Under the pieces are notes generated by a model, which made no database searches, was not told where the DNA came from, and worked only from the letters and a program-made list of their open reading frames with translations. A DNA stretch of 64,000 nucleotides from Spirochaetes bacterium GWB1_36_13 (lineage in GTDB: Bacteria; Spirochaetota; GWB1-36-13): contig MIAO01000011.1 in the NCBI GenBank assembly GCA_001829155.1, forward strand, positions 2,723-66,722, given 5' to 3'. This document shows positions 1 through 64,000 of the stretch, one piece after another (positions within the stretch are counted from its first letter, which is position 1; every line of letters starts with the position of its first letter). Both the position numbers and the translations under genes were made by a program.

Positions 1-1294
1 AAAGTTCAGAGTCCATCACCTTCAAGTGAAAAGGTATGGTGGTTTTAATTCCTTCAATATGAAACTCGGATAAAGCTCTTTTCATCCGCGTCAAAGCTTC
101 TTCCCGGGTAGTGCCCCATACAATCAGCTTTGCAAGAAGAGAGTCGTAAAAAGGCGGCAGATTGTACCCTTCATAAATATGAGTATCTACTCTGACTCCA
201 AATCCTCCGGGAATAACTAATCCCTTGATTTTTCCAGGGTTCGGCATGAAATCATGATCCGGGTCTTCTGCGTTGATTCTGCATTCAATAGAGTGCCCTG
301 AAATTTTTAAGTCTTCCTGTTTAAAAGGAAGTTTTTCTCCCATCGCTGCCAGAATTTGGTATTTCACAATATCAATACCGGAAATTGCTTCACTGATCGG
401 GTGTTCTACCTGAATTCTTGTATTCATCTCAATAAAATAAAACTCTCCGCTATCCTGGTCATAAAGGAATTCCATGGTTCCGGCGCCTACATAGCCGACT
501 TCCTTGACCCCTTTTACAGCCGCAGATCCGATTTTATTCCGCAGTTCCGGTGTAAGTATCGGAGAAGGAGCTTCTTCAATTAACTTTTGATGTCTTCTTT
601 GAACCGAACAGTCTCTTTCAAAAATATGGAGAATATTTCCGAAGGAATCGCCGAGAATTTGGATTTCAATGTGTTTTGGATTTCCAATATATTTTTCCAT
701 ATAAACCGCAGCGTTTCCAAAAGCTTTTTCAGCTTCGTTTTTTGCCTGAGCGAAATTGACAATCAGTTCTTTTTCATCCCGGCAGACCCTCATTCCGCGC
801 CCGCCCCCGCCGGCAGTTGCTTTGATCAAAACCGGATAACCAATTTTTTTGGCTTCTTCTCTTGCGTGAACATCATCATCCAGCAAGCCTGTTCCGGGAA
901 CAATAGGAACATTCGCTTTTTCCATGGTGTCTCTGGCAGTCGCCTTGTCGCCCATTTTGTTGATGATTTCTTTGCTCGGACCGATAAAAACAATGTTATG
1001 TGCTTTGCAGATTTCTGAAAAATTGGCATTTTCAGATAAAAAACCGTATCCAGGATGAATCGCATCCGCTCCGGTAACTTCTGCAGCGGCAATAATTTGC
1101 GGTATATTTAAATAAGATTCAGAGGCTTTCGGACCTCCGATACAGATTTTTTCATCAGCTACTTTAACCGGAAGGGAGTCTCTATCGGCAGTAGAATAAA
1201 CAATAACTGTTTTCAGCCCCAGTTCTTTACAGGCACGAATCACTCTGAGCGCGATTTCTCCCCTGTTGGCTATTAAAACTTTTTTGAAGCTCAC
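1..1294 (-). CDS. accC: Acetyl-CoA carboxylase biotin carboxylase subunit AccC, partial (the C-terminus lies beyond the window start). Probable GTG start overlapping the accB stop (ATGTGA).
   Basis: Reverse-strand translation gives (M/V)[25 protein letters not shown] at the N-terminus and the [13 protein letters not shown] glycine-rich loop (rc of 781-820). AGGAGG lies upstream of the GTG. The ORF runs off the window edge, so it is absent from the ORF track. Confidence 0.85.
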
Positions 1295-1722
1295 ATTTCC
1301 TCCTTGATTTTTAAAAGCACTTGTTCATATTCAACAATGCCGTCGTTTTCTATATTCATTTCTACTATCGATCCATTGATCGGAGATACGATTTCATGGG
1401 CAATTCCCATGGATTCCACAAATCCCAGAATTTGATTTTTCTTCACAGGCATATCCAATACCAAAGGATGCTTGCCGTATTTAAATTTTCCGACATAAGA
1501 AGACATCACTTTAAAGAGTCCGTCATCTGTCTTATCAATTACCGCCCCTTCTGTTACAGCTGAATGGTGGGTATAGGATTGAATGGTCTGAGAGATCTCC
1601 TGTCCTTCCAGTTCGTTCTTTTTTTCAAATTCAAGGTATTTTCTCCATCCTAAGTCAATCCGAATGTATTTTGCCTTGCTTTTCTTAAAAGCATCCAGTA
1701 TGGGTTTGATAATTTCCTTCAT
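1291..1722 (-). CDS. accB: Biotin carboxyl carrier protein-like (AccB-like) biotinyl-domain protein. The canonical EAMKM lysine is replaced by Gly (ESMGI).
   Basis: 143 aa. The C-terminal half aligns to the E. coli BCCP biotinyl domain ([26 protein letters not shown] versus VGQKV..CIVEAMKMMNQI..VEFDEPLVVI). The gene sits in an efp-accB-accC arrangement. Confidence 0.7.
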
Positions 1723-1725
1723 AGG

Positions 1726-2283
1726 TTACGCCCTTTCCACATATTGAGCATTTTTTGTGCTGATTTTAACTTTATCGCCCGTATTGACAAAAAGAGGAGC
1801 CTGAATCTCAAGTCCTGTTTCCAGTTCAATGGTTTTCATAACAGTTCCGACCGTATCTCCCCTGACTCCCTGAGGCGCTGAGGTGACTTCCAGAACAACA
1901 TGGGAAGGAAGTTCAATGTCAATAATCTGTTCTTCATAAAAACGGACGATGACTTCAAATCCTTCTTTTAAGTACCAGAAACGGTCTCCGAGGACTTTTT
2001 TGCTGATCGGAGTCTGCTCATAATTCTCCGTATCCATAAAAATACAGTTTTCGCCTTCACTGTAAAGATACTGCATCACTCTTTTATCAATAAAAACATC
2101 TTCGACTTTTTCACCTGCCGGAAGTCTTTTTTCAAGAATATTGTCTGTATCAAGGTTTCTTAAAGTGGCTCTGACGAAAGCTCCGCCCTTTCCGGGTTTG
2201 TAGTGCTCATGATCCACGACTTCAAAGAGAACCCCGTCCAGTTTTAAAACGATCCCTTTTTTCAAATTATTTGTATTAACCAT
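1726..2283 (-). CDS. efp: Translation elongation factor P
   Basis: 185 aa with the KPGKGGA loop (the conserved modified-Lys loop) and the typical EF-P length. It lies upstream of accB/accC on the same strand. Confidence 0.9.
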   Translation of the reverse strand: MVNTNNLKKGIVLKLDGVLFEVVDHEHYKPGKGGAFVRATLRNLDTDNILEKRLPAGEKVEDVFIDKRVMQYLYSEGENCIFMDTENYEQTPISKKVLGDRFWYLKEGFEVIVRFYEEQIIDIELPSHVVLEVTSAPQGVRGDTVGTVMKTIELETGLEIQAPLFVNTGDKVKISTKNAQYVERA

Positions 2284-2452
2284 TCTACCCTCTTTCTATT
2301 AAAATAACCTGTGTTTGTTTTAATTAAATTTTTTTTATGAGGAATCCTTTCAGATTCTTCACAATAAATTTAATTATAATCATTAAAAGTATATTAAATT
2401 TAGAATTTAAATTTAAAAAATATAAAGAATATTTCGAAAAAAGAGAAAGAAA

Positions 2453-4825
2453 ATGCTGAAATCTATTCCCAAAAGAAATTTTGAAAATATTCAAAAGCTT
2501 GAAAACTGTGTTCTTGAAAGTCTTTTAGTAGGGATTTATCTTTTTGAAGAAGACCTGATTTATGTTAATTCAAAATTTTCAGATTTTTTCGGATTTCAAA
2601 GAGAAGAAATCGATCAGACTCCTGAAATGATGAAAAAACTGATCCCTGAAAACTATACTCTGGTTTACCAGCAGTTCCAAAAAATCAGACAAGGGATTCT
2701 TCCTTCCTTTTTTTTTAAGTTTGAAGGAATGACAAAAAAGGGAGAAAAAGTTTTTGGCGAATCCCATGCTTCTTTGTATCAAAGCGAAGGCAGAAATTGG
2801 GTTATCGGTTATATCCGGAGTATCAGTCATGAAAAAAAATTGAATCAGGAGATAGAAAAACTCTTTTCTTTTCCTGAGGAAAATATCAATCCGGTCATTG
2901 AAATCGATATTCACGGCAAAATAACCTACGCCAATAAATCAGCTTTAAAAACCTTTCCTGATCTGAATCAGAAAGAAGGAAACCATCCTGTTTTATCTGA
3001 AGTTGTCCGCATTATTCATTCACGAGAAAAAGAAAAAATCAGCGATTTTCTGGAAGTTTCCTTTCAGGGAAAACATTATGAGGAAAGAGTTTTTTTTCTT
3101 GAAAATTTCGGGATGTTTAAAATATATTTAATCGATATTACAGAAAGGAAAAAAGCGGAAGAAAGGCTTTTTCTGGAAGACCAGATGTTTCAGAATACCA
3201 CAGAAGGGATATTAATTACTGATTCAAAAGGGATCATTATCTCAGTCAACCCCGCTTTTACGACGATCACAGGCTATAAAATGGAAGAAGTACTGGGGGA
3301 GAGTCCGAGGATTTTAAAATCTGACCGCCATAATGATGATTTTTATCAACAAATGTGGGATGCTATTTTAAATGACGGAAAATGGCAGGGCGAAATCTGG
3401 AACCGGAAAAAAGACGGCACTGCTTATCTGGAATGGCTGACCATCAACTTGATCAAAGATAAAAATGATGAAATTATCTATTATATCTCTATTTTCAATG
3501 ATATCAGTAATATTAAAAAATTTGAAAAAAACATTGATTTTCTTGCAAATTATGACCCTCTCACAGGACTTGGAAACCGGGTTCTTTTTCAGGACAAGCT
3601 TTATATTGCAATTTCCCAGTCGGAAGACCTGCCTAAAAACATTGCCATTCTTCTTTTCAATCTGGACCGTTTTAAAAAAATCAACGACACTCTGGGAAAT
3701 ATCATCGGCGATTTGGTATTGATAGAGACTGCGGCAAGATTAAAAAAAGTTTTCAAAGACAATCAGACCCTTTCAAGGGTTGGCGGAGATGATTTTGCAG
3801 TTGTCCTCGATGATTTTTCCAATCTTCAGGATACAGTGCGTATCTCAGAACAGGTGCTTCAGGCAGTTTCAGAGCCTTATCAGATTCATCACCATGAATT
3901 ATTTATTTCGATGAGTATTGGAATCAGTCTTTATCCTTTTGACGGGGAAAATTTAAACCAGCTCCAAAGAAATTCAGAACTGGCCATGAACAGGGCAAAA
4001 CAAAACGGCGGCGCCCAGTACCAGTTTTTTGAACCTCATATGAATGTTCAGGCGATTGAAAATCTTCTTCTGGAAAATAAATTAAGAAAAGCTTTAGTAC
4101 AAAATGAATTTCTTGTTTATTACCAGCCTCAGATTGATGTGAAAACTGAAAAATTAATCGGGGCTGAGGCGCTGATCCGCTGGAAAGAACCTGATCTTGG
4201 CATTGTCCCTCCCGATAAATTTATTCCTTTAGCGGAAGAGATCGGACTGATTATACCGATCGGAATGTGGGTTTTTAATACAGTCGCTGAACATCTGGAA
4301 GAATGGATCTCGCAAGGAATGGAAAACTTCAATATTGCAGTCAATCTTTCGGGTATTCAGTTCCGGCAGGAGGATCTTGTCTTGATTATTGCTCAGGTTC
4401 TGAAAGAAAAAAAACTGGATCCTAAGTATCTGGTGCTTGAAATTACTGAAACCATTACCATGAATAATCTGGGAAATGTGATTATGAAACTTCGGCAGAT
4501 TAAAGCCTTGGGGATCAAAATAGCGATGGACGATTTTGGAACAGGGTATTCCTCATTGAGCTATCTGAAAGATTTTCCGATTGATAAATTGAAAATAGAC
4601 AAGTCTTTTATGAAAGATATTCCCAAAAACAAACAAGATATCGCGATTATTGAGACTATCATTACTTTAGGGCACAGTTTGGGTCTTGAAGTTGTGGCTG
4701 AAGGCGTCGAGACACAAGAACAGCTCGATCTTCTCAGAGAGAAAGGCTGTGATATTATTCAGGGATATTTTTATGGAAAACCGATGCCAAAAGAACAGTT
4801 TGAAAAAGAATTTCTAAAATTTTAA
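2453..4825 (+). CDS. PAS-PAS-GGDEF-EAL signalling protein. The GGDEF motif is degenerate (GGDDF). The EAL domain has intact catalytic motifs and is a likely c-di-GMP phosphodiesterase.
   Basis: Motifs RVGGDDFAVVL (GGDEF variant), EALIRW, DDFGTGYSSLSYL, KIDKSF and EGVE..QGYFYGKP. PAS-like segments occupy the N-terminal half. Confidence 0.85.
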   Translation: MLKSIPKRNFENIQKLENCVLESLLVGIYLFEEDLIYVNSKFSDFFGFQREEIDQTPEMMKKLIPENYTLVYQQFQKIRQGILPSFFFKFEGMTKKGEKVFGESHASLYQSEGRNWVIGYIRSISHEKKLNQEIEKLFSFPEENINPVIEIDIHGKITYANKSALKTFPDLNQKEGNHPVLSEVVRIIHSREKEKISDFLEVSFQGKHYEERVFFLENFGMFKIYLIDITERKKAEERLFLEDQMFQNTTEGILITDSKGIIISVNPAFTTITGYKMEEVLGESPRILKSDRHNDDFYQQMWDAILNDGKWQGEIWNRKKDGTAYLEWLTINLIKDKNDEIIYYISIFNDISNIKKFEKNIDFLANYDPLTGLGNRVLFQDKLYIAISQSEDLPKNIAILLFNLDRFKKINDTLGNIIGDLVLIETAARLKKVFKDNQTLSRVGGDDFAVVLDDFSNLQDTVRISEQVLQAVSEPYQIHHHELFISMSIGISLYPFDGENLNQLQRNSELAMNRAKQNGGAQYQFFEPHMNVQAIENLLLENKLRKALVQNEFLVYYQPQIDVKTEKLIGAEALIRWKEPDLGIVPPDKFIPLAEEIGLIIPIGMWVFNTVAEHLEEWISQGMENFNIAVNLSGIQFRQEDLVLIIAQVLKEKKLDPKYLVLEITETITMNNLGNVIMKLRQIKALGIKIAMDDFGTGYSSLSYLKDFPIDKLKIDKSFMKDIPKNKQDIAIIETIITLGHSLGLEVVAEGVETQEQLDLLREKGCDIIQGYFYGKPMPKEQFEKEFLKF

Positions 4826-4841
4826 TAACCCGGGGGTATAT

Positions 4842-5264
4842 ATGAATGATGTCAGTATGATGAATCTGGATGAGCTGGAAAAAGCTTTAGTGTATTTCAC
4901 CATTTTAAAGAAAAGAAAAGAAAAGGAATTAAAGGAAATTGATCCTGAAATCAGCGAATGGATTGAAAAAAAAGAGCTTGCCCAGACAGAAAGTCAAAGG
5001 ATGACAGCTTTAAAAGACATCGATGAACTGAATGGGAAAAAAAATGTTTTAGAACAGGAAATAAAAGGATTTCATGCTGAAATAGATGCCTTGGGAGAAG
5101 CTTTGTACCAATTTTCAGAACGCCTTCTTTTAAACGGCTCCAATCTTCTGGAAAGAATTGAAATCATGCTGAATATCCGTTTTAAGGACATGCAGGTGGA
5201 GAAAAAATTTCAGGAAATTGAGCTTCAGGAAGATTTAAATAAATTAAAAAACAAGAAACCGTAA
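4842..5264 (+). CDS. Hypothetical coiled-coil protein. Its stop overlaps the fliR start (TAATG).
   Basis: 140-aa charged, heptad-rich sequence. It is translationally coupled to the downstream gene. Confidence 0.4.
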   Translation: MNDVSMMNLDELEKALVYFTILKKRKEKELKEIDPEISEWIEKKELAQTESQRMTALKDIDELNGKKNVLEQEIKGFHAEIDALGEALYQFSERLLLNGSNLLERIEIMLNIRFKDMQVEKKFQEIELQEDLNKLKNKKP

Positions 5265-6043
5265 TGCTGCCTTTTATCATCGGAATTCAAGTTTTCGCCA
5301 TTGTTTTTGCGAGAATTATGGGGCTTATGTCATCAACCACGCTCTGGGGGAGCAATCTGATTCTGGTTCGTTTCAGAATGCTTTTGTCTTTTTTAATCAC
5401 CCTTCTCCTTTTCCCGATGGTCAGAGAAAAATATGCCGCGCTTTTTCCTGTGGAATGGGAAATGTTTTGGTTCATGATTTTAGTAAACCTGATGATCGGG
5501 CTTTTATTTGGTTTTATGATTTCTATGTTTTTTTCTATTTTTCAGGTGGCCGGGCAGTTTTTATCGTTTCAGATCGGTTTTTCCATGAGCCAGGTTTTAG
5601 ACCCTATTTCGCAGGAGGAAATACCTGTTCTGGGACAAACTCTGGCTCTTTTGGCTCTGGTCGTTTTCATCGCCTTAAACGGACACTTGATTTCAGTGGA
5701 AATTCTTTATAAAAGTTTTTTCAAGGTTCCTCTAGGAGACTTTTTTCAAAAAGAATACGGGCTGGTTATGGACAAAGCGGTAGAAGCTTTCAGTTTTATG
5801 TTCAGCGCCTCGCTTCGGTTTTCCATTGTGATTATAGGCAGTATTCTGATTGCCACCCTTTTTGTCGGTCTTCTGGCAAAGGCATCTCCTCAGATCAATG
5901 CGATGATTTTCGGATTTCCTCTTTATATCGCCATCGGGTTTCTTCTTTTAAGCTTTCTGGCGGTGAACATGGTCAATTTTTCCAGTAACTATATTCAGGG
6001 ATTTTTTTCAAAACTTTTTCAGATGGTCACCCATTTAAAGTAA
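5264..6043 (+). CDS. fliR: Flagellar biosynthesis (type III export apparatus) protein FliR
   Basis: 259 aa and polytopic. Strong matches to the FliR core: SFQIGFSMSQVLDP (cf. GLQMGLSFATFVDP), LNGHLISVEIL (cf. FNGHLWLISLL) and SPQINAMIFGFPLYIAIG (cf. APQLSIFVIGFPLTLTVG). Confidence 0.8.
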   Translation: MLPFIIGIQVFAIVFARIMGLMSSTTLWGSNLILVRFRMLLSFLITLLLFPMVREKYAALFPVEWEMFWFMILVNLMIGLLFGFMISMFFSIFQVAGQFLSFQIGFSMSQVLDPISQEEIPVLGQTLALLALVVFIALNGHLISVEILYKSFFKVPLGDFFQKEYGLVMDKAVEAFSFMFSASLRFSIVIIGSILIATLFVGLLAKASPQINAMIFGFPLYIAIGFLLLSFLAVNMVNFSSNYIQGFFSKLFQMVTHLK

Positions 6044-6237
6044 AAGATCAATATCTGTTTTATGTTTCAGATTAATGAGTATTGAACGATCCTTTTTACT
6101 TGGTTTATCTTTTCAATTACTTCGCCTTAAGGATAATTTTCAGAATGAAATAAGCCTGTTAAATATTTTAAAAAGGTTTTAAAAACTGCCTGGAAAGCAT
6201 TAAATTTAATGTCATTAATGACAAAAAGGAGTAAGAG

Positions 6238-7281
6238 ATGCCGAGAACAGCAGTTGTGGTTGGTACGGGCAGCTATGCGCCAAACAACATTGTAACGAAT
6301 GAAGACATTATCAAAAAATTTGAGAATGCTCGAATCCCAATGGGAAAAGATAAGACTGTCAGCGGACGGGAATATATTGAGGGCATGGCGTCAAAAGTCG
6401 GATACAAAACCCGCAGAAAAATCGGGAAATCGGATGAAACAACCGCTACCATGTGCGTAGAAGCGGGAAAAAGAGCTTTAACTGATGCAGGATTAAAGCC
6501 AGAAGACATTGATCTGATTATCCTTGCAACTGATTCTCCTGACTTTATTTCTCCTCCGACCAGTTCCAGAATTCAGTTTGAACTGGGCGCAAAAAATGCA
6601 GCTTTCTTTGATATTAATGCAGCTTGTGCTGGATATACAATTGCTCTTTCAAATGCCTGGCAGCAGATCAAAGGAGATCCGACTCTGAAATATGTAATGG
6701 TTTTAGGCGGATATGGAATGAGTAAATACTCTGATCCTGACGATATTCTGACTGAGTTTATGTTTGCGGATGGAGCAGGCGCTCTGATTCTGAAATCTGT
6801 AGAAGATTCCCAATACGGAATTCAGGCTTCCAGCATGCAGGGGAACGGAATGTACTGGGACTATATGGGAATTTACGGCGGCGGAACCTGGAAAGGATTT
6901 TCTGAAGAAGTTACTTCCAAAAGACTTCAGTATGTCAAATTCTTAAAAGGATTCCCAGCTACAGTCAATATTGAAGCATGGCCTGCCCTGATCAAGAAAA
7001 GTCTTGAAAAAGCAAAATGGACCACAAAAGATGTTGACCTTGCGTTTTTTACTCAGGTAAACCTTGCGGTAATCAATGAAGTCTGTAGTATTTTAGGATG
7101 GGATCCAAAAATCTCTCATAATATTATGGATGTTTACGGATACACAGGATCTGCCTGTATTCCAATGGCAATTGACGATGCCAATAAAAAAGGCCTCTTA
7201 AAAGCCGGACAAAAAATTTCTATCTGTACTTCAGGCGGCGGAGCTGCTTTTGCAACCATGGCATTGACCTGGGGCAAATAA
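6238..7281 (+). CDS. 3-oxoacyl-ACP synthase III (FabH/KAS III)-like thiolase-fold condensing enzyme
   Basis: 347 aa. Active-site Cys context DINAACAGYTIAL and a later His/Asn region (ISHNIMDVYGYTGSACIP). Overall FabH-like architecture. Confidence 0.7.
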   Translation: MPRTAVVVGTGSYAPNNIVTNEDIIKKFENARIPMGKDKTVSGREYIEGMASKVGYKTRRKIGKSDETTATMCVEAGKRALTDAGLKPEDIDLIILATDSPDFISPPTSSRIQFELGAKNAAFFDINAACAGYTIALSNAWQQIKGDPTLKYVMVLGGYGMSKYSDPDDILTEFMFADGAGALILKSVEDSQYGIQASSMQGNGMYWDYMGIYGGGTWKGFSEEVTSKRLQYVKFLKGFPATVNIEAWPALIKKSLEKAKWTTKDVDLAFFTQVNLAVINEVCSILGWDPKISHNIMDVYGYTGSACIPMAIDDANKKGLLKAGQKISICTSGGGAAFATMALTWGK

Positions 7282-7320
7282 ATCTTTTTTTACGGGGCTG
7301 TTCAAACAGCCCCTATAATC
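7282..7320. terminator. Hairpin between convergent fabH-like (+) and dedA (-) genes (GGGGCTGT-tcaa-ACAGCCCC)
   Basis: 8-bp GC-rich stem seen directly. The flanking U-tract is weak on both strands. Confidence 0.4.
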
Positions 7321-7904
7321 TTATATATAATAAACACAATCACAAAACCCATAAATAAATAAAAAGTCCTTTTAAAATACTTTTCAATTGTATTTTTGAT
7401 TCTCTCTCCATAATAATAAAAAAGAATACTGAAAAGATAGTAGCGGAATGTCCTGCTGATGAGAAGGACAAGAATGAAAAGCGGCAAAGAAAACTGAAAG
7501 ATCCCGGCTGAATAGGTATAAAGAAGAAAAGGCAGGGGAGTAAACACACTGGTCGCAATGGCCCATATCCCATATTTATTATAATAGAATAAGAGTGTTT
7601 TCCAATTTGATTCATCAAGGAAGTGAAAAGAGATCAGAAGATCCTTGACTTTATCAGAGAAAAAATATCCCAGAAGGTATCCCGCAATCCCTCCCAGAAC
7701 AGAAGAAAAAATAGTAACAGGAGTGAAAACAAGAATCCCTTTTTTAGGATTACCGAGGCAGAGGGGGAAAAAAAGCATATCGGTGGGAACGGCAAAGAAA
7801 AAAAATCCTCTGAGAAAAGTATTCAAAAAAAGAATAATAGCTGATAATTTTTTCTCACTGAATAAAAGTATTTTATGATAAATACGATACGATGTTTTTA
7901 ACAA
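7302..7904 (-). CDS. DedA/SNARE-associated family inner-membrane protein
   Basis: 200 aa and multi-TM, with the glycine-rich DedA-like segment VLGGIAGYLLGYFFSDKV. Confidence 0.55.
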   Translation of the reverse strand: MLKTSYRIYHKILLFSEKKLSAIILFLNTFLRGFFFFAVPTDMLFFPLCLGNPKKGILVFTPVTIFSSVLGGIAGYLLGYFFSDKVKDLLISFHFLDESNWKTLLFYYNKYGIWAIATSVFTPLPFLLYTYSAGIFQFSLPLFILVLLISRTFRYYLFSILFYYYGERIKNTIEKYFKRTFYLFMGFVIVFIIYKIIGAV

Positions 7905-7931
7905 TTTGTTTTCCTGTATTCAATCTAAAAT

Positions 7932-7997
7932 TTAAAACTAAAGTATAATGCTTTTTTCACAGTTTTCAAACCGGATTAAAAAAAGATAAAAAAATTA
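7932..7997 (+). promoter_or_regulatory. Two copies (one with an extra A, one with A-to-T) of the conserved 12-mer TTAAACTAAAGT upstream of the esterase gene. The same motif precedes the three tandem lipase genes.
   Basis: tttaaaactaaagtataat at 7931-7949 and ttaaactatagt at 7986-7997. The latter is 91 nt upstream of the ATG at 8088. Confidence 0.5.
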
Positions 7998-8087
7998 AAC
8001 TATAGTACTATGGATATATCAATCAAAAACCCGTATTATTAATTATAGGTATGATAAAAAATTAAAAATTTTAAAGGGGATAGCAAA

Positions 8088-10637
8088 ATGAAAAGAATGA
8101 GAATCTTAGCAGTGCTTCTGATCGCAGTTTTCGGACTGATTCAGTGCGGTAAACAAGGAAGCCCGGACAACACTCTTGCTTCGAGTGATTCAAGAGCGAC
8201 TATTACACAAGTTTCAAGCTTTGGAACAAACCCAGGAAGTCTGGCGATGTATAAATACGCTCCAGCAGGAATTACTGCAGCGGCTCCGCTGGTTGTAGCT
8301 CTTCACGGATGTACTCAGACAGCAAGCGAGTATGCAAACAATACAGACTGGAACAGTCTGGCTGACAAATACAAATTCTATGTTGTCTTTGCTGAAACAA
8401 ACAGCTCCAACAATTCAAGCAAATGTTTTAACTGGTTTGAATCGGGAGATATCGCCAGAGGAGGAGGAGAAGCGCTCTCTATCAAACAAATGGTTGATAA
8501 AATGAAAGCCGATTACTCTATCGACGCATCCAGAGTTTTCGTAACCGGTCTTTCTGCTGGTGGTTTTATGACCGTCGCTATGGCTGCGGCTTATCCTGAT
8601 GTTTTTGCAGGCGCTGCTGTTATGGCAGGCGGACCTTATAAATGTGCTACCAGCATGACAGCGGCTTTCAGCTGTATGTCTCCTGGTGTTGATAAAACTC
8701 CAGCGCAATGGGGAGATTTGGCAAGAAGCGGATATTCAGGATATTCCGGCTCTTATCCTTTGATCAGTATCTGGTATGGTACGACTGACGGTACAGTAAA
8801 ACCTTTAAACTCTACTGAACTGGTTGATCAGTGGACCAATGTCCATGGAATCGATCAGACAGAAGATTTTACTGAGAGTGTAGCGGGATCTTCTCATAAA
8901 GTCTATAAAAATGCAAATGGGGATGCATTGGTAGAAATCTGGGCAATCGCAAGCATGGGACACGCTATCACAGTTGACCCGGGAACAGGCGAAACTCAGG
9001 GCGGCGGAACAGGAAGCTACTCTATTGATAAAAACATCTATTCATCTTACTGGGCAGCAAAATTCTGGGGTCTGGACAACAGCGACAAAGAAGCTCCAGT
9101 TGTCAATGTAACTTCTCCAGCAAACGGCGCAACTATCACAGCAGGCTCTACTACTCTGGCAGCAAGCGCTTCTGACAATGCAGGCGTTGTAAAAGTTGAG
9201 TTTTATGTTGACGGAGTATTGAAATCAACTGATACTTCAGCTCCTTATGAAGCGACTCTTGACCTGACCACAATCGTCAATGGAAGCCACAGTGTTAAAG
9301 CAATTGCTTATGACGCAGCAGGAAATACAGCAACAGACAACGATACTGCTTTCACAGGCGGTACTTATGTTGATACAGTGGCTCCAGTTTTATCCAACGA
9401 TAAAGCAAGCGGAACTTATCAAATGAGCGTTTCTCCAGTAATTTCTGCCAATGAAGCGGCTACAATCTATTATACAACAGACGGCTCTACTCCAACTGTG
9501 AACTCAGCTTCAGGAGCAGCTCCTCTTACTCTTTCTTTCTCAGCAGACACTACGCTGAAATTTTTTGGAAAAGACCCATCCGGAAATGCTTCTTCAGTAC
9601 AAACTTTCAGCTATGTAGTAGAAATCCTCCCTTATACTGAAACAGCATCCGGAACAGCTACTGAGCACTACAATGCAGGAAGACTGGATGTTAACGCATA
9701 TCTTGCTTACGGACAAGAATACGGATATATGACTGCCTTTATTCTCTATCACCTCAAAGCCGAGTTCGGCGGAACATGGGTTGACGAGCATGACCTTCCA
9801 GGATATACTCCAACTCCAGATACTACTGTCCCAACTGTAAATATTACTGCTCCAACAAACGGCTCTACTGTCAGCGCAAGCGTAACTGTAACTGCAGCAG
9901 CATCCGACAATATTGGAGTCGCAAAAGTTGAGTTTTATGTGGACGGAACCTTAAAAGCAACTGATACTGCATCTCCTTATGAATATGTTCTTGATACTAC
10001 AACATTAACAAACGCTTCTCACAGCATTAAAGCAATCGCTTACGATGCAGCCAATAACACTGCAACAGATGACGATACTTCTGTTACTGTTGATAACACA
10101 CAACAAGGCACAACTACGACTGTTGAGTTTACCAGCAACTCTACTGACGACGGATATGTCAAAGCATCTGCAGACGGTTCAGGAGCAGCGGTCGGAACAT
10201 ACTCTACAATAGCAATCGGAAGAGGAAGCGACGGAAAATTTAACAGAGCTATTCTTTCTTTCGACACTTCAAGTCTCCCAGACAGCGCTACGATCGTAAG
10301 AGCATACATTGTAGTCACTGCAAGCTCAGTATCAGGCACTCCATGGGCAAATGGAAACAGCATGGTCATTGACCTTAAAACAGGAAACTTCGGATCAGCT
10401 TCTACTACTGAAACAACAGACTGGGCATCTGCAGCTACTGCTTCTCAAGCAGGAAGCATTGACGCTTTCACAAGCGGAACTAAACAGTCTTCTGATCTTT
10501 CAGCAGCGGGACTTTCTGCAATCAGCAAAACAGGCAAAACTCAGGCAAAATTAAGATTCCTGACTAATCAAACAACTACAGCTTACATCTTTATCACTCA
10601 AGGTACAGGCGCAAAACTCGTAGTTGAATATCAATAA
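8088..10637 (+). CDS. Secreted lipoprotein. It has an N-terminal PHB-depolymerase/esterase-family alpha/beta hydrolase domain, two tandem Ig-like domains and a C-terminal domain of unknown function.
   Basis: Signal peptide plus lipobox (LIQCGK). Esterase motifs ALHGCTQTA..FYVVFAETN..GLSAGGFM (GxSxG). Two ~80-aa repeats (VVKVEFYVDGVLKSTDTSAPYEATLDLTTIVNGSHSVKAIAYDAAGNTATD and VAKVEFYVDGTLKATDTASPYEYVLDTTTLTNASHSIKAIAYDAANNTATD). Confidence 0.7.
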   Translation: MKRMRILAVLLIAVFGLIQCGKQGSPDNTLASSDSRATITQVSSFGTNPGSLAMYKYAPAGITAAAPLVVALHGCTQTASEYANNTDWNSLADKYKFYVVFAETNSSNNSSKCFNWFESGDIARGGGEALSIKQMVDKMKADYSIDASRVFVTGLSAGGFMTVAMAAAYPDVFAGAAVMAGGPYKCATSMTAAFSCMSPGVDKTPAQWGDLARSGYSGYSGSYPLISIWYGTTDGTVKPLNSTELVDQWTNVHGIDQTEDFTESVAGSSHKVYKNANGDALVEIWAIASMGHAITVDPGTGETQGGGTGSYSIDKNIYSSYWAAKFWGLDNSDKEAPVVNVTSPANGATITAGSTTLAASASDNAGVVKVEFYVDGVLKSTDTSAPYEATLDLTTIVNGSHSVKAIAYDAAGNTATDNDTAFTGGTYVDTVAPVLSNDKASGTYQMSVSPVISANEAATIYYTTDGSTPTVNSASGAAPLTLSFSADTTLKFFGKDPSGNASSVQTFSYVVEILPYTETASGTATEHYNAGRLDVNAYLAYGQEYGYMTAFILYHLKAEFGGTWVDEHDLPGYTPTPDTTVPTVNITAPTNGSTVSASVTVTAAASDNIGVAKVEFYVDGTLKATDTASPYEYVLDTTTLTNASHSIKAIAYDAANNTATDDDTSVTVDNTQQGTTTTVEFTSNSTDDGYVKASADGSGAAVGTYSTIAIGRGSDGKFNRAILSFDTSSLPDSATIVRAYIVVTASSVSGTPWANGNSMVIDLKTGNFGSASTTETTDWASAATASQAGSIDAFTSGTKQSSDLSAAGLSAISKTGKTQAKLRFLTNQTTTAYIFITQGTGAKLVVEYQ

Positions 10638-10653
10638 GAAATTAAAAATCTCA

Positions 10654-10686
10654 AACCGGAGGAAGTTCTCCTCCTCCGGTTTTTCT
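10654..10686 (+). terminator. Rho-independent terminator after the esterase gene
   Basis: Perfect 10-bp stem AACCGGAGGA / TCCTCCGGTT with an 8-nt loop, followed by TTTTC. Confidence 0.75.
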
Positions 10687-10744
10687 TATCACTCTTCTCA
10701 AAACTCATTCACCCTGCTCTTTTATATAAAGTCTAAAAACTAAC

Positions 10745-10948
10745 ATTCAGGCTGTCGATTGTTATTTAATTAACACGGACACCGAGCGGAGCCGAGGTGT
10801 CACTTCGACTCCGCTCAGTGACCATACTGCTTTGATTCATAGAAAAACCCTATGAAAGATTGTATCAGAAAATACAATTACCTTTTCTGATAAACTTACA
10901 AATATCAATGATAATAAGTCTTAATTTTCAATAATCGACAGCCTGAAT
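10745..10948. mobile_element. MITE-like element of ~205 bp with 22/19-bp terminal inverted repeats and internal hairpins
   Basis: Left TIR attcaggctgtcgattgttatt (10745-10766) and right TIR aataatcgacagcctgaat (10930-10948) are reverse complements over 16 bp. The interior holds a 16-bp stem GAGCGGAGCCGAGGTG / CACTTCGACTCCGCTC (10784-10817) and a second stem tatcagaaaa / ttttctgata (10863-10892). No coding capacity. Confidence 0.55.
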
Positions 10949-11018
10949 ATAAAAAAACTCCTGAAAACCAATCTCTTGTGTCAGTGCCGAGTAGTAAAAT
11001 GAGAGAAAAAAATAAAAT

Positions 11019-11456
11019 TCAAGGCGCTAAGAGAGTAAAAGGCCAAAAAGAAATATTTCTTAGAATCCAGAATAAAATCACAATCACAAAAAATATCCAG
11101 ACCGCTTTTCCTGAAAAATGGATTTCTGGTTTTTGAGTATTTCTGAAATAATAATAGAGGAAGCGGAAAAAGGAAAACAAAAGAAACGGGGTCAGCAAAA
11201 CAGTCAGAATATTAAAGGAAAAAGCTTTCAGAATTTCCAAATTGGCAAGGGAATGAAGCGCTCTACCCGTACCGCATCCCGGGCAGTAAAGACGGGTAAA
11301 ATGATAAAAAGGACAGGGCGGATAAAAAACGGATCGCCCCGGAGTTTGATTTCTGAGAAGATAAATAAAAAAAAGAAAGAGCAGGATGAATAACAATCCG
11401 ATGCTCATTCTCACTGTTTTACTCTGATAGATTTTTTCCTGAATTTTTTTATACAT
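11019..11456 (-). CDS. Small membrane protein with a CPxC...CPGCGxxRA motif (DUF2752-like)
   Basis: 145 aa with the sequence PPCPFYHFTRLYCPGCGTGRALHS, then hydrophobic helices. Confidence 0.4.
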   Translation of the reverse strand: MYKKIQEKIYQSKTVRMSIGLLFILLFLFFIYLLRNQTPGRSVFYPPCPFYHFTRLYCPGCGTGRALHSLANLEILKAFSFNILTVLLTPFLLFSFFRFLYYYFRNTQKPEIHFSGKAVWIFFVIVILFWILRNISFWPFTLLAP

Positions 11457-11871
11457 TCATCTGGGATTTGATTAAATAATCATGAAGTTCTTTCATAAAG
11501 CCAAGTCCTAAAAAAAGAGCGGCAATATAGATAACCAGAATAACCAATCCTGAAATAAAAGAAACCCAGCACCATGTCTTTGCTTTTTTAGAAGCTTCTA
11601 AAGCTCCTGCACTATCTCCCAATGAAATTTTTGTACTGACTTGTGCGGCAAAAACAATCGCGGGAATCCCAAAAGGCAGACAGCAAAAAAGAGTGACTAA
11701 AATCGACTGAACCAGATAAGTTGGAATCAAGTGCGGATTGGTCATTTTCTGAGTATTTTCCTGTTGAATCATAGGCTGGAAAGTGATTCCCCCTTCACCC
11801 AGTTTTTGACCGCATTTCAGGCAATAAACTGCTGATTTGGCATTAGTCGCGCCGCATTTTGGACAATTCAT
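11449..11871 (-). CDS. Zinc-ribbon plus CD225/dispanin-family membrane protein. The start is probably at MNCPKCG rather than the upstream Met.
   Basis: N-terminal CPKCG..CLKCG zinc ribbon. C-terminal LFCCLPFGIPAIVFAAQV, typical of the CD225/interferon-induced TM family. Confidence 0.5.
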   Translation of the reverse strand: MNCPKCGATNAKSAVYCLKCGQKLGEGGITFQPMIQQENTQKMTNPHLIPTYLVQSILVTLFCCLPFGIPAIVFAAQVSTKISLGDSAGALEASKKAKTWCWVSFISGLVILVIYIAALFLGLGFMKELHDYLIKSQMNV

Positions 11872-11887
11872 AATAACTCCTTGATTT

Positions 11888-13585
11888 TTATTCTTTCGGT
11901 AAAGTAAAAATAAAACGGGCACCCCCGTTTTCTCCATTCTCTACCCAGATTTTTCCCCTGTGTCTTTCTATAATTTTCTTGCACATGGCAAGACCGATTC
12001 CGTTTCCTTCATATTCTTCCCGTGTATGGAGCCTTTGAAAAACAATAAAAATACGGTCAAAATATTCTTTTTGAATTCCAATTCCATTGTCTTGTACTGT
12101 AATTTGATATTCAGATTCAGTTTCCGATGAAAAAATATGAACTACAGGATCAATGTCTTTTCTCCTGTATTTTAAGGCATTCTCAATCAGATTTTGAAAA
12201 AGCTGAATCATCTGGCTGGAATCAGCTAATACTACCGGAAGAGATTCTAATTTCAAGAAAGCTTGATTTTCCTCAATTTTTATGCGTAAATTATCTGTAG
12301 CTTTTTCAAAAACACTCTTTAAATCCGTCTGCTGGAAATCACTTCCATGAGTCTCTATCCGTGAAAGACGGAGCAATGCATTAATAAAATCTTCCATTCT
12401 ATGCGCCCCGTCCACCGCATATTGAATATATTCATTCATATCTTCGTCCTGCTGGTAATGGCTTTCTATTTTTCTTTTGATTAAATCCAAAAAACTGCTA
12501 ATCATCCGGAGCGGTTCGCGCAGGTCATGGGAAGCCACATAGGCAAACTGTTTGAGTTCTTCATTTGAATTTTTCAGTTTAGAAAGTATTTCTTGGAATT
12601 CCATCTGCAATTTTTTTCTTTCGCTGATATCTCTGATAAGTCCGACAGTGCCGAGAAGCTGATTTTCCTTATTGCTTTGAAAATACTCTCCTGCCGCGCT
12701 GATTTCTATCCAGATTGTTTCTTTTTCTTCATTCTTTTCAATCTTGATCTTATTGTCTTCTTCGGTTTCAAGGTAATCTCCGGATGAAAAAACCTCTACC
12801 CATTGAAGACCGGAGTCTTTATTTTTTTTTAATATATTTTTATTTTTGACTGTCTCAGGATTCAAACGGATTTCCAGATTTTTCGTCATTCTTTTCCCGG
12901 TTCTTCTTTCGTCAAAAAGTTTCGGCGCTTTTTCATCGCCTGTTTCAATTCCTTTAAACCCCGGCAAAACCATTTCCCGGCTCACATTGGGAGCGTCTTT
13001 CTCGTGCAGAAGAACACTGAAATGTTTTCCGATCAGATCTTCCGGCTCATAACCGAAGTTTTTAATCGAATCGCTTACAAACAAAAAATAACCCTCATTG
13101 TCGATCCGGTAAACCACATCGGGAACAGACTGGATCAGTTTTTCATATTTTTCCTCTGATTCTTCCAAAAGGAACCGGATCCTTTTGTTCTCAACCCTTT
13201 CTCTTACTTCTTCAATACTGCGCTTAATAGTCAGGGGAAGAATGTCCAGATTGTTTTTATGGATAAACTGTGCGGCTCCAGCTTCAAGGGCTATGAGAAT
13301 AGTTTTATTGTCTTCGATATCGGATATATAAATAAAAGGCGCATTGGGAACTATTTTCTTTGCAATATCAAGGGCGCACTTTCCTTCCTCATGAGAAAGA
13401 CCATAATCCGCTACAATAACATCAAAGCGGATGTGTCTTAAAGCGGAAGTGAAATCTTCGATATTTCTCACCCCCCCGATTTCAAAATCCAGACCGCTAG
13501 TTTCTAATTTTTCCTTTATTTTTCTGATCGTTGTTTCATTCTTTTCAAAACAAAGGACAATAATATTGGATTCTAATGAAGACAT
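11888..13585 (-). CDS. Hybrid signalling protein: N-terminal response-regulator receiver, then PAS, HisKA and HATPase_c (sensor histidine kinase)
   Basis: REC-like N-terminus (DVIVADYGL). H-box ASHDLREPLRMISSFLDL. ATPase G-boxes DNGIGIQ and GNGIGLAMCKKII. Confidence 0.85.
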   Translation of the reverse strand: MSSLESNIIVLCFEKNETTIRKIKEKLETSGLDFEIGGVRNIEDFTSALRHIRFDVIVADYGLSHEEGKCALDIAKKIVPNAPFIYISDIEDNKTILIALEAGAAQFIHKNNLDILPLTIKRSIEEVRERVENKRIRFLLEESEEKYEKLIQSVPDVVYRIDNEGYFLFVSDSIKNFGYEPEDLIGKHFSVLLHEKDAPNVSREMVLPGFKGIETGDEKAPKLFDERRTGKRMTKNLEIRLNPETVKNKNILKKNKDSGLQWVEVFSSGDYLETEEDNKIKIEKNEEKETIWIEISAAGEYFQSNKENQLLGTVGLIRDISERKKLQMEFQEILSKLKNSNEELKQFAYVASHDLREPLRMISSFLDLIKRKIESHYQQDEDMNEYIQYAVDGAHRMEDFINALLRLSRIETHGSDFQQTDLKSVFEKATDNLRIKIEENQAFLKLESLPVVLADSSQMIQLFQNLIENALKYRRKDIDPVVHIFSSETESEYQITVQDNGIGIQKEYFDRIFIVFQRLHTREEYEGNGIGLAMCKKIIERHRGKIWVENGENGGARFIFTLPKE

Positions 13586-13697
13586 AATTAAGCCTCATAA
13601 TAATTTAATTAAAAATAAAATCATAGAATAATTAAACTACTTATTGCCAAAAAATCAAGAAAAATTTATAAACTTATTTTATGGTGCAAATAAATTA

Positions 13698-13725
13698 GCC
13701 GGCGATTCGAATCGCCAGCTCTGTC
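13698..13725 (-). terminator. Perfect 16-bp palindrome GGCGATTCGAATCGCC downstream of the minus-strand OMP gene
   Basis: The palindrome is seen directly. It is followed on the minus strand by an A/T-rich stretch. Confidence 0.4.
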
Positions 13726-13754
13726 TTATATATAAAACTTATTTAATTCGACTC

Positions 13755-14564
13755 CTACCATAACCAGCCGAGATAAAAGTGACTTCCTTTTACCTCCCAG
13801 TTATCATTTGCGTATTTTGACTGAAAATAAAAACCATCCAGTCCAAAAATAAAACAAGAATCCAAGCGATGAAAATTAACCGCATATCCTATTCCCCCTT
13901 TTACACCCAATCCAGGGGCACTACTCCATTTGATAAGATCATTTTTTAATATCATTTTATCCATACCAACAGCTAAATTAATAAAAAAGCCAGAAGTAAT
14001 TTCTTTGAAAAAATATTTTATCCCAATAGAATAAAAAGTTGTTTGAAGACTAAATTCTTCTTTCCCTCCATACCAGCTAGTTGAATTATTCTCCCAAAGT
14101 GAGGCATACCCAGATAAACCGCCTCCAAACAAAAGATTTTCATTGACAGAAAGATAAAAATCCATCGCAAAATATCCCAACCCTCTGACATCGAGTTCTT
14201 CAAACGGATAACTGCTGTTTGTTTTTATCTGATTATTCAGGTTGTTGTTAAAATTAACACCACCCCAACCTAACAAAATATCAAGATAAACAGTTTCAGG
14301 CTTAAGCAGGCTGTCATCAGACTGCTTTGAAGTTGTACTGTTTGATTCTTTTTGGGAAGTATCATTAGAATCAAAAGTAACATTCTGTACTTTTGATTTT
14401 GGAATTTCCATTTTCGCATATCCGGTATCCACGGTGATTTTCTCATCTGTGCTTTCCGTGATTTTTCCCCTGATGACTGACCCGTCTTTTAAAAAGACGC
14501 TTTCCGCCCATGAGAAAGTAAATAAACTAAGAGAGAACAGCAAACTGAGAATGATTTTTTTCAT
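13755..14564 (-). CDS. Putative outer-membrane protein with a signal peptide, Ser/Asn-rich linker and C-terminal aromatic residue
   Basis: N-terminal signal MKKIILSLLFSLSLFTFSWA. Ends with ..HFYLGWLW. The composition alternates as in a beta-barrel. Confidence 0.4.
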   Translation of the reverse strand: MKKIILSLLFSLSLFTFSWAESVFLKDGSVIRGKITESTDEKITVDTGYAKMEIPKSKVQNVTFDSNDTSQKESNSTTSKQSDDSLLKPETVYLDILLGWGGVNFNNNLNNQIKTNSSYPFEELDVRGLGYFAMDFYLSVNENLLFGGGLSGYASLWENNSTSWYGGKEEFSLQTTFYSIGIKYFFKEITSGFFINLAVGMDKMILKNDLIKWSSAPGLGVKGGIGYAVNFHRLDSCFIFGLDGFYFQSKYANDNWEVKGSHFYLGWLW

Positions 14565-14852
14565 TTTTTACTCCTTAAAATAATTGTATAAAGTGTATTC
14601 AATTACTCAACTGAATATAACTTAGGTTAAAAAATTATCAAAAAAAGCGGAAAAAGGAAATAGAACCTCAGGTTCTATTTTAAGATTCAATTGATTATGA
14701 ATGTTAAATTTTTAAATATTTTTTTAAATATTTTTTCTGATAACTTATTTTTGTTTTGTCATAAAACCTATATTATTTTTAATTTGCAATATCTTTATTT
14801 AAGTTTATTTCATATTTTTCAAAGCTAAAATATTTCTAATTGAGGTTTTATC

Positions 14853-15578
14853 ATGAGTTTTTTAAATGTAAATCTAAATAAGTGCAATCAGTGCGGGATC
14901 TGCGCTTCTGTCTGTCCGGCACAAGCGCTGGATAACCCCAAAGCGCCTTTGCAAAATCAGAAAAAATTAGATCATTTCCCTGTCCTTTCATCAGGCCAAG
15001 CGGAAGAATTTCTTCGTTCCCGCCGATCTATCCGGGTCTATGAAGATAAAAAAATACCCAACAATACCCTTTCAAAACTTTTAGATATGGGAAGGTTTGC
15101 TGAAACAGGAGGGAACAGCCAAAGCGTTTCTTATCTGGTAGTGAGCAAAAAAGAAATTTTACAGCAACTCAGCGAAATGACCCTGACCTGGATGGAACAG
15201 GAAATTGAAAAAGGAACCGGCTGGGTACAGCTTTATAAAGGCTTTGTAAAAAACTGCCGGACAACTGGGGAAGATTTAATTCTTCGGGGAGTGCCCCACC
15301 TGATTTTCGGAAAAGCGCAGAAAGCTTTTCCCCTTGGAAGAGAAAACACGGTTTTATCTTTTTCTTATATTGAATTATACGCAACCAGTCTTGGACTTGG
15401 GACTTGCTGGGCAGGATTTGTAGAAAATGCCGGGCGATCGGGGTACGAGCCGATGAGAAAAATACTCGGCATGGATGAAAATGAAGTTTTAACCGGAGCC
15501 TTGATGGCAGGTTTTCCCAAATACAGATACCATCGGCTTCCAGACAGAAATCCTCTATCTATCCGATGGATCGATTAG
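14853..15578 (+). CDS. Nitroreductase-family protein with an N-terminal 4Fe-4S ferredoxin-type Cys motif
   Basis: CNQCGICASVCP motif. The nitroreductase signature RRSIRVYEDKKIP follows. Confidence 0.55.
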   Translation: MSFLNVNLNKCNQCGICASVCPAQALDNPKAPLQNQKKLDHFPVLSSGQAEEFLRSRRSIRVYEDKKIPNNTLSKLLDMGRFAETGGNSQSVSYLVVSKKEILQQLSEMTLTWMEQEIEKGTGWVQLYKGFVKNCRTTGEDLILRGVPHLIFGKAQKAFPLGRENTVLSFSYIELYATSLGLGTCWAGFVENAGRSGYEPMRKILGMDENEVLTGALMAGFPKYRYHRLPDRNPLSIRWID

Positions 15579-16747
15579 TATTTTTTAGACTTTCTTTTTT
15601 GGCTCTGATTTTCTTTTTTCTTTTTTCCTGCGGATGGAAGCCTCCCTCTGGAAATCAGAATGAAGACAGCGTGCTTAAAATTTGTTTTGAAGCAGAGTGC
15701 ATGGAAAAAATGCTTCTTACTTTAATTCAAAACGCGCATGAAAAAATCGAGCTGGCGCTCTATGGATTTGAAGGAAATCCCGGTTTGACCGAAGCATTGA
15801 TCCAGGCTAAAAAAAGAAAAGTTAATCTTGAAATTGTTTCTGATTTTGACTCTGAAATACAAGACGGGTTTCAGAGCCTGATTCTTGAGAAAATGAAAAA
15901 TCTTCCCGGTGAAGGCATTATCTCGCTTCGTTTTGGGAACACAAACGCTATTATGCATAATAAGTACATGATTGTGGATTCAAAATGGGTTTTAACCGGT
16001 TCCACCAACTGGACTGATGGAATCCAAACTCATTTTAATCATATGATTCTCCTCAAAAATCCTTTATTGGCAAAAGAGTATCAAAAAGATTTTAAAAAAA
16101 TGTTTCAGGAGGGTTTATTCAGTACGGATAAAGACAACGATGGAGTTATTCCAGACTGGGTGATAGGAACTTATCAGACAGGGATTTATCCGGTTCAGGT
16201 TTTTTTCACGCCCTATAAAGATTTTTACCCCGAAACTTTTTACGATGACCCTGATACCCCGGCAGTCGATCCGAACGAAATAACCGTTCAAAACGCATTT
16301 TCAGAAATTCTTCCTCTGGTTTCCCAAGCAAAAAAAAGAATTATGATTTTCGCTTTTTCTTTCACCGATCGGCTTTTGATGGAAACACTTTTCAATCTCC
16401 ATCAAAATCAAAATATCGAGATAAAAATCTGGCTCGATCAAAGCCAGTATCAAAGCAATTATAATTCAGCGGGGCGACGGATCGAAAAACTGAAACAGGC
16501 TGGGATTCAGATAAAAATCACTCAAAAACCAGACGGGCTTCTCCACCATAAAATGATCGCAATCGATGACCAGGTATTGATTATCGGTTCTCTCAATTTC
16601 AGCAACAATGCGGTTACTTCCAACGATGAAAATTTTCTCATCCTCAAAAACGCCTCGTCTCTCATTGATGAGTTTGAAAAGGAAGCGGCAAGGATTGACG
16701 AGTACTCCAATGATTTAGTAATCCGTAACGAAGGAGAAAGCGAATGA
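15566..16747 (+). CDS. Phospholipase D-family lipoprotein with two HKD motifs (phosphodiesterase/nuclease/cardiolipin-synthase-like)
   Basis: Lipobox FLFSCGW. HKD motifs HNKYMIVDSKWVLTGSTNWT and HHKMIAIDDQVLIIGSLNFS. Its start overlaps the upstream gene by 13 nt. Confidence 0.75.
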   Translation: MDRLVFFRLSFLALIFFFLFSCGWKPPSGNQNEDSVLKICFEAECMEKMLLTLIQNAHEKIELALYGFEGNPGLTEALIQAKKRKVNLEIVSDFDSEIQDGFQSLILEKMKNLPGEGIISLRFGNTNAIMHNKYMIVDSKWVLTGSTNWTDGIQTHFNHMILLKNPLLAKEYQKDFKKMFQEGLFSTDKDNDGVIPDWVIGTYQTGIYPVQVFFTPYKDFYPETFYDDPDTPAVDPNEITVQNAFSEILPLVSQAKKRIMIFAFSFTDRLLMETLFNLHQNQNIEIKIWLDQSQYQSNYNSAGRRIEKLKQAGIQIKITQKPDGLLHHKMIAIDDQVLIIGSLNFSNNAVTSNDENFLILKNASSLIDEFEKEAARIDEYSNDLVIRNEGESE

Positions 16748-19281
16748 GAAAGACAGTCCTTTTTTTCCTTTTCCTGCTCGCTCTGGCAGCCTGCCGGAAA
16801 TCATTTTCGCCCCCTGAGGAAAAAACTATTTTAAGGATTAACAAAGGAAAAGAAACTTTTTTGAATGAAATCAACGCTATGATACGGCCGAAAGGCATTT
16901 TGCCTGAAAGTTTGGGGATTTCTCAAGAAGGATTGATTCAGAAAAATTCCGCGGATTTTTATGAGTTTTTTGTCTTTGATAACCAAAAAGCTGTTTTTCT
17001 TCTTTCAGAAGACCCGCTCTGCTATCTTTCTATCGAAACCCCGTCTTTATTTTATCATCTTGAAAATGAGTATGAACAAATTTTAAGCGGTAAGTCTGGT
17101 ACTGAAAAATCAGTCAATACTTCTCATTTTTATATTGAGGCGGGCGGCTATGAAATCGGAGTTTTTTTTACTCCAAAAGAAGTTTATTACGCTTCTTCCA
17201 GTACAAATGTCAAACCAAGAATAATTTCAAGCTCAGTCAATACGCCTCCGCTCTGGAAACTTTTTGACGCCAGCAGCGAACTCTTTTTCTTCACTCCAGT
17301 TTTTCAGGAAGAACAACTTTTTGAAGATTTCAACAAAGATATTTTTGAGGATAAGGAAAAAAGATCCCTTTTTACCGTAAGTTCAACATTGAATCCGCCC
17401 ATCTATGAAAAAATCAGCTGGGCAATTTCTTTTACTTTTATCTACGGGAGAAAACCGGTTTTGACTTATGAACTTCTTCAGGATAAAAGTTTTTACAACC
17501 TTTCAGAGCGTTTTTTTACAGAAGATTATTTTGTTTTTATCACTCCTCCCTTAGGAAATGCCAAATCAACACAGAGAAACCTTTCTTTGAAAAACGGGCT
17601 GGTTCTCCTGATCCGGGGAGATGTTTCAAAAATTAAAGATTTTCTTTTGCAGCAAGGCGTTTCTTTTACCGGAGAACCTTCTTTTTTCCCTCTTCTTCTT
17701 TCTGATGCAGGAGACGGAAAGATTCAGGCAGACTGGCAAAAAGAAGCACTGATTTCTGTTTATCTGTGCCGTAAGCCCTACGGACAAAACCTCTGCCAAG
17801 CATCAGAAGACTATACGCTTATTTCTACTGTACAAGGTTCCGGCGCTTTAATGGATACCGCCTCGATGGGGGGAAAGGGCTATGAATATTTTGTGATGAT
17901 TCAAGAAAACGGGGTTGAAAAAAACCGGAAAAACATTATTCTCCCGATTGATCCTGATAAACTCGCCAATAAAATCATTTTATCTGAAGTCATGTGGGCA
18001 GGGAGTGTTTCTGATGAGGGTATTTCAGACACAGCGGACGACTGGATCGAGGCGAGAAATATTTCAGATAAATACCTGTCAACCCAAAATCTGAAGTTTA
18101 AACGGATCGGTTCAAGCTACTGGAGTATCACTGGGATTGACATGATTCTCCCTCCTCAGGGAAATCTGGTTGTGGCACGGAAAAATACAGGTATTTTTTC
18201 CCAGAGCCAGCCCCTTTATTTTGCCGTCAAATCAGCTCTCAGCCTCACCCAGGCAGACACTTACGATCTTGAAATCAGACTGGTGGACGAAACTCTTTTA
18301 GATACGGTCTTGGGCACAGCGATTATCCAAAACGGGTCATATTTAAATTCAAACTATTCCAAATCAATGGTTCGAATGGATGGTAATATATGGGGAACAT
18401 CAACGGCTGCTTCCACTCAAAACGGATACGAAGCAAAAACCTTTGCCTCGCCCGGAACAAAAAACGAGGGTGAAATCGGGGAAATTGAGGAAATCTATAC
18501 CCTTTCCCTTACCTATAATGGAGTTGATTCGATTCTTTTGGACTGGGAAAATGAAACATCAATGAGTATATGGGTTTGCAAATCTCCTTTGCAAAATTGT
18601 CAGGACGACGCTTCTTTTCAGGAAATCCAAACTTTAAACGGAAGTGATACTTCCATCAGTTTAAGCGGAATCGGAGGCAGGGGATACGAGTTTTTTATCC
18701 AGATCAAGAAAAACGGGATAAAAAAGGATCAAAAGTCGATTTTGATTGCCAAAGACCCTGATTTGACAGATAAAATCATCCTGACCGAAATCAACTGGGC
18801 TGGAAGTACTTCCAATGCAGGGGTTTCAACAGCCAGTGACGACTGGATCGAGATTCTAAACGATTCACAAAAGATTCTTTCCCTTGCCAATACAGCGATT
18901 GCCAGAGAGGGCACCAGCGCATGGACAATCAACGGGATTGTGAAAAATCTGATGCCGGGAGAAAAATACCTGATTGCGGCAATGCGTTCGGGCGTTCTTT
19001 CAGGGACAGCTGATGAGTCTATTTATGTTAAATCAAGTGTTTCTTTAACCCGTTCAACCGCCTACTCTCTGGCGCTAAAAGATTTGTCGGGAAATGTTTT
19101 AGACAGTGTTTCAGGAGACATTATTTATAATAACGGAGCCTATTCCAACAGCGCTTATTCAAAATCTTTGATAAAAACTTTGTCCGACACATGGACTACC
19201 AGCGTTATTAATGGAGAAAACCCGGATTACAACCAGAAGACATTCGGCACTCCCGGAAAAACCGGGGCAGGAGAAAAATAA
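16744..19281 (+). CDS. Large lipoprotein with an internally duplicated half, each containing a lamin-tail-domain (LTD)-like segment
   Basis: Lipobox LALAACRK. Duplicated blocks ISVYLCRKPYGQNLC...GKGYEYFVMIQENG...IILSEVMWAGS...DDWIE and MSIWVCKSPLQNCQ...GRGYEFFIQIKKNG...IILTEINWAGS...DDWIE. Overlaps the PLD gene (ATGA). Confidence 0.5.
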   Translation: MRKTVLFFLFLLALAACRKSFSPPEEKTILRINKGKETFLNEINAMIRPKGILPESLGISQEGLIQKNSADFYEFFVFDNQKAVFLLSEDPLCYLSIETPSLFYHLENEYEQILSGKSGTEKSVNTSHFYIEAGGYEIGVFFTPKEVYYASSSTNVKPRIISSSVNTPPLWKLFDASSELFFFTPVFQEEQLFEDFNKDIFEDKEKRSLFTVSSTLNPPIYEKISWAISFTFIYGRKPVLTYELLQDKSFYNLSERFFTEDYFVFITPPLGNAKSTQRNLSLKNGLVLLIRGDVSKIKDFLLQQGVSFTGEPSFFPLLLSDAGDGKIQADWQKEALISVYLCRKPYGQNLCQASEDYTLISTVQGSGALMDTASMGGKGYEYFVMIQENGVEKNRKNIILPIDPDKLANKIILSEVMWAGSVSDEGISDTADDWIEARNISDKYLSTQNLKFKRIGSSYWSITGIDMILPPQGNLVVARKNTGIFSQSQPLYFAVKSALSLTQADTYDLEIRLVDETLLDTVLGTAIIQNGSYLNSNYSKSMVRMDGNIWGTSTAASTQNGYEAKTFASPGTKNEGEIGEIEEIYTLSLTYNGVDSILLDWENETSMSIWVCKSPLQNCQDDASFQEIQTLNGSDTSISLSGIGGRGYEFFIQIKKNGIKKDQKSILIAKDPDLTDKIILTEINWAGSTSNAGVSTASDDWIEILNDSQKILSLANTAIAREGTSAWTINGIVKNLMPGEKYLIAAMRSGVLSGTADESIYVKSSVSLTRSTAYSLALKDLSGNVLDSVSGDIIYNNGAYSNSAYSKSLIKTLSDTWTTSVINGENPDYNQKTFGTPGKTGAGEK

Positions 19282-20681
19282 TGAAAAAATATTTAACAGT
19301 CATCCTTCTTTCTTATTTTCTTTTTGGTACACTCTATGGAGAATCTCAGGAAAAAAAAATTACTCAAAGCCTCAAAATTAAGTTTCAGACAGACGGCTGT
19401 TTTTTTGACAACGCCGATTTTAAATCCTATGATTATCAATTGTATCAAGATAATCAAGCCAATACACTTCTCAACACAGACGACAAAATCAGCTTTGTTT
19501 TGGGCGCACTTTCCCTCTCATACACAAGGGAAACTGAAAACTCTCTTTTTCAGACCGAGGTTTACCGGGAAGCTTTCTGGGGAGATGATAATTTTGAAAA
19601 CAAAAATGATGCCAATAATCCTCTGGCAGTCAAGCGGCTTTTTTTTCTCTACCGATTTTCAGATTCTTTTTCACTCTCCCTCGGGCGGCAGTTTTTCAGT
19701 CTTGGAAATTCATTCAGAGATTATTTTTTTGCGGATACGATTGACGGGGCTTTTTTCCGCTTTCAGATGGATGAAGATTTTAAATTAATTTTCATGAGCG
19801 ATCTTTTAGGAAACACTTCAAAACCCGATACCTATCTTTTCACGGCAGACAAGGATGACGAAACGATGGATGATTTTAACGGGGAAGTTTTAAATATCCG
19901 TACTGGAATGGTGATTGATTATAAAATCGTAAAAATCTTCGGGCTTTACCTCAAATACGGCGCGAGTCAAAAAGGCGGGGCGGACAGGGCTGAAAACGGT
20001 CAGAATTCAGTCAACCAGCCTGACCGGGATTTTCTTTTTCTGGGAGGTACAAGGGTTTTCCTTTCAGGAAAAAAAGAAGATGTTCTGGAAAATCTGGACT
20101 GGACTCTGGCTTATAGTCACGGCAAGGATTATCAGTTTACAGGAGATAAAACCTATTCAGGGTTTGGCTCAGCTTTAAACACATTGATTCATCTGGATGA
20201 AAAAGTCAGTATTTTTTTGACAGCGGGTTATTTTTCGCCCCATTTTGCAGGGATGAAAGCTTTTTCAATGGGAAATCTCCTCCTTTATGCCTATAAGGGC
20301 TACAGCGTTTCTGCCTATGCTTCCAACTACGGTTTTTCCGATGAAGCCAAGACAGATCCGGCAGGACGGATCGACCAGACGCTCTCAAAAACTTTTGCAG
20401 GAACAACGGCGGGCTTTACTCATCAAAACCTGAATCTGGAAATAAGCTCTTTGATTCTCTGGGGAGCGCTCAAAAAAACACGCCCCGATTATATGGGAGC
20501 GGCTTTTTCAGGAAAGCTCCAGGTTAAAATGGGAGAACTTGCTATTGCTTTGGAAGGCGAAATCTTTCTCCCCGGAAAGTTTTATCAGAAGAACGCGGGG
20601 CTTTCTGCCTACCTTCCCAAAGGAAACGATCCCTTTTACGGGGTCAAATTGAATTTTACCTACCAGTTTGATGTTTTTTAA
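19281..20681 (+). CDS. Putative outer-membrane beta-barrel protein (porin-like)
   Basis: Signal peptide. 466 aa rich in alternating aromatic/polar residues. The C-terminus is ..YQFDVF (terminal Phe). The start overlaps the previous stop. Confidence 0.45.
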   Translation: MKKYLTVILLSYFLFGTLYGESQEKKITQSLKIKFQTDGCFFDNADFKSYDYQLYQDNQANTLLNTDDKISFVLGALSLSYTRETENSLFQTEVYREAFWGDDNFENKNDANNPLAVKRLFFLYRFSDSFSLSLGRQFFSLGNSFRDYFFADTIDGAFFRFQMDEDFKLIFMSDLLGNTSKPDTYLFTADKDDETMDDFNGEVLNIRTGMVIDYKIVKIFGLYLKYGASQKGGADRAENGQNSVNQPDRDFLFLGGTRVFLSGKKEDVLENLDWTLAYSHGKDYQFTGDKTYSGFGSALNTLIHLDEKVSIFLTAGYFSPHFAGMKAFSMGNLLLYAYKGYSVSAYASNYGFSDEAKTDPAGRIDQTLSKTFAGTTAGFTHQNLNLEISSLILWGALKKTRPDYMGAAFSGKLQVKMGELAIALEGEIFLPGKFYQKNAGLSAYLPKGNDPFYGVKLNFTYQFDVF

Positions 20682-20805
20682 GTCTTGCAAGAGTTGAAAA
20701 AGGAATGAATATACGAAACTGAATAAAAAATGCAAAATTGTTATTCCAGTTTTTGCTAGTAAAAGACCGGAATCTATAGCTTAAAATACTTATTTTCAAT
20801 AGATT

Positions 20806-20849
20806 TCAGCCTTCGCGGGAATGACCGGAAGGGGTCTTTTTTTTTGTAA
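20806..20849 (+). terminator. Terminator-like hairpin plus T9 tract downstream of the OM operon
   Basis: CCTTCGCGG..CCGGAAGG imperfect stem, followed by GGTCTTTTTTTTT. Confidence 0.4.
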
Positions 20850-20874
20850 TTTAAAATCATTTCAGTATATAATC
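20845..20874 (+). promoter_or_regulatory. Sigma70-like promoter element (TTGTAA-N16-TATATA / TATAAT). It now points into the 3' end of the convergent HNH gene. It is probably the displaced ancestral gltB-side promoter.
   Basis: Hexamers seen directly. About 50 bp are near-identical to the speD promoter at 59012-59039 (shared taaaatcatttcagtata). Confidence 0.4.
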
Positions 20875-20967
20875 AAATTTTTTTGATTTTTCATAAAGCT
20901 TAGAAAAATATAAATTGAGTGTGATAAATATTGTTATTTAGGATTGACTCGGAATTATATTTTCATG
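20863..20967 (+). repeat. Left copy of a ~100-bp direct repeat flanking the Septu-like cassette
   Basis: tataatcaaatttttttgatttttcataaagcttagaaaaatataaattgagtgtgataaatattgttatttaggattgactcggaattatattttcatgat is ~92% identical to 23085-23190. Confidence 0.85.
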
Positions 20968-21117
20968 ATCTAAAAAATTTTGAAGCCTATAAACCGAAAG
21001 GTTTTAAATTTCTTCATGACCCTGAAATATTGAAGGATGAGTGAAATAATGGAATGAGAGGGGAATAAATTGGGTTTGTTTAAAAACTGTTTTTGATGCG
21101 TTTATCAGATATTGTCT

Positions 21118-21795
21118 TTATTTCTTGTAGTTTGAATGTTTTTTTAGTTTGAATAATTCAACGCCATAATAAGGACTAAGTTCGCCTGCAGTATTTCGCG
21201 AAGCACATTTATGAATTAATTTTTGTATTTGAGAAGGAGTTCTAAGTCCTTTATCAGAATTTAAAACTTGTTCGACAGCCAGGATTTTAGCTTTTCGATC
21301 TTTTTTCAGACGGTTAAAGTTAAGATTAAGAATTTCATTTAATTCTTTATCCCATGCCGGGTCTTTCGAAAAAATGGAGCCGTCATAATCATTATAGCCG
21401 ATATAATCAGAAACTGAAAAATTTGACGGATTATATTTAATATCAGAGTCTTTTTTGCGGGTATCACAATGCTGATTTTTTTCAGGAGCTCCTTTATTGC
21501 CTGAACAGCAAAGTAAAAGATTATCGTAATCCAATTGATTTTCTGGATAGTTTGATTGAGAAAAAAAATGTTCAATTTTTGATTTATTGATATCAATTCG
21601 GTTCATGCAATAAGCACAGAGAAAACCCTGTTCAGACGCCAGTTGTTTTCTAAGATTATCTTTATCTTTGAAAGACTCAAGAAGTTTACTTGTCTTAACC
21701 AGGTCTTCTTTAACTTGTTTCTTGTATTGAATTAAGCTCATAAGAGGCGGTAACTTTTTAAATTCAATCATTTTCTTTGTCCTCATAGAGAACAA
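21118..21795 (-). CDS. ptuB: HNH endonuclease, PtuB-like (Septu-type defence system nuclease)
   Basis: 225 aa. HNH/zinc-finger motif CAYC..(16)..EHFFSQS..DYDNLLLCCSGN..HCD. Overlaps the upstream ATPase gene by 32 nt. AT-rich. Confidence 0.65.
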   Translation of the reverse strand: MFSMRTKKMIEFKKLPPLMSLIQYKKQVKEDLVKTSKLLESFKDKDNLRKQLASEQGFLCAYCMNRIDINKSKIEHFFSQSNYPENQLDYDNLLLCCSGNKGAPEKNQHCDTRKKDSDIKYNPSNFSVSDYIGYNDYDGSIFSKDPAWDKELNEILNLNFNRLKKDRKAKILAVEQVLNSDKGLRTPSQIQKLIHKCASRNTAGELSPYYGVELFKLKKHSNYKK

Positions 21796-23032
21796 TCAGA
21801 GTCTCTGCTCTGAGGATTTCAGGGACGGGACCATAAGAAGATTTAAACTCTTTAATTTTTAATTTTGCATCACTGTAATTTTTATTCTCAATGGAAAAAA
21901 ATATTTCTTTTAATAATTTTTCCACTTCTTCATTAAGAGGAGAAGTCTGCATAATTTCTTCCAGTATATCATTTGAACTAAGACCTTTCGCCTGATAATT
22001 GTTATTGCAATATATTTCATCGTTTTCCTGAAAGAGTAAGTAAAGCGATTCTCCCATAATTTCTGTAATAATTTGAGGAGAATGGGTTGTTAAAATAAAT
22101 TGAAGATTAGGAAATGTTTTAGAAAGATTTCTAATAATTGTTTTTTGCCATTGAGGATGAAGGTGTAATTCGATTTCATCGATTAAAACAATTCCATTAC
22201 CCTGTAATGGCTCTTCTTTTTCTGGATTTGCTATGGCTAAACGCCGGGCTATATCTCCCGCCATGGCTAATAAACTTTTCTCGCCTACCGAAAGCTGGTC
22301 GATCTGATAGAATTTTTGATTTTTCTTAATCTGCATTTGGAGAGGATTTCTTTTCACTGTAATGTCATCAAATCCAGAAATAAGTTTTATCGCTTTTCTA
22401 ACAGATTTTAGTTGAATATCTTTCTGATAGGGTATTTTTTTTTCAACAGCATTTCGGAACAGCTCGTTTTCAATATCTTCTCTATTTCTGAACCATTCAA
22501 AAAAACTTCGGAATGTAATACCTGAGTTTAGGGCTTCGTCATAAGCATTTAATAAAGAAAATTCATGTTTTTTTCTAATTCTTAGAGGAATATCTTTTAC
22601 AGCCCGGTCAACATTATAATGTACAAACAAAGGCACATTAGCACTTTGAGGTTTATCCGTCATTGTTTTTCGATAAATATTCGCTAATTGACTGATTTGA
22701 GTAAGTTCTGATTTTTCTTCTGTTATAATCCCCGGTCTGTTTTTGACTAAAATACCAGAAAAATGTTGATCTGATTCCAAAGAAAAATCAGCCGTAATTT
22801 TGCAGAAGTGTTTATCGTTCTGTATATCAATAATTCCGATTGGTTTTCCTGTGCCGTTATTTTGTCTCATTCGCGCGATTATCCAAGATAAATGAACTGA
22901 AATCCCGTCTAAAATAGTACTTTTCCCAGAACCGTTGATTCCGCAGATGACATTTAAATTTTTATGAAAAGTAATGGATAAATTTTTGATTCCTCTGAAA
23001 TTATTTATGATCAATTTTTCTAATCGCATCAA
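21764..23032 (-). CDS. ptuA: AAA15/ABC-type (SMC-like) ATPase, PtuA-like (Septu-type defence system ATPase)
   Basis: 422 aa. Walker A GINGSGKST. Signature-like LSVGEKSLLAMAGDIARRL. Walker B IVLIDEIELHLHPQWQ. H-loop ILTTHSP. Confidence 0.65.
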   Translation of the reverse strand: MMRLEKLIINNFRGIKNLSITFHKNLNVICGINGSGKSTILDGISVHLSWIIARMRQNNGTGKPIGIIDIQNDKHFCKITADFSLESDQHFSGILVKNRPGIITEEKSELTQISQLANIYRKTMTDKPQSANVPLFVHYNVDRAVKDIPLRIRKKHEFSLLNAYDEALNSGITFRSFFEWFRNREDIENELFRNAVEKKIPYQKDIQLKSVRKAIKLISGFDDITVKRNPLQMQIKKNQKFYQIDQLSVGEKSLLAMAGDIARRLAIANPEKEEPLQGNGIVLIDEIELHLHPQWQKTIIRNLSKTFPNLQFILTTHSPQIITEIMGESLYLLFQENDEIYCNNNYQAKGLSSNDILEEIMQTSPLNEEVEKLLKEIFFSIENKNYSDAKLKIKEFKSSYGPVPEILRAETLIVLYEDKEND

Positions 23033-23084
23033 TTTTATCCTTGTTCTCTTTCACCATTTTTAATAGAATTAATACTCTGACTTT

Positions 23085-23190
23085 ATAATATAATCAAAGT
23101 TTTTTGATTTTTCAAAAGGCTTAGAAAAATATAAATTGAGTGTGAAAAATATTGTTATTAGGATTGACTCGGAATTATATTTTCGGGATT
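23085..23190 (+). repeat. Right copy of the ~100-bp direct repeat flanking the Septu-like cassette, immediately upstream of gltB
   Basis: ataatataatcaaagttttttgatttttcaaaaggcttagaaaaatataaattgagtgtgaaaaatattgttattaggattgactcggaattatattttcgggatt. Confidence 0.85.
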
Positions 23191-23448
23191 TATAAAATAA
23201 TTCAAAGATGTTCGTAAAAAATCTTGAAGTAAAAGAATTTTCAGTTATCCTGTTTATTTTCTCCAGAGTTGGTATTATATTTTATAACCCATAATAAATT
23301 TTGGAGAGAAGTTTTTGAAACTGATGAAACTCATCCATTCTTATTTTTGTTCTATTGCAATGCGGAATATCGTGAAAAACAATTATTTTGCTTGCTCCAA
23401 GTTCTAGTCAACAGCCAATTTTTATAAAATCTAAGGAGAAAAGAATCA

Positions 23449-26400
23449 ATGGCAGCGATGTATCCTTCGAATCAGGGTCTTTATGACAGTCAAAACGAAC
23501 ACGACTCTTGCGGTATCGGCTTTGTAGCCAATATCAAGGGGAAAAAGTCTTACAATATTATTGAGCGGGGGCTTGAAGTTCTGGAAAGAATGGAGCACCG
23601 CGGGGCGGAAAGCGCGGACAATAAAACGGGAGACGGAGCCGGAATCCTTTTTCAAATTCCACACAATTTTTATCAAGGTGAGCTAAAAGGGCTTCCTGAA
23701 TTCGGGAAATACGGGACAGGGCTGGTTTTTCTTCCAAAAGACGAAAAAAACAAAGAAAAAGTGAAAGCTGCTTTTGAAAAAGTGATCAAGGCGGAAGGGC
23801 TGGAAGTCTTCGCATTTAGAAAAATAGAGGTGGATTCTTCTGCTATTGGAGATATTGCGTTAAAATCAGAGCCTTCCATTGAACAGGTTTTTATTACCGG
23901 AAAAGACATAGATTCCAAAACTCTTGAAAGAAAACTCTACATTGTCCGAAAACTCTCTGAAAAGACTTTAAGAGAAAGCAAGATTGAAGATGCTTCCTAT
24001 TTTTATATGCCGAGCCTTTCTTCAAAAACTATTGTTTACAAAGGGATGCTGATGCCCGATCAGGTCAAGAAGTATTTCAAAGACCTTCAGAATCCGAAGA
24101 TGGAAAGTGCGATTGCGCTGGTACACTCACGGTTCAGCACCAATACTTTCCCAGCCTGGGAGCTGGCGCAGCCTTTTAGAATTGTGGCGCACAACGGGGA
24201 AATCAACACAGTGAAAGGAAACCGTTTCTGGATGCAGGCAAGGGAATCCATGCTTGAGTCCAAAGAGTTTGGAAAAGACATTGCGAAAATCCTTCCCGTC
24301 ATTGAGCCGGGAAAAAGCGATTCCGCATCTTTTGACAATGCGCTTGAAATGCTGGTAGCAGCCGGAAGGTCTCTCCCGCATGCGCTCATGATGATGATTC
24401 CTGAGTCCTGGAACGAGAAAAACCCGATTTCAAAAGATATTAAATCTTTTTACGAATACCACTCTACTTTTATGGAACCGTGGGACGGACCTGCTTCCAT
24501 GGTTTTCTGCGATGGAAGATTTGTGGGGGGGACACTGGATCGAAACGGGCTTCGTCCTTCCCGGTATGTGATCACCAAAAACGATATGATCGTGATGGGA
24601 TCGGAAGTAGGGGTACAGGAATTCGCACCTGAGGAGATTGCTTCGAAGGGAAGACTTTTACCCGGAAAACTCCTTTTAGTGGATACGCAAGAGGGGCGGA
24701 TTATCCCTGACAATGAAATCAAGTCAAAGATTGCCAATCAGAAACCTTATGGTGAATGGGTAGAAAAAAACAGGCTGAATCTTCCTGAAATTGCTGAAAG
24801 CAAAAACCAGCCTGCAAAAATCACAGGCGAAGAACTGAAAAAAATCGAAGTTCTTTTTAAATATTCCAGAGAAGACTTGGAAAGTATTATCAAACCGATG
24901 GCGGTAAACGGCGAGGAGCCAACCGGATCGATGGGGACTGATACTCCGATTGCGGCTTTCTCAGACAAGCCTGAGCTTCTTTTCAACTATTTCAAACAGA
25001 CTTTTGCACAGGTTACCAACCCTGCAATCGACCCGATCCGGGAAGAACTGGTTATGACTCTGACCAGCTACATCGGTTCGCAAAAAAACCTTCTGGACGA
25101 GACGCCCGAGCACTGCCAGATGATAAAATTCAAAACTCCTATTTTCACTGATAAAGAACTTCAGAAAATCAAGGATATGAACCACCAAAACTTCAAACCG
25201 GCTGTTTTTGATATTGTCTTTAAAGCATCAGAAGGCGAGAAAGGGCTTGAGAAAGCTTTAGACAAGCTCGCGGCTGAAATTGAGAAAAAAGTGGATCAGG
25301 GAACGAATATTATTATTCTTTCCGACCGGAAGGCTGGAAAAGATATGGCTCCGATTCCATCTCTTCTGGCATCTGCCGGGGTGCACCACCATCTGATCCG
25401 TGTGAAAAAAAGAACCCGAATCGGGCTTGTGATTGAAACGGCTGAAGCAAGGGAAGTGATGCATTTCGCCCTCCTTTTCGGATACGGCGCTGATGCGGTC
25501 AATCCTTACGGAGCTTTTGCAGTGATTGAAGAAATGGCGGCAAAAAATGAATTTGCCAAAGATATGACAGCCGATAAAGCGGTTGAAAATTTTATTAAAG
25601 CCAATAAAAAAGGCCTTTTAAAAGTCCTTTCCAAAATGGGGACTTCAACTTTGCGAAGCTACCGTGCGGCTCAAATTTTTGAAGCAATCGGGCTTGGAAA
25701 TGCGTTGATCGAAAAATACTTTACCGGAACCCAGTCCAGAATCGGCGGGGTCGGGATCAATGAAATCGCGGCTGAAACCCTTTTATCCCATAAAAAAGTT
25801 TTTATCGATACTCCAAAACTCCTTGAATCAGAAGGAATTTACCGTTTCAGAAAGAACGGTCATAAACATGCCTGGAATCCTGAAACCATTTATCTTCTCC
25901 AGTGGGCGACCCGAACCGGGGATTATCAGAAATACAAACAGTTTTCCAAAAAAGCCGATCAGGATACAATGAAACCTCATTTCATCCGCGGGCTTTTTGA
26001 TTTTAAAAAACAGAATGCGGTTCCTCTTTCTGAAGTTGAATCGGCTGAATCGATTTACAAACGGTTTACTACCGGGGCAATGTCTTTCGGTTCTCTCTCC
26101 AAAGAAGTCCACGAAGCGATGGCGATTGCTCTCAATGCGATCGGCGGGCGGAGCAACTCAGGAGAAGGAGGGGAAGACCCTGAAAGATTCAAACGAAGAT
26201 CAGACGGCACTCTTCCCCGAAGCGCTATCAAACAGGTGGCATCCGGCAGATTTGGTGTAACCAGCAACTACCTTGCCAATGCGGATGAAATTCAGATTAA
26301 AATTTCTCAGGGAGCAAAACCCGGAGAAGGGGGACAGCTTCCCGGGCATAAAGTCGATGAAATTATTGCGAGAACCCGTTATTCCACACCGGGCGTTACC

Positions 26401-34670: not shown

Positions 34671-35432
34671 TTATTTAACGGTTTTCCGTTCCATAAGGTG
34701 GCATAGAAGATTATTGCCTTTTGATAGTTCTTTTTTTACATAATATAAAGGAAGATTCTCTTCATATCCGAAAAAAAGCTCCGGATATTCTTTTTCAGCG
34801 TAACTGATTTTAAAATTTTTTTTATCCAAGGGTGTTTCAGGCTTGATTTTCTTTTTTGCAGAAAGAATTTTCACTTTGCCTTTCAGTTTGACAAAAAAAC
34901 TTTTTGAGTAATAAAGATTCTGGTCCACAAATATTTCAAGCCGGACCGATTTGTTTCTTAAAAAATTTCCCTTAGGGACAAGCACTCTGAAGTGAATATC
35001 TCCATAAGGAACTTGAATGCTTTGAAGCGGTTCAATTAAAAAGATCTGAAGATTTTTAAAAACAGTTGCGGGATAGTTTTCTAAAACAGCTTTTTTAGTC
35101 TTTTCAAGAATTTCATATTCGAGTATTTTGGTGTAAAAAGGAGTGATTTCAATTTTATCTCCGGTCAGAATAAAATCTTTTCGGATTTTTACAAAAAGGA
35201 GTTTCCTGATTTCTTCAATATCATAGACCGTTTTTTTTTCAGGAAGCTTGAATAAGACAATTTTTTGAAGACTTTCTTTTTGTAAAGGAGTATCGGTTTC
35301 AATAGAGGCGATTTCGCCCAGTTCTACTTCCAGACCGGAAACTTTGGCGCAAGGCAAAAGCCGTATCAGAGTTTCAGAAGATACGGCTAATGGGAGGAAA
35401 AATGAAAAAATGAAAAAACTCAGAAAGCGCAT
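34671..35432 (-). CDS. flgA: Putative flagellar basal-body P-ring formation protein FlgA
   Basis: 253 aa with a signal peptide. It lies immediately downstream of flgG, and the stop/start overlap. The call rests on context and SAF-like domain features. Confidence 0.45.
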   Translation of the reverse strand: MRFLSFFIFSFFLPLAVSSETLIRLLPCAKVSGLEVELGEIASIETDTPLQKESLQKIVLFKLPEKKTVYDIEEIRKLLFVKIRKDFILTGDKIEITPFYTKILEYEILEKTKKAVLENYPATVFKNLQIFLIEPLQSIQVPYGDIHFRVLVPKGNFLRNKSVRLEIFVDQNLYYSKSFFVKLKGKVKILSAKKKIKPETPLDKKNFKISYAEKEYPELFFGYEENLPLYYVKKELSKGNNLLCHLMERKTVK

Positions 35433-36241
35433 TATCGTTTGAGTGAAACTGCGGTACCCAGCATATTGTCGGATGTTTGAATGGTTTTCGAGTCCATTTC
35501 ATAAGCTCTTTGAGCTGTAATCATATTCACCATTTCTTCAATAGCGTTTACATTCGACATTTCCAAAAACCGCTGCTTCACAAAGCCGAATCCGTTTTGG
35601 TTGGGGGTCCCCTCAATTGCGAGACCGCTTGCTTCAGTCGCCATTGCCAGATTTTTCCCTAAGTTATTCAAACCGGCGGAGTTGACAAAGCGGTAAGTCA
35701 AAACCTGTCCGACTTCAATGGGATTATTCGGGTCGGCGGCAGTCTTGACAGTGACCAAACCTTCTTCAGAAATATTGACGGTTCCGGGAATATAGTTTTG
35801 AGGCAAGGTGATTCTGGGTTCCAGATAATATCCTTCTGAAGTGACAATATCACCGTTTGGATCCACTTTAAAGGCTCCTTCCCGGGTATAGGCGAGTCTT
35901 CCGTCCGGGAGGTTGACCCTAAAAAATCCGTTTCCGAAAATCATCATATCCAGTTCATTTTCACTGGCTCTGGCTGAACCTTGAGTATAAAGTTTCTGGG
36001 TCCCCGATACTTCTACCCCGAGTCCCGCTTCAATTCCTGTCGGGTACTTGGCCGGGTTTTGACGGTGAAGGGAAGAAGGAGTTCCCGCAAGGCGTAAAGA
36101 TTGATAAAGAAGGTCTTGAAAATCGACTCTGTTTTTTTTAAATCCGACTGTATTGACATTGGAAAGATTATTGGCAATGGTATCCATGAGAAACTGCTGT
36201 CCCTGCATTCCTGTTGCAGCAGTCCAAAGTGATCGCATCAT
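35432..36241 (-). CDS. flgG: Flagellar basal-body rod protein FlgG
   Basis: 269 aa. N-terminal MMRSLWTAATGMQGQQFLMDTIANNLSNVNTVGFK. Conserved C-terminal rod segment. Confidence 0.9.
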   Translation of the reverse strand: MMRSLWTAATGMQGQQFLMDTIANNLSNVNTVGFKKNRVDFQDLLYQSLRLAGTPSSLHRQNPAKYPTGIEAGLGVEVSGTQKLYTQGSARASENELDMMIFGNGFFRVNLPDGRLAYTREGAFKVDPNGDIVTSEGYYLEPRITLPQNYIPGTVNISEEGLVTVKTAADPNNPIEVGQVLTYRFVNSAGLNNLGKNLAMATEASGLAIEGTPNQNGFGFVKQRFLEMSNVNAIEEMVNMITAQRAYEMDSKTIQTSDNMLGTAVSLKR

Positions 36242-36366
36242 GGCAAACTCCTTGTATTTGACTTCAGATTTATATATCGGAAGATTAAAAAAATCATAAA
36301 GCCTGTTTTTAAAATGATTAAATTTAAACGAGAGGATTAAATCCTATCTTATATAAGGAGTGATTC

Positions 36367-36570
36367 ATGAGTTTCAAGAAAAAAAATATCCATCCGATTT
36401 TAAAACATACTCCGTTTCTGGGTTCCGGGAGAAATAAAATCATTCATTCTACTGAAAATCCTTGCCCTGAAGCATATCTAGTTGATGTTGACGACAGATG
36501 GTATATTAAAAGCATTCCAGACGGGGGTTATGTCCGCTGTCCGAAGTGTTTTCCATCAAAGGATCGATAA
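36367..36570 (+). CDS. Small hypothetical protein with a C-terminal CPKC motif
   Basis: 67-aa ORF ending 4 nt before dapB. A weak call. Confidence 0.25.
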   Translation: MSFKKKNIHPILKHTPFLGSGRNKIIHSTENPCPEAYLVDVDDRWYIKSIPDGGYVRCPKCFPSKDR

Positions 36571-36573
36571 GAA

Positions 36574-37356
36574 ATGGTCAAACTGGGTATTTACGGCGCA
36601 AGAGGGAGGATGGGGCAAGAACTCTGCATTGCCTCTGAAAACAACCAAAATGCGGTATTGAGTTATCTTTTTGAAAGGGAAGATCATCCCGATATGGGGA
36701 AAAATAATTTCAATCTGATTGTCGGAAGCAGTATTCATGAGCTTTTGTCTGAGTCTGATGTGGTGATTGATTTTACTTCACCGGAAGCAACCGGAAAATT
36801 ACTCTCTGCTAATGAAAAATTCAAAAAACCTCTGGTCATCGGGACAACTGGTTTAAATCAGGAACAGATCAAAAATATCGAAAATTATTCGAAATTTTTT
36901 CCGATTGTGTTCAGCCCCAATTACAGCATCGGCGTCAATCTTTTAATTGAAGTCATGGATATGGTGGGAAAAGTTTTATCAAAAGACAAAGGTTACGACC
37001 TTGAAATTATTGAACTCCATCACCGCTTTAAAAAAGACGCTCCCAGCGGCACAGCGCTTAAACTTGCAGAAGCCGCGGCGAAGGCGACCGGAAGAAATCT
37101 TTCCAAAGATGCAGTGTATGGACGCGAAGGGATCACAGGGGAAAGAAATCCTGATGAAGTGGGCGTATTTGCGGTTCGTGCCGGAGATATTGTAGGGGAG
37201 CATACTGTTTTATTTACTACCCTGGGAGAAAGAGTTGAAATCACTCACAAGGCGCATTCCCGGCAGACTTTCGCAAAAGGTGCAGTAGAAGCAGCCGTCT
37301 GGATACAGGGAAAAGCAAACCGGGTCTATACAATGAAAGATGTTCTCGGTTTTTAA
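36574..37356 (+). CDS. dapB: 4-hydroxy-tetrahydrodipicolinate reductase
   Basis: 260 aa. N-terminal GARGRMGQ NAD(P)-binding motif and the ELHHRFKKDAPSGTA signature. Confidence 0.9.
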   Translation: MVKLGIYGARGRMGQELCIASENNQNAVLSYLFEREDHPDMGKNNFNLIVGSSIHELLSESDVVIDFTSPEATGKLLSANEKFKKPLVIGTTGLNQEQIKNIENYSKFFPIVFSPNYSIGVNLLIEVMDMVGKVLSKDKGYDLEIIELHHRFKKDAPSGTALKLAEAAAKATGRNLSKDAVYGREGITGERNPDEVGVFAVRAGDIVGEHTVLFTTLGERVEITHKAHSRQTFAKGAVEAAVWIQGKANRVYTMKDVLGF

Positions 37357-38431
37357 TCAAATAAGGAGAAAAGAAATGTTGAAAAAGATAATTTTATTAT
37401 TTTTTATTTTATCGTTTGTTTCATGCGGTAAAGCTTATATTAAAGATATGGACAGCCAGAACGAAGCTGATCCGAAAGAATTCGGGCTTTTAGTTTTCAG
37501 TCTGACTTTTCTGGAAAACGGGATTCAGGAATTGCCGCTATTTCTGACTCTGACAGGGGAACAAGGCGGGAGTGAAGAAATCAGGCTGGATATGAAAGAC
37601 GATACACTTTATGCTTTTTTTGTGAAAGAAGGGGTGTATTATCTGAGAGATCTGACAGGAGAAAATAATTCTCCTACCATTACAAGAACCGCAAGTAATA
37701 AAGAAACCAGAGATATTTACACGACTAAGCAGTGGAAAATTGTGGTCAAGGCAGGCGCTCTCAACTATGCGGGAAATATTTTTATTAAAGATTTTTCTGA
37801 TAATGAAAAACTGAATACGAAATTTAAGGTTAAAATGGAAAACTATGTTCTTTCAGCCGATATTTCTGTCAGAAAAAGAATGGCAGATATTTCCAGTGTT
37901 TTAGAAAAATACCCTTATCTGAAAGACAAACAGTTTCCAATCAATATGGCTTTATTCCAGGAAGATGATGCGGATAATTCAACCATCAGCGACAATTACC
38001 AGCAGAGCAAATTTGATTCTCAAAACAAGGGATATGGATCATACTACTGGGGCACTCCTATTTCAGAAGTGAAAAAAAGTCTGGAGCTGGAAGGGAAAAA
38101 GATTACAGTTCTTTCTCAGGATCATCTGATCGATTCCACTGTTTTAAAAAATCCGGTTGAATTCTTTTTTCTTCCCTTTGAAGGGGATTTTGCGCTTTAT
38201 AAAGTGCAGGTCTATTTCCTGAAAAGCGATTTTGACAGCATCTTTGCTTCCTTAAAAGGAAAATATGGAGATTTTGCCAAAAAAGATGAAAAAAGCTTTA
38301 CCTGGTACACGACTTACACCAAGTTGATTCTGGATGAAAAAGATGAATCCCTGATTCTGACCTATGAAGCGATCCATGCGAAAGAAGAAACAGAACAGAA
38401 AAATGAAGTCAAAGACAATTTAATCAAATAA
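37340..38431 (+). CDS. Hypothetical lipoprotein
   Basis: 363 aa. Signal plus lipobox LSFVSCGK. No recognisable catalytic domain. Confidence 0.4.
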   Translation: MFSVFNQIRRKEMLKKIILLFFILSFVSCGKAYIKDMDSQNEADPKEFGLLVFSLTFLENGIQELPLFLTLTGEQGGSEEIRLDMKDDTLYAFFVKEGVYYLRDLTGENNSPTITRTASNKETRDIYTTKQWKIVVKAGALNYAGNIFIKDFSDNEKLNTKFKVKMENYVLSADISVRKRMADISSVLEKYPYLKDKQFPINMALFQEDDADNSTISDNYQQSKFDSQNKGYGSYYWGTPISEVKKSLELEGKKITVLSQDHLIDSTVLKNPVEFFFLPFEGDFALYKVQVYFLKSDFDSIFASLKGKYGDFAKKDEKSFTWYTTYTKLILDEKDESLILTYEAIHAKEETEQKNEVKDNLIK

Positions 38432-38456
38432 AGTGATTATGTTTAACTTTATTTTG

Positions 38457-38496
38457 GCGGAGCCGAACGGGCACTGAGCGGAGCCGAAGTGTACGA
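38457..38496. repeat. REP-like tandem GGAGCCGAA motif (ggcggagccgaacgggcactgagcggagccgaagtg), related to the hairpin inside the MITE at 10784-10817
   Basis: The GAGCGGAGCCGA(A/G)GTG core recurs at 10784, 38476 and, degenerate, 32254. It lies between convergent genes. Confidence 0.45.
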
Positions 38497-38526
38497 AATT
38501 AACTCATTTGCTGTTTTATCTGTAAA

Positions 38527-38558
38527 AAGATGCGGATTGAATCCGTATCTTTTTTTTA
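38527..38558 (+). terminator. Hairpin (agatgcggatt-gaa-tccgtatct) plus T8 between convergent genes
   Basis: Stem-loop followed by TTTTTTTT on the plus strand. It overlaps the stop of the minus-strand gene. Confidence 0.5.
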
Positions 38559-41030
38559 TACAATTTCCATTCCCACCATGCACACATCATCTTCAAAATG
38601 ATAGTCTTCCCTGAATTTCAAAAGTTCGTGATAAACAGATTCGATCAGCGATGTGATAGGGGACCGGTGATTTTTGACAAGAATATCGGGAAGGACATCT
38701 TCAAACTCATCGCCGGATATATTTGTGGCTTCAGTCAGCCCATCGGTGTAAAAAAGGATTTTATCTCCTTTCTCAAGCTGGATTTCTTTTTCTTCAAAAG
38801 AAAGATCATCCATAATCCCAAGGATTTTTCCTTTGGATTTTAAAGGAATAATAGAATCTTCCCTCAATAAAAAAGGATAATTATGAGAAGCTCTGGAATA
38901 TTTAAAGAGTTTGCTTTCAGAATCATAAATACCGTAAAAAGCGGTCAGGAAATTTCCGCTTGTCTGACCCACCAGACGGCGGTTGACATAAGAAAGAAGC
39001 TCATGAGGCTCAAGCATTTTTTCTCCCGCTGAGTCCAATACGGATTTGAGCATGCTGGTGATTAAGGCGGCGGGAACTCCGTGACCGGACACATCGCTGA
39101 TGAAGATTCCTAACGATTTTTCCTGCTCTCCTTTGATAAAATCAAAAAAATCTCCTCCAATATTTTCCATCGGTTTATAAAGAGACGCAAAACGGGTGTT
39201 CAAAAGATAGGGAAAAACGGAAGGGATGAGTTTCTGCTGGATTTTTTCCGCCAGTTTCAATTCCTGAAGGAGCTGGTAGTTTTTTGTTTTGATAATCGCA
39301 TTCTGTTCTTCCAGTTTCAGCTTCTGCTCTTCCACCTGTTTTTTCTGTTCTTCAACCAGGGTGTAAAGCTGCGCATTTGAAATTGCGCTTCCGATCAATG
39401 AAAAAAGAGATTCAAGCACAGTCAGATCGTTTTCTTTTAACCCCAAGGGTTTTTCCAGAGTATAAAGATGGACGCTTCCGATCGGTTTCCCGTCTTTTCG
39501 GATGGGAATAAGAAGAAGAGTGCGCGGCGTCTCCATCAGTTTTAAAATATCTTTGTCTTTTTGAGACATGGGAAGGTGGAGAATCGGCTGGACATCGTCA
39601 AAATAAAAATAAATATTCCGAAGGTATCCGCTGGGGCATGCTCCGTCATGAGCATCCATGAGATACCCTTTCGCTTCTTTTTGATATTGAATAACATTTT
39701 CAGCGATATGCTGATGCTTGGGATGAATAATATAATTCATGACAAAATCTAAGCGGTTGTTTTTTTCCATAAAAACCATGGCATAATCAAAACCAAAAAG
39801 AGAAAGAACTTCTTTTAAGATGGTACGGTAAATCTGACTTAAAGAAGTCAGATTATTGATGGTTTCCGCAATTGAAAGGATTTTTCTGTTTTTTTCTGCG
39901 GCAGTCAGAATTTCTTTTTCCTTCTCTTTTAAAAGAGTGTAAAAAATTGAATTTTTAGTCTGTTTATAAAAAAGTTCAATCAGCTTTCTTATTTTTTGAA
40001 TAGCAGAATCGGGAATCTGGTTTTCATGGGTATAAAGAAAAATCAACCCCAGGGCATCTTGAACAGAATTTGTTTGAAAATCCTGAATAAAGGGAATATA
40101 AACTCCATAGCGGCATTCCCAGAGTGCAAACATCCGTTTGGTATTTTCGTTGTATTTTGAAATTGAGCTTTGATCTAGGACAACCGATTTTAAAAGAGAC
40201 TGAAAAAAAACTTCAGGGCTGGTTTCCAGGGGGGTTTTCTTTTTAATAAGAACTTTTTCCATGTTTTTGAATTTTTGAGACATTGTGATTTTTTCAGTAA
40301 TCAGATTTTGTTTTTCAGGATCCAGGATAGAGATAAAATATCCGTCAAAACAGCCTGTTTTTTCAATTTCTTTTCCTAAAAGATCAAAAAGTTCCGAGAT
40401 TTCAATGACTGAATTGATTTTTTTCACGAGTTGAATGGTTTCTTCATGTTCCAGTCTGATTTTTTCAAGTTCTTCTTTTTTTCTGACCATCTGGAGGCTG
40501 CCCGCAACTGAACTGACAAAATCTTCAATAGCTGCAATTTTTTCTTTGTCTAAATTTAATTTATTATAGGAAGAGCAGTGAAAGACCCCGATCGCGAAGT
40601 TGTCAAAGAGAATAGGCACAATAAGGTTTTCTTTGATTCCAAGGGCTTTTACTGTTTCGCGGTCTTTTGGGCGCATGTTTTCCAGATGCTCCACAATAGT
40701 GCAGTCGGAATACCGGGTTTTCTTTGTCTTTGCGACAACGGCGCTGATGGAATCCTCATCTTGTAAAGAAACATCCTGATGAACCGCTTCTTTGATATCG
40801 TTTTTTGAGTCATCAAATCCGTAATACCGGTATGAAACCAGTTTCTGCTTTTCTTCGTCCACCAGCTGAATCCCGATCGCGTCAAAATTCCACCTTGATT
40901 TCAGAAAATCCGTAATATCGCCCAAAAGACTGTCTAAATTATCCGAAAATGATATTTTTTTAATCAGTTCTTTTTCTTCTAAAAGATGTTCGTAAGAATC
41001 GGAAAAGTTCAAAAAGAACTCCTTTGCCAT
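38556..41030 (-). CDS. Sensor protein with GAF domains and a C-terminal PP2C-type (SpoIIE/RsbU-like) Ser/Thr phosphatase
   Basis: 824 aa. PPM motifs GGDFFDFI and FISDVSGHGVPAALITSML..FYTDGLTEA. Long GAF-like N-terminal region. Confidence 0.8.
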   Translation of the reverse strand: MAKEFFLNFSDSYEHLLEEKELIKKISFSDNLDSLLGDITDFLKSRWNFDAIGIQLVDEEKQKLVSYRYYGFDDSKNDIKEAVHQDVSLQDEDSISAVVAKTKKTRYSDCTIVEHLENMRPKDRETVKALGIKENLIVPILFDNFAIGVFHCSSYNKLNLDKEKIAAIEDFVSSVAGSLQMVRKKEELEKIRLEHEETIQLVKKINSVIEISELFDLLGKEIEKTGCFDGYFISILDPEKQNLITEKITMSQKFKNMEKVLIKKKTPLETSPEVFFQSLLKSVVLDQSSISKYNENTKRMFALWECRYGVYIPFIQDFQTNSVQDALGLIFLYTHENQIPDSAIQKIRKLIELFYKQTKNSIFYTLLKEKEKEILTAAEKNRKILSIAETINNLTSLSQIYRTILKEVLSLFGFDYAMVFMEKNNRLDFVMNYIIHPKHQHIAENVIQYQKEAKGYLMDAHDGACPSGYLRNIYFYFDDVQPILHLPMSQKDKDILKLMETPRTLLLIPIRKDGKPIGSVHLYTLEKPLGLKENDLTVLESLFSLIGSAISNAQLYTLVEEQKKQVEEQKLKLEEQNAIIKTKNYQLLQELKLAEKIQQKLIPSVFPYLLNTRFASLYKPMENIGGDFFDFIKGEQEKSLGIFISDVSGHGVPAALITSMLKSVLDSAGEKMLEPHELLSYVNRRLVGQTSGNFLTAFYGIYDSESKLFKYSRASHNYPFLLREDSIIPLKSKGKILGIMDDLSFEEKEIQLEKGDKILFYTDGLTEATNISGDEFEDVLPDILVKNHRSPITSLIESVYHELLKFREDYHFEDDVCMVGMEIV

Positions 41031-41070
41031 TAAATTTTTTAAAACGAGTTTAAAAAATAATAATAAAAAA

Positions 41071-41100
41071 GTTTAAGAAAAAAATATTTTCTTCTTAAAC
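41071..41100 (-). terminator. Rho-independent terminator after recA (minus strand)
   Basis: 9-bp stem GTTTAAGAA / TTCTTAAAC, followed on the minus strand by a T-rich run (plus-strand taaaaaataataataaaaaa). Confidence 0.6.
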
Positions 41101-41122
41101 TTCATAAATAAAATCAGATCAA

Positions 41123-42202
41123 TTATAAAAGTTCTTCTTCCTGATCATTTTTTTTAGAAGATCTTTTTTTAGGTTTGGTTTCTTCTTTCACAGGTTCTTC
41201 TTTTTTTACTTCATTGATATAAAGATTAAAGTGTTTTCTGACCAGATTTTCAATTTCTACGACCAACTCAGGATTTTCATCAAAAAATTTATAAACGCTG
41301 TCTTTTCCCTGTCCGATTCTTTTTTCTCCGTATGAATACCAGGTTCCGCTTCTTTTCAAAATATCCAGTTTTGCAGCTTCTTCCACAATGCACGAATAAT
41401 TATAAGGACCCCTGTCGAAAAGAACCGCAAACTCCGCTGTTTTAAAAGGGCTTGCCAGTTTATTTTTAGCGATTTTGATTTTTGTGGTAAAGCCGTAAAC
41501 TTCATCTTTTTCTTTTAAAGCTTCCCCTTTTCTGACTTCCATTCGCAGAGAAGAATAAAATTTTAACGCCATTCCCCCGGTGGTGGTTTCAGGGTTTCCG
41601 TAACCGCCGATTTTCATCCGAAGCTGGTTGATGAAAATGACACAGGTTCTTGATTTATTCACACAGCCGGTAATTTTTCGAAGCGCTTGAGACATGAGCC
41701 TTGCCTGAAGGCCAATGATCGAGTCCCCCATATTTCCTTCGATTTCCGCTTTTGGAACCAAAGCGGCCACACTGTCAATGACCACAAGATCAAATTGAGC
41801 GGTTCTGACTAAAGTTTCCGTAATTTCCAGAGCCTGTTCGCCGGAATCGGGCTGAGAAATATAGAGTTCATCCAGTTTTACCCCGATTTTTTCAGCATAA
41901 ACAGGATCTAAAGCGTGCTCTGCATCCACAAAAGCCGCTACTCCTCCCATTTTCTGCACCTGAGCGATAGCAGAGAGGGCAATAGTTGTTTTACCCGAAG
42001 ACTCAGGTCCGTAAACCTCGATAATCCTGCCTCTGGCAAATCCCCCCACCCCTGTAGCAATATCAACAGAAAGGATTCCGGTAGAAATGACAGGGACATT
42101 GACCCTTTTCCCTTCTTCCAGCTTCATAATGCTTTCTTCGCCGTATTTTTTCTGTATTTCTTTGATTGCACTTTCAATAATAGCTTTCTTTTGGCTGTCC
42201 AT
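41123..42202 (-). CDS. recA: Recombinase RecA
   Basis: 359 aa with Walker [10 protein letters not shown] and a full-length RecA core. Confidence 0.95.
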
Positions 42203-42221
42203 TTTTTCCTCTTTTTTATTT

Positions 42222-43649
42222 TTACTCTTTAAAATTAATATTCATAAAATGTTTTATAAAACTTTCTTCTTTCTGAATGTTGGAAGAAGAGTCTGTTTCT
42301 AGTGTGTGTTTAATTTCTTCCAGAATCTGCTGATGGTATTTTAATGCCTCTTCCTTATGAAAAGGTTCTTCTTCTTTCAAATAAATAATTTCTGTTTCTT
42401 TTACAGCGGTGAAATGGAAAATGTCTTTGATTTTGGATTTCAGTTCGTTTGAAAAATAAAAGATATCTAAAACTCCGTCGGATCCGCCGAAACTGATTTC
42501 ATAATTTTTCTTGGTAGAGGAAAGCTTAATTTTTCCACGGATGATTTTTATAAACTGGTCGGGTTTTAAAAATATCTCTATATTTTCAGCATCCGCAAAA
42601 ACAATCGAGTCGCTTTTTACAGGACTTTCTGGTTTGCCCACATAGACATTCGTAATCGGGAAGGGGATCTCGATTCCCTGTCTTTGAAACATATACCAGA
42701 GTTGAGTTTTAATTTTATCTTCTACCTGAAGAATGGTTTCAAAGTTTTCCAGAAAAAAACGGATTTCATATTCAATATAAAAGTCTTTAAAATCTTTTAA
42801 AAAAATTTCAGGCGCCGGCTGTTTTAAAACTTCGTCAAAATTTTTTAGAAACTTTAAAATCTGTTCCTTCACATATCCAGGCGGATTTTTATAAGAAATT
42901 CCTATCTTAAAAATCCTTGCAAATTGTGCATAATAATTATATTTGATAATCTCAACACCGCCGATTTCCTTATTTGGGACAATAATGACCTGATTATTTC
43001 GGTTTCTGATCTGGGTAGTTCTCCAATTCATCTGAACCACAGTGCCGAGCTCCCCCGATTTGATTTTAATAAAATCTCCGATTTTGTAAGTTTTTTCAAG
43101 AATAATTGAAAAACCTGCAATAATATTAACCAGCGTGTCCTGAAAGGCAAATCCGATAGCGGCTGTTGCGATCGCTGAAGTAACAGCAATATCTTGGAGT
43201 GAAAACCCGAAAAAAGTCTTCAGCATCATCAGAATAATAAAACTCCAGATCACGGCTTTGATAATATCTCTGAATATCTGGGTGACTTCTTTTCTTCCAT
43301 GGCGGATGAAAAAAACTTCAACGACAATATAATCAATGACTTTTAATAGTTTGAACATGAAAATAAAGATAGACACATCTGAAAGAAAGCCTGAAACACT
43401 CCCCGGCACCTGCTTCCAGAAAAGGTAAAAAAGAAAATAAAAACTAAGTGTCCTTAAGTTTTTTTTAACCGGATCCAAATCCTTAAATTTTCTAATCAGG
43501 ATTTTGATAATGACAATCGAAAGAAAAAAAGCCAGAACGAGAAGACTGGCAAGAAGGATAAATTCTCCCCATCCGCTGGATTTGATATCCAGAAATGTCT
43601 GAACAATTTCTTTTTTCAACATCAATATTGTATTGATAATGGCATCCAT
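42222..43649 (-). CDS. Mechanosensitive ion channel (MscS-family) protein with an extended C-terminal domain
   Basis: 475 aa. N-terminal TM helices. Central MscS-like beta domain ([28 protein letters not shown]). Confidence 0.55.
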
Positions 43650-43707
43650 TAAAGCTCCCTAAACGCGCAAACCCAGATAGAAGTTGAGCACCTGTTTTTT
43701 TATAATA

Positions 43708-44256
43708 TTATTTATTGTCTATTTTATTCAATTCCTGAATAACATTATCAAGAGTATGAGGGGTTTTATTGTCGGAAATCAAGGCGTAAATGCTGGAAAG
43801 TTCCTTGATGGCTTTCCCTAAAACGCCCAGTTTCTTTTCTACATTTTGCTGAAGTCCCTTTTGTTCGATAGAGCTGATTTCAGATGATATTTCAAAGGCT
43901 TTGATCAGTTCCATCAGATCCTTTTTCTCTTTGTTGGCCATATCCAGAGTGCTTTCATAAGATTGAAGAAGCCCGTAAAGGTCTTTTTTTTCTCCTTCTG
44001 TCAGTGTCATGGTATGCTGATAAGCTTCGATTGTGTCATAAAGCTCAATTTTTTCTTTTCTGGACATTTCTTCCGCTACCTCAAGCGCCTGAACGGTCTG
44101 TTCGGTCTCGGCAATTTCTTCTTGCGCCAGGAGAGATATCTGATCAAAAGCCTTGATGATATTCTTAAGCTGAACAATTTCTCTGTTTTTCGTATCCAGT
44201 TCCTTTTTCAGGCTTTCATTTTCTTTTTTCAGTATTTCTAATTCTTTATTGTGCAT
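43708..44256 (-). CDS. Hypothetical coiled-coil protein
   Basis: 182 aa, Glu/Lys-rich with heptad periodicity. Confidence 0.3.
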   Translation of the reverse strand: MHNKELEILKKENESLKKELDTKNREIVQLKNIIKAFDQISLLAQEEIAETEQTVQALEVAEEMSRKEKIELYDTIEAYQHTMTLTEGEKKDLYGLLQSYESTLDMANKEKKDLMELIKAFEISSEISSIEQKGLQQNVEKKLGVLGKAIKELSSIYALISDNKTPHTLDNVIQELNKIDNK

Positions 44257-44328
44257 CCTAATCCTCCCTGCTGAAATTGTTTTATTTTAACCTTTAATTC
44301 TTTAAAGAATAATTTTATATTACAAGTA

Positions 44329-44967
44329 TCAGTCCACTTTGGTCCAATCGATCACAACGCCGATGTTTTTTGCGAGTTCCTCTATATCCTGATCGGTATG
44401 ATAAAGCATGCCGGGGTTATTGTCAATATTAATCTGACCGTTTGATTCTTTGATGAATCGTTTGGCAAGATGATGAGTGGCGCTGACGGTTTCTCCGGTT
44501 TTATCTTCTTTGGAAGTCTTATGCTCGATCGTTCCGTTGCAGGTGCAAAAAAAGACCTGGGCAGAGCTTTCAATTTTAATGAAAAAAGAGGTTCCTCTGA
44601 CTCCAGCCAGCGAAACAGGGGTTCGAACCATGTGTTCTTTTTTTTCATTCCCTTTGTTTAAAACAGCGGACATTTCTCCGCTGACAAGGTCAATGAGTTT
44701 GATTTTATCCGAAAAATCGAGAGAAATTTTTGAAAGTGAATGAATCTGGAGAATGCTTTTTTCAGAAAGTAAAATATTGCAGACGCTCTTTTCCCCGGTC
44801 TCTATCTCGTCTTTATTTTTTATGATTTGATTGAGGGAAGCTTTTTGACCGTTGATTCGGACATCTCCCAGAATAAAAGAAATTTTTCCGGCTTCATCGG
44901 GTTTATTGCAGGAAGAGAGAAAAGAAAGAGAAAGCAGGAAAAAACAATAAAGTTGTTTTTGAGTCAT
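44329..44967 (-). CDS. Hypothetical lipoprotein (FecR-like fold possible)
   Basis: Signal plus lipobox FLSSCNKP. 212 aa. Confidence 0.35.
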   Translation of the reverse strand: MTQKQLYCFFLLSLSFLSSCNKPDEAGKISFILGDVRINGQKASLNQIIKNKDEIETGEKSVCNILLSEKSILQIHSLSKISLDFSDKIKLIDLVSGEMSAVLNKGNEKKEHMVRTPVSLAGVRGTSFFIKIESSAQVFFCTCNGTIEHKTSKEDKTGETVSATHHLAKRFIKESNGQINIDNNPGMLYHTDQDIEELAKNIGVVIDWTKVD

Positions 44968-45134
44968 TTTTCACACCTCTTATTTATATCTATTTGTATT
45001 AACAAAATATAATATAATATAAGAGACTGCGCAAAGTAAATCTGAAATAAGATATTTTTAAAAAAATTTGTTTTTATTCCCTTTCATGAATATTTTATTC
45101 CTTGAATAAACTGATATTTGATAAGGAGTGTTTT

Positions 45135-45548
45135 ATGACGATTAAGGAACTTTCTATTTTTGTTCAGAATAAAAAAGGCAAACTAGCGGCGATCAGCCGT
45201 TTGATGGGAGAAAATGAAATTAATATCCGTGCTTTTAATATGCAGGATACCGCCGAAGGATACGGTATTTTCAGACTGATTGTCGATTATACTGAAAAAG
45301 CCCGTGAAATTCTTCAGGCAAACCACTTCACTGTTTCAGAGACAGAAGTAGCGGCGCTGGCTTTACCGGATAAACCCAATGCGCTTTATAATCTTTTGAA
45401 TCTTTTCGCAGAAAACGGGCTGAATGTAGAGTACATTTATGCGGGCGCCAATTCTGTGGTAATGATCAAACTCGATGATCCGAATAAAGCAGGGCAGATT
45501 CTTCAAAAAGAAGGCTTGCCGCTGATTAACAATACGCTTAAAATTTAA
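45135..45548 (+). CDS. ACT-domain protein. Start chosen at MTIKELS with the AAGGAG RBS; the ORF track begins at 45102.
   Basis: Two ACT-like halves (IFVQNKKGKLAAISRLMGENEINIRAF..). A conserved partner of the downstream PaaK-like ligase. Confidence 0.55.
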   Translation: MTIKELSIFVQNKKGKLAAISRLMGENEINIRAFNMQDTAEGYGIFRLIVDYTEKAREILQANHFTVSETEVAALALPDKPNALYNLLNLFAENGLNVEYIYAGANSVVMIKLDDPNKAGQILQKEGLPLINNTLKI

Positions 45549-45585
45549 AATCAGTTAAAAACACAACCAAGGAGACAATTTTAAA

Positions 45586-46884
45586 ATGTATTATGATAAA
45601 GCTATTGAGACGATGAAAAGAGAAGATTTAAAAAAACTCCAGCTGGAAAGGCTTCAGAAAACAGTCCATGCTGCGTATCAATCGCCTTTTTATAAAAAAA
45701 GGTTTGACAGCATCGGGTTAAAACCGAAAGACATAAGAACTCTTGAAGATATTTATAAAATACCCTTTACAACCAAAGACGACCTTCGGGCGGCCTATCC
45801 TGATTTGATGCTGGCAGTTCCTAAAAACCAGCCTGTCAGGATTCATTCTTCTTCCGGAACTACCGGAAGGGCAACGGTCATTTTTTTTACCAAAAAAGAT
45901 ATTGATGTCTGGGCGGATTTGATGGGCAGGTGCTTATACATGGCAGGCATGAGACCGGATGATGTTTTTCAGAATATGGTTTCTTACGGGCTTTTTACCG
46001 GGGGGCTTGGATTTCATTATGGGGCGGAACGATTTGGGTCAATGGTGATTCCTGCCGGCGGGGGAAATACTGCCAAACAGATTACTCTGATTAAAGATTT
46101 TGGAACCACCTATCTTCATATTACTCCGAGCTATGCCCTTCATATTGCTTATGAATTGGAACAAATGAAAATTCCTGCTTCTTCGTTAGGATTAAAAGGG
46201 CTCTTTTGCGGCGCAGAGCCTTATTCTGAAAGCACCCGGAAAAAACTGGAAGAGATTTACCGGATACCGGTTTTTAATTCTTACGGGCTTTCGGAAATGA
46301 ACGGTCCCGGAGTGGGATTCGAGTGTCAGGAAAAAGAAGATATTCATATCTGGGAAGATAATTATATTGTTGAAATCATTGACCCTCAAACTGGGGAAGC
46401 CGTATTGCCCGGGGAAAGGGGAGAACTGGTGCTGACTACGATCAACCGTGAAGCCATGCCGATTTTAAGATACCGCACCAAAGATCTGACTTTTTTGCAT
46501 AAAGACCTCTGCAAATGCGGAAGGACTCACGCTAAGATTGGAAGAATTATCGGGAGAAGCGATGATATGCTGATTGTCCGCGGCGTGAATCTTTTTCCGT
46601 CACAGATTGAGGCTGTGATTATGGAAATCCCTGAAGTCGGGAACAATTATCAGATTGTAATTGATCGGAGTGATGAACACTTAGACCGCCTGACGGTGAA
46701 AGTGGAGATTGACAATAAGGTATTTCATGGAGAGTTGAAAGATTTGAAAATGATCCAGAAAAAAATCAAACACGCGATCAAAGAAGAAATCATGATCCAG
46801 CCCGAAATTGAGCTTTTGGAACCCAACACCCTGCCTCCTTCCGAAGGGAAAGCGAAACGGGTGATTGATTTAAGAAATATTTAA
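45586..46884 (+). CDS. Phenylacetate-CoA ligase family (PaaK/F390-synthetase-like) adenylate-forming enzyme
   Basis: 432 aa. AMP-binding motif SSGTTGRATV. A C-terminal PaaK-like domain. Confidence 0.8.
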   Translation: MYYDKAIETMKREDLKKLQLERLQKTVHAAYQSPFYKKRFDSIGLKPKDIRTLEDIYKIPFTTKDDLRAAYPDLMLAVPKNQPVRIHSSSGTTGRATVIFFTKKDIDVWADLMGRCLYMAGMRPDDVFQNMVSYGLFTGGLGFHYGAERFGSMVIPAGGGNTAKQITLIKDFGTTYLHITPSYALHIAYELEQMKIPASSLGLKGLFCGAEPYSESTRKKLEEIYRIPVFNSYGLSEMNGPGVGFECQEKEDIHIWEDNYIVEIIDPQTGEAVLPGERGELVLTTINREAMPILRYRTKDLTFLHKDLCKCGRTHAKIGRIIGRSDDMLIVRGVNLFPSQIEAVIMEIPEVGNNYQIVIDRSDEHLDRLTVKVEIDNKVFHGELKDLKMIQKKIKHAIKEEIMIQPEIELLEPNTLPPSEGKAKRVIDLRNI

Positions 46885-46898
46885 TCCAGGAAAATTGA

Positions 46899-49800
46899 AT
46901 GAAACCTATTCTCTCTTTTATGTTTGTTTTTTTCATTACAAGCAGTGTCTTTGCAGAGCTCGATCAAAAAAAAGTTGTTTTAGTCTTGCCCTTAGCTGCG
47001 GAAAAAGAAAGTCAGATAAACTTAAAAATTTTGGATAAAATTGAGAAATATCTGCCGCTGCTCCAAAAAAAATATAAAGCTGACCTCGATTTTCAGATTA
47101 TCAGAACTAAGAGAAGTCTTCAAAACAGCGATAAAATAAGAATTTGTAAAGAAAGCGCTGCCAGATGGATCATGGAAGCAGAGATAGGCAGAATGGATTC
47201 TGAAAAGGTTTTTTTTATATTTTCTTTATACGACGGAAAAACAGCGAAAACTTTTAATGAGGTGGAAATCGCCTCAAATCAAGATGATAATATTTTTTAT
47301 GACTCAGGCATAAAAAAACTGATTTATGAAATTGCCCGGGAGAACCTATTTTTTATCCGAGATTCGGATAAATCCCAACTCTCGGATGACAAGAGGCTTG
47401 CTGTTTTAGATTTTGACTATAACTTTATTTATGATCCTGAATTTCTGAAGACCGAGGAGGATTTTAGAACTATTCTCCGCCAAAAAGCAGGCGGTAAAAT
47501 AGAAATCATCGATGATAAAAAATATGTTTATTCTTTGATGGCGCCTCAGTCTGAGTATGATCAGCCTGAAAGACTGAAAAAAATCGCTGAGATTCTCCAT
47601 GTCCGCTATTTGATTTACGGGAGAGTATTTGAAGAAAAAGGGTTGTTTTATGTTTACGCCTATCTTTTCGACAGTCAAAAAAATCAGAGTTATATCGAAG
47701 TTTATTCTTTAAAAGAGATTAAAAACTATAAAATGTGTATAGAAAAAATCAGACAGGATATTCAAAACACTTTTTTCTATACAATATCAAAAAACAGCAG
47801 GAATTTTCTTTTTAATCCCAAGCCTTTTATTGTTTATGAATACTCAAATATTCCCACTATGGACAATATGAATCTTACTTCCGCTACCTATTCATCTGTG
47901 ATTCCGGAGAATGACGCTCTTTATATTGTCTCTTTTTATTCTGTGATGAATATCGATTTGTTTGGAAGGGTCAATTTTTATCTCGGTGAATTCGGGGGCG
48001 CCAAGGGGCAGTATTATACGGTTTCAAAATCAGGCAAAGATGACAAAGGAAATATTTATCTCTTTGATTTTTCAGCTAAAAAAATTATAGTATTTAATTC
48101 AAACAAGCTTTTTGAAAAAGAAATTGTATTAAAAATCCCTTTTACACCTCTCTTGTTTGCCGTTTCTTCAAAAGGGAATGCGGTGGTTGGCGGAATCGGA
48201 AATCCGGAACAATTATTTTTTTTCAATTCCAAAACCGAGACTTTGATTCCTTTAAAAATCAAAACGAACGGTTATATACTCGGAATTTCGTATTCCAACG
48301 GCTGCTTTTCCGTATTATCGAAAGATGCGGTTTATTATACTCTCGATTATTTGAATGATAATGGAGAAGCAATTTCTCAAAGAGATTTTTTGTTGAGAGA
48401 AACGGTAACCGCATATTATGAAGATAAAAATAAAAATCTTTATCTCGGGGTAGAAAAAGGATTTGCCAAATTGGACGCTTTTAATCAGCTTTTATGGTAT
48501 GCCGATTTATTCCCAAACTCGCGGATCGTTGATGTTCAAACAGATATATCAGGAAAAATCATCTATTTAACGGACAATGCTTCCAATCGGATCTTTCGTT
48601 TAGAAGAAAGCCAGATCGATTTTTCAAAAGCAAAAACTGAAAATGAAGCTTTTTTAGAAGCAGTAAAAGAGCGGGAAAAAAATCCCTTTGTTTTTTTAAA
48701 CTGGCTCGATCGTGCATTAGAAATTAATCCTGATTATCTGGAAGCCTTAAAAGAAAAAGCCGATTTTTTTATGAGAAAAAAACTTTATCAAAAAGCGGAA
48801 GACACTTTTCAAAAAATGCTTCGGATTGTGCCCGATGATCTTGAAATTCTAAAACTCTTAAAACATACTAAAGTATTGAAAATTATAGAGCAAGCAGATT
48901 TTTTTGCCCTGAAATTCAATCAGAAATTTCAGGAAATCGGGTTTGAATCGGCGAAAAAATTCTATGAAGATGCCATGAGAAATTATGAAACAGCCCTGAA
49001 AACTGATCCTGAAAATCTTGAGGCGAAAAGCGGTTTTGAAAATTTGAAGAATCTTTATCAAAAATTATCGGGGAAGATAGAAATTCCCGGAATCGAAATT
49101 TCAGCTCTTGATTTAAAATCTGTCTATTCTTCTATCTATAAATTTTACTCTGAAAATCCGATGGGTGAAATTAAAATCAAAAACACAACAGGAAAGACAA
49201 TTGAAAAAATCTGGGCAGAGTTTGAAGTCAAAGAGTTCATGGATTATCCTACAGAAAGCCGTATTTACAGAAATATTTTGCCTGATGAAACAAAAAACAT
49301 TTTTCTTTTTTCTGTGTTTAATAATAATGTTTTAAATATAACGGAAGATACTCCGATCAGTGCCGGAATCACCGTGAAGTATGTGATTGGGGGAAAAGAA
49401 TATCAGGTTTCAAAGACTGAAAGCTTTTATCTTTACAACCGGAACGCCATGACCTGGGACGAGCCTAAAAAACTCGCCTCTTTTATCACACCGAAAGACA
49501 CAGTGGTCAAGTCTTTCGCAAGGCAGGTCACTCAGGTTTTCCGCTATGCCGATTTTCAGTTTCTCAATAAACCCCTCCAGTCGGCTGTCAAGATTTTTGA
49601 TGCGCTGGGAACTTATGGGATTACCTATGTCTCCGACCCAAAAACGCCTTTCACCGAGTTTTCCAAAAATAAAAATCAAGTGGACTATATCCAGTATCCC
49701 CGGGATGTGATGAGGTTTAAAACCGGAGACTGCGATGACCTGAGTGTCCTTTTTTCAAGCCTATTGGAAAATATCGGTATCGAGACAGCCATGATTTTAG

Positions 49801-50585
49801 TGCCCGGTCATATCCTGATGATGTTTGACACGGGGCTTCCTGCCTCCAAACGCGCTGCGATTTCCTCCAATCTCGGCCTGACAGTGGTCTATGACGGAAG
49901 GGTCTTTATTCCTGTGGAAACTACGCTGCTTGGAAAATCTTTTCTTTCTGCATGGGAAAAAGGGAGTGAAACACTCCTGAAATGGCAGGGGAAAGCAGAG
50001 TTTATCCTTTCTAAAACCGCCTGGAAGGATTTTTCGCCCGCCACACTGAAAGACATCGACTGGGAAGCCTCTATGCCCGATAAGGAAAGGGTAGAAAAAC
50101 TTTTTTATGAAGATATGAATCAGCTGATCGAAAGAGAGCTGGAAGCAAAGGTCAACCCCCTGATGAAAACTGCGATAGACCATCCGGCCGATCCTGAGGT
50201 GCTCAATAAAATCGGGGTGGCCTATGCCCGATACGGAAAATATAGTGAGGCGGAAAGCTGGTTTTTGAAGTCTGCCGCTTTAAAGGAAAACTACCTTCCC
50301 GCTCTCAATAATCTGGGTAATCTTTATCAGCTCCAGAAAAAATATGAAAACGCACTCGCTTTTTATGAAAAAGCTAAAAAAGCCGATGAAAAAAACGCGC
50401 TGGTCTATGCCAATCTGGCAGTGATCTACAAAATCTTGAACCGGCACGAAGAGATGAAAAACTCGATTGAGAAAGCGCTCGCCCTCAATCCCTCCCTGAA
50501 AGAAAAAACAGATTTTCTGACGGATGAAAACTCTCAGACCCGGGCAGTCCGATCAGAAGAAGACAGCCTTTTGTGGGCGGAGTAG
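46899..50585 (+). CDS. Very large secreted/lipoprotein with a transglutaminase-like cysteine-protease core and C-terminal TPR repeats
   Basis: Signal peptide. Transglutaminase-core Cys/His: GDCDDLSVLFSSLLENIGIETAMILVPGHILMMFD. TPR-like repeats near the C-terminus (ALNNLGNLYQ..ANLAVIYK..). Confidence 0.65.
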   Translation: MKPILSFMFVFFITSSVFAELDQKKVVLVLPLAAEKESQINLKILDKIEKYLPLLQKKYKADLDFQIIRTKRSLQNSDKIRICKESAARWIMEAEIGRMDSEKVFFIFSLYDGKTAKTFNEVEIASNQDDNIFYDSGIKKLIYEIARENLFFIRDSDKSQLSDDKRLAVLDFDYNFIYDPEFLKTEEDFRTILRQKAGGKIEIIDDKKYVYSLMAPQSEYDQPERLKKIAEILHVRYLIYGRVFEEKGLFYVYAYLFDSQKNQSYIEVYSLKEIKNYKMCIEKIRQDIQNTFFYTISKNSRNFLFNPKPFIVYEYSNIPTMDNMNLTSATYSSVIPENDALYIVSFYSVMNIDLFGRVNFYLGEFGGAKGQYYTVSKSGKDDKGNIYLFDFSAKKIIVFNSNKLFEKEIVLKIPFTPLLFAVSSKGNAVVGGIGNPEQLFFFNSKTETLIPLKIKTNGYILGISYSNGCFSVLSKDAVYYTLDYLNDNGEAISQRDFLLRETVTAYYEDKNKNLYLGVEKGFAKLDAFNQLLWYADLFPNSRIVDVQTDISGKIIYLTDNASNRIFRLEESQIDFSKAKTENEAFLEAVKEREKNPFVFLNWLDRALEINPDYLEALKEKADFFMRKKLYQKAEDTFQKMLRIVPDDLEILKLLKHTKVLKIIEQADFFALKFNQKFQEIGFESAKKFYEDAMRNYETALKTDPENLEAKSGFENLKNLYQKLSGKIEIPGIEISALDLKSVYSSIYKFYSENPMGEIKIKNTTGKTIEKIWAEFEVKEFMDYPTESRIYRNILPDETKNIFLFSVFNNNVLNITEDTPISAGITVKYVIGGKEYQVSKTESFYLYNRNAMTWDEPKKLASFITPKDTVVKSFARQVTQVFRYADFQFLNKPLQSAVKIFDALGTYGITYVSDPKTPFTEFSKNKNQVDYIQYPRDVMRFKTGDCDDLSVLFSSLLENIGIETAMILVPGHILMMFDTGLPASKRAAISSNLGLTVVYDGRVFIPVETTLLGKSFLSAWEKGSETLLKWQGKAEFILSKTAWKDFSPATLKDIDWEASMPDKERVEKLFYEDMNQLIERELEAKVNPLMKTAIDHPADPEVLNKIGVAYARYGKYSEAESWFLKSAALKENYLPALNNLGNLYQLQKKYENALAFYEKAKKADEKNALVYANLAVIYKILNRHEEMKNSIEKALALNPSLKEKTDFLTDENSQTRAVRSEEDSLLWAE

Positions 50586-50689
50586 GGGGATGAGAAAACA
50601 GTACCGACGGTTTGACAGAATGAATAGAAAATGTTATATTTAGAAAAAAGGCATTGAAAGAAATAAGGTATAGAAAGGGGAGTAGAAAA

Positions 50690-50921
50690 ATGACGGCTTT
50701 AATCAATATTCCAGATATTGTTGGCATTAAATGAGGGGAAAGATGAATTGATCGAAAAAATAAAGAAATTGACAGCAATGGAGTATTTCAGAGAAGGGAA
50801 GCTTTCTCTTGGAAAGGTTAAAACAGATATGATTATTGTTGCAGATTCTTCTCCTCTCATCACTCTAGCGATCACGGAGGGGCAGATGAATGCTAAAATG
50901 AAAATAAAATTAAAAACCTGA
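50690..50921 (+). pseudogene. Decayed type II toxin-antitoxin remnant. A frameshifted UPF0175-like antitoxin is fused to the first ~25 codons of a DUF3368/PIN-like toxin.
   Basis: MTALINIPDIVGIK-stop. In another frame, DELIEKIKKLTAMEYFREGKLSLGKV is fused to MIIVADSSPLITLAITEG..stop. Confidence 0.5.
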
Positions 50922-51006
50922 ATAGAAGGAATTTTGAAATTAATTCCTTTTTTACCGTCAGGTAGTGTAAATAAATAGTTATTGAAAAACAATGTTATAA
51001 TTTCTA

Positions 51007-51063
51007 AAACTCCCCTTGTCTTCCTCTGGGAGATAAGGGGCTGGGGGTTTGTGGGCAAAAAAT
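51007..51063. repeat. Solo copy of the 57-bp G-rich repeat (56/57 identical to 32407-32463)
   Basis: aaactccccttgtcttcctctgggagataaggggctgggggtttgtgggcaaaaaat. Confidence 0.85.
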
Positions 51064-51127
51064 TTTCAGGTTTTTTATTTGAAAAATGAGTTTTTCAGGG
51101 TCGACTCAGTAATCTTATAAAAAACCG

Positions 51128-51469
51128 TCAAGCTTTTTTAACAAACTCTGATTTCAACTGAATCGAGCCAAATCCTTCTATTCTACAGTCGATATCATGA
51201 TCGCCTTCTATTAATCGGATATTTTTAACTTTTGTGCCGACTTTAACAACTGAGGAGGAGCCTTTCACTTTTAAGTCTTTAATGACAGTTATGGAATCAC
51301 CATTATTCAGTACATTGCCAAAAGCATCTTTCCAGACACGAGTTTCTTCGTTCATCACTGCCGCTTCGTCTTTGCTCCATTCATGAGAGCATTCTGGGCA
51401 GACATATTGGCTCCCATCGTCATAAGTTAATTCTGAATTGCATTGAGGGCAGTTGGGTAGTGTGCTCAT
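51128..51469 (-). CDS. phnA: PhnA/YjdC-family zinc-ribbon protein
   Basis: 113 aa. N-terminal CPQC..CPEC zinc ribbon. C-terminal PhnA-like beta domain. Confidence 0.75.
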
Positions 51470-51765
51470 GATCGGTTAAACTCCTATTGTACAAAAATTA
51501 ATATAAAAATAGAGTGAATAATCTACAGAAAGATTACTAGCAAGACAAATATTTATTCAAGTAATTAAAAAATACTTTCAGAAACTTAAAAAAACAAGAA
51601 ATAGAATTGATCAATTTTTTAATTGATTCAGTTTGGATTCGGTAAATCCGGTGATTTTTGAAATCAGAGAAGGGTCAGGCTTAATCTGAATCATTTGATA
51701 AAAATTGCAAGCCAGCCCCTTTCATTGAGTAAATTTAAAAGACTTAAATTTGAGAGGAAAATTCA

Positions 51766-53292
51766 ATGATACTGATTCTGGACTTTGGATCGCAATACAC
51801 TCAGCTGATTGCCAAAAGAATCCGCAAAATGAAGGTTTACTGCGAGATTCACCCCTATTCTGCCGATATTCAGAAAATCGCTGAAAATAACAGGATTGAA
51901 GGCTTGATCTTATCGGGCGGTCCCGCAAGCGTTTATGACTCGGATTCATTTAAAATAGAGAAAAAAACACTGGATGAACTGAATATTCCGATTCTTGGAA
52001 TTTGTTATGGAATGCAGCTCCTTTCATACCTTTATGAGGGAAAAATCACTCCTTCGGATTCAAGGGAATACGGGTTTACTGAAATCAAGCTTGATTCTTC
52101 ATCGCTTCTTTTTGAGGGGCTGGAAGAAAAGCAGGTTGTCTGGATGAGCCATGGCGACAAAGTTGTTGAATTTCCGAAAGATTTTATCAAAGCGGCTGAA
52201 AGCAAAAATGCTTTGGCTTCTATTCAAAATAAAAAAAAACATATTTACGCGGTTCAGTTTCACCCTGAAGTGGTGCATACCAAAAACGGCGGAAAAATGC
52301 TGGAAAATTTTGTCTTCAAAATCTGCAAGTGCATTGCAGACTGGGAGATGGGGTCTTTTATCGACAATACGGTTCATGCAGTGCGCAATCAGGTGAAAGA
52401 CAAAAAAGTGGTTTTAGGGCTTTCGGGAGGGGTGGATTCTTCTGTTCTGGCAGTGCTGCTTCATAAAGCTCTCGGGAAAAACCTGCTTTGTGTTTTTGTC
52501 AACAACGGGGTTTTGAGAAAAAACGAGGCTTTGAAAGTGCAGGAGACTTTTACAAAAAACTATGATATTAATTTTAAATACATTGATGCATCAAAAGAAT
52601 TCCTTCAAAAATTAAAAGGAATTGATTCTCCTGAACAAAAAAGAAAAATTATCGGCGAGTATTTTCTGGAAGTTTTTTCAAAAACAACACAAGGGTTTGA
52701 TTTTCTAGCCCAGGGAACACTTTATCCTGATGTGATTGAGTCTGTGAATGTCAAGGGACCTTCTGATACCATCAAAACCCATCACAACCGGGTGGGCGGG
52801 GTTTTAGAATTGATTAATCAGGGAAAAGTGATCGAGCCTTTTAAAGAGCTTTTTAAGGATGAGGTCAGGGAAATCGGCCGTGAGCTGGGAGTGCCGGATG
52901 AGATTGTCAATCGTCAGCCTTTTCCAGGACCGGGTCTTGCGATCCGTGTTTTGGGAGATGTGACAGAGGAAAAACTCAATACCCTTCGGGAAGCAGATGC
53001 GATTATTATTGAAGAAATTAAAAATGCGGGGCTTTACAACCAGATATGGCAGGCTTTCGGGGTTTTTCTGCCTGTTCAGTCGGTAGGCGTGATGGGAGAT
53101 AAAAGGACTTATGAAAATGTGATCGCTCTTCGGATTGTGGAAAGCGTGGACGGAATGACGGCGGATTGGGTGAAGATGCCTTACGATGTCTTGAATAAGA
53201 TTTCTTCCAGAATCATCAACGAAGTCAAAGGAATCAACCGCGTGGTTTATGATATCAGCAGTAAACCGCCTGCAACAATCGAGTGGGAATAA
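51766..53292 (+). CDS. guaA: GMP synthase (glutamine-hydrolysing)
   Basis: 508 aa. GATase Cys in GICYGMQL. PP-loop SGGVDSSV. C-terminal dimerisation domain. Confidence 0.95.
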   Translation: MILILDFGSQYTQLIAKRIRKMKVYCEIHPYSADIQKIAENNRIEGLILSGGPASVYDSDSFKIEKKTLDELNIPILGICYGMQLLSYLYEGKITPSDSREYGFTEIKLDSSSLLFEGLEEKQVVWMSHGDKVVEFPKDFIKAAESKNALASIQNKKKHIYAVQFHPEVVHTKNGGKMLENFVFKICKCIADWEMGSFIDNTVHAVRNQVKDKKVVLGLSGGVDSSVLAVLLHKALGKNLLCVFVNNGVLRKNEALKVQETFTKNYDINFKYIDASKEFLQKLKGIDSPEQKRKIIGEYFLEVFSKTTQGFDFLAQGTLYPDVIESVNVKGPSDTIKTHHNRVGGVLELINQGKVIEPFKELFKDEVREIGRELGVPDEIVNRQPFPGPGLAIRVLGDVTEEKLNTLREADAIIIEEIKNAGLYNQIWQAFGVFLPVQSVGVMGDKRTYENVIALRIVESVDGMTADWVKMPYDVLNKISSRIINEVKGINRVVYDISSKPPATIEWE

Positions 53293-53302
53293 AAAATAAA
53301 AT

Positions 53303-53345
53303 CCTGTTGAAGATTAATTTGCTTCAACAGGAAATTTGATTTTTA
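53303..53345 (+). terminator. Rho-independent terminator after guaA
   Basis: 10-bp stem CCTGTTGAAG / CTTCAACAGG, followed by AAATTTGATTTTT. Confidence 0.7.
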
Positions 53346-53535
53346 GAAATCCCCCTATAGTCTGAATAAATCTTCTTGTTGTTTTTATGAAATTTCTGAC
53401 TGAAATTTAATTATTTAGAAAAAATAGCTGGAATGCAAGCTTTTTGCTACATCAAAAAATGACAAAATGTCAAAAATTAAAAGTTTTAATATGTATGAAA
53501 AAAGGTACACTTGAAATATAATTAAGTGTAAAAAT

Positions 53536-53547
53536 TAAACTAAAGTA
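53536..53547 (+). promoter_or_regulatory. Conserved 12-mer TTAAACTAAAGT, 83 nt upstream of lipase paralog 1
   Basis: Exact 12-mer shared with 54960-54971, 56255-56266 and, with one change, 7986-7997. It is followed by TATAAT. Confidence 0.55.
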
Positions 53548-53629
53548 TAATAAATGAATTATTTTTAACAATATTTTAAATTGGTATGAAGATTGATATC
53601 TCTTTTAAAGAATTATAAGGAGGATTAAA

Positions 53630-54643
53630 ATGAAAAAACTAGTGATGGCGGTCTTGTTGATGGGAGCGCTTGTATTTACTTCATGTGCGAAAAGCGGGGA
53701 GCTTGATTCAAATGTATCAGCAGGCGACAGCAAGGGAACATGTTATGATCCCGGAGTCAATGCGTTTGGGTCACACTTCCAAAGCTATTTGAACAGCACA
53801 GGAAACTCAGACTTGACAGGATTTGGGGGATCTACGACTAAAACGGGAGATTGCGCTATTGTAAATCAGCCGGTAGTCTTTATTCACGGAAACGGAGACA
53901 ATGCCTCCGGATCAGCATTGCCGATGGGCGGATGGGTCACTTCCAGAAATTATTTTAAAACCAAAGGTTATAAACCATCAGAGCTTTATGCTGTAAATTA
54001 TGGAAAATCAGGAGCTATGAATGCGGCTTTAAACTATCACGCGGCGCCTAATATCAGTAAAATTTACCGGTTTATCGTAGCCGTTAAAAACTACTCAGGA
54101 CAAGCGAAAGTAGATGTCATTGCTCACTCGCTTGGGGTTACATCAGTCAGAGCAGCAGTCAAAGGCGGAACTTATAAAGAATATACAGGAACTTCAGTCT
54201 ATCTTGGAGCTTCTATCAATGGAATCGTGGATACTTTTGTAGGAATTTCCGGAGCAAACAGAGGACTTAATTCTTGCGGATCATGGCCTCTCAATAACTG
54301 GACGCCAACCTGCGGACCTACAGGACTTTCTATTAATAACCCGTTTTTAGTGGCAGTCAACGGCGGAAAAGCTTCTATGTATCTTTCTTGGGGAACTTGG
54401 AAACCAAATACTCTTAAAATGAAAGTAGGAAGCTATACTTACAGTATTATGTCTTATGCGGATGAATTGGGATGTATGCCTGCAATGCCTACTTACTGTT
54501 ATGTTTATGCAAGACATACTTCTTATCTGGACGGTCAAAACGGAGGAAAAGTTTACTATTCTTATCCATACGGTCACATGGGAAATAAAGAGCAGACAGC
54601 ATACTATCAGTATAAAATGGTTAAATATCACACAACTAATTAA
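53630..54643 (+). CDS. Secreted class-2 (LipA-like) lipase/esterase lipoprotein, paralog 1
   Basis: Lipobox VFTSCAK. PVVFIHGNGDN oxyanion region. Nucleophile motif VDVIAHSLGVTSV (cf. Bacillus LipA IVAHSMGGANT). Asp in YADELGCMP and His in YPYGHMGN. Confidence 0.75.
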   Translation: MKKLVMAVLLMGALVFTSCAKSGELDSNVSAGDSKGTCYDPGVNAFGSHFQSYLNSTGNSDLTGFGGSTTKTGDCAIVNQPVVFIHGNGDNASGSALPMGGWVTSRNYFKTKGYKPSELYAVNYGKSGAMNAALNYHAAPNISKIYRFIVAVKNYSGQAKVDVIAHSLGVTSVRAAVKGGTYKEYTGTSVYLGASINGIVDTFVGISGANRGLNSCGSWPLNNWTPTCGPTGLSINNPFLVAVNGGKASMYLSWGTWKPNTLKMKVGSYTYSIMSYADELGCMPAMPTYCYVYARHTSYLDGQNGGKVYYSYPYGHMGNKEQTAYYQYKMVKYHTTN

Positions 54644-54681
54644 TTCAGATTTCTCGTTGCTTCACATTTTTTCCTGAATGT

Positions 54682-54745
54682 CGGAGAGGTTTTTGTAAAG
54701 CAGGCAAAACCCTCTCCGGCGTTATTCTTTTCTGATCTTTTTTTT
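54682..54745 (+). terminator. Terminator after lipase 1
   Basis: CGGAGAGGTTT..AAACCCTCTCCG stem, then a T-rich tract. Confidence 0.6.
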
Positions 54746-54959
54746 CAAATTTTTTGTCTTGTCTGAGTAGGGGAAAACACAATGTTTATTATTATCACAC
54801 TTCGAAAATGACCAGCCGAACGGGTTTTATTTCTTGCTTTTAAATTCATCTTTTATTTCACTCTAAGGTCGTTTTAGAAAAAAATGTCAATAATGATTTT
54901 ACTTTTGTCATATCAAAGTAGGAAAAAAAATACATAAAAAAATTAGGGAAAAATGAAAA

Positions 54960-54971
54960 TTAAACTAAAGT
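54960..54971 (+). promoter_or_regulatory. Conserved 12-mer TTAAACTAAAGT, 89 nt upstream of lipase paralog 2
   Basis: Exact match. Confidence 0.55.
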
Positions 54972-55059
54972 TTATTATACAAAGGTTTTAAGAAAAAAAT
55001 AAAATTGGCATAAAAATTGAAATATTATTTTTGAAATATATAAAATGTGGAGGATTAAA

Positions 55060-56043
55060 ATGAAAAAACTACTTTTAGCGATGTTGGTCATCGCAGCGTT
55101 TGGGTTCACATCATGTGCAAAAAGCGGGGAGCCGGATTCAACTGTATCAGCAGGAGACACTAAGGGAGTATGTTATGATCCCGGGGTCAATGCATTTGGA
55201 TCAAACTTCCAAAGCTATTTGAACAGCACAGGAAACTCAGACTTGACAGGATTTGGCGGATCTACTTCTAAAACAGGTGATTGTGCCATTGTTAAACAAC
55301 CCGTTGTCTTTATTCACGGAAACGGAGACAATGCATCCGGATCAGCAATGCCGATGGGCGGATGGAAAACATCCAGAACTTATTTTATGAGCAAAGGTTA
55401 TAAACCATCAGAGCTTTATGCTGTAAATTATGGAAAACCAGGAGCTACGAATGCGGCTTTAAACTATCACTCAGCGCCTAATATCAGCAAGATCTACCGG
55501 TTTATCGTAGCCGTTAAAAACTACTCAGGACAAGCGAAAGTAGATGTGATTGCACACTCATTGGGAGTTACATCAGTCAGAGCAGCAGTCAAAGGCGGAA
55601 CTTATAAAGAATATACAGGAACTTCAGTTTATCTTGGAGCTGCTATCAATGGAATTATCGATACTTTCGTAGGAATTTCCGGAGCAAACAGAGGACTTAA
55701 TTCTTGCGGTGTTTGGCCTCTCGGAAGCTATACTCCAACCTGCGGACCTACAGGACTCGCTATTTCTAACCCATTTTTAGTTACTCTTCAGGGCGGAAGC
55801 AGATATCCATCTATGGCAAAAGTAGGAAGCTATACTTATACAATCTATTCTTATGCGGATGAACTGGCATGTATGCCTGTAATGCCTACTTACTGTTATG
55901 TTTACTACTATCACACTTCAAAAATGACCAGTCAAAACGGAGAAAAAGTTTATTACTCTTATCCATACGGTCACATGGGAAATAAAGAGCAAACACCAGC
56001 AGTCCAATACAACATGGTTGTCAATCACAATACCAACGGGTAA
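55060..56043 (+). CDS. Secreted class-2 lipase/esterase lipoprotein, paralog 2. Start at MKKLLLAML with a GGAGG RBS.
   Basis: Same motifs as paralog 1 (FTSCAK, PVVFIHGNGDN, VDVIAHSLGV, YADELACMP, YPYGHMGN). A central loop is shorter. Confidence 0.75.
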   Translation: MKKLLLAMLVIAAFGFTSCAKSGEPDSTVSAGDTKGVCYDPGVNAFGSNFQSYLNSTGNSDLTGFGGSTSKTGDCAIVKQPVVFIHGNGDNASGSAMPMGGWKTSRTYFMSKGYKPSELYAVNYGKPGATNAALNYHSAPNISKIYRFIVAVKNYSGQAKVDVIAHSLGVTSVRAAVKGGTYKEYTGTSVYLGAAINGIIDTFVGISGANRGLNSCGVWPLGSYTPTCGPTGLAISNPFLVTLQGGSRYPSMAKVGSYTYTIYSYADELACMPVMPTYCYVYYYHTSKMTSQNGEKVYYSYPYGHMGNKEQTPAVQYNMVVNHNTNG

Positions 56044-56053
56044 TTTTCTTTAT

Positions 56054-56085
56054 CCTCTCTGTCTTTCTGACAGAGAGGATTTTTA
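56054..56085 (+). terminator. Terminator after lipase 2
   Basis: CCTCTCTGTC-tttct-GACAGAGAGG, then ATTTTT. Confidence 0.7.
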
Positions 56086-56254
56086 AAAGCAATAATCAAA
56101 ATTATTTAATCAAATGAAAAGCTTTTTTTTATAAGAAGTTTGGGATTATCTTAAAAAATTTAAACTTTAGTTTACATTCCCTTTCTTTATGGCATTTTCT
56201 TTGTCAATAATGATAGGTAAAATACTACACTAAATGGTTTTTTAATTGTTTTTA

Positions 56255-56266
56255 TTAAACTAAAGT
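56255..56266 (+). promoter_or_regulatory. Conserved 12-mer TTAAACTAAAGT, 85 nt upstream of lipase paralog 3 (a variant TTAAACTTTAGT lies at 56159-56170)
   Basis: Exact match. Confidence 0.55.
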
Positions 56267-56350
56267 ATTACCCGCAGGTCTTTTTAAGAAAAAATAAAAC
56301 TTGGTCTTGAAAATGCATATAGTTTATTAAAGTAAATGTGGAGGCATAAA

Positions 56351-57373
56351 ATGAAAAGATTAGTTTTAGCGGTCTTGATTATGGGAGCGCTTGTATTTAA
56401 TGGATGTGCAAAAAGCGGGGAGCCGGATTCAACTGTATCAGCAGACGACAGCAAGGGAGTATGTTATGATCCCGGAGTCAATGCATTTGGATCAAACTTC
56501 CAAAGCTATTTGAACAGCACAGGGAACTCAGACTTGACAGGATTTGGCGGATCTACTTCTAAAACAGGTGATTGTGCCATTGTTAAACAACCCGTTGTCT
56601 TTATTCATGGAAACGGAGACAATGCATCCGGATCAGCAATGCCGATGGGCGGATGGGTCACTTCCAGAAATTATTTTAAAACCAAAGGTTATAAACCATC
56701 AGAGCTTTATGCTGTAAATTATGGAAAACCAGGAGCTATGAATGCGTCTTTAAACTATCACGAAGCTTCTAATATCAGCAAAATTTATCGGTTTATTGTA
56801 GCCGTTAAAAACTATTCCGGTATGGCAAAAGTAGATGTGATTGCTCACTCACTTGGGGTTACATCAGTCAGAGCAGCAGTCAAAGGCGGAACTTATAAAG
56901 AATATACAGGAACTTCAGTCTATCTTGGAGCTTCTATCAATGGAATTATTGATACTTTCGTAGGAATCTCCGGAGCAAACAGAGGGTTGAACTCTTGCGG
57001 ATCATGGCCTTTAAATATGTGGACACCAACCTGCGGACCTACAGGACTTTCTATCAATAACCCATTTTTAGTAGCAATCAACGGCGGAAAAGCTTCTATG
57101 TCCTATTCTTACTGGACATGGTCTTATGTGCCAAATACTCTTTCTATGAAAGTGGGAAGCTATACTTACAGCATTATGTCTTATGCGGATGAGCTGGGAT
57201 GTATGCCTGTAATGCCTACTTACTGTTATGTCTATGCCAGACATACTTCTTATCTTGACGGACAAAATGGAGGAAAAGTTTACTACTCTTATCCATACGG
57301 TCACATGGGAAATAAAGAGCAGACACCAGCAGTCCAATACAACATGGTTGTAAGTCACAATACCAACGGCTAG
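56351..57373 (+). CDS. Secreted class-2 lipase/esterase lipoprotein, paralog 3. Start at MKRLVLAVL with a GGAGG RBS.
   Basis: Same motif set (NGCAK lipobox, PVVFIHGNGDN, VDVIAHSLGV, YADELGCMP, YPYGHMGN). Confidence 0.75.
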   Translation: MKRLVLAVLIMGALVFNGCAKSGEPDSTVSADDSKGVCYDPGVNAFGSNFQSYLNSTGNSDLTGFGGSTSKTGDCAIVKQPVVFIHGNGDNASGSAMPMGGWVTSRNYFKTKGYKPSELYAVNYGKPGAMNASLNYHEASNISKIYRFIVAVKNYSGMAKVDVIAHSLGVTSVRAAVKGGTYKEYTGTSVYLGASINGIIDTFVGISGANRGLNSCGSWPLNMWTPTCGPTGLSINNPFLVAINGGKASMSYSYWTWSYVPNTLSMKVGSYTYSIMSYADELGCMPVMPTYCYVYARHTSYLDGQNGGKVYYSYPYGHMGNKEQTPAVQYNMVVSHNTNG

Positions 57374-57389
57374 CAATTTCTTCTTTTTA

Positions 57390-57490
57390 CCTCTCTGTTG
57401 TCAAAGGCAGAGAGGTTTTACAAAAGCAGCTCATCATCTTTAACCATAAAGCCCTTTTCAGGTTAACTGAAAAGGGCTTTTTTAAATTTT
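57390..57490 (+). terminator. Two consecutive terminators after lipase 3
   Basis: CCTCTCTG..CAGAGAGG + TTTT (57390-57420), and a 14-bp stem AAAGCCCTTTTCAG / CTGAAAAGGGCTTT + TTTT (57448-57490). Confidence 0.7.
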
Positions 57491-57555
57491 ATCAGTTGTG
57501 ATATATTTTATTTATAAATATTAACTTAAGGGAAGTTCTAAAAGATGACGGAAAA

Positions 57556-58821
57556 ATGCAAAATAAGAATTTAAGACTGACTGTTTCCAACTCCAAAAAA
57601 GCGCCGAAAGAATTGCATGAGTTATACCCTCAAATTTTCGCTCAAGTTGAGGAAAAGTACCATATTCATTATCTCATTCTCTTCTGCGAGATTCTGAGGG
57701 TTATAGACGATAATACTGCCCGCTTTTCTTCGTCTTCCTATTCTGATTCGGACATGTTCGGCGGAAGGTCTCAATACTGGAATATCACAACAAACCATAT
57801 CAGGCTGGAAAGGGCTATTGACAAGGAAATCAATGACAGCTGGCAGTCCGTTACCGTCAATCAGGACAGCCTGAATATATCAGGAATGCCCGAAGGCGTT
57901 TTTCTCGACTGGGACGGAACTTTTCGTTCTGAACTAACTCTGACAGTGGGAAATATGAGCGGGAGAAAGATTGAAGAAATCCTCGCCGCTGCCAAAAAAC
58001 TCTTTCAAACCGTAACTTTTGAAGCCTTGCCCATCCATCCTCATGACAAGCTCCGGGCTGATTTGAAGCGCCAGTATCTTTTGAGTGATACCAGCTCGAA
58101 ATCAGAAGGATATAATACTATTGACAATTACGGGGAGCTCCTGTGTGACGAAAGCGAAGAAACTGCAAAAGGCGCGGTAGATCAGCTTAAACCCTTTTTT
58201 AAAGAAGACAAGGAAACAAAAAAAATTAAATCCTATTTGAAAACTGCCCTGAAAGAAGCGGATAAATATGTGAAGCGCTATCTGATTGAGGCGATAGGCT
58301 TTTCTTTCAATAAACAGTATTCCGATATTATCCTGCTTGCTATGGACGATCCGGTCACCTGGGTGAGAGAAGAAGCCAGTAAATGGGCCAAGTATTTCTA
58401 CCAGGAGGGGACAGTTGCCCTGCTTATCAAAAACACAAAATCCATAGATCAAAATCTCCGCTGGGCTGCGGTGGCAAGCTTGGGAGAAATCATCCGCAAT
58501 AATAAAAAACTTCCGGGAAATGAAAAAAAAGCAATTGAGGAAGCATTGGTCAGGATGGCTTTAAAAGATGATTTCCGTTATTCGAAAGAAGTGGCTCTTT
58601 CCATTCTTTCAGACCAGAAAGACAACCGCTTTTTTAAACTCTTTGTCGATTCATTAAAACATTCTGATTCTTATATCCGGGGAACAGCAGTAGCAGGACT
58701 GGATAAACTCGGAAACACTGAAGCTCTTTTATATCTGGAAGTCCAGCTTGAAAATGAATCAGACACCGGGATTCAAACACGCATCAAAAAAGCAATTGGA
58801 AAACTGAAAAAACAGGGATAG
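57556..58821 (+). CDS. HEAT-repeat (PBS-lyase-like) protein. The true start may be downstream.
   Basis: C-terminal HEAT-like repeats (VREEASKWAKYF.., LRWAAVASLGEI.., SYIRGTAVAGLDKLGNTEA). Confidence 0.45.
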   Translation: MQNKNLRLTVSNSKKAPKELHELYPQIFAQVEEKYHIHYLILFCEILRVIDDNTARFSSSSYSDSDMFGGRSQYWNITTNHIRLERAIDKEINDSWQSVTVNQDSLNISGMPEGVFLDWDGTFRSELTLTVGNMSGRKIEEILAAAKKLFQTVTFEALPIHPHDKLRADLKRQYLLSDTSSKSEGYNTIDNYGELLCDESEETAKGAVDQLKPFFKEDKETKKIKSYLKTALKEADKYVKRYLIEAIGFSFNKQYSDIILLAMDDPVTWVREEASKWAKYFYQEGTVALLIKNTKSIDQNLRWAAVASLGEIIRNNKKLPGNEKKAIEEALVRMALKDDFRYSKEVALSILSDQKDNRFFKLFVDSLKHSDSYIRGTAVAGLDKLGNTEALLYLEVQLENESDTGIQTRIKKAIGKLKKQG

Positions 58822-59011
58822 CTTAAAGAATTGGTTATTTTTTAATGAAGAAATTTCCAATCTGGGCTTATTCCCTCAAGATTATCATCAATAATCAAAC
58901 ATTAGAGAAGTTCTGAAAAGTGTCATTTTGATGAGCAAAGCGAAGAGACATCTTTATTAAGGGGAGTTTTAAATATACGATGACAAAGAGAATAAAAAAA
59001 CGGTTAATTTT

Positions 59012-59039
59012 TTGCAAATTAAAATCATTTCAGTATAAT
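59012..59039 (+). promoter_or_regulatory. Sigma70-type promoter TTGCAA-N16-TATAAT upstream of speD
   Basis: Consensus-like hexamers with a 16-nt spacer, ~130 nt upstream of the ATG. Confidence 0.55.
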
Positions 59040-59167
59040 TTTTATTCTTGATTTATGACATAAAAAAGACAAAAAATATTTTAGATTATCTTTTGAACAT
59101 CAGGGATTTTTATGTATTATTAAATGCACTGAATTTAGTTATCAAGATCATATTTAAGGAGACAGCG

Positions 59168-59983
59168 ATGAAAATTAAACCCATTAAAAAGTTAAAACTT
59201 TATGGGTTCAACAACCTTACGAAATCTCTCAGTTTCAACCTGTACGACATCTGCTACGCCAAAGAGGCCGAAAACAGAAAGGCTTATATCGAATATATCG
59301 ATGAAGAATACAACGCTGAAAGACTGACCAATATTTTGACAGAAGTAGCCAATATTATTGACGCGAAAATCTTAAACATAGCAAGCCAAGACTATGACCC
59401 TCAGGGAGCCAGCGTTACAATTCTCATCTCAGAGGAGCCGGTAGAAAATATTCACAAGCAGAAAGACTGCGAAAACGATACTCCTGGACCCCTGCCTGAA
59501 ACAGTTCTTGCCCATCTGGATAAAAGCCACATTACGGTTCACACTTATCCTGAGAGCCATCCTCATAAAGGAATCAGCACTTTTCGGGCAGACATTGATG
59601 TATCCACCTGCGGAAAAATTTCTCCTTTAAAAGCTCTCAACTATCTTTTCCACCAGTTCAAACCTGATATTGCGAATGTAGATTACAGGGTCAGGGGATT
59701 TACTAGGGATATTAAAGGGAAAAAATTCTATATTGACCATAAAATCAATTCAATCCAAAACTATATTCCCGAAGAAACAGCTAAAAAATATCAGATGATT
59801 GATGTCAATATGTATCAGGAAAATATTTTTCATACCAAGATGCTTCTGAAAGAATTTGATTTAAATAACTATCTTTTCGGGAGAGCCGTGGTCGATCTGG
59901 AAGATAAGGACAAAAAGAAAATCAAGGAAAAGCTGAAAAAAGAAATGCTGGAGATTTTTTACGGTAGAAATATATCAAAATAA
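59168..59983 (+). CDS. speD: S-adenosylmethionine decarboxylase proenzyme (class 1B, E. coli type). Start at [16 protein letters not shown] with an AAGGAG RBS; the ORF track begins at 59048.
   Basis: Near-colinear with E. coli SpeD ([77 protein letters not shown]). Confidence 0.9.
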
Positions 59984-59991
59984 GGGTTTTT

Positions 59992-60861
59992 ATGACGAAA
60001 ATACAGCGCGAAGGCAATTTTGGAAGCAATTTTGAGAGATATCTGGTCAGCTTCTTATCTTTTATTTCCGGGTTAATTCTTGTTTATCTGGTCGTGAAAG
60101 GACCGCTTTTTTTAAATCACCTTCAGTATAAAACTTCTCTTTCAGGGATTTTCCAGATTAAAGGTCAGGATTTCACCAATTTATTTCTATTAACTCCCTT
60201 TTTAATCTTTGGCTCTGTCTCTCTTTTTCTCAGGAAAGAAATTTCAAAATATGTTATTATTCTGACTCCTCTTTACCTCATTTATTTCGTTTTAAGCTAC
60301 ACTATCGGGTTGGAATGGAGCTCTTCTGTCTATACAGGCAACAGTGAAACCTATTCTTTTTATTTCCTTTTTATCATGATCAGCGCTCTGATTACACTGC
60401 TTTACGGACTCAATATTTTCCCGCGGGATTTCCAAAACACGCTCAAGAAAAAACGGCTGATTATCTATTCACTGGTCTTTGTTTTTTTTATTCTTGTTTT
60501 TTCATCGATGTGGATCAAAGAGATTTTGAGTGTCGTTCAGACTGGAACCACGCCTGGTTATCAGGATGCGCCGGCAGCTTTCTGGACAATCCGGTTTTTT
60601 GACCTTGGATTTACGGTTCCTGTGGGCTTGATCAGTGTCTATCTTTTATGGACCCGTCCCAATCAGACCTATTGCATCCAGTTTTTGTTTTACGGTTTTT
60701 TTGTCACCATGATTACTGCGGTCAATATAATGGGAATAATGATGTATTTAAATCATGATCCTTTATTTACTATGGGCGGCATGCTCGTTTTTATGATTCT
60801 CGCGGTGATTGTTTTTTCAGGATTTATCTTTGTTGTAAAAAATTTTAAAAAATCAATATAA
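59992..60861 (+). CDS. Hypothetical polytopic membrane protein
   Basis: 289 aa with ~8 hydrophobic helices. Confidence 0.35.
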   Translation: MTKIQREGNFGSNFERYLVSFLSFISGLILVYLVVKGPLFLNHLQYKTSLSGIFQIKGQDFTNLFLLTPFLIFGSVSLFLRKEISKYVIILTPLYLIYFVLSYTIGLEWSSSVYTGNSETYSFYFLFIMISALITLLYGLNIFPRDFQNTLKKKRLIIYSLVFVFFILVFSSMWIKEILSVVQTGTTPGYQDAPAAFWTIRFFDLGFTVPVGLISVYLLWTRPNQTYCIQFLFYGFFVTMITAVNIMGIMMYLNHDPLFTMGGMLVFMILAVIVFSGFIFVVKNFKKSI

Positions 60862-60921
60862 ATCAATAAATTTATGAGATAAGCCTTAAATATTCACACA
60901 AGTGATAAAAAACGGGGTGGT

Positions 60922-63465
60922 ATGAAAATATTTTTTGATATTGTCTATAATCTTGGAATATTGGCTGCGATCAGCATGGTATCGGGGCTTTTAAACCAGC
61001 ATATTAAAAAAGAAAAGCAGCGTCAGATTTTTCAGGGGCTTATTTTTGGAATCGCCGCTGTGATTGGAATGCTGAATCCGGTTGTTTTAGGACCGGGGCT
61101 TATTTTTGACGGACGATCGGTGATGCTTTCTCTTGCCGCTTTGTTTTACGGTCCCTTTGCAGGAATCACGGCAAGCGTTCCGGCAGCCGTTCTTAGGATC
61201 ATTCAAGGCGGATCCGGTGCGATAACCGGCGTTTTGGTGATCTGCTGCTCTCTCGGACTAGGCATCTTTTTTCATTTCTTCTGGAAAAAAAAAGGAAAAC
61301 TGCTTTCTTTTATCAAGCTTTATGCTTTTGGCATTTTTGTGCATATTGCAATGCTTGCCTGCATGTTTACCCTGCCTGCCGATCTTGTCGTCAAAACATT
61401 TAACACTATTGCTTTACCCGTTATCATCAGCTATCCCCTTGCATCTCTTTTGATCGGAAAAATCCTTTTGTATATGCAGGAACAGCTTCAAAACAGCATC
61501 GCACTCAAGAAAAGAGAAGAACAGCTTCGCACCATCAGCAATAATATTCAGGACGGAATGATTTATCAGATTGTTATTGATAAAAACGGGAAAAGGATTT
61601 TTACCTATTTAAGCGACGGGGTAGTGAAACTTTACGGGCATACAGCCGATGAAATCATGAAAGATTCAAATCTGATTTATAATTTAATTTATGAAGAGGA
61701 CAAAGAAAAACTTCTTTTGGAAGAAGAAAAAGCATTTCAATTGTTATCTGTTTTTAAGACTCAAGTCAGGATAAAAGACCCTTCCGGAATAATACGATGG
61801 TCATCACTTATTTCTACACCGCGGATTCTTGAAGACGGAAATGTCTGTTGGGACGGGATCGAAGTAGTGATTACCCATCAAAAGCTGCTCGAGGACGAAT
61901 TGCTTCAAGCTAAAAAAAACGCTGAGAAGGCCAATCAGGCAAAATCTCAGTTTCTGGCAAATATGAGCCACGAAATCAGAACCCCGATGAACGGAATTAT
62001 CGGAATGTGCGATCTCTTGTCTTTGAGCTCTCTTAATCAGGAACAGAAAAGCTTTTTAGACAATATTGTCCTGTCGGCTGAAAATCTCTTATCTATTATT
62101 AACGATATTTTGGATATTTCCAAGATTGAATCGGGAAAATTTGAAGTTATCAACAGAGATTTTGAATTCAGTAAAGTGATTGAAAATATTGCTTCTGTCT
62201 TGTCTTACAATGCCCATAAAAAAAATATTGAACTGATTTTTTATATTGCTTCGGATATTCCTGATTTTATGATCGGCGATGAGGGGAAATTGAGGCAGAT
62301 TTTGATTAATCTGATCGGCAATGCTGTTAAATTTACAGAAAGCGGTTATATTTTGGTGGAAATGAAAAAAATCCATGAAGCCAAAGAAAGAATTGAAATT
62401 GAATTTTCTGTGGAAGATTCAGGAATCGGAATTTCTTCAGAACTTGAAAACAAACTTTTTCACCCTTTTGTTCAAGGCGATCTTTCCTATGCTAAAAAAT
62501 ATCAAGGAACCGGACTGGGGCTTGCTATCACGAAAAACTTTGTTGAAATTATGGGAGGAAATATCGGTTTTGAAAAAAGGCGGTCAAAAGGCTCTAAGTT
62601 TTATTTCCAGATTCCTTTCATGAAATCTCATTACCTTCCTTCTCTTGTCCAAAACCCCCTCAAGAGTCTAAGCGGTGTCTCTATTCTTTTTGTGGATGAC
62701 AATGAGTTAAATCGAGTCATCACTCAAAAAATGCTTTCAGAAGAGGGAATAACCGTTTTCCTTGCTGAAAGCGGTCAAAAAGCAATTGAATTTTTGACGG
62801 ATCATAAAAAAATCGACCTGATTATTCTCGATGTGCATATGCTGGAAATGGACGGATTTGAAACAGCTCTTGAAATTCGAAAAATTTTTGGGGATAAAAT
62901 CACTATCCTTATGTTTACCTCAGTGGATATCAACGAAAATCTTCAAAAATTAAGAGACTTGAATATTTCTTTTTATTTGGTTAAACCTCTTGTCAGAAGA
63001 GATTTGATTTCTAAAATAAAACTTTCTCTCAATCAAGTCCGGTTAGAGGAAAAATCAGATGAGGCTTTTTTTGAAACAAACGAAAAACAGCATCTCAAAA
63101 TCCTGATCGCAGAAGATAATCCAATCAGTATGTCCGTAGCTGAAAAAATGATCCGTAAAGCCGGCGCTTATCAAATTTTAAAAGCAAATAACGGTCTTGA
63201 GGCAGTACAACTATTTAAAAAAGAGCTTCCCAAGATTGTATTTATGGATATTCAAATGCCGACCATTGACGGGATAGAGGCTTTTAAAATGATACAAGCC
63301 TATTCAAATGAAAAAGGAATCCCTTTACCGAAAATAGTGGCGATGACAGCCTATGCCCAGCCTCAAGAGAAAATCAATTTTATTCAAGCGGGAATGGATG
63401 AGGTTATTACCAAGCCTTTTAGAATGGAAAGTATTCATACGATTTTAAAAAATACGATTTTCTAA
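60922..63465 (+). CDS. Hybrid sensor histidine kinase: N-terminal multi-TM (5TM-Lyt-like) sensor, PAS, HisKA, HATPase_c and two C-terminal receiver domains
   Basis: H-box MSHEIRTPMNGIIGM. G-boxes GTGLGLAI. Receiver Asp contexts LIILDVHMLEMDGFE and IVFMDIQMPTIDGIE. Confidence 0.85.
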   Translation: MKIFFDIVYNLGILAAISMVSGLLNQHIKKEKQRQIFQGLIFGIAAVIGMLNPVVLGPGLIFDGRSVMLSLAALFYGPFAGITASVPAAVLRIIQGGSGAITGVLVICCSLGLGIFFHFFWKKKGKLLSFIKLYAFGIFVHIAMLACMFTLPADLVVKTFNTIALPVIISYPLASLLIGKILLYMQEQLQNSIALKKREEQLRTISNNIQDGMIYQIVIDKNGKRIFTYLSDGVVKLYGHTADEIMKDSNLIYNLIYEEDKEKLLLEEEKAFQLLSVFKTQVRIKDPSGIIRWSSLISTPRILEDGNVCWDGIEVVITHQKLLEDELLQAKKNAEKANQAKSQFLANMSHEIRTPMNGIIGMCDLLSLSSLNQEQKSFLDNIVLSAENLLSIINDILDISKIESGKFEVINRDFEFSKVIENIASVLSYNAHKKNIELIFYIASDIPDFMIGDEGKLRQILINLIGNAVKFTESGYILVEMKKIHEAKERIEIEFSVEDSGIGISSELENKLFHPFVQGDLSYAKKYQGTGLGLAITKNFVEIMGGNIGFEKRRSKGSKFYFQIPFMKSHYLPSLVQNPLKSLSGVSILFVDDNELNRVITQKMLSEEGITVFLAESGQKAIEFLTDHKKIDLIILDVHMLEMDGFETALEIRKIFGDKITILMFTSVDINENLQKLRDLNISFYLVKPLVRRDLISKIKLSLNQVRLEEKSDEAFFETNEKQHLKILIAEDNPISMSVAEKMIRKAGAYQILKANNGLEAVQLFKKELPKIVFMDIQMPTIDGIEAFKMIQAYSNEKGIPLPKIVAMTAYAQPQEKINFIQAGMDEVITKPFRMESIHTILKNTIF

Positions 63466-63589
63466 TAAAAGAACCTGAAAAATAGTTTAATAAGCGTTTA
63501 TTTTTTATACTTTTCTTTTTTTTCTTGAAAAAACCTTCTTTTTTCGTTATATTTATTCTTTATATTACTATATGGGCATGAAGTTATAT

Positions 63590-64000
63590 TATGGACTGGA
63601 CTGAGTTTTTTAAGATTTTAAGTGATTCTACGCGGCTTCGGATTCTCAATTTACTCAATGATTATGAATTGAATGTCAATGAAATATTGGAAATTCTTTC
63701 TATGCAGCAGTCCCGGGTTTCGAAGCATTTAAAGCTTTTGAAAGACCATGATCTGGTGATTGAAAGAAAAGAGGGAACCTGGCGGTTTTATACTTTAAAT
63801 CAGAAAAAAATACCGGATACAGCGATCGCCATGCTTACTCTTATCTGGGAGAAAGAAGCGTATCAGCAAGAAAGAAGCCAAATCCCTTTTATTCTTGAAA
63901 AAAGAAAACTGTTTGCAGAGGATTTTTTTATTTCCAGCAGCCTGTCCAAGCAGGGGCTGGGAAGCTTTTATTCAGTAGAAGACTTGATGCTTGGTTTTTC
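63590..64000 (+). CDS. ArsR/SmtB-family transcriptional regulator, 3'-partial (runs off the window)
   Basis: MDWTEFFKILSDSTRLRILNLLNDYELNVNEILEILSMQQSRVSKHLKLLKDHDLV.. A winged-HTH ArsR signature. Confidence 0.65.

What the first reader, a model, noticed from the sequence alone, without database searches (positions are those of the whole stretch)
7932..56266. Conserved 12-mer TTAAACTAAAGT at a fixed distance (83-91 nt) upstream of four secreted lipolytic-enzyme genes
Exact copies lie at 53536-53547, 54960-54971 and 56255-56266, one upstream of each lipase. A one-mismatch copy lies at 7986-7997, with a second variant at 7932-7944, upstream of the PHB-depolymerase-like esterase at 8088. In each case the site is 83-91 nt from the start codon and is followed by an A/T-rich -10-like TATAAT / TATTA. 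An exact 12-mer four times in 64 kb at a constant offset from functionally related genes argues for a shared operator or promoter, in other words a lipase/esterase regulon.
Basis: seen in the sequence. Interest (0 to 1): 0.6.

Follow-up and report, generated by a model that had tools for sequence, protein, structure and literature searches.

The report
Shared regulator site before esterase/lipase genes
The repeated 12-mer is real: it is most of a 16-bp palindromic docking site for a still-unidentified transcription factor, sitting directly against the promoters of secreted PHB-depolymerase and lipase genes in an uncultured spirochaete and three relatives. This is a genuine regulatory motif of an ordinary kind.

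Summary
TTAAACTAAAGT (≤1 mismatch) occurs 6 times in the window against 0.85 expected, and all six copies lie in the four upstream regions. One inverted copy at 56160-56175 had been missed.

The 12-mer is the left part of a 16-bp "7-2-7" palindrome, TTAWACT-NN-AGTWTAA.

The window comes from the MAG Spirochaetes bacterium GWB1_36_13. The "esterase" belongs to the extracellular PHB-depolymerase family. The same palindrome lies upstream of:
- a second depolymerase paralog in the same genome (two copies);
- depolymerase orthologs in three other spirochaete lineages, perfect in two of them.

Each promoter-proximal site is centred 85-93 nt before the ATG, except one ortholog at 130.5 nt. It directly abuts a -35 box (TTGACA-16-TATTAT in two orthologs), which puts its centre near -43. 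In about 1.1 Mb of fetched DNA, every ≤1-mismatch hit but one (inside a coding repeat) lies upstream of such a gene.

Best reading: a binding site for a dimeric regulator, probably with a LuxR/NarL-type HTH, working from a class-II-like position. The regulator was not found.

The lipases also keep a sigma-54-type promoter that is conserved across the lipase clade. Two other lipase paralogs in this genome lack the palindrome.

Verdict: real, conserved, and a known kind of element.

The parts
7995..8010 (.). Promoter-proximal palindrome upstream of PHB-depolymerase gene PhaZa: TTAAACT-AT-AGTACTA. Two mismatches to TTAWACTNNAGTWTAA. Centre 85.5 nt before the ATG.
7933..7948 (.). Distal palindrome in the PhaZa / VTT-gene divergent intergenic region: TAAAACT-AA-AGTATAA. 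One mismatch. It lies 62 bp upstream of the proximal site and overlaps a minus-strand promoter-like TTGAAA-16-TATACT.
8011..8039 (+). Predicted sigma-70-type promoter of PhaZa, TGGATA-17-TATTAT. Its -35 box directly abuts the palindrome.
   Evidence: aligns with TTGACA-16-TATTAT of the orthologs in L099 and L104
8088..10637 (+). PhaZa: 849-aa secreted (lipobox) Esterase_PHB + Big_7 protein of the extracellular short-chain PHA/PHB-depolymerase family.
53535..53550 (.). lip1 palindrome TTAAACT-AA-AGTATAA. Perfect match to the consensus. Centre 87.5 nt before the ATG.
53582..53596 (+). lip1 sigma-54-like element TGGTAT-gaaga-TTGA. GG lies 41 bp downstream of the palindrome centre. The -12 element is degenerate.
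53630..54643 (+). lip1: Lipase_2 (PF01674) lipoprotein, 337 aa.
54960..54975 (.). lip2 palindrome TTAAACT-AA-AGTTTAT. One mismatch. Centre 92.5 nt before the ATG at 55060.
54976..55005 (+). lip2 sigma-70-like promoter candidate TATACA-18-TAAAAT, abutting the palindrome.
55006..55020 (+). lip2 sigma-54-like element TGGCAT-aaaaa-TTGA.
55060..56043 (+). lip2: Lipase_2 lipoprotein, 327 aa. The RBS-supported start is 55060, not 55045.
56160..56175 (.). lip3 distal palindrome TTAAACT-TT-AGTTTAC. One mismatch.
56255..56270 (.). lip3 proximal palindrome TTAAACT-AA-AGTATTA. One mismatch. Centre 88.5 nt before the ATG at 56351.
56302..56316 (+). lip3 sigma-54-like element TGGTCT-tgaaa-ATGC.
56351..57373 (+). 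lip3: Lipase_2 lipoprotein, 340 aa.
53302..53332 (+). Terminator-like hairpin after guaA (-15.7 kcal/mol, z = -5.2).
54680..54720 (+). Terminator-like hairpin after lip1 (-24.4 kcal/mol, z = -4.6). It supports lip2 being its own transcription unit.
56052..56080 (+). Terminator-like hairpin plus T-run after lip2 (-21 kcal/mol, z = -5.7). It supports lip3 being its own transcription unit.

Best explanation
The 12-mer is the better-conserved part of a 16-bp inverted repeat, TTAWACT-NN-AGTWTAA: two 7-bp half-sites separated by 2 bp. I read it as the binding site of a dimeric helix-turn-helix transcription factor.

**Position.** At each regulated gene the promoter-proximal copy directly abuts the -35 hexamer of a sigma-70-type promoter. 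This puts its centre at about -43 from the predicted start site and 85-93 nt before the ATG. The lock to the -35 box is why the distance looks fixed.

**Proposed action.** From that position the factor most likely contacts RNA polymerase and activates transcription, in a class-II-like manner. In this genome the -35 boxes are poor (TGGATA, TTGTTT, TATACA, TAAATG, CCCGCA), which fits dependence on an activator. Three genes have a second copy 62, 85 or 95 bp upstream (about 6, 8 and 9 helical turns), which would allow cooperative binding.

**Regulon.** The core is the secreted PHB/PHA-depolymerase genes, conserved in four spirochaete lineages. In Spirochaetes bacterium GWB1_36_13 the three tandem lipase genes carry the site as well. 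There it sits upstream of the sigma-54-type promoter that the lipase clade carries.

**Likely family.** The 7-2-7 geometry, the ACT-WW-AGT core and the -43 position point to a LuxR/NarL-type (GerE) HTH protein. The factor itself is not in the window.

**Shown:** the motif, its palindromic symmetry, its exclusivity to these upstream regions, its cross-lineage conservation, and its abutment to -35-like boxes.

**Inferred, with my estimates:**
- binding by a protein: about 0.85;
- activation rather than repression: about 0.55;
- LuxR/NarL family: about 0.4.
For: **Enrichment and exclusivity.**
- At ≤1 mismatch the 12-mer gives 6 hits against 0.85 expected, 0 of 100 shuffles.
- The 16-mer consensus at ≤2 mismatches gives 10 hits against 1.8 expected, 0 of 100 shuffles.
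- In 734 kb of fetched loci plus 374 kb of depolymerase loci from reference genomes, every ≤1-mismatch hit lies upstream of a lipase or depolymerase gene of this clade. The one exception is a coding-repeat hit in L176.

**Palindromy.** Partner half-sites at ≤1 mismatch occur at 5 of about 37 half-sites, against a background probability of 0.005 each.

**Not a duplication relic.**
- The three lipase upstream regions have diverged (53% mean column identity in the four-sequence alignment that also includes the esterase upstream), and the motif is one of only a few short conserved islands in them.
- It occurs twice in the non-homologous PhaZa upstream region.
- It occurs twice upstream of the paralog P0133 on another contig of the same genome.
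- It occurs upstream of orthologs in three other lineages: L099/L109, TTAAACTTTAGTTTAA, perfect; L104, TTATACTAAAGTATAA, perfect; L103, one mismatch.

**Architecture.**
- L099 and L104: [palindrome][TTGACA]-16-[TATTAT], 11 of 12 promoter positions.
- PhaZa: [palindrome][TGGATA]-17-[TATTAT].
- lip2: [palindrome][TATACA]-18-[TAAAAT].
- Centre to ATG is 85.5-92.5 nt for all seven proximal sites with that architecture (L103 is 130.5).

**Family lead.**
- NarL binds inverted heptamers separated by 2 bp ('7-2-7', for example TACCCCTAAAGGGGTA). It activates from sites at -43.5/-44.5 at yeaR, napF and ogt1052 (PMC4549865, PMC9314961).
- The DosR EMSA probe TTGGGGACTAAAGTCCCTAA shares the ACTAAAGT core (PMC5999986).
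- In L104 the depolymerase pair is flanked by two Pkinase-AAA_16-TPR_MalT-GAF-GerE (LuxR HTH) proteins.

**Not an RNA element.** The motif does not fold as RNA (0 kcal/mol), and Rfam finds nothing in the window.
Against: - No transcription factor was identified. No HTH protein lies in the window or within about 10 kb of the sites in this genome.
- A search with the L104 GAF-GerE region found no homolog named from GWB1_36_13.
- Transcription start sites are only predicted. In AT-rich DNA, -10-like hexamers arise easily.
- For lip1 and lip3 the adjacent -35/-10 candidates are poor. A conserved sigma-54-type element lies 40 bp downstream instead, and a LuxR-type activator is not known to drive sigma-54 promoters.
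- In L099 and L104 the core promoter is near-consensus. That fits repression better than activation.
- The left half-site and its A-tract flank are better conserved than the right half. This leaves room for an orientation-dependent reading.
- The closest ortholog with little flank (L102, 62% identity) shows only a half-site within 166 nt.
- L175 (Spirochaeta sp.) has no site.
Confidence: 0.65

Rival explanations
1. Same palindromic protein-binding site, but the factor is a repressor. A TetR-, GntR- or LuxR-type protein would be released by a polymer- or lipid-derived ligand. It would sit against the -35 box and block polymerase or UP-element contacts, and the distal copies would allow repression loops.
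For: - The orthologous promoters in L099 and L104 are near-consensus (TTGACA-16-TATTAT). They would be constitutively strong without a repressor.
- Paired sites lie at near-integral helical turns (62, 85, 95 bp).
- The distal PhaZa site overlaps a minus-strand -10-like TATACT for the divergent VTT gene.
- Own knowledge, not tested here: AAAC-N4-GTTT resembles PsrA-type fatty-acid-responsive TetR operators.
Against: - The site abuts but does not overlap the -35/-10 boxes or the predicted start site.
- In this genome the -35 boxes next to the site are poor, as expected for activator-dependent promoters.
- No TetR or GntR gene lies nearby.
Confidence: 0.2
2. At the lipase genes the palindrome works on the sigma-54 promoter. 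It would be an upstream activator sequence for an enhancer-binding protein, or a site for an architectural or bending protein, centred about 65 bp upstream of the sigma-54 start site.
For: - TTGGCAC-N5-TTGCT is the only block conserved across 11 lipase upstream regions. It is textbook in paralog P0023 (TGGCACgcaaaTTGCT) and in L019, L020 and L023.
- In lip1-3 the GG lies a constant 40-41 bp downstream of the palindrome centre.
- The intervening DNA is A-tract rich.
Against: - The depolymerase genes carrying the same site have no sigma-54-like element; they have sigma-70 boxes abutting the site.
- Lipase genes with the best sigma-54 promoters (P0023, P0002, L018-L029) lack the palindrome.
- -65 is closer than usual for enhancer sites.
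- By inspection there is no match to the IHF consensus WATCAANNNNTTR.
- At the 2-mismatch level, sigma-54 matches in the window are background.
- lip1 and lip2 have GA instead of GC at -12.
Confidence: 0.1
3. The motif is itself a core promoter element. One version is the first reader's: the 12-mer plus the following TATAAT act as an extended -10. The other version treats TTAAAC as a -35 box for an alternative or ECF sigma factor.
For: - The right half reads TATAAT at lip1, the distal PhaZa site and the distal PhaZb site, and TATGAT at the proximal PhaZb site.
- The left half plus its A-tract is more conserved than the right half.
Against: - In 3 of 11 sites the '-10' has T instead of the key A at position 2 (TTTATT, TTTAAT, TTTACA).
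- There is no conserved -35 box 16-18 bp upstream, only an A-tract.
- There is no conserved -10 (CGT-like) 16-17 bp downstream of TTAAAC, as an ECF promoter would need.
- The two-fold symmetry is statistically strong. A sigma factor does not need it.
- One copy (56160-56175) is equally good in both orientations.
Confidence: 0.04
4. The motif is a non-functional relic of the tandem lipase duplication, plus chance matches at the esterase gene.
For: The three lipase genes are tandem paralogs with alignable upstream regions.
Against: - Flanking upstream sequence has diverged while the motif is exact.
- The same palindrome lies upstream of non-homologous depolymerase genes in this genome and in three other lineages, at the same offset in four of the five cases.
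Confidence: 0.01

Closest known systems
NarL/NarP '7-2-7' operators of E. coli (NarL/FixJ family, GerE/LuxR-type HTH)
   Same: - Two 7-bp inverted heptamers separated by exactly 2 bp, 16 bp in all. The engineered high-affinity NarL site TACCCCT-AA-AGGGGTA shares the central CTAAAG (PMC4549865).
- A single 7-2-7 site centred at -43.5/-44.5 is enough for activation at yeaR, napF and ogt1052. That matches the predicted -43 position here.
   Different: - The half-site sequence is TTAWACT, not TACYYMT.
- The organism is an uncultured spirochaete.
- The target genes are secreted hydrolases, not respiratory genes.
- No NarL-type regulator has been linked to these sites.
DosR/DevR box of Mycobacterium tuberculosis, and VraR ACT-Nn-AGT sites. 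The VraR comparison is from own knowledge.
   Same: - A palindrome with an ACT-WW-AGT core. The DosR EMSA probe is TTGGGGACTAAAGTCCCTAA (PMC5999986).
- Same HTH family as NarL.
   Different: - The outer bases are GGG/CCC in DosR and TTAA/TTAA here.
- The DosR box is 20 bp.
- Physiology is unrelated.
LuxR-type 'lux box' and CRP/FNR class II activation. General model, from own knowledge.
   Same: A dimer site abutting or overlapping the -35 box, centred near -41.5 to -42.5. Often found with weak -35 hexamers, as in the GWB1 promoters.
   Different: - Lux boxes are 20 bp and CRP sites are 22 bp.
- The promoters in L099 and L104 have perfect TTGACA boxes, unlike typical class II promoters.
LAL/MalT-like large ATP-binding LuxR regulators and STAND Ser/Thr kinases
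   Same: In L104 the depolymerase genes carrying the palindrome are flanked by Pkinase-AAA_16-TPR_MalT-GAF-GerE proteins. These combine a STAND-type NTPase with a C-terminal LuxR HTH.
   Different: In GWB1_36_13 the equivalent neighbours end in HD_5 or SpoIIE/PP2C domains instead of an HTH. They cannot bind the site themselves.

Membership tests
7-2-7 operator of a NarL/FixJ (LuxR-type HTH, GerE) regulator | Two 7-bp half-sites in inverted orientation, separated by 2 bp | tested here: met
   The consensus TTAWACT-NN-AGTWTAA was derived from 11 distinct sites. Three are perfect, seven have one mismatch and one has two. Partner-half enrichment is shown.
7-2-7 operator of a NarL/FixJ (LuxR-type HTH, GerE) regulator | Bound by a protein with a GerE/LuxR-type HTH domain | not testable with these tools
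   There is only a contextual lead. Two GerE-containing proteins flank the L104 locus. None lies in the window or within ±10 kb in GWB1_36_13. The homolog search was uninformative.
7-2-7 operator of a NarL/FixJ (LuxR-type HTH, GerE) regulator | Activating sites centred near -42 to -45 relative to the transcription start | tested here: inconclusive
   The predicted sigma-70 boxes put the centre at about -43 in L099, L104, PhaZa and lip2. No transcription start site is mapped.
Sigma-54 (RpoN)-dependent promoter, for the lipase genes | -24 GG and -12 GC elements, TGGCAC-N5-TTGC, with fixed spacing | tested here: inconclusive
   The feature is met in paralog P0023 (TGGCACgcaaaTTGCT) and in orthologs L019, L020 and L023. 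For the window genes, lip3 has GG/GC, while lip1 and lip2 have GG/GA. The window-wide count at this stringency is not above chance.
Sigma-54 (RpoN)-dependent promoter, for the lipase genes | The genome encodes RpoN and an enhancer-binding protein | not tested
   The rest of the MAG could not be scanned. The genome is not in the searchable genome collection.
   Three of 11 sites have T at position 2 (TTTATT, TTTAAT, TTTACA). Upstream there is only an A-tract.
Structured RNA or riboswitch leader | Stable conserved fold, or an Rfam match | tested here: not met
   There is no Rfam hit in the window at gathering threshold. The motif region folds at 0 kcal/mol.

The most novel reading that the evidence does not exclude
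The palindrome could mark a lineage-specific 'polyester and lipid scavenging' regulon of uncultured Spirochaetota.
- Its regulator would be the LuxR-HTH output of giant STAND-type Ser/Thr-kinase sensors (Pkinase-AAA_16-TPR-GAF-GerE). Paralogs of these, with HD-GYP-like or PP2C outputs, sit next to the other lipolytic genes.
- In GWB1_36_13 the three lipases would have been recruited by placing this site, and a weak sigma-70 promoter, upstream of the clade's sigma-54 promoter. That would give dual sigma-70/sigma-54 control.
- This would be a first described transcriptional circuit for extracellular PHB depolymerases in spirochaetes.
Probability: 0.2. Interest if true: 0.5.

Novelty: new member of a known kind. 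Interest (0 to 1): 0.33.

Why it matters
Regulation of extracellular PHB/PHA depolymerases and secreted lipases is poorly characterised. For uncultured groundwater and digester Spirochaetota it is unknown. A well-defined operator conserved across lineages gives three things:
- a handle to fish out the regulator, by DNA-affinity capture or DAP-seq with MAG-encoded GerE proteins;
- a way to predict the polymer-degradation regulon from MAGs;
- a possible way to build inducible expression of polyester hydrolases.

Mechanistically it is a standard palindromic operator at a standard position. It would not surprise a specialist.

Tried and rejected
- **Rfam scan of the whole window:** no family matched. 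An RNA element was rejected; the motif also does not fold.
- **Genome-collection scan with the lipase alignment:** no relatives found. The source MAG is not in that collection, so a genome-wide motif scan was impossible.
- **Lipase homologs from metagenomes:** none outside GWB1_36_13 carries the palindrome. They instead revealed the sigma-54 promoter.
- **ECF-type promoter reading (TTAAAC as -35):** there is no conserved element 16-17 nt downstream. Rejected.
- **IHF site reading:** there is no match to WATCAANNNNTTR in either orientation, by inspection. Rejected.
- **Sigma-70 promoter using the motif's TATAAT as -10:** there is no -35 box, and A at position 2 is not conserved. Rejected.
- **Search for a nearby transcription factor:** Pfam scans covered 41 ORFs of the window and neighbouring loci, and the left flank of the contig was also examined. 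Only sensor kinases, an orphan receiver protein and a short cNMP-binding protein turned up. No HTH was found.
- **Homolog search with the L104 GAF-GerE region:** only one relative, from Spirochaetae HGW-6, and none from GWB1_36_13.
- **Built-in terminator scan:** it reported none in 53250-56400, but folding shows strong hairpins after guaA, lip1 and lip2.
- **P0002 upstream region:** it has only a 5-mismatch resemblance to the site, at a different spacing. I treated this as chance or decay.

Full report
**1. The observation**

A search for TTAAACTAAAGT with up to one mismatch gives six matches in the 64-kb window against 0.85 expected, and 0 of 100 dinucleotide-preserving shuffles reach six.
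- Exact copies lie at 53535-53546, 54960-54971 and 56255-56266.
- One-mismatch copies lie at 7933-7944 and 7995-8006.

At two mismatches the count is pure background (15 against 15.4), so the signal sits entirely in the near-exact copies.

All six copies are intergenic. They lie upstream of three tandem Lipase_2 (PF01674) lipoprotein genes (53630, 55060, 56351; 82-90% identical) and of an 849-aa Esterase_PHB + Big_7 gene at 8088. From the end of the 12-mer to the RBS-supported ATG the gap is 83, 88, 84 and 81 nt.

**2. What the motif is**

Lining up the six sites shows that the 12-mer is the left part of a 16-bp inverted repeat with two 7-bp arms separated by 2 bp. The copies at 54960 and 56160 are nearly perfect (TTAAACT-AA-AGTTTAT, TTAAACT-TT-AGTTTAC). 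Related loci (section 4) gave the consensus TTAWACT-NN-AGTWTAA.
- Against this consensus the lip1 site is perfect, four window sites have one mismatch and one has two.
- The window holds 10 matches at ≤2 mismatches against 1.8 expected, 0 of 100 shuffles.
- Of 38 TTAWACT half-sites in the window, five sites have a partner half at ≤1 mismatch. The background probability is 0.005 per half-site.

The motif does not fold as RNA (0 kcal/mol). Rfam finds nothing in the window.

**3. Source and gene content**

Exact-sequence look-ups place the window in the metagenome-assembled genome Spirochaetes bacterium GWB1_36_13. The lipases are OHD14185-87, the esterase is OHD14155, and the contig is 82 kb.

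The "esterase" belongs to the family that sources annotate as extracellular type-1 short-chain-length PHA (PHB) depolymerase. I call it PhaZa.

The genome has two more Lipase_2 paralogs on other contigs (P0002 and P0023) and a second depolymerase paralog (P0133, "PhaZb").

Strong hairpins follow guaA, lip1 and lip2. Each lipase therefore looks like its own transcription unit and needs its own promoter.

**4. Comparative evidence**

The three lipase upstream regions are alignable but diverged. The four-sequence alignment that also includes the esterase upstream has 53% mean column identity, and the motif is the longest invariant block in it, alongside the block I interpret below as a sigma-54 promoter and the RBS.

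The motif is not confined to that duplicated block.
- PhaZb (L098) has two copies upstream: TTAAACTTTGGTATAA and TTAAACTTAAGTATGA. The proximal one is centred 86.5 nt before the ATG.
- The 57%-identical ortholog P0132, from another Spirochaetota MAG (GCA_035405625.1 and JPMR_maxbin.049; GC 0.29-0.32), has a perfect TTAAACTTTAGTTTAA centred 87.5 nt before its ATG.
- Ortholog P0134 (L104, GC 0.45) has a perfect TTATACTAAAGTATAA at 90.5 nt.
- P0197 (L103) has TTATACTAAAGTATAG.

I scanned 734 kb of fetched loci, including about 60 lipase loci from unrelated phyla. I also scanned 374 kb around 79 depolymerase genes of reference genomes. Every ≤1-mismatch hit lies upstream of one of these spirochaete lipase or depolymerase genes, apart from one hit inside a coding repeat. 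This refutes both "common everywhere" and "duplication relic".

Some genes lack the site: lipase paralogs P0002 and P0023, and all lipase orthologs elsewhere. That includes the lipase lying on the same 99-kb contig as the P0132 depolymerase. The conserved core of the regulon is therefore the depolymerase genes. The lipase array of GWB1_36_13 is a lineage-specific addition.

**5. Promoter architecture**

In L099 and L104 the palindrome is followed with no gap by TTGACA, then 16 nt, then TATTAT. That matches 11 of 12 consensus positions. The same columns give:
- TGGATA-17-TATTAT for PhaZa (also found independently by the promoter scan);
- TTGTTT-16/17-TTTTAT/TTTATT for PhaZb;
- TATACA-18-TAAAAT for lip2;
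- weaker boxes for lip1 and lip3.

With the -35 box abutting the site, the palindrome centre falls at about -43. This explains the constant 85-93 nt to the ATG.

Distal copies lie 62 bp (PhaZa), 85 bp (PhaZb) and 95 bp (lip3) upstream of the proximal ones. These are about 5.9, 8.1 and 9.0 helical turns, compatible with same-face cooperative binding. With three cases this is only suggestive.

**6. A second layer at the lipases**

I aligned 11 lipase upstream regions: lip1-3, P0002, P0023 and homologs carried on six further metagenome contigs. The only conserved block reads AAAATTGGCACAnAAATTGCT, about 45-55 nt before the ATG. This is the sigma-54 -24/-12 consensus.
- It is textbook in P0023 (TGGCACgcaaaTTGCT) and in L019, L020 and L023.
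- In lip1-3 it is partly degenerate: TGGTAT..TTGA, TGGCAT..TTGA and TGGTCT..ATGC.
- Within the window alone it is not above chance.

The lipases thus appear to carry a sigma-54-type promoter shared across the lipase clade. In GWB1_36_13 the palindrome sits 40-41 bp upstream of its GG. Which promoter is used, or whether both are, cannot be decided without start-site data.

**7. Which factor?**

No HTH protein is encoded in the window or within about 10 kb of any site in this genome.

The site's geometry is that of NarL-type "7-2-7" operators. NarL binds inverted heptamers separated by 2 bp, for example TACCCCTAAAGGGGTA. It activates from single sites centred at -43.5/-44.5 at yeaR, napF and ogt1052 (PMC4549865, PMC9314961). 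The ACT-WW-AGT core is shared with the DosR box (probe TTGGGGACTAAAGTCCCTAA, PMC5999986).

In L104 the depolymerase pair is flanked on both sides by Pkinase-AAA_16-TPR_MalT-GAF-GerE proteins, which end in a LuxR-type HTH. In GWB1_36_13, proteins of the same architecture neighbour PhaZb and lipase P0023 but end in HD_5 or SpoIIE domains, so they cannot be the binder there. A homolog search with the L104 GAF-GerE part found no GWB1 protein. The LuxR/NarL assignment is therefore a lead and not a result.

**8. Verdict**

Four revisions apply:
- the unit is a 16-bp 7-2-7 palindrome;
- the "-10" is its second half-site;
- the real -35/-10 boxes lie just downstream of it;
- the conserved regulon core is the PHB-depolymerase genes.

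The most likely mechanism is a dimeric HTH regulator bound at about -43 that activates these promoters. I put activation at about 0.55 and repression from the same site at about 0.3. My guess at the family is LuxR/NarL.

This is a new instance of a well-known kind of element. Its main value is as a handle on how uncultured spirochaetes regulate secreted polyester and lipid hydrolases.

Noticed in passing
window 53582-53596, 55006-55020, 56302-56316; L014 ~9951-9969; L019, L020, L021, L023, L029 upstream regions: A sigma-54-type promoter (consensus TTGGCAC-N5-TTGCT) is the only block conserved across 11 upstream regions of this Lipase_2 clade. These come from GWB1_36_13 and from homologs on six further metagenome contigs. 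It suggests these secreted lipases are RpoN-dependent. It is textbook in paralog P0023 and degenerate in lip1 and lip2.
   Followed up: partly
L098 4476-9587 (-), L014 11275-16122 (+), L104 1-1848 (-) and 9154-12904 (-): Giant Pkinase-AAA_16-TPR-GAF proteins with swappable C-terminal outputs (HD_5, SpoIIE/PP2C, GerE/LuxR HTH) sit next to lipase or PHB-depolymerase genes in three separate loci of two organisms.
   Followed up: partly
window 6210-6223; 54885-54897; 56202-56214; ~53468-53480: A second palindrome family is present. A perfect TGTCATTAATGACA lies 15 nt before the ATG of a FabH/KAS-III-like gene (6238). TGTCAATAATGAT lies upstream of lip2 and lip3, and TGACAAAATGTCA upstream of lip1. 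There are only three matches to TGTCA-W4-TGAY in about 170 kb of this genome. This may be a second regulator site linked to fatty acids.
   Followed up: partly
L006/L009/L010 versus L007/L011 (lipase P0009 loci): The same lipase gene, with about 170 bp of identical upstream sequence, sits in two different genomic contexts. That upstream sequence includes two hairpin/palindromes, GTGTTGGcaaaaCCAACAC and AGTGTAGTtttttttACTACACT. In one context an MCP gene lies upstream; in the other an unrelated gene does. This suggests a duplicated or mobile cassette.
   Followed up: no
window 7942-7969 (minus strand): The distal PhaZa palindrome overlaps a minus-strand promoter-like TTGAAA-16-TATACT (10 of 12 positions) facing the divergent VTT/DedA-domain gene (7302-7904). 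One bound factor could therefore affect both genes.
   Followed up: no
window 57556-58821 and 60922-63465; L099 18102-21251: A HEAT_2-repeat protein follows the lipase array, and a hybrid histidine kinase lies 2 kb further on. In the related genome a HEAT_2 protein is directly adjacent to a hybrid histidine kinase, 5.5 kb from the depolymerase gene. This may be a conserved sensor module.
   Followed up: no
window 21764-23032 and 30000-32000: An AAA_15/AAA_21 (AbiEii-like) ATPase gene is present. A markedly low-GC stretch (0.27 against about 0.38) holds a DUF6575 protein. This looks like a small defence or mobile island.
   Followed up: no
window 53250-56400: The built-in terminator scan reported no terminators here. 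Folding nevertheless shows strong hairpins followed by T-rich runs after guaA, lip1 and lip2.
   Followed up: yes

What the first reader, a model, noticed from the sequence alone, without database searches (positions are those of the whole stretch)
20863..23190. Septu-like ATPase + HNH defence pair inserted as a discrete AT-rich cassette bracketed by ~100-bp direct repeats
Two overlapping minus-strand genes encode an AAA15/ABC-type ATPase (GINGSGKST, DEIELHLHP, TTHSP; 21764-23032) and an HNH nuclease (CAYC..EHF..NLLLCC..HCD; 21118-21795). This gene order and domain pair match Septu PtuA/PtuB. The cassette sits between a conserved outer-membrane operon and gltB, and its GC is lower than its neighbours. 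It is flanked by 92%-identical ~100-bp direct repeats (20863-20967, 23085-23190). The repeats look like an insertion or cassette-exchange scar. They could also mediate precise loss of the system by homologous recombination.
Basis: partly seen in the sequence, partly recalled or inferred. Interest (0 to 1): 0.72.

Follow-up and report, generated by a model that had tools for sequence, protein, structure and literature searches.

The report
Septu defence pair with flanking repeats
This is an ordinary, apparently intact two-gene Septu anti-phage system (PtuA ATPase plus PtuB HNH nuclease) acquired by an uncultured groundwater spirochaete, and its only unusual feature is a pair of ~113-bp direct repeats that bracket it.

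Summary
Two overlapping minus-strand genes (ptuA 21764-23029, ptuB 21118-21771) match PADLOC Septu models over their full length (E=2e-138 and 3e-58). All ATPase and HNH motifs are intact. A confident PtuA model matches only PtuA structures. There is no reverse transcriptase or ncRNA, so it is not a retron. There are no Hma genes and no integrase. GC3 is 0.24-0.25 against 0.38 for neighbouring genes. The closest PtuAB (about 50% identity) lie in other spirochaetes, embedded in Hma systems. This supports horizontal acquisition.

The 113/112-nt direct repeats (20866-20978 and 23087-23198; 8 differences) are real. They are present in five independent assemblies and occur only twice in 64 kb. They are not attC sites. 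Each begins at a TATAAT box of a host-type promoter module that also occurs at about 59 kb. They therefore look like a duplicated gltB promoter/leader segment. One haplotype shows a mosaic that suggests gene conversion between the copies.

No empty site could be found, because no close relatives exist in public data. "Insertion scar" therefore remains an inference. Bracketing repeats recur at 3 of 21 other Septu loci, against 2 of 252 control positions.

Verdict: a new member of a known kind, of modest interest.

The parts
21764..23029 (-). ptuA: Septu ABC-type ATPase, 421 aa (ATG start; the mechanical ORF extends to TTG 23032)
   Evidence: PADLOC PtuA PDLC00271 E=2.4e-138, covering residues 2-417 of the protein and positions 1-415 of the 421-position model. 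Pfam AAA_15, AAA_21, AAA_23 and SMC_N are above threshold. PDB sequence hits are to PtuA chains only, down to E=4e-34. The AF2 model has pLDDT 83.8, and its top 50 Foldseek hits are all PtuA chains with TM 0.6-0.8. Walker A G30-T38 (K36), signature LSVGEK at 246, Walker B D284-E285 and H-loop H316 are present. The identical protein lies on 4 public contigs.
21118..21771 (-). ptuB: Septu HNH nuclease, 217 aa, overlapping the ptuA stop by 8 nt (ATGATTGA)
   Evidence: PADLOC PtuB PDLC00322 E=2.5e-58, near full length. NCBIfam TIGR02646 (retron-system-type HNH) scores 58.6, above its cut-off of 52.15. PDB hits are to PtuB chains 22bv_F, 8ee7_C and 9e8z_E. C52xxC55, E67-H68, N84, C88-C89 and H101-C102-D103 are invariant in an alignment with four relatives at 45-48% identity. 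Pfam HNH reaches only 16.7 bits, below the cut-off of 21.4.
20866..20978 (+). left copy of the direct repeat (XL, 113 nt), 139 nt beyond the ptuB stop
   Evidence: 92-93% identical to the right copy, score 177 against a shuffle maximum of 34. Contains the palindrome ATCAAA-N-TTTGAT and an imperfect 16-18-nt inverted repeat. The RNA-fold z-score of -0.55 to -1.8 is not significant. No conserved ORF is present.
23087..23198 (+). right copy of the direct repeat (XR, 112 nt), 58 nt upstream of the ptuA start and 250 nt upstream of gltB
   Evidence: Interrupted by an NN scaffold gap in the NCBI MAG record DPXE01000016.1.
20844..20873 (+). sigma-70-like promoter (TTGTAA ... TATAAT) whose -10 box is the first bases of XL; it reads towards the 3' end of ptuB
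   Evidence: Consensus scan scores 10/12. The sequence 20840-20869 matches 59008-59037 at 28/30, upstream of an AdoMet-decarboxylase-like ORF. The function is inferred, not shown.
23060..23089 (+). weaker counterpart of that promoter (TTAATA ... TATAAT) at the start of XR; it reads towards gltB
   Evidence: Consensus scan scores 10/12. Upstream of the -10 box the two copies still align at about 70% with a 2-nt indel. The function is inferred.
23087..23115 (-). candidate ptuAB promoter inside XR (TTGAAA-N17-TATATT), about 58 nt upstream of the ptuA ATG
   Evidence: Consensus scan scores 10/12. An AAGGA ribosome-binding site lies at 23038-23042, 8 nt before the ATG. The function is inferred.
20810..20845 (+). 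terminator-like GC-rich dyad plus T9 run, ending the upstream 466-aa gene just before the promoter and XL
   Evidence: Read directly from the sequence. The simple scan did not call it because its loop exceeds 8 nt. Public contigs break here, at a T/C polymorphism at 20847 and in the T-run.

Best explanation
The locus is a stand-alone (type I) Septu anti-phage system. By homology to characterised Septu, PtuA is an ABC-type ATPase that oligomerises and scaffolds the HNH nuclease PtuB. The complex stays inactive in uninfected cells. On phage infection the nuclease is released, and its activity stops phage propagation at the cost of host growth (abortive infection). In E. coli Septu that activity is DNA nicking in vitro and cleavage of the tRNA-Tyr variable loop in vivo. 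Shown here: family membership of both proteins, intact catalytic motifs, the PtuA fold, the operon structure with translational coupling, and the absence of retron, Hma and integrase partners. Inferred: the two genes were acquired horizontally, probably from another spirochaete lineage in which this PtuAB clade sits inside Hma systems. They landed in the intergenic region between a lineage-specific 466-aa gene and gltBD. The event duplicated, or recombined through, a 113-140-nt host promoter/leader segment. That left one copy on each side. The right copy now carries promoter-like sites facing both ptuA and gltB. The two copies are similar enough to exchange sequence (longest identical runs 27+27 nt). 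In principle they could also delete the cassette by RecA-dependent recombination.
For: Family membership: PADLOC PtuA E=2.4e-138 and PtuB E=2.5e-58, both near full length. Pfam AAA_15, AAA_21 and SMC_N. NCBIfam TIGR02646 above its cut-off. PDB sequence hits to PtuA and PtuB chains. PtuA model with pLDDT 83.8 whose 50 best Foldseek hits are all PtuA chains, including E. coli Septu 8EEA and 8EE4. Intactness: all motifs are present and invariant among relatives, and identical ORFs occur on several independent contigs. Not a retron: no ORF longer than 52 aa in the 416-bp region upstream of ptuA. No Rfam hit. The retron-type PtuA model reaches 362 bits against a cut-off of 500. The PtuA alignment to retron PtuA starts at residue 54 of the retron protein, so the N-terminal extension is missing. 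Foreign origin: GC3 of 0.24-0.25 against 0.376 +/- 0.069. The nearest PtuA proteins are 50-53% identical and include Sediminispirochaeta, Spirochaetaceae and Sphaerochaeta. All four contexts examined are Hma-embedded (the phenomenon is described in bioRxiv 10.1101/2024.01.29.577857). None of the 80 related gltB loci has ptuAB. Repeats. Promoter-module nature. Exchange between copies: in the ANAN16 haplotype, 3 of the 6 changes in the left copy adopt the right-copy state, and 1 change in the right copy adopts the left-copy state. The chance probability is about 2.5e-4. Mechanism from the literature: PMC12819146 (stand-alone PtuAB DNA nicking reduced by ATP; inflammasome-like assembly). PMC13096335 (E. 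coli Septu needs the Walker A/B and H-N-H residues, acts like abortive infection and cleaves the tRNA-Tyr variable loop).
Against: Nothing here shows function; the host is uncultured. No empty site, deletion allele or circular junction was found, so insertion and excision are inferences. Pfam HNH is below threshold for PtuB, and the single-sequence PtuB structure prediction failed with pLDDT 35. By sequence and fold, PtuA scores somewhat better against retron-associated PtuA than against E. coli stand-alone PtuA. Its closest relatives are Hma-embedded, so autonomy of this clade is assumed from the stand-alone context, not demonstrated. Promoter calls are consensus matches at a density no higher than in shuffled sequence (12 found against 11.9 expected). 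The mosaic haplotype could be an assembler blend of two similar repeats.
Confidence: 0.8

Rival explanations
1. The repeats have nothing to do with how the cassette arrived. They are copies of a propagated host promoter/regulatory module that happens to sit in both intergenic regions, possibly bound by one regulator.
For: Each copy begins at a TATAAT box. The left junction plus the first ~30 nt of the repeat resemble the promoter region at 59008-59065 (score 53 against a shuffle maximum of 37). A looser version lies at about 31769 on the minus strand. The repeat contains the palindrome ATCAAA-N4/5-TTTGAT between the -35 and -10 of the candidate ptuA promoter.
Against: The 59-kb similarity covers only about 60 nt, whereas the two flanking copies share 113 nt at 92-93%. 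In 64 kb the long form occurs only twice, exactly bracketing the one compositionally foreign gene pair here. The left copy faces the 3' end of ptuB and has no gene to drive.
Confidence: 0.2
2. The pair is the effector module of a type I-A retron (Ec78/Eco7-like), held in check by a reverse transcriptase and msDNA.
For: The best PDB sequence and fold matches are retron-associated PtuA chains. NCBIfam names both best hits 'retron Ec78 ... PtuA/PtuB'.
Against: There is no RT ORF and no ORF longer than 52 aa in the 416-bp upstream region. No structured RNA was detected. NCBIfam retron PtuA scores 362 against a cut-off of 500, and retron PtuB 96 against 150. PtuA is 421 aa against about 550 aa. It lacks the N-terminal extension and aligns in two blocks separated by the retron-specific insert. 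Those elements are what bind RT, ncRNA and msDNA in Ec78 (PMC12819146).
Confidence: 0.03
3. The unit is an integron-type gene cassette, or CALIN, and the two repeats are attC recombination sites.
For: The geometry fits: repeat - promoterless-looking gene pair - repeat, about 110 nt, imperfect internal inverted repeat, same orientation. Chromosomal integrons are known in Treponema (own knowledge).
Against: There is no R'' (RYYYAAC) ... R' (GTTRRRY) pair in 20000-24000 on either strand, and the repeat has no AAC at all on the plus strand. No tyrosine recombinase was found among the window ORFs scanned; those scanned are core genes such as recA, dapB, guaA and a flagellar rod gene. Folding is not better than shuffles.
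Confidence: 0.03
4. The pair is a remnant of a larger Hma+Septu locus and depends on, or once depended on, Hma partners. It is now an orphan of uncertain activity.
For: All four closest relatives examined sit between the Hma ATPase and methylase genes with 4-nt gaps.
Against: No Hma gene or gene fragment is present in the flanks or anywhere in the window (tblastn). Both ORFs and all motifs are intact. Septu is overwhelmingly found outside Hma; Payne et al. report that only 0.7% of Septu systems are embedded. Those authors treat embedded systems as independent units.
Confidence: 0.07
5. The pair is vertically inherited core DNA of this lineage, and the low GC reflects only amino-acid or expression bias.
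For: Every public contig of this population has it. The repeats have diverged by 7%, so the arrangement is not very recent.
Against: GC3 is about 1.8-2 sd below the window mean. The pair is absent next to gltB in 80 related species. The nearest relatives lie in unrelated contexts in other genera.
Confidence: 0.05

Closest known systems
Septu type I (stand-alone PtuA-PtuB; Doron et al. 2018; E. coli Septu structures 8EE4, 8EE7 and 8EEA, Li et al. 2024, as cited in PMC13096335 and PMC12819146)
   Same: Two genes on the same strand, ptuA then ptuB, overlapping. An ABC ATPase with Walker A/B, signature and H-loop motifs, plus an HNH nuclease with a CxxC...H...N...CC...HC core. No further partner genes. 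Full-length PADLOC Septu model hits. Fold TM 0.71-0.75 to 8EEA and 8EE4.
   Different: About 24-27% identity to the solved E. coli PtuA. PtuA is shorter (421 aa against 465 aa). The host is an uncultured Spirochaetia/Leptospirales-like MAG. The cassette is bracketed by 113-nt direct repeats. Activity, trigger and substrate are untested.
Retron type I-A (Retron-Eco7/Ec78, Ec83) PtuAB effector
   Same: Homologous PtuA and PtuB. These give the best PDB sequence and fold scores, and PtuB passes TIGR02646.
   Different: No reverse transcriptase, no msr/msd ncRNA, no N-terminal extension or ~100-aa insert in PtuA. NCBIfam equivalog scores are below their cut-offs.
Hma-embedded Septu (Payne et al., bioRxiv 10.1101/2024.01.29.577857)
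   Same: The closest sequence relatives of this PtuA (50-53%) and PtuB (45-48%) belong to this arrangement, several of them in spirochaetes.
   Different: No helicase, methylase or BrxC-like ATPase is present here. The pair stands alone between housekeeping-type genes.
Other ABC-ATPase plus nuclease defence pairs (PARIS AriA/AriB, Gabija GajA/GajB, OLD family)
   Same: The same ATPase superfamily, with weak hits to AriA, GajA and OLD. The same general logic of an ATPase sensor or scaffold that controls a nuclease.
   Different: The nuclease is HNH, not TOPRIM. E-values are 25 or more orders of magnitude weaker than to PtuA.
Integron gene cassettes / CALINs
   Same: A gene unit bracketed by same-orientation repeats of about 110 nt.
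   Different: No attC R''/R' boxes, no IntI, and the repeat starts at a promoter -10 box.

Membership tests
Septu (type I, PtuAB) | PtuA: ABC/SMC-like ATPase that matches Septu PtuA profiles over its full length | tested here: met
   PADLOC PDLC00271 E=2.4e-138, positions 1-415 of 421. Pfam AAA_15 83 bits and AAA_21 82 bits. AF2 model pLDDT 83.8, and all top Foldseek hits are PtuA.
Septu (type I, PtuAB) | PtuA catalytic motifs (Walker A Lys, Walker B Asp/Glu, signature, H-loop), which are required for defence in E. coli Septu (PMC13096335) | tested here: met
   GINGSGK36ST, LSVGEK at 246, D284-E285 and H316 are present and invariant in a 15-sequence alignment.
Septu (type I, PtuAB) | PtuB: HNH nuclease of the PtuB/TIGR02646 type with H-N-H and Cys ligands | tested here: met
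   PADLOC PDLC00322 E=2.5e-58. TIGR02646 58.6, above 52.15. C52xxC55, H68, N84, C88C89 and H101C102 are invariant. Pfam HNH is below threshold at 16.7 against 21.4. The fold is untested, because the AF2 model failed.
Septu (type I, PtuAB) | ptuA immediately followed by ptuA-strand ptuB as one operon | tested here: met
   8-nt overlap, ATGATTGA. The same order occurs in all relatives examined.
Septu (type I, PtuAB) | PtuA oligomer scaffolding PtuB (inflammasome-like complex) with nuclease activity kept in check by ATP | not testable with these tools
   Known for E. coli Septu (cited in PMC12819146).
Septu (type I, PtuAB) | Protection against phage | not testable with these tools
   The host is an uncultured MAG lineage, and no assay is possible.
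Retron type I-A (Ec78/Eco7) | Reverse transcriptase gene adjacent to ptuA | tested here: not met
   No ORF longer than 52 aa lies between ptuA and gltB. The neighbours are gltB and a 466-aa protein with no Pfam hit.
Retron type I-A (Ec78/Eco7) | msr/msd ncRNA upstream | tested here: not met
   No Rfam hit at E<=1 other than noise in 20000-24000. Repeat folds are not better than shuffles.
Retron type I-A (Ec78/Eco7) | PtuA with an N-terminal extension and an msDNA-binding insert (about 550 aa), passing the NCBIfam equivalog | tested here: not met
   421 aa. NF041760 scores 362 against a cut-off of 500. The alignment to 9n69_A begins at its residue 54 and is split in two.
Hma system with embedded Septu | Flanking Hma ATPase (BrxC-like), N6/N4 methylase and SNF2 helicase genes | tested here: not met
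   tblastn of four sets of Hma proteins against the whole window returns only the PtuA and PtuB matches.
Integron cassette / CALIN | attC sites with R'' RYYYAAC and R' GTTRRRY; IntI integrase | tested here: not met
   No such pair in 20000-24000. No recombinase among the scanned window ORFs. A dedicated attC covariance model was not available.
Integrative element with att sites (integrase-mediated island) | Integrase or recombinase in the element, with short att core repeats at a tRNA, tmRNA or gene 3' end | tested here: not met
   The cassette holds only ptuA and ptuB. The window has no tRNA genes. The repeat is intergenic and begins at a promoter box.

The most novel reading that the evidence does not exclude
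The bracketing repeats may not be a one-off scar. They may instead mark a general, integrase-independent way in which two-gene Septu cassettes are gained, swapped and lost. A cassette flanked by copies of an intergenic (promoter) segment could loop out by RecA-dependent recombination as a circle carrying one repeat copy. It could then re-enter any genome, or any site, that holds a similar segment. The supporting hints are as follows. Same-orientation repeats of 35-143 nt bracket 3 of 21 other Septu loci, against 2 of 252 control positions (Fisher p=0.004). One locus (L158) has three repeat copies that separate two different Septu pairs. The two copies here show a gene-conversion-like mosaic.
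Probability: 0.12. Interest if true: 0.55.

Novelty: new member of a known kind. Interest (0 to 1): 0.27.

Why it matters
As a Septu system it adds little. Septu is one of the commonest defence systems, with more than 5,400 PtuA homologues at E<=1e-20 in a single search. This copy has the standard genes and motifs. It extends Septu to an uncultured groundwater spirochaete lineage. It also shows that the PtuAB clade usually embedded in Hma systems can exist as a free-standing pair, which supports the view that embedded systems are independent modules. The more useful lead is the repeat architecture. If repeat-bracketed, integrase-less defence cassettes prove to be common, they would give a simple recombination-based route for the rapid gain and loss of small defence systems at chromosomal sites that carry no mobility genes. 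How such systems turn over there is only partly explained.

Tried and rejected
1. Empty-site search. A genome scan with the 466-aa flanking protein found no relative. A scan with the GltB N-terminus returned 80 loci at <=71% identity, none sharing the upstream synteny. Protein searches found nothing between 47% and 100% identity for the flanking gene, and nothing above 73% for GltB. Distant homologues of the flanking gene sit in unrelated contexts. All contigs with the exact flanking protein carry the cassette or end before it.

2. Repeat elsewhere. There were no exact matches in JGI metagenome contigs. That null is uninformative, because a JGI contig that does contain the repeat (L088) was not found. 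There were no matches in viral contigs. There was no similarity in 178 fetched loci totalling 2.2 Mb. There was no DNA-level match in phages, and only short ptuA-coding matches in plasmids.

3. An apparent 101-bp deletion of the right repeat in the NCBI MAG is an NN scaffold gap.

4. Contig breaks next to the left repeat come from a SNP at 20847 and the T-run, not from an empty-site allele.

5. A structured RNA in the repeat was rejected. There are no Rfam hits, and fold z-scores are -0.55 to -1.8.

6. A small protein encoded in the repeat was rejected, because the frames are not conserved between the copies.

7. attC or integron identity was rejected.

8. Relics of Hma genes in the cassette flanks were not found.

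9. PtuB structure. The single-sequence model had pLDDT 35 and was discarded.

10. 'BREX type 3 with embedded Septu' was my first reading of the relatives' context. It was replaced by the published Hma description.


Full report
**What is there.** Window 20600-23450 holds two minus-strand ORFs and two AT-rich intergenic regions, lying between a plus-strand 466-aa gene (19281-20681) and gltB (23449-27987). Public gene calls on contigs carrying the identical sequence start ptuA at ATG 23029 (421 aa). Most of them start ptuB at ATG 21771 (217 aa), which gives an 8-nt ATGATTGA overlap typical of translational coupling. An AAGGA ribosome-binding site lies 8 nt before ATG 23029.

**The repeat.** The direct repeat spans 20866-20978 (113 nt) and 23087-23198 (112 nt). 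It has seven substitutions and one single-base indel. The local alignment scores 177, against a maximum of 34 for shuffled sequence. Each half occurs exactly twice in the window, with none expected by chance. In a self-comparison of the whole window the only other repeats are three lipase paralogues, an intragenic domain repeat and one unrelated 134-nt pair. Both copies, with the same differences, are present in independently assembled contigs from ENA, JGI and the ANAN16 study. The repeat is therefore not an assembly artefact. The GC dip is real. It is clearest at third codon positions: 0.239 and 0.254, against 0.376 +/- 0.069 for the other 42 ORFs of the window that were examined.

**Organism and population.** The identical PtuA is encoded on contigs from Rifle-type groundwater metagenomes and on NCBI MAG GCA_003527435.1. 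One source names the flanking protein as from a 'Spirochaetia bacterium'. The nearest GltB sequences are about 70% identical and belong to Spirochaetota/Leptospirales MAGs. The window otherwise carries core genes, including recA, dapB, guaA, a flagellar rod gene and gltBD. There are no tRNA genes and no recombinase.

**Identity of the two proteins.** PtuA matches PADLOC Septu model PDLC00271 at E=2.4e-138 over essentially its whole length. PtuB matches PDLC00322 at E=2.5e-58. Pfam gives AAA_15, AAA_21, AAA_23 and SMC_N for PtuA, and only a sub-threshold HNH hit for PtuB. NCBIfam TIGR02646, the PtuB-type HNH family, is above its cut-off. Against PDB sequences, PtuA hits only PtuA chains down to E=4e-34, then AriA, Rad50, OLD and GajA far behind. 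PtuB hits PtuB chains weakly. An AlphaFold2 model of PtuA, built on an alignment of 15 homologues, has pLDDT 83.8 and pTM 0.76. Its 50 best Foldseek matches in the PDB are all PtuA chains from Retron-Eco7/Ec78/Ec83 and from E. coli Septu (8EEA, 8EE4), at query-normalised TM 0.61-0.79. Walker A (K36), the LSVGEK signature, Walker B (D284-E285) and the H-loop (H316) are present. In PtuB, C52xxC55, E67-H68, N84, C88-C89 and H101-C102-D103 are invariant among relatives. A single-sequence PtuB model failed with pLDDT 35 and was not used.

**What it is not.** It is not a retron effector:
- No RT gene is present, and no ORF above 52 aa lies in the 416 bp upstream of ptuA.
- No Rfam hit was found.
- The retron-type NCBIfam equivalogs are below their cut-offs.
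- PtuA lacks the N-terminal extension and internal insert that bind RT, ncRNA and msDNA in Ec78 (PMC12819146).

It is also not Hma-embedded, because no Hma gene or relic is present. It is not an integron cassette, because there are no attC R''/R' boxes and no IntI.

**How it most likely works.** This part is inferred by homology. In characterised stand-alone Septu, PtuA forms an oligomeric scaffold for PtuB. DNA-nicking activity is reduced by ATP and is tightly controlled before infection (PMC12819146). [quoted passage not shown] All of these residues are conserved here, so I expect the same logic. The trigger and the substrate in this host are unknown.

**Origin.** The closest PtuA proteins are only 50-53% identical, and several come from spirochaetes (Sediminispirochaeta, Spirochaetaceae, Sphaerochaeta). 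In all four contexts fetched, ptuAB lies between a BrxC-like ATPase and an N6/N4 methylase followed by an SNF2 helicase, with 4-nt gaps. I first read this as BREX. It is in fact the Hma system with embedded Septu, already described by Payne et al.. Together with the low GC3 and the absence of ptuAB from 80 related gltB loci, this supports horizontal acquisition of a free-standing copy of an otherwise embedded clade.

**The repeats.**
- *Promoter context.* Each copy begins at a TATAAT box of a plus-strand sigma-70-like site: TTGTAA...TATAAT at 20844-20873 and TTAATA...TATAAT at 23060-23089. Upstream of the -10 box the two sides still align at about 70%.
- *A host module.* The left promoter plus the first ~30 nt of the repeat resemble a promoter region at 59008-59065, upstream of an AdoMet-decarboxylase-like gene. 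The match is 28/30 in the core, with a score of 53 against a shuffle maximum of 37. The duplicated segment therefore looks like a host promoter/leader module, most simply the original gltB promoter region, and not the end of a mobile element.
- *A candidate ptuAB promoter.* The right copy also holds a minus-strand TTGAAA-N17-TATATT about 58 nt upstream of ptuA. All of these promoter calls are consensus matches, at a density no higher than in shuffled sequence. They need transcript mapping.
- *No RNA or coding signal.* Folding is not better than for shuffles, and no reading frame is conserved between the copies.
- *Recombination potential.* The longest identical runs are 27 and 27 nt. That is marginal but usable for homologous recombination (own knowledge of minimal processing segments).
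- *A mosaic haplotype.* In the ANAN16 haplotype the left copy differs from the common haplotype at six sites. Three of these adopt the right-copy state. The right copy carries one left-copy state. By chance this has a probability of about 2.5e-4. It suggests gene conversion between the copies, although an assembler blend cannot be excluded.

**The decisive test could not be run.** I found no empty site, deletion allele or sister lineage. An apparent 101-bp deletion in the NCBI MAG is an NN gap. Contig breaks at the left repeat coincide with a SNP at 20847 and a T-run. The metagenome scan for the repeat was negative but uninformative, because that collection misses a JGI contig known to contain the repeat.

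**Is the architecture recurrent?** I applied the same geometry test to 21 other Septu-like loci from metagenomes with adequate flanks. Three of them have same-orientation bracketing repeats:
- L109 has 73 nt at 84%, and the repeat duplicates the 3' end of acetate kinase.
- L118 has 35 identical nt and lies next to a large serine recombinase.
- L158 has three copies, at 79-91% identity, that separate two different Septu pairs inside a defence island.

The pairs in these three loci were confirmed as Septu. A fourth hit is a terminator-like hairpin and was discounted. Random positions in 80 control loci gave 2 of 252; Fisher p=0.0036. The four Hma-embedded loci have none. The contexts are heterogeneous, and accessory DNA is generally repeat-rich. 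This is therefore a lead, not a result.

**Verdict.** This is a bona fide, apparently functional stand-alone Septu system in a new host lineage, so it is a new member of a known kind. The 'scar' interpretation is reasonable but unproven. I refine it to a duplicated host promoter/leader segment whose two copies appear to exchange sequence. Interest is modest.

Noticed in passing
window 30094-31684 (minus strand): A second gene pair, even more AT-rich (GC3 0.14), lies just downstream of gltBD. It is a 132-aa protein that hits PADLOC PD-T4-10_A (E=2.2e-10), followed by a 402-aa DUF6575 protein. gltBD is therefore flanked on both sides by small foreign defence-like pairs. This second pair has no bracketing repeats.
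   Followed up: partly
L093-L098 (contexts of the closest PtuA homologues): The closest PtuAB relatives (45-53% identity), several of them in spirochaetes, are all embedded in a conserved operon: a small ORF, a 1241-aa BrxC-like ATPase, PtuA, PtuB, an N6/N4 methylase of about 930 aa, and an SNF2 helicase. This is the published Hma-embedded Septu arrangement.
   Followed up: yes
L158 2867-8292 (JGI contig Ga0190343_1000037): Three copies of a 100-260-nt repeat (79-91% identical) separate two different Septu pairs. The pairs are PtuA 456 aa + PtuB 217 aa, and a 107-aa ORF + PtuA 430 aa + a truncated 121-aa PtuB. The locus sits in a defence island next to NurA and methylase genes. It looks like a cassette array and not a tandem duplication.
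   Followed up: partly
L109 5871-5943 and 8157-8226; L118 572-606 and 2912-2946: Two further Septu pairs are bracketed by direct repeats. In L109 the repeat is a duplicated 3' end of acetate kinase. In L118 it is a perfect 35-mer, with a large serine recombinase gene abutting the downstream copy.
   Followed up: partly
window 20847-20940, compared with L089 (ANAN16-1 scaffold_960): A second haplotype of the left repeat has six changes. Three match the right-copy state, and one reciprocal change occurs in the right copy. The T20847C change also turns the -35 box TTGTAA into TTGCAA, the form seen at 59 kb. Public contigs break at this polymorphic spot.
   Followed up: partly
window 59008-59065 (and loosely about 31769, minus strand): A promoter-like module nearly identical to the one abutting the left repeat (28/30 in the core) lies upstream of an AdoMet-decarboxylase-like ORF. 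This suggests a recurrent promoter type or a propagated promoter segment in this genome.
   Followed up: partly
window 32344-32474 and 50942-51073: An unrelated 134-nt direct repeat (80% identical; a 68-nt core at 94%) occurs twice, 18.6 kb apart. It contains a G/C-rich dyad.
   Followed up: no
window 53531-57428: Three tandem paralogous class-2 lipase genes (Pfam Lipase_2) are 82-87% identical at the DNA level.
   Followed up: no
window about 14917-14922, compared with L001 and L002: Public contigs differ from the window by an 80-100-bp indel near the start of the nitroreductase-family gene. The gene calls change accordingly: 163, 241 or 271 aa for the nitroreductase and 345 or 393 aa for the neighbouring PLD gene. 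This is either strain variation or an assembly difference.
   Followed up: no
L003/L090 (NCBI DPXE01000016.1), equivalent to window 23046-23146: The NCBI MAG record has an NN scaffold gap that removes 101 bp, including half of the right repeat and the candidate ptuA promoter. Anyone working from that record alone would miss the repeat pair.
   Followed up: yes
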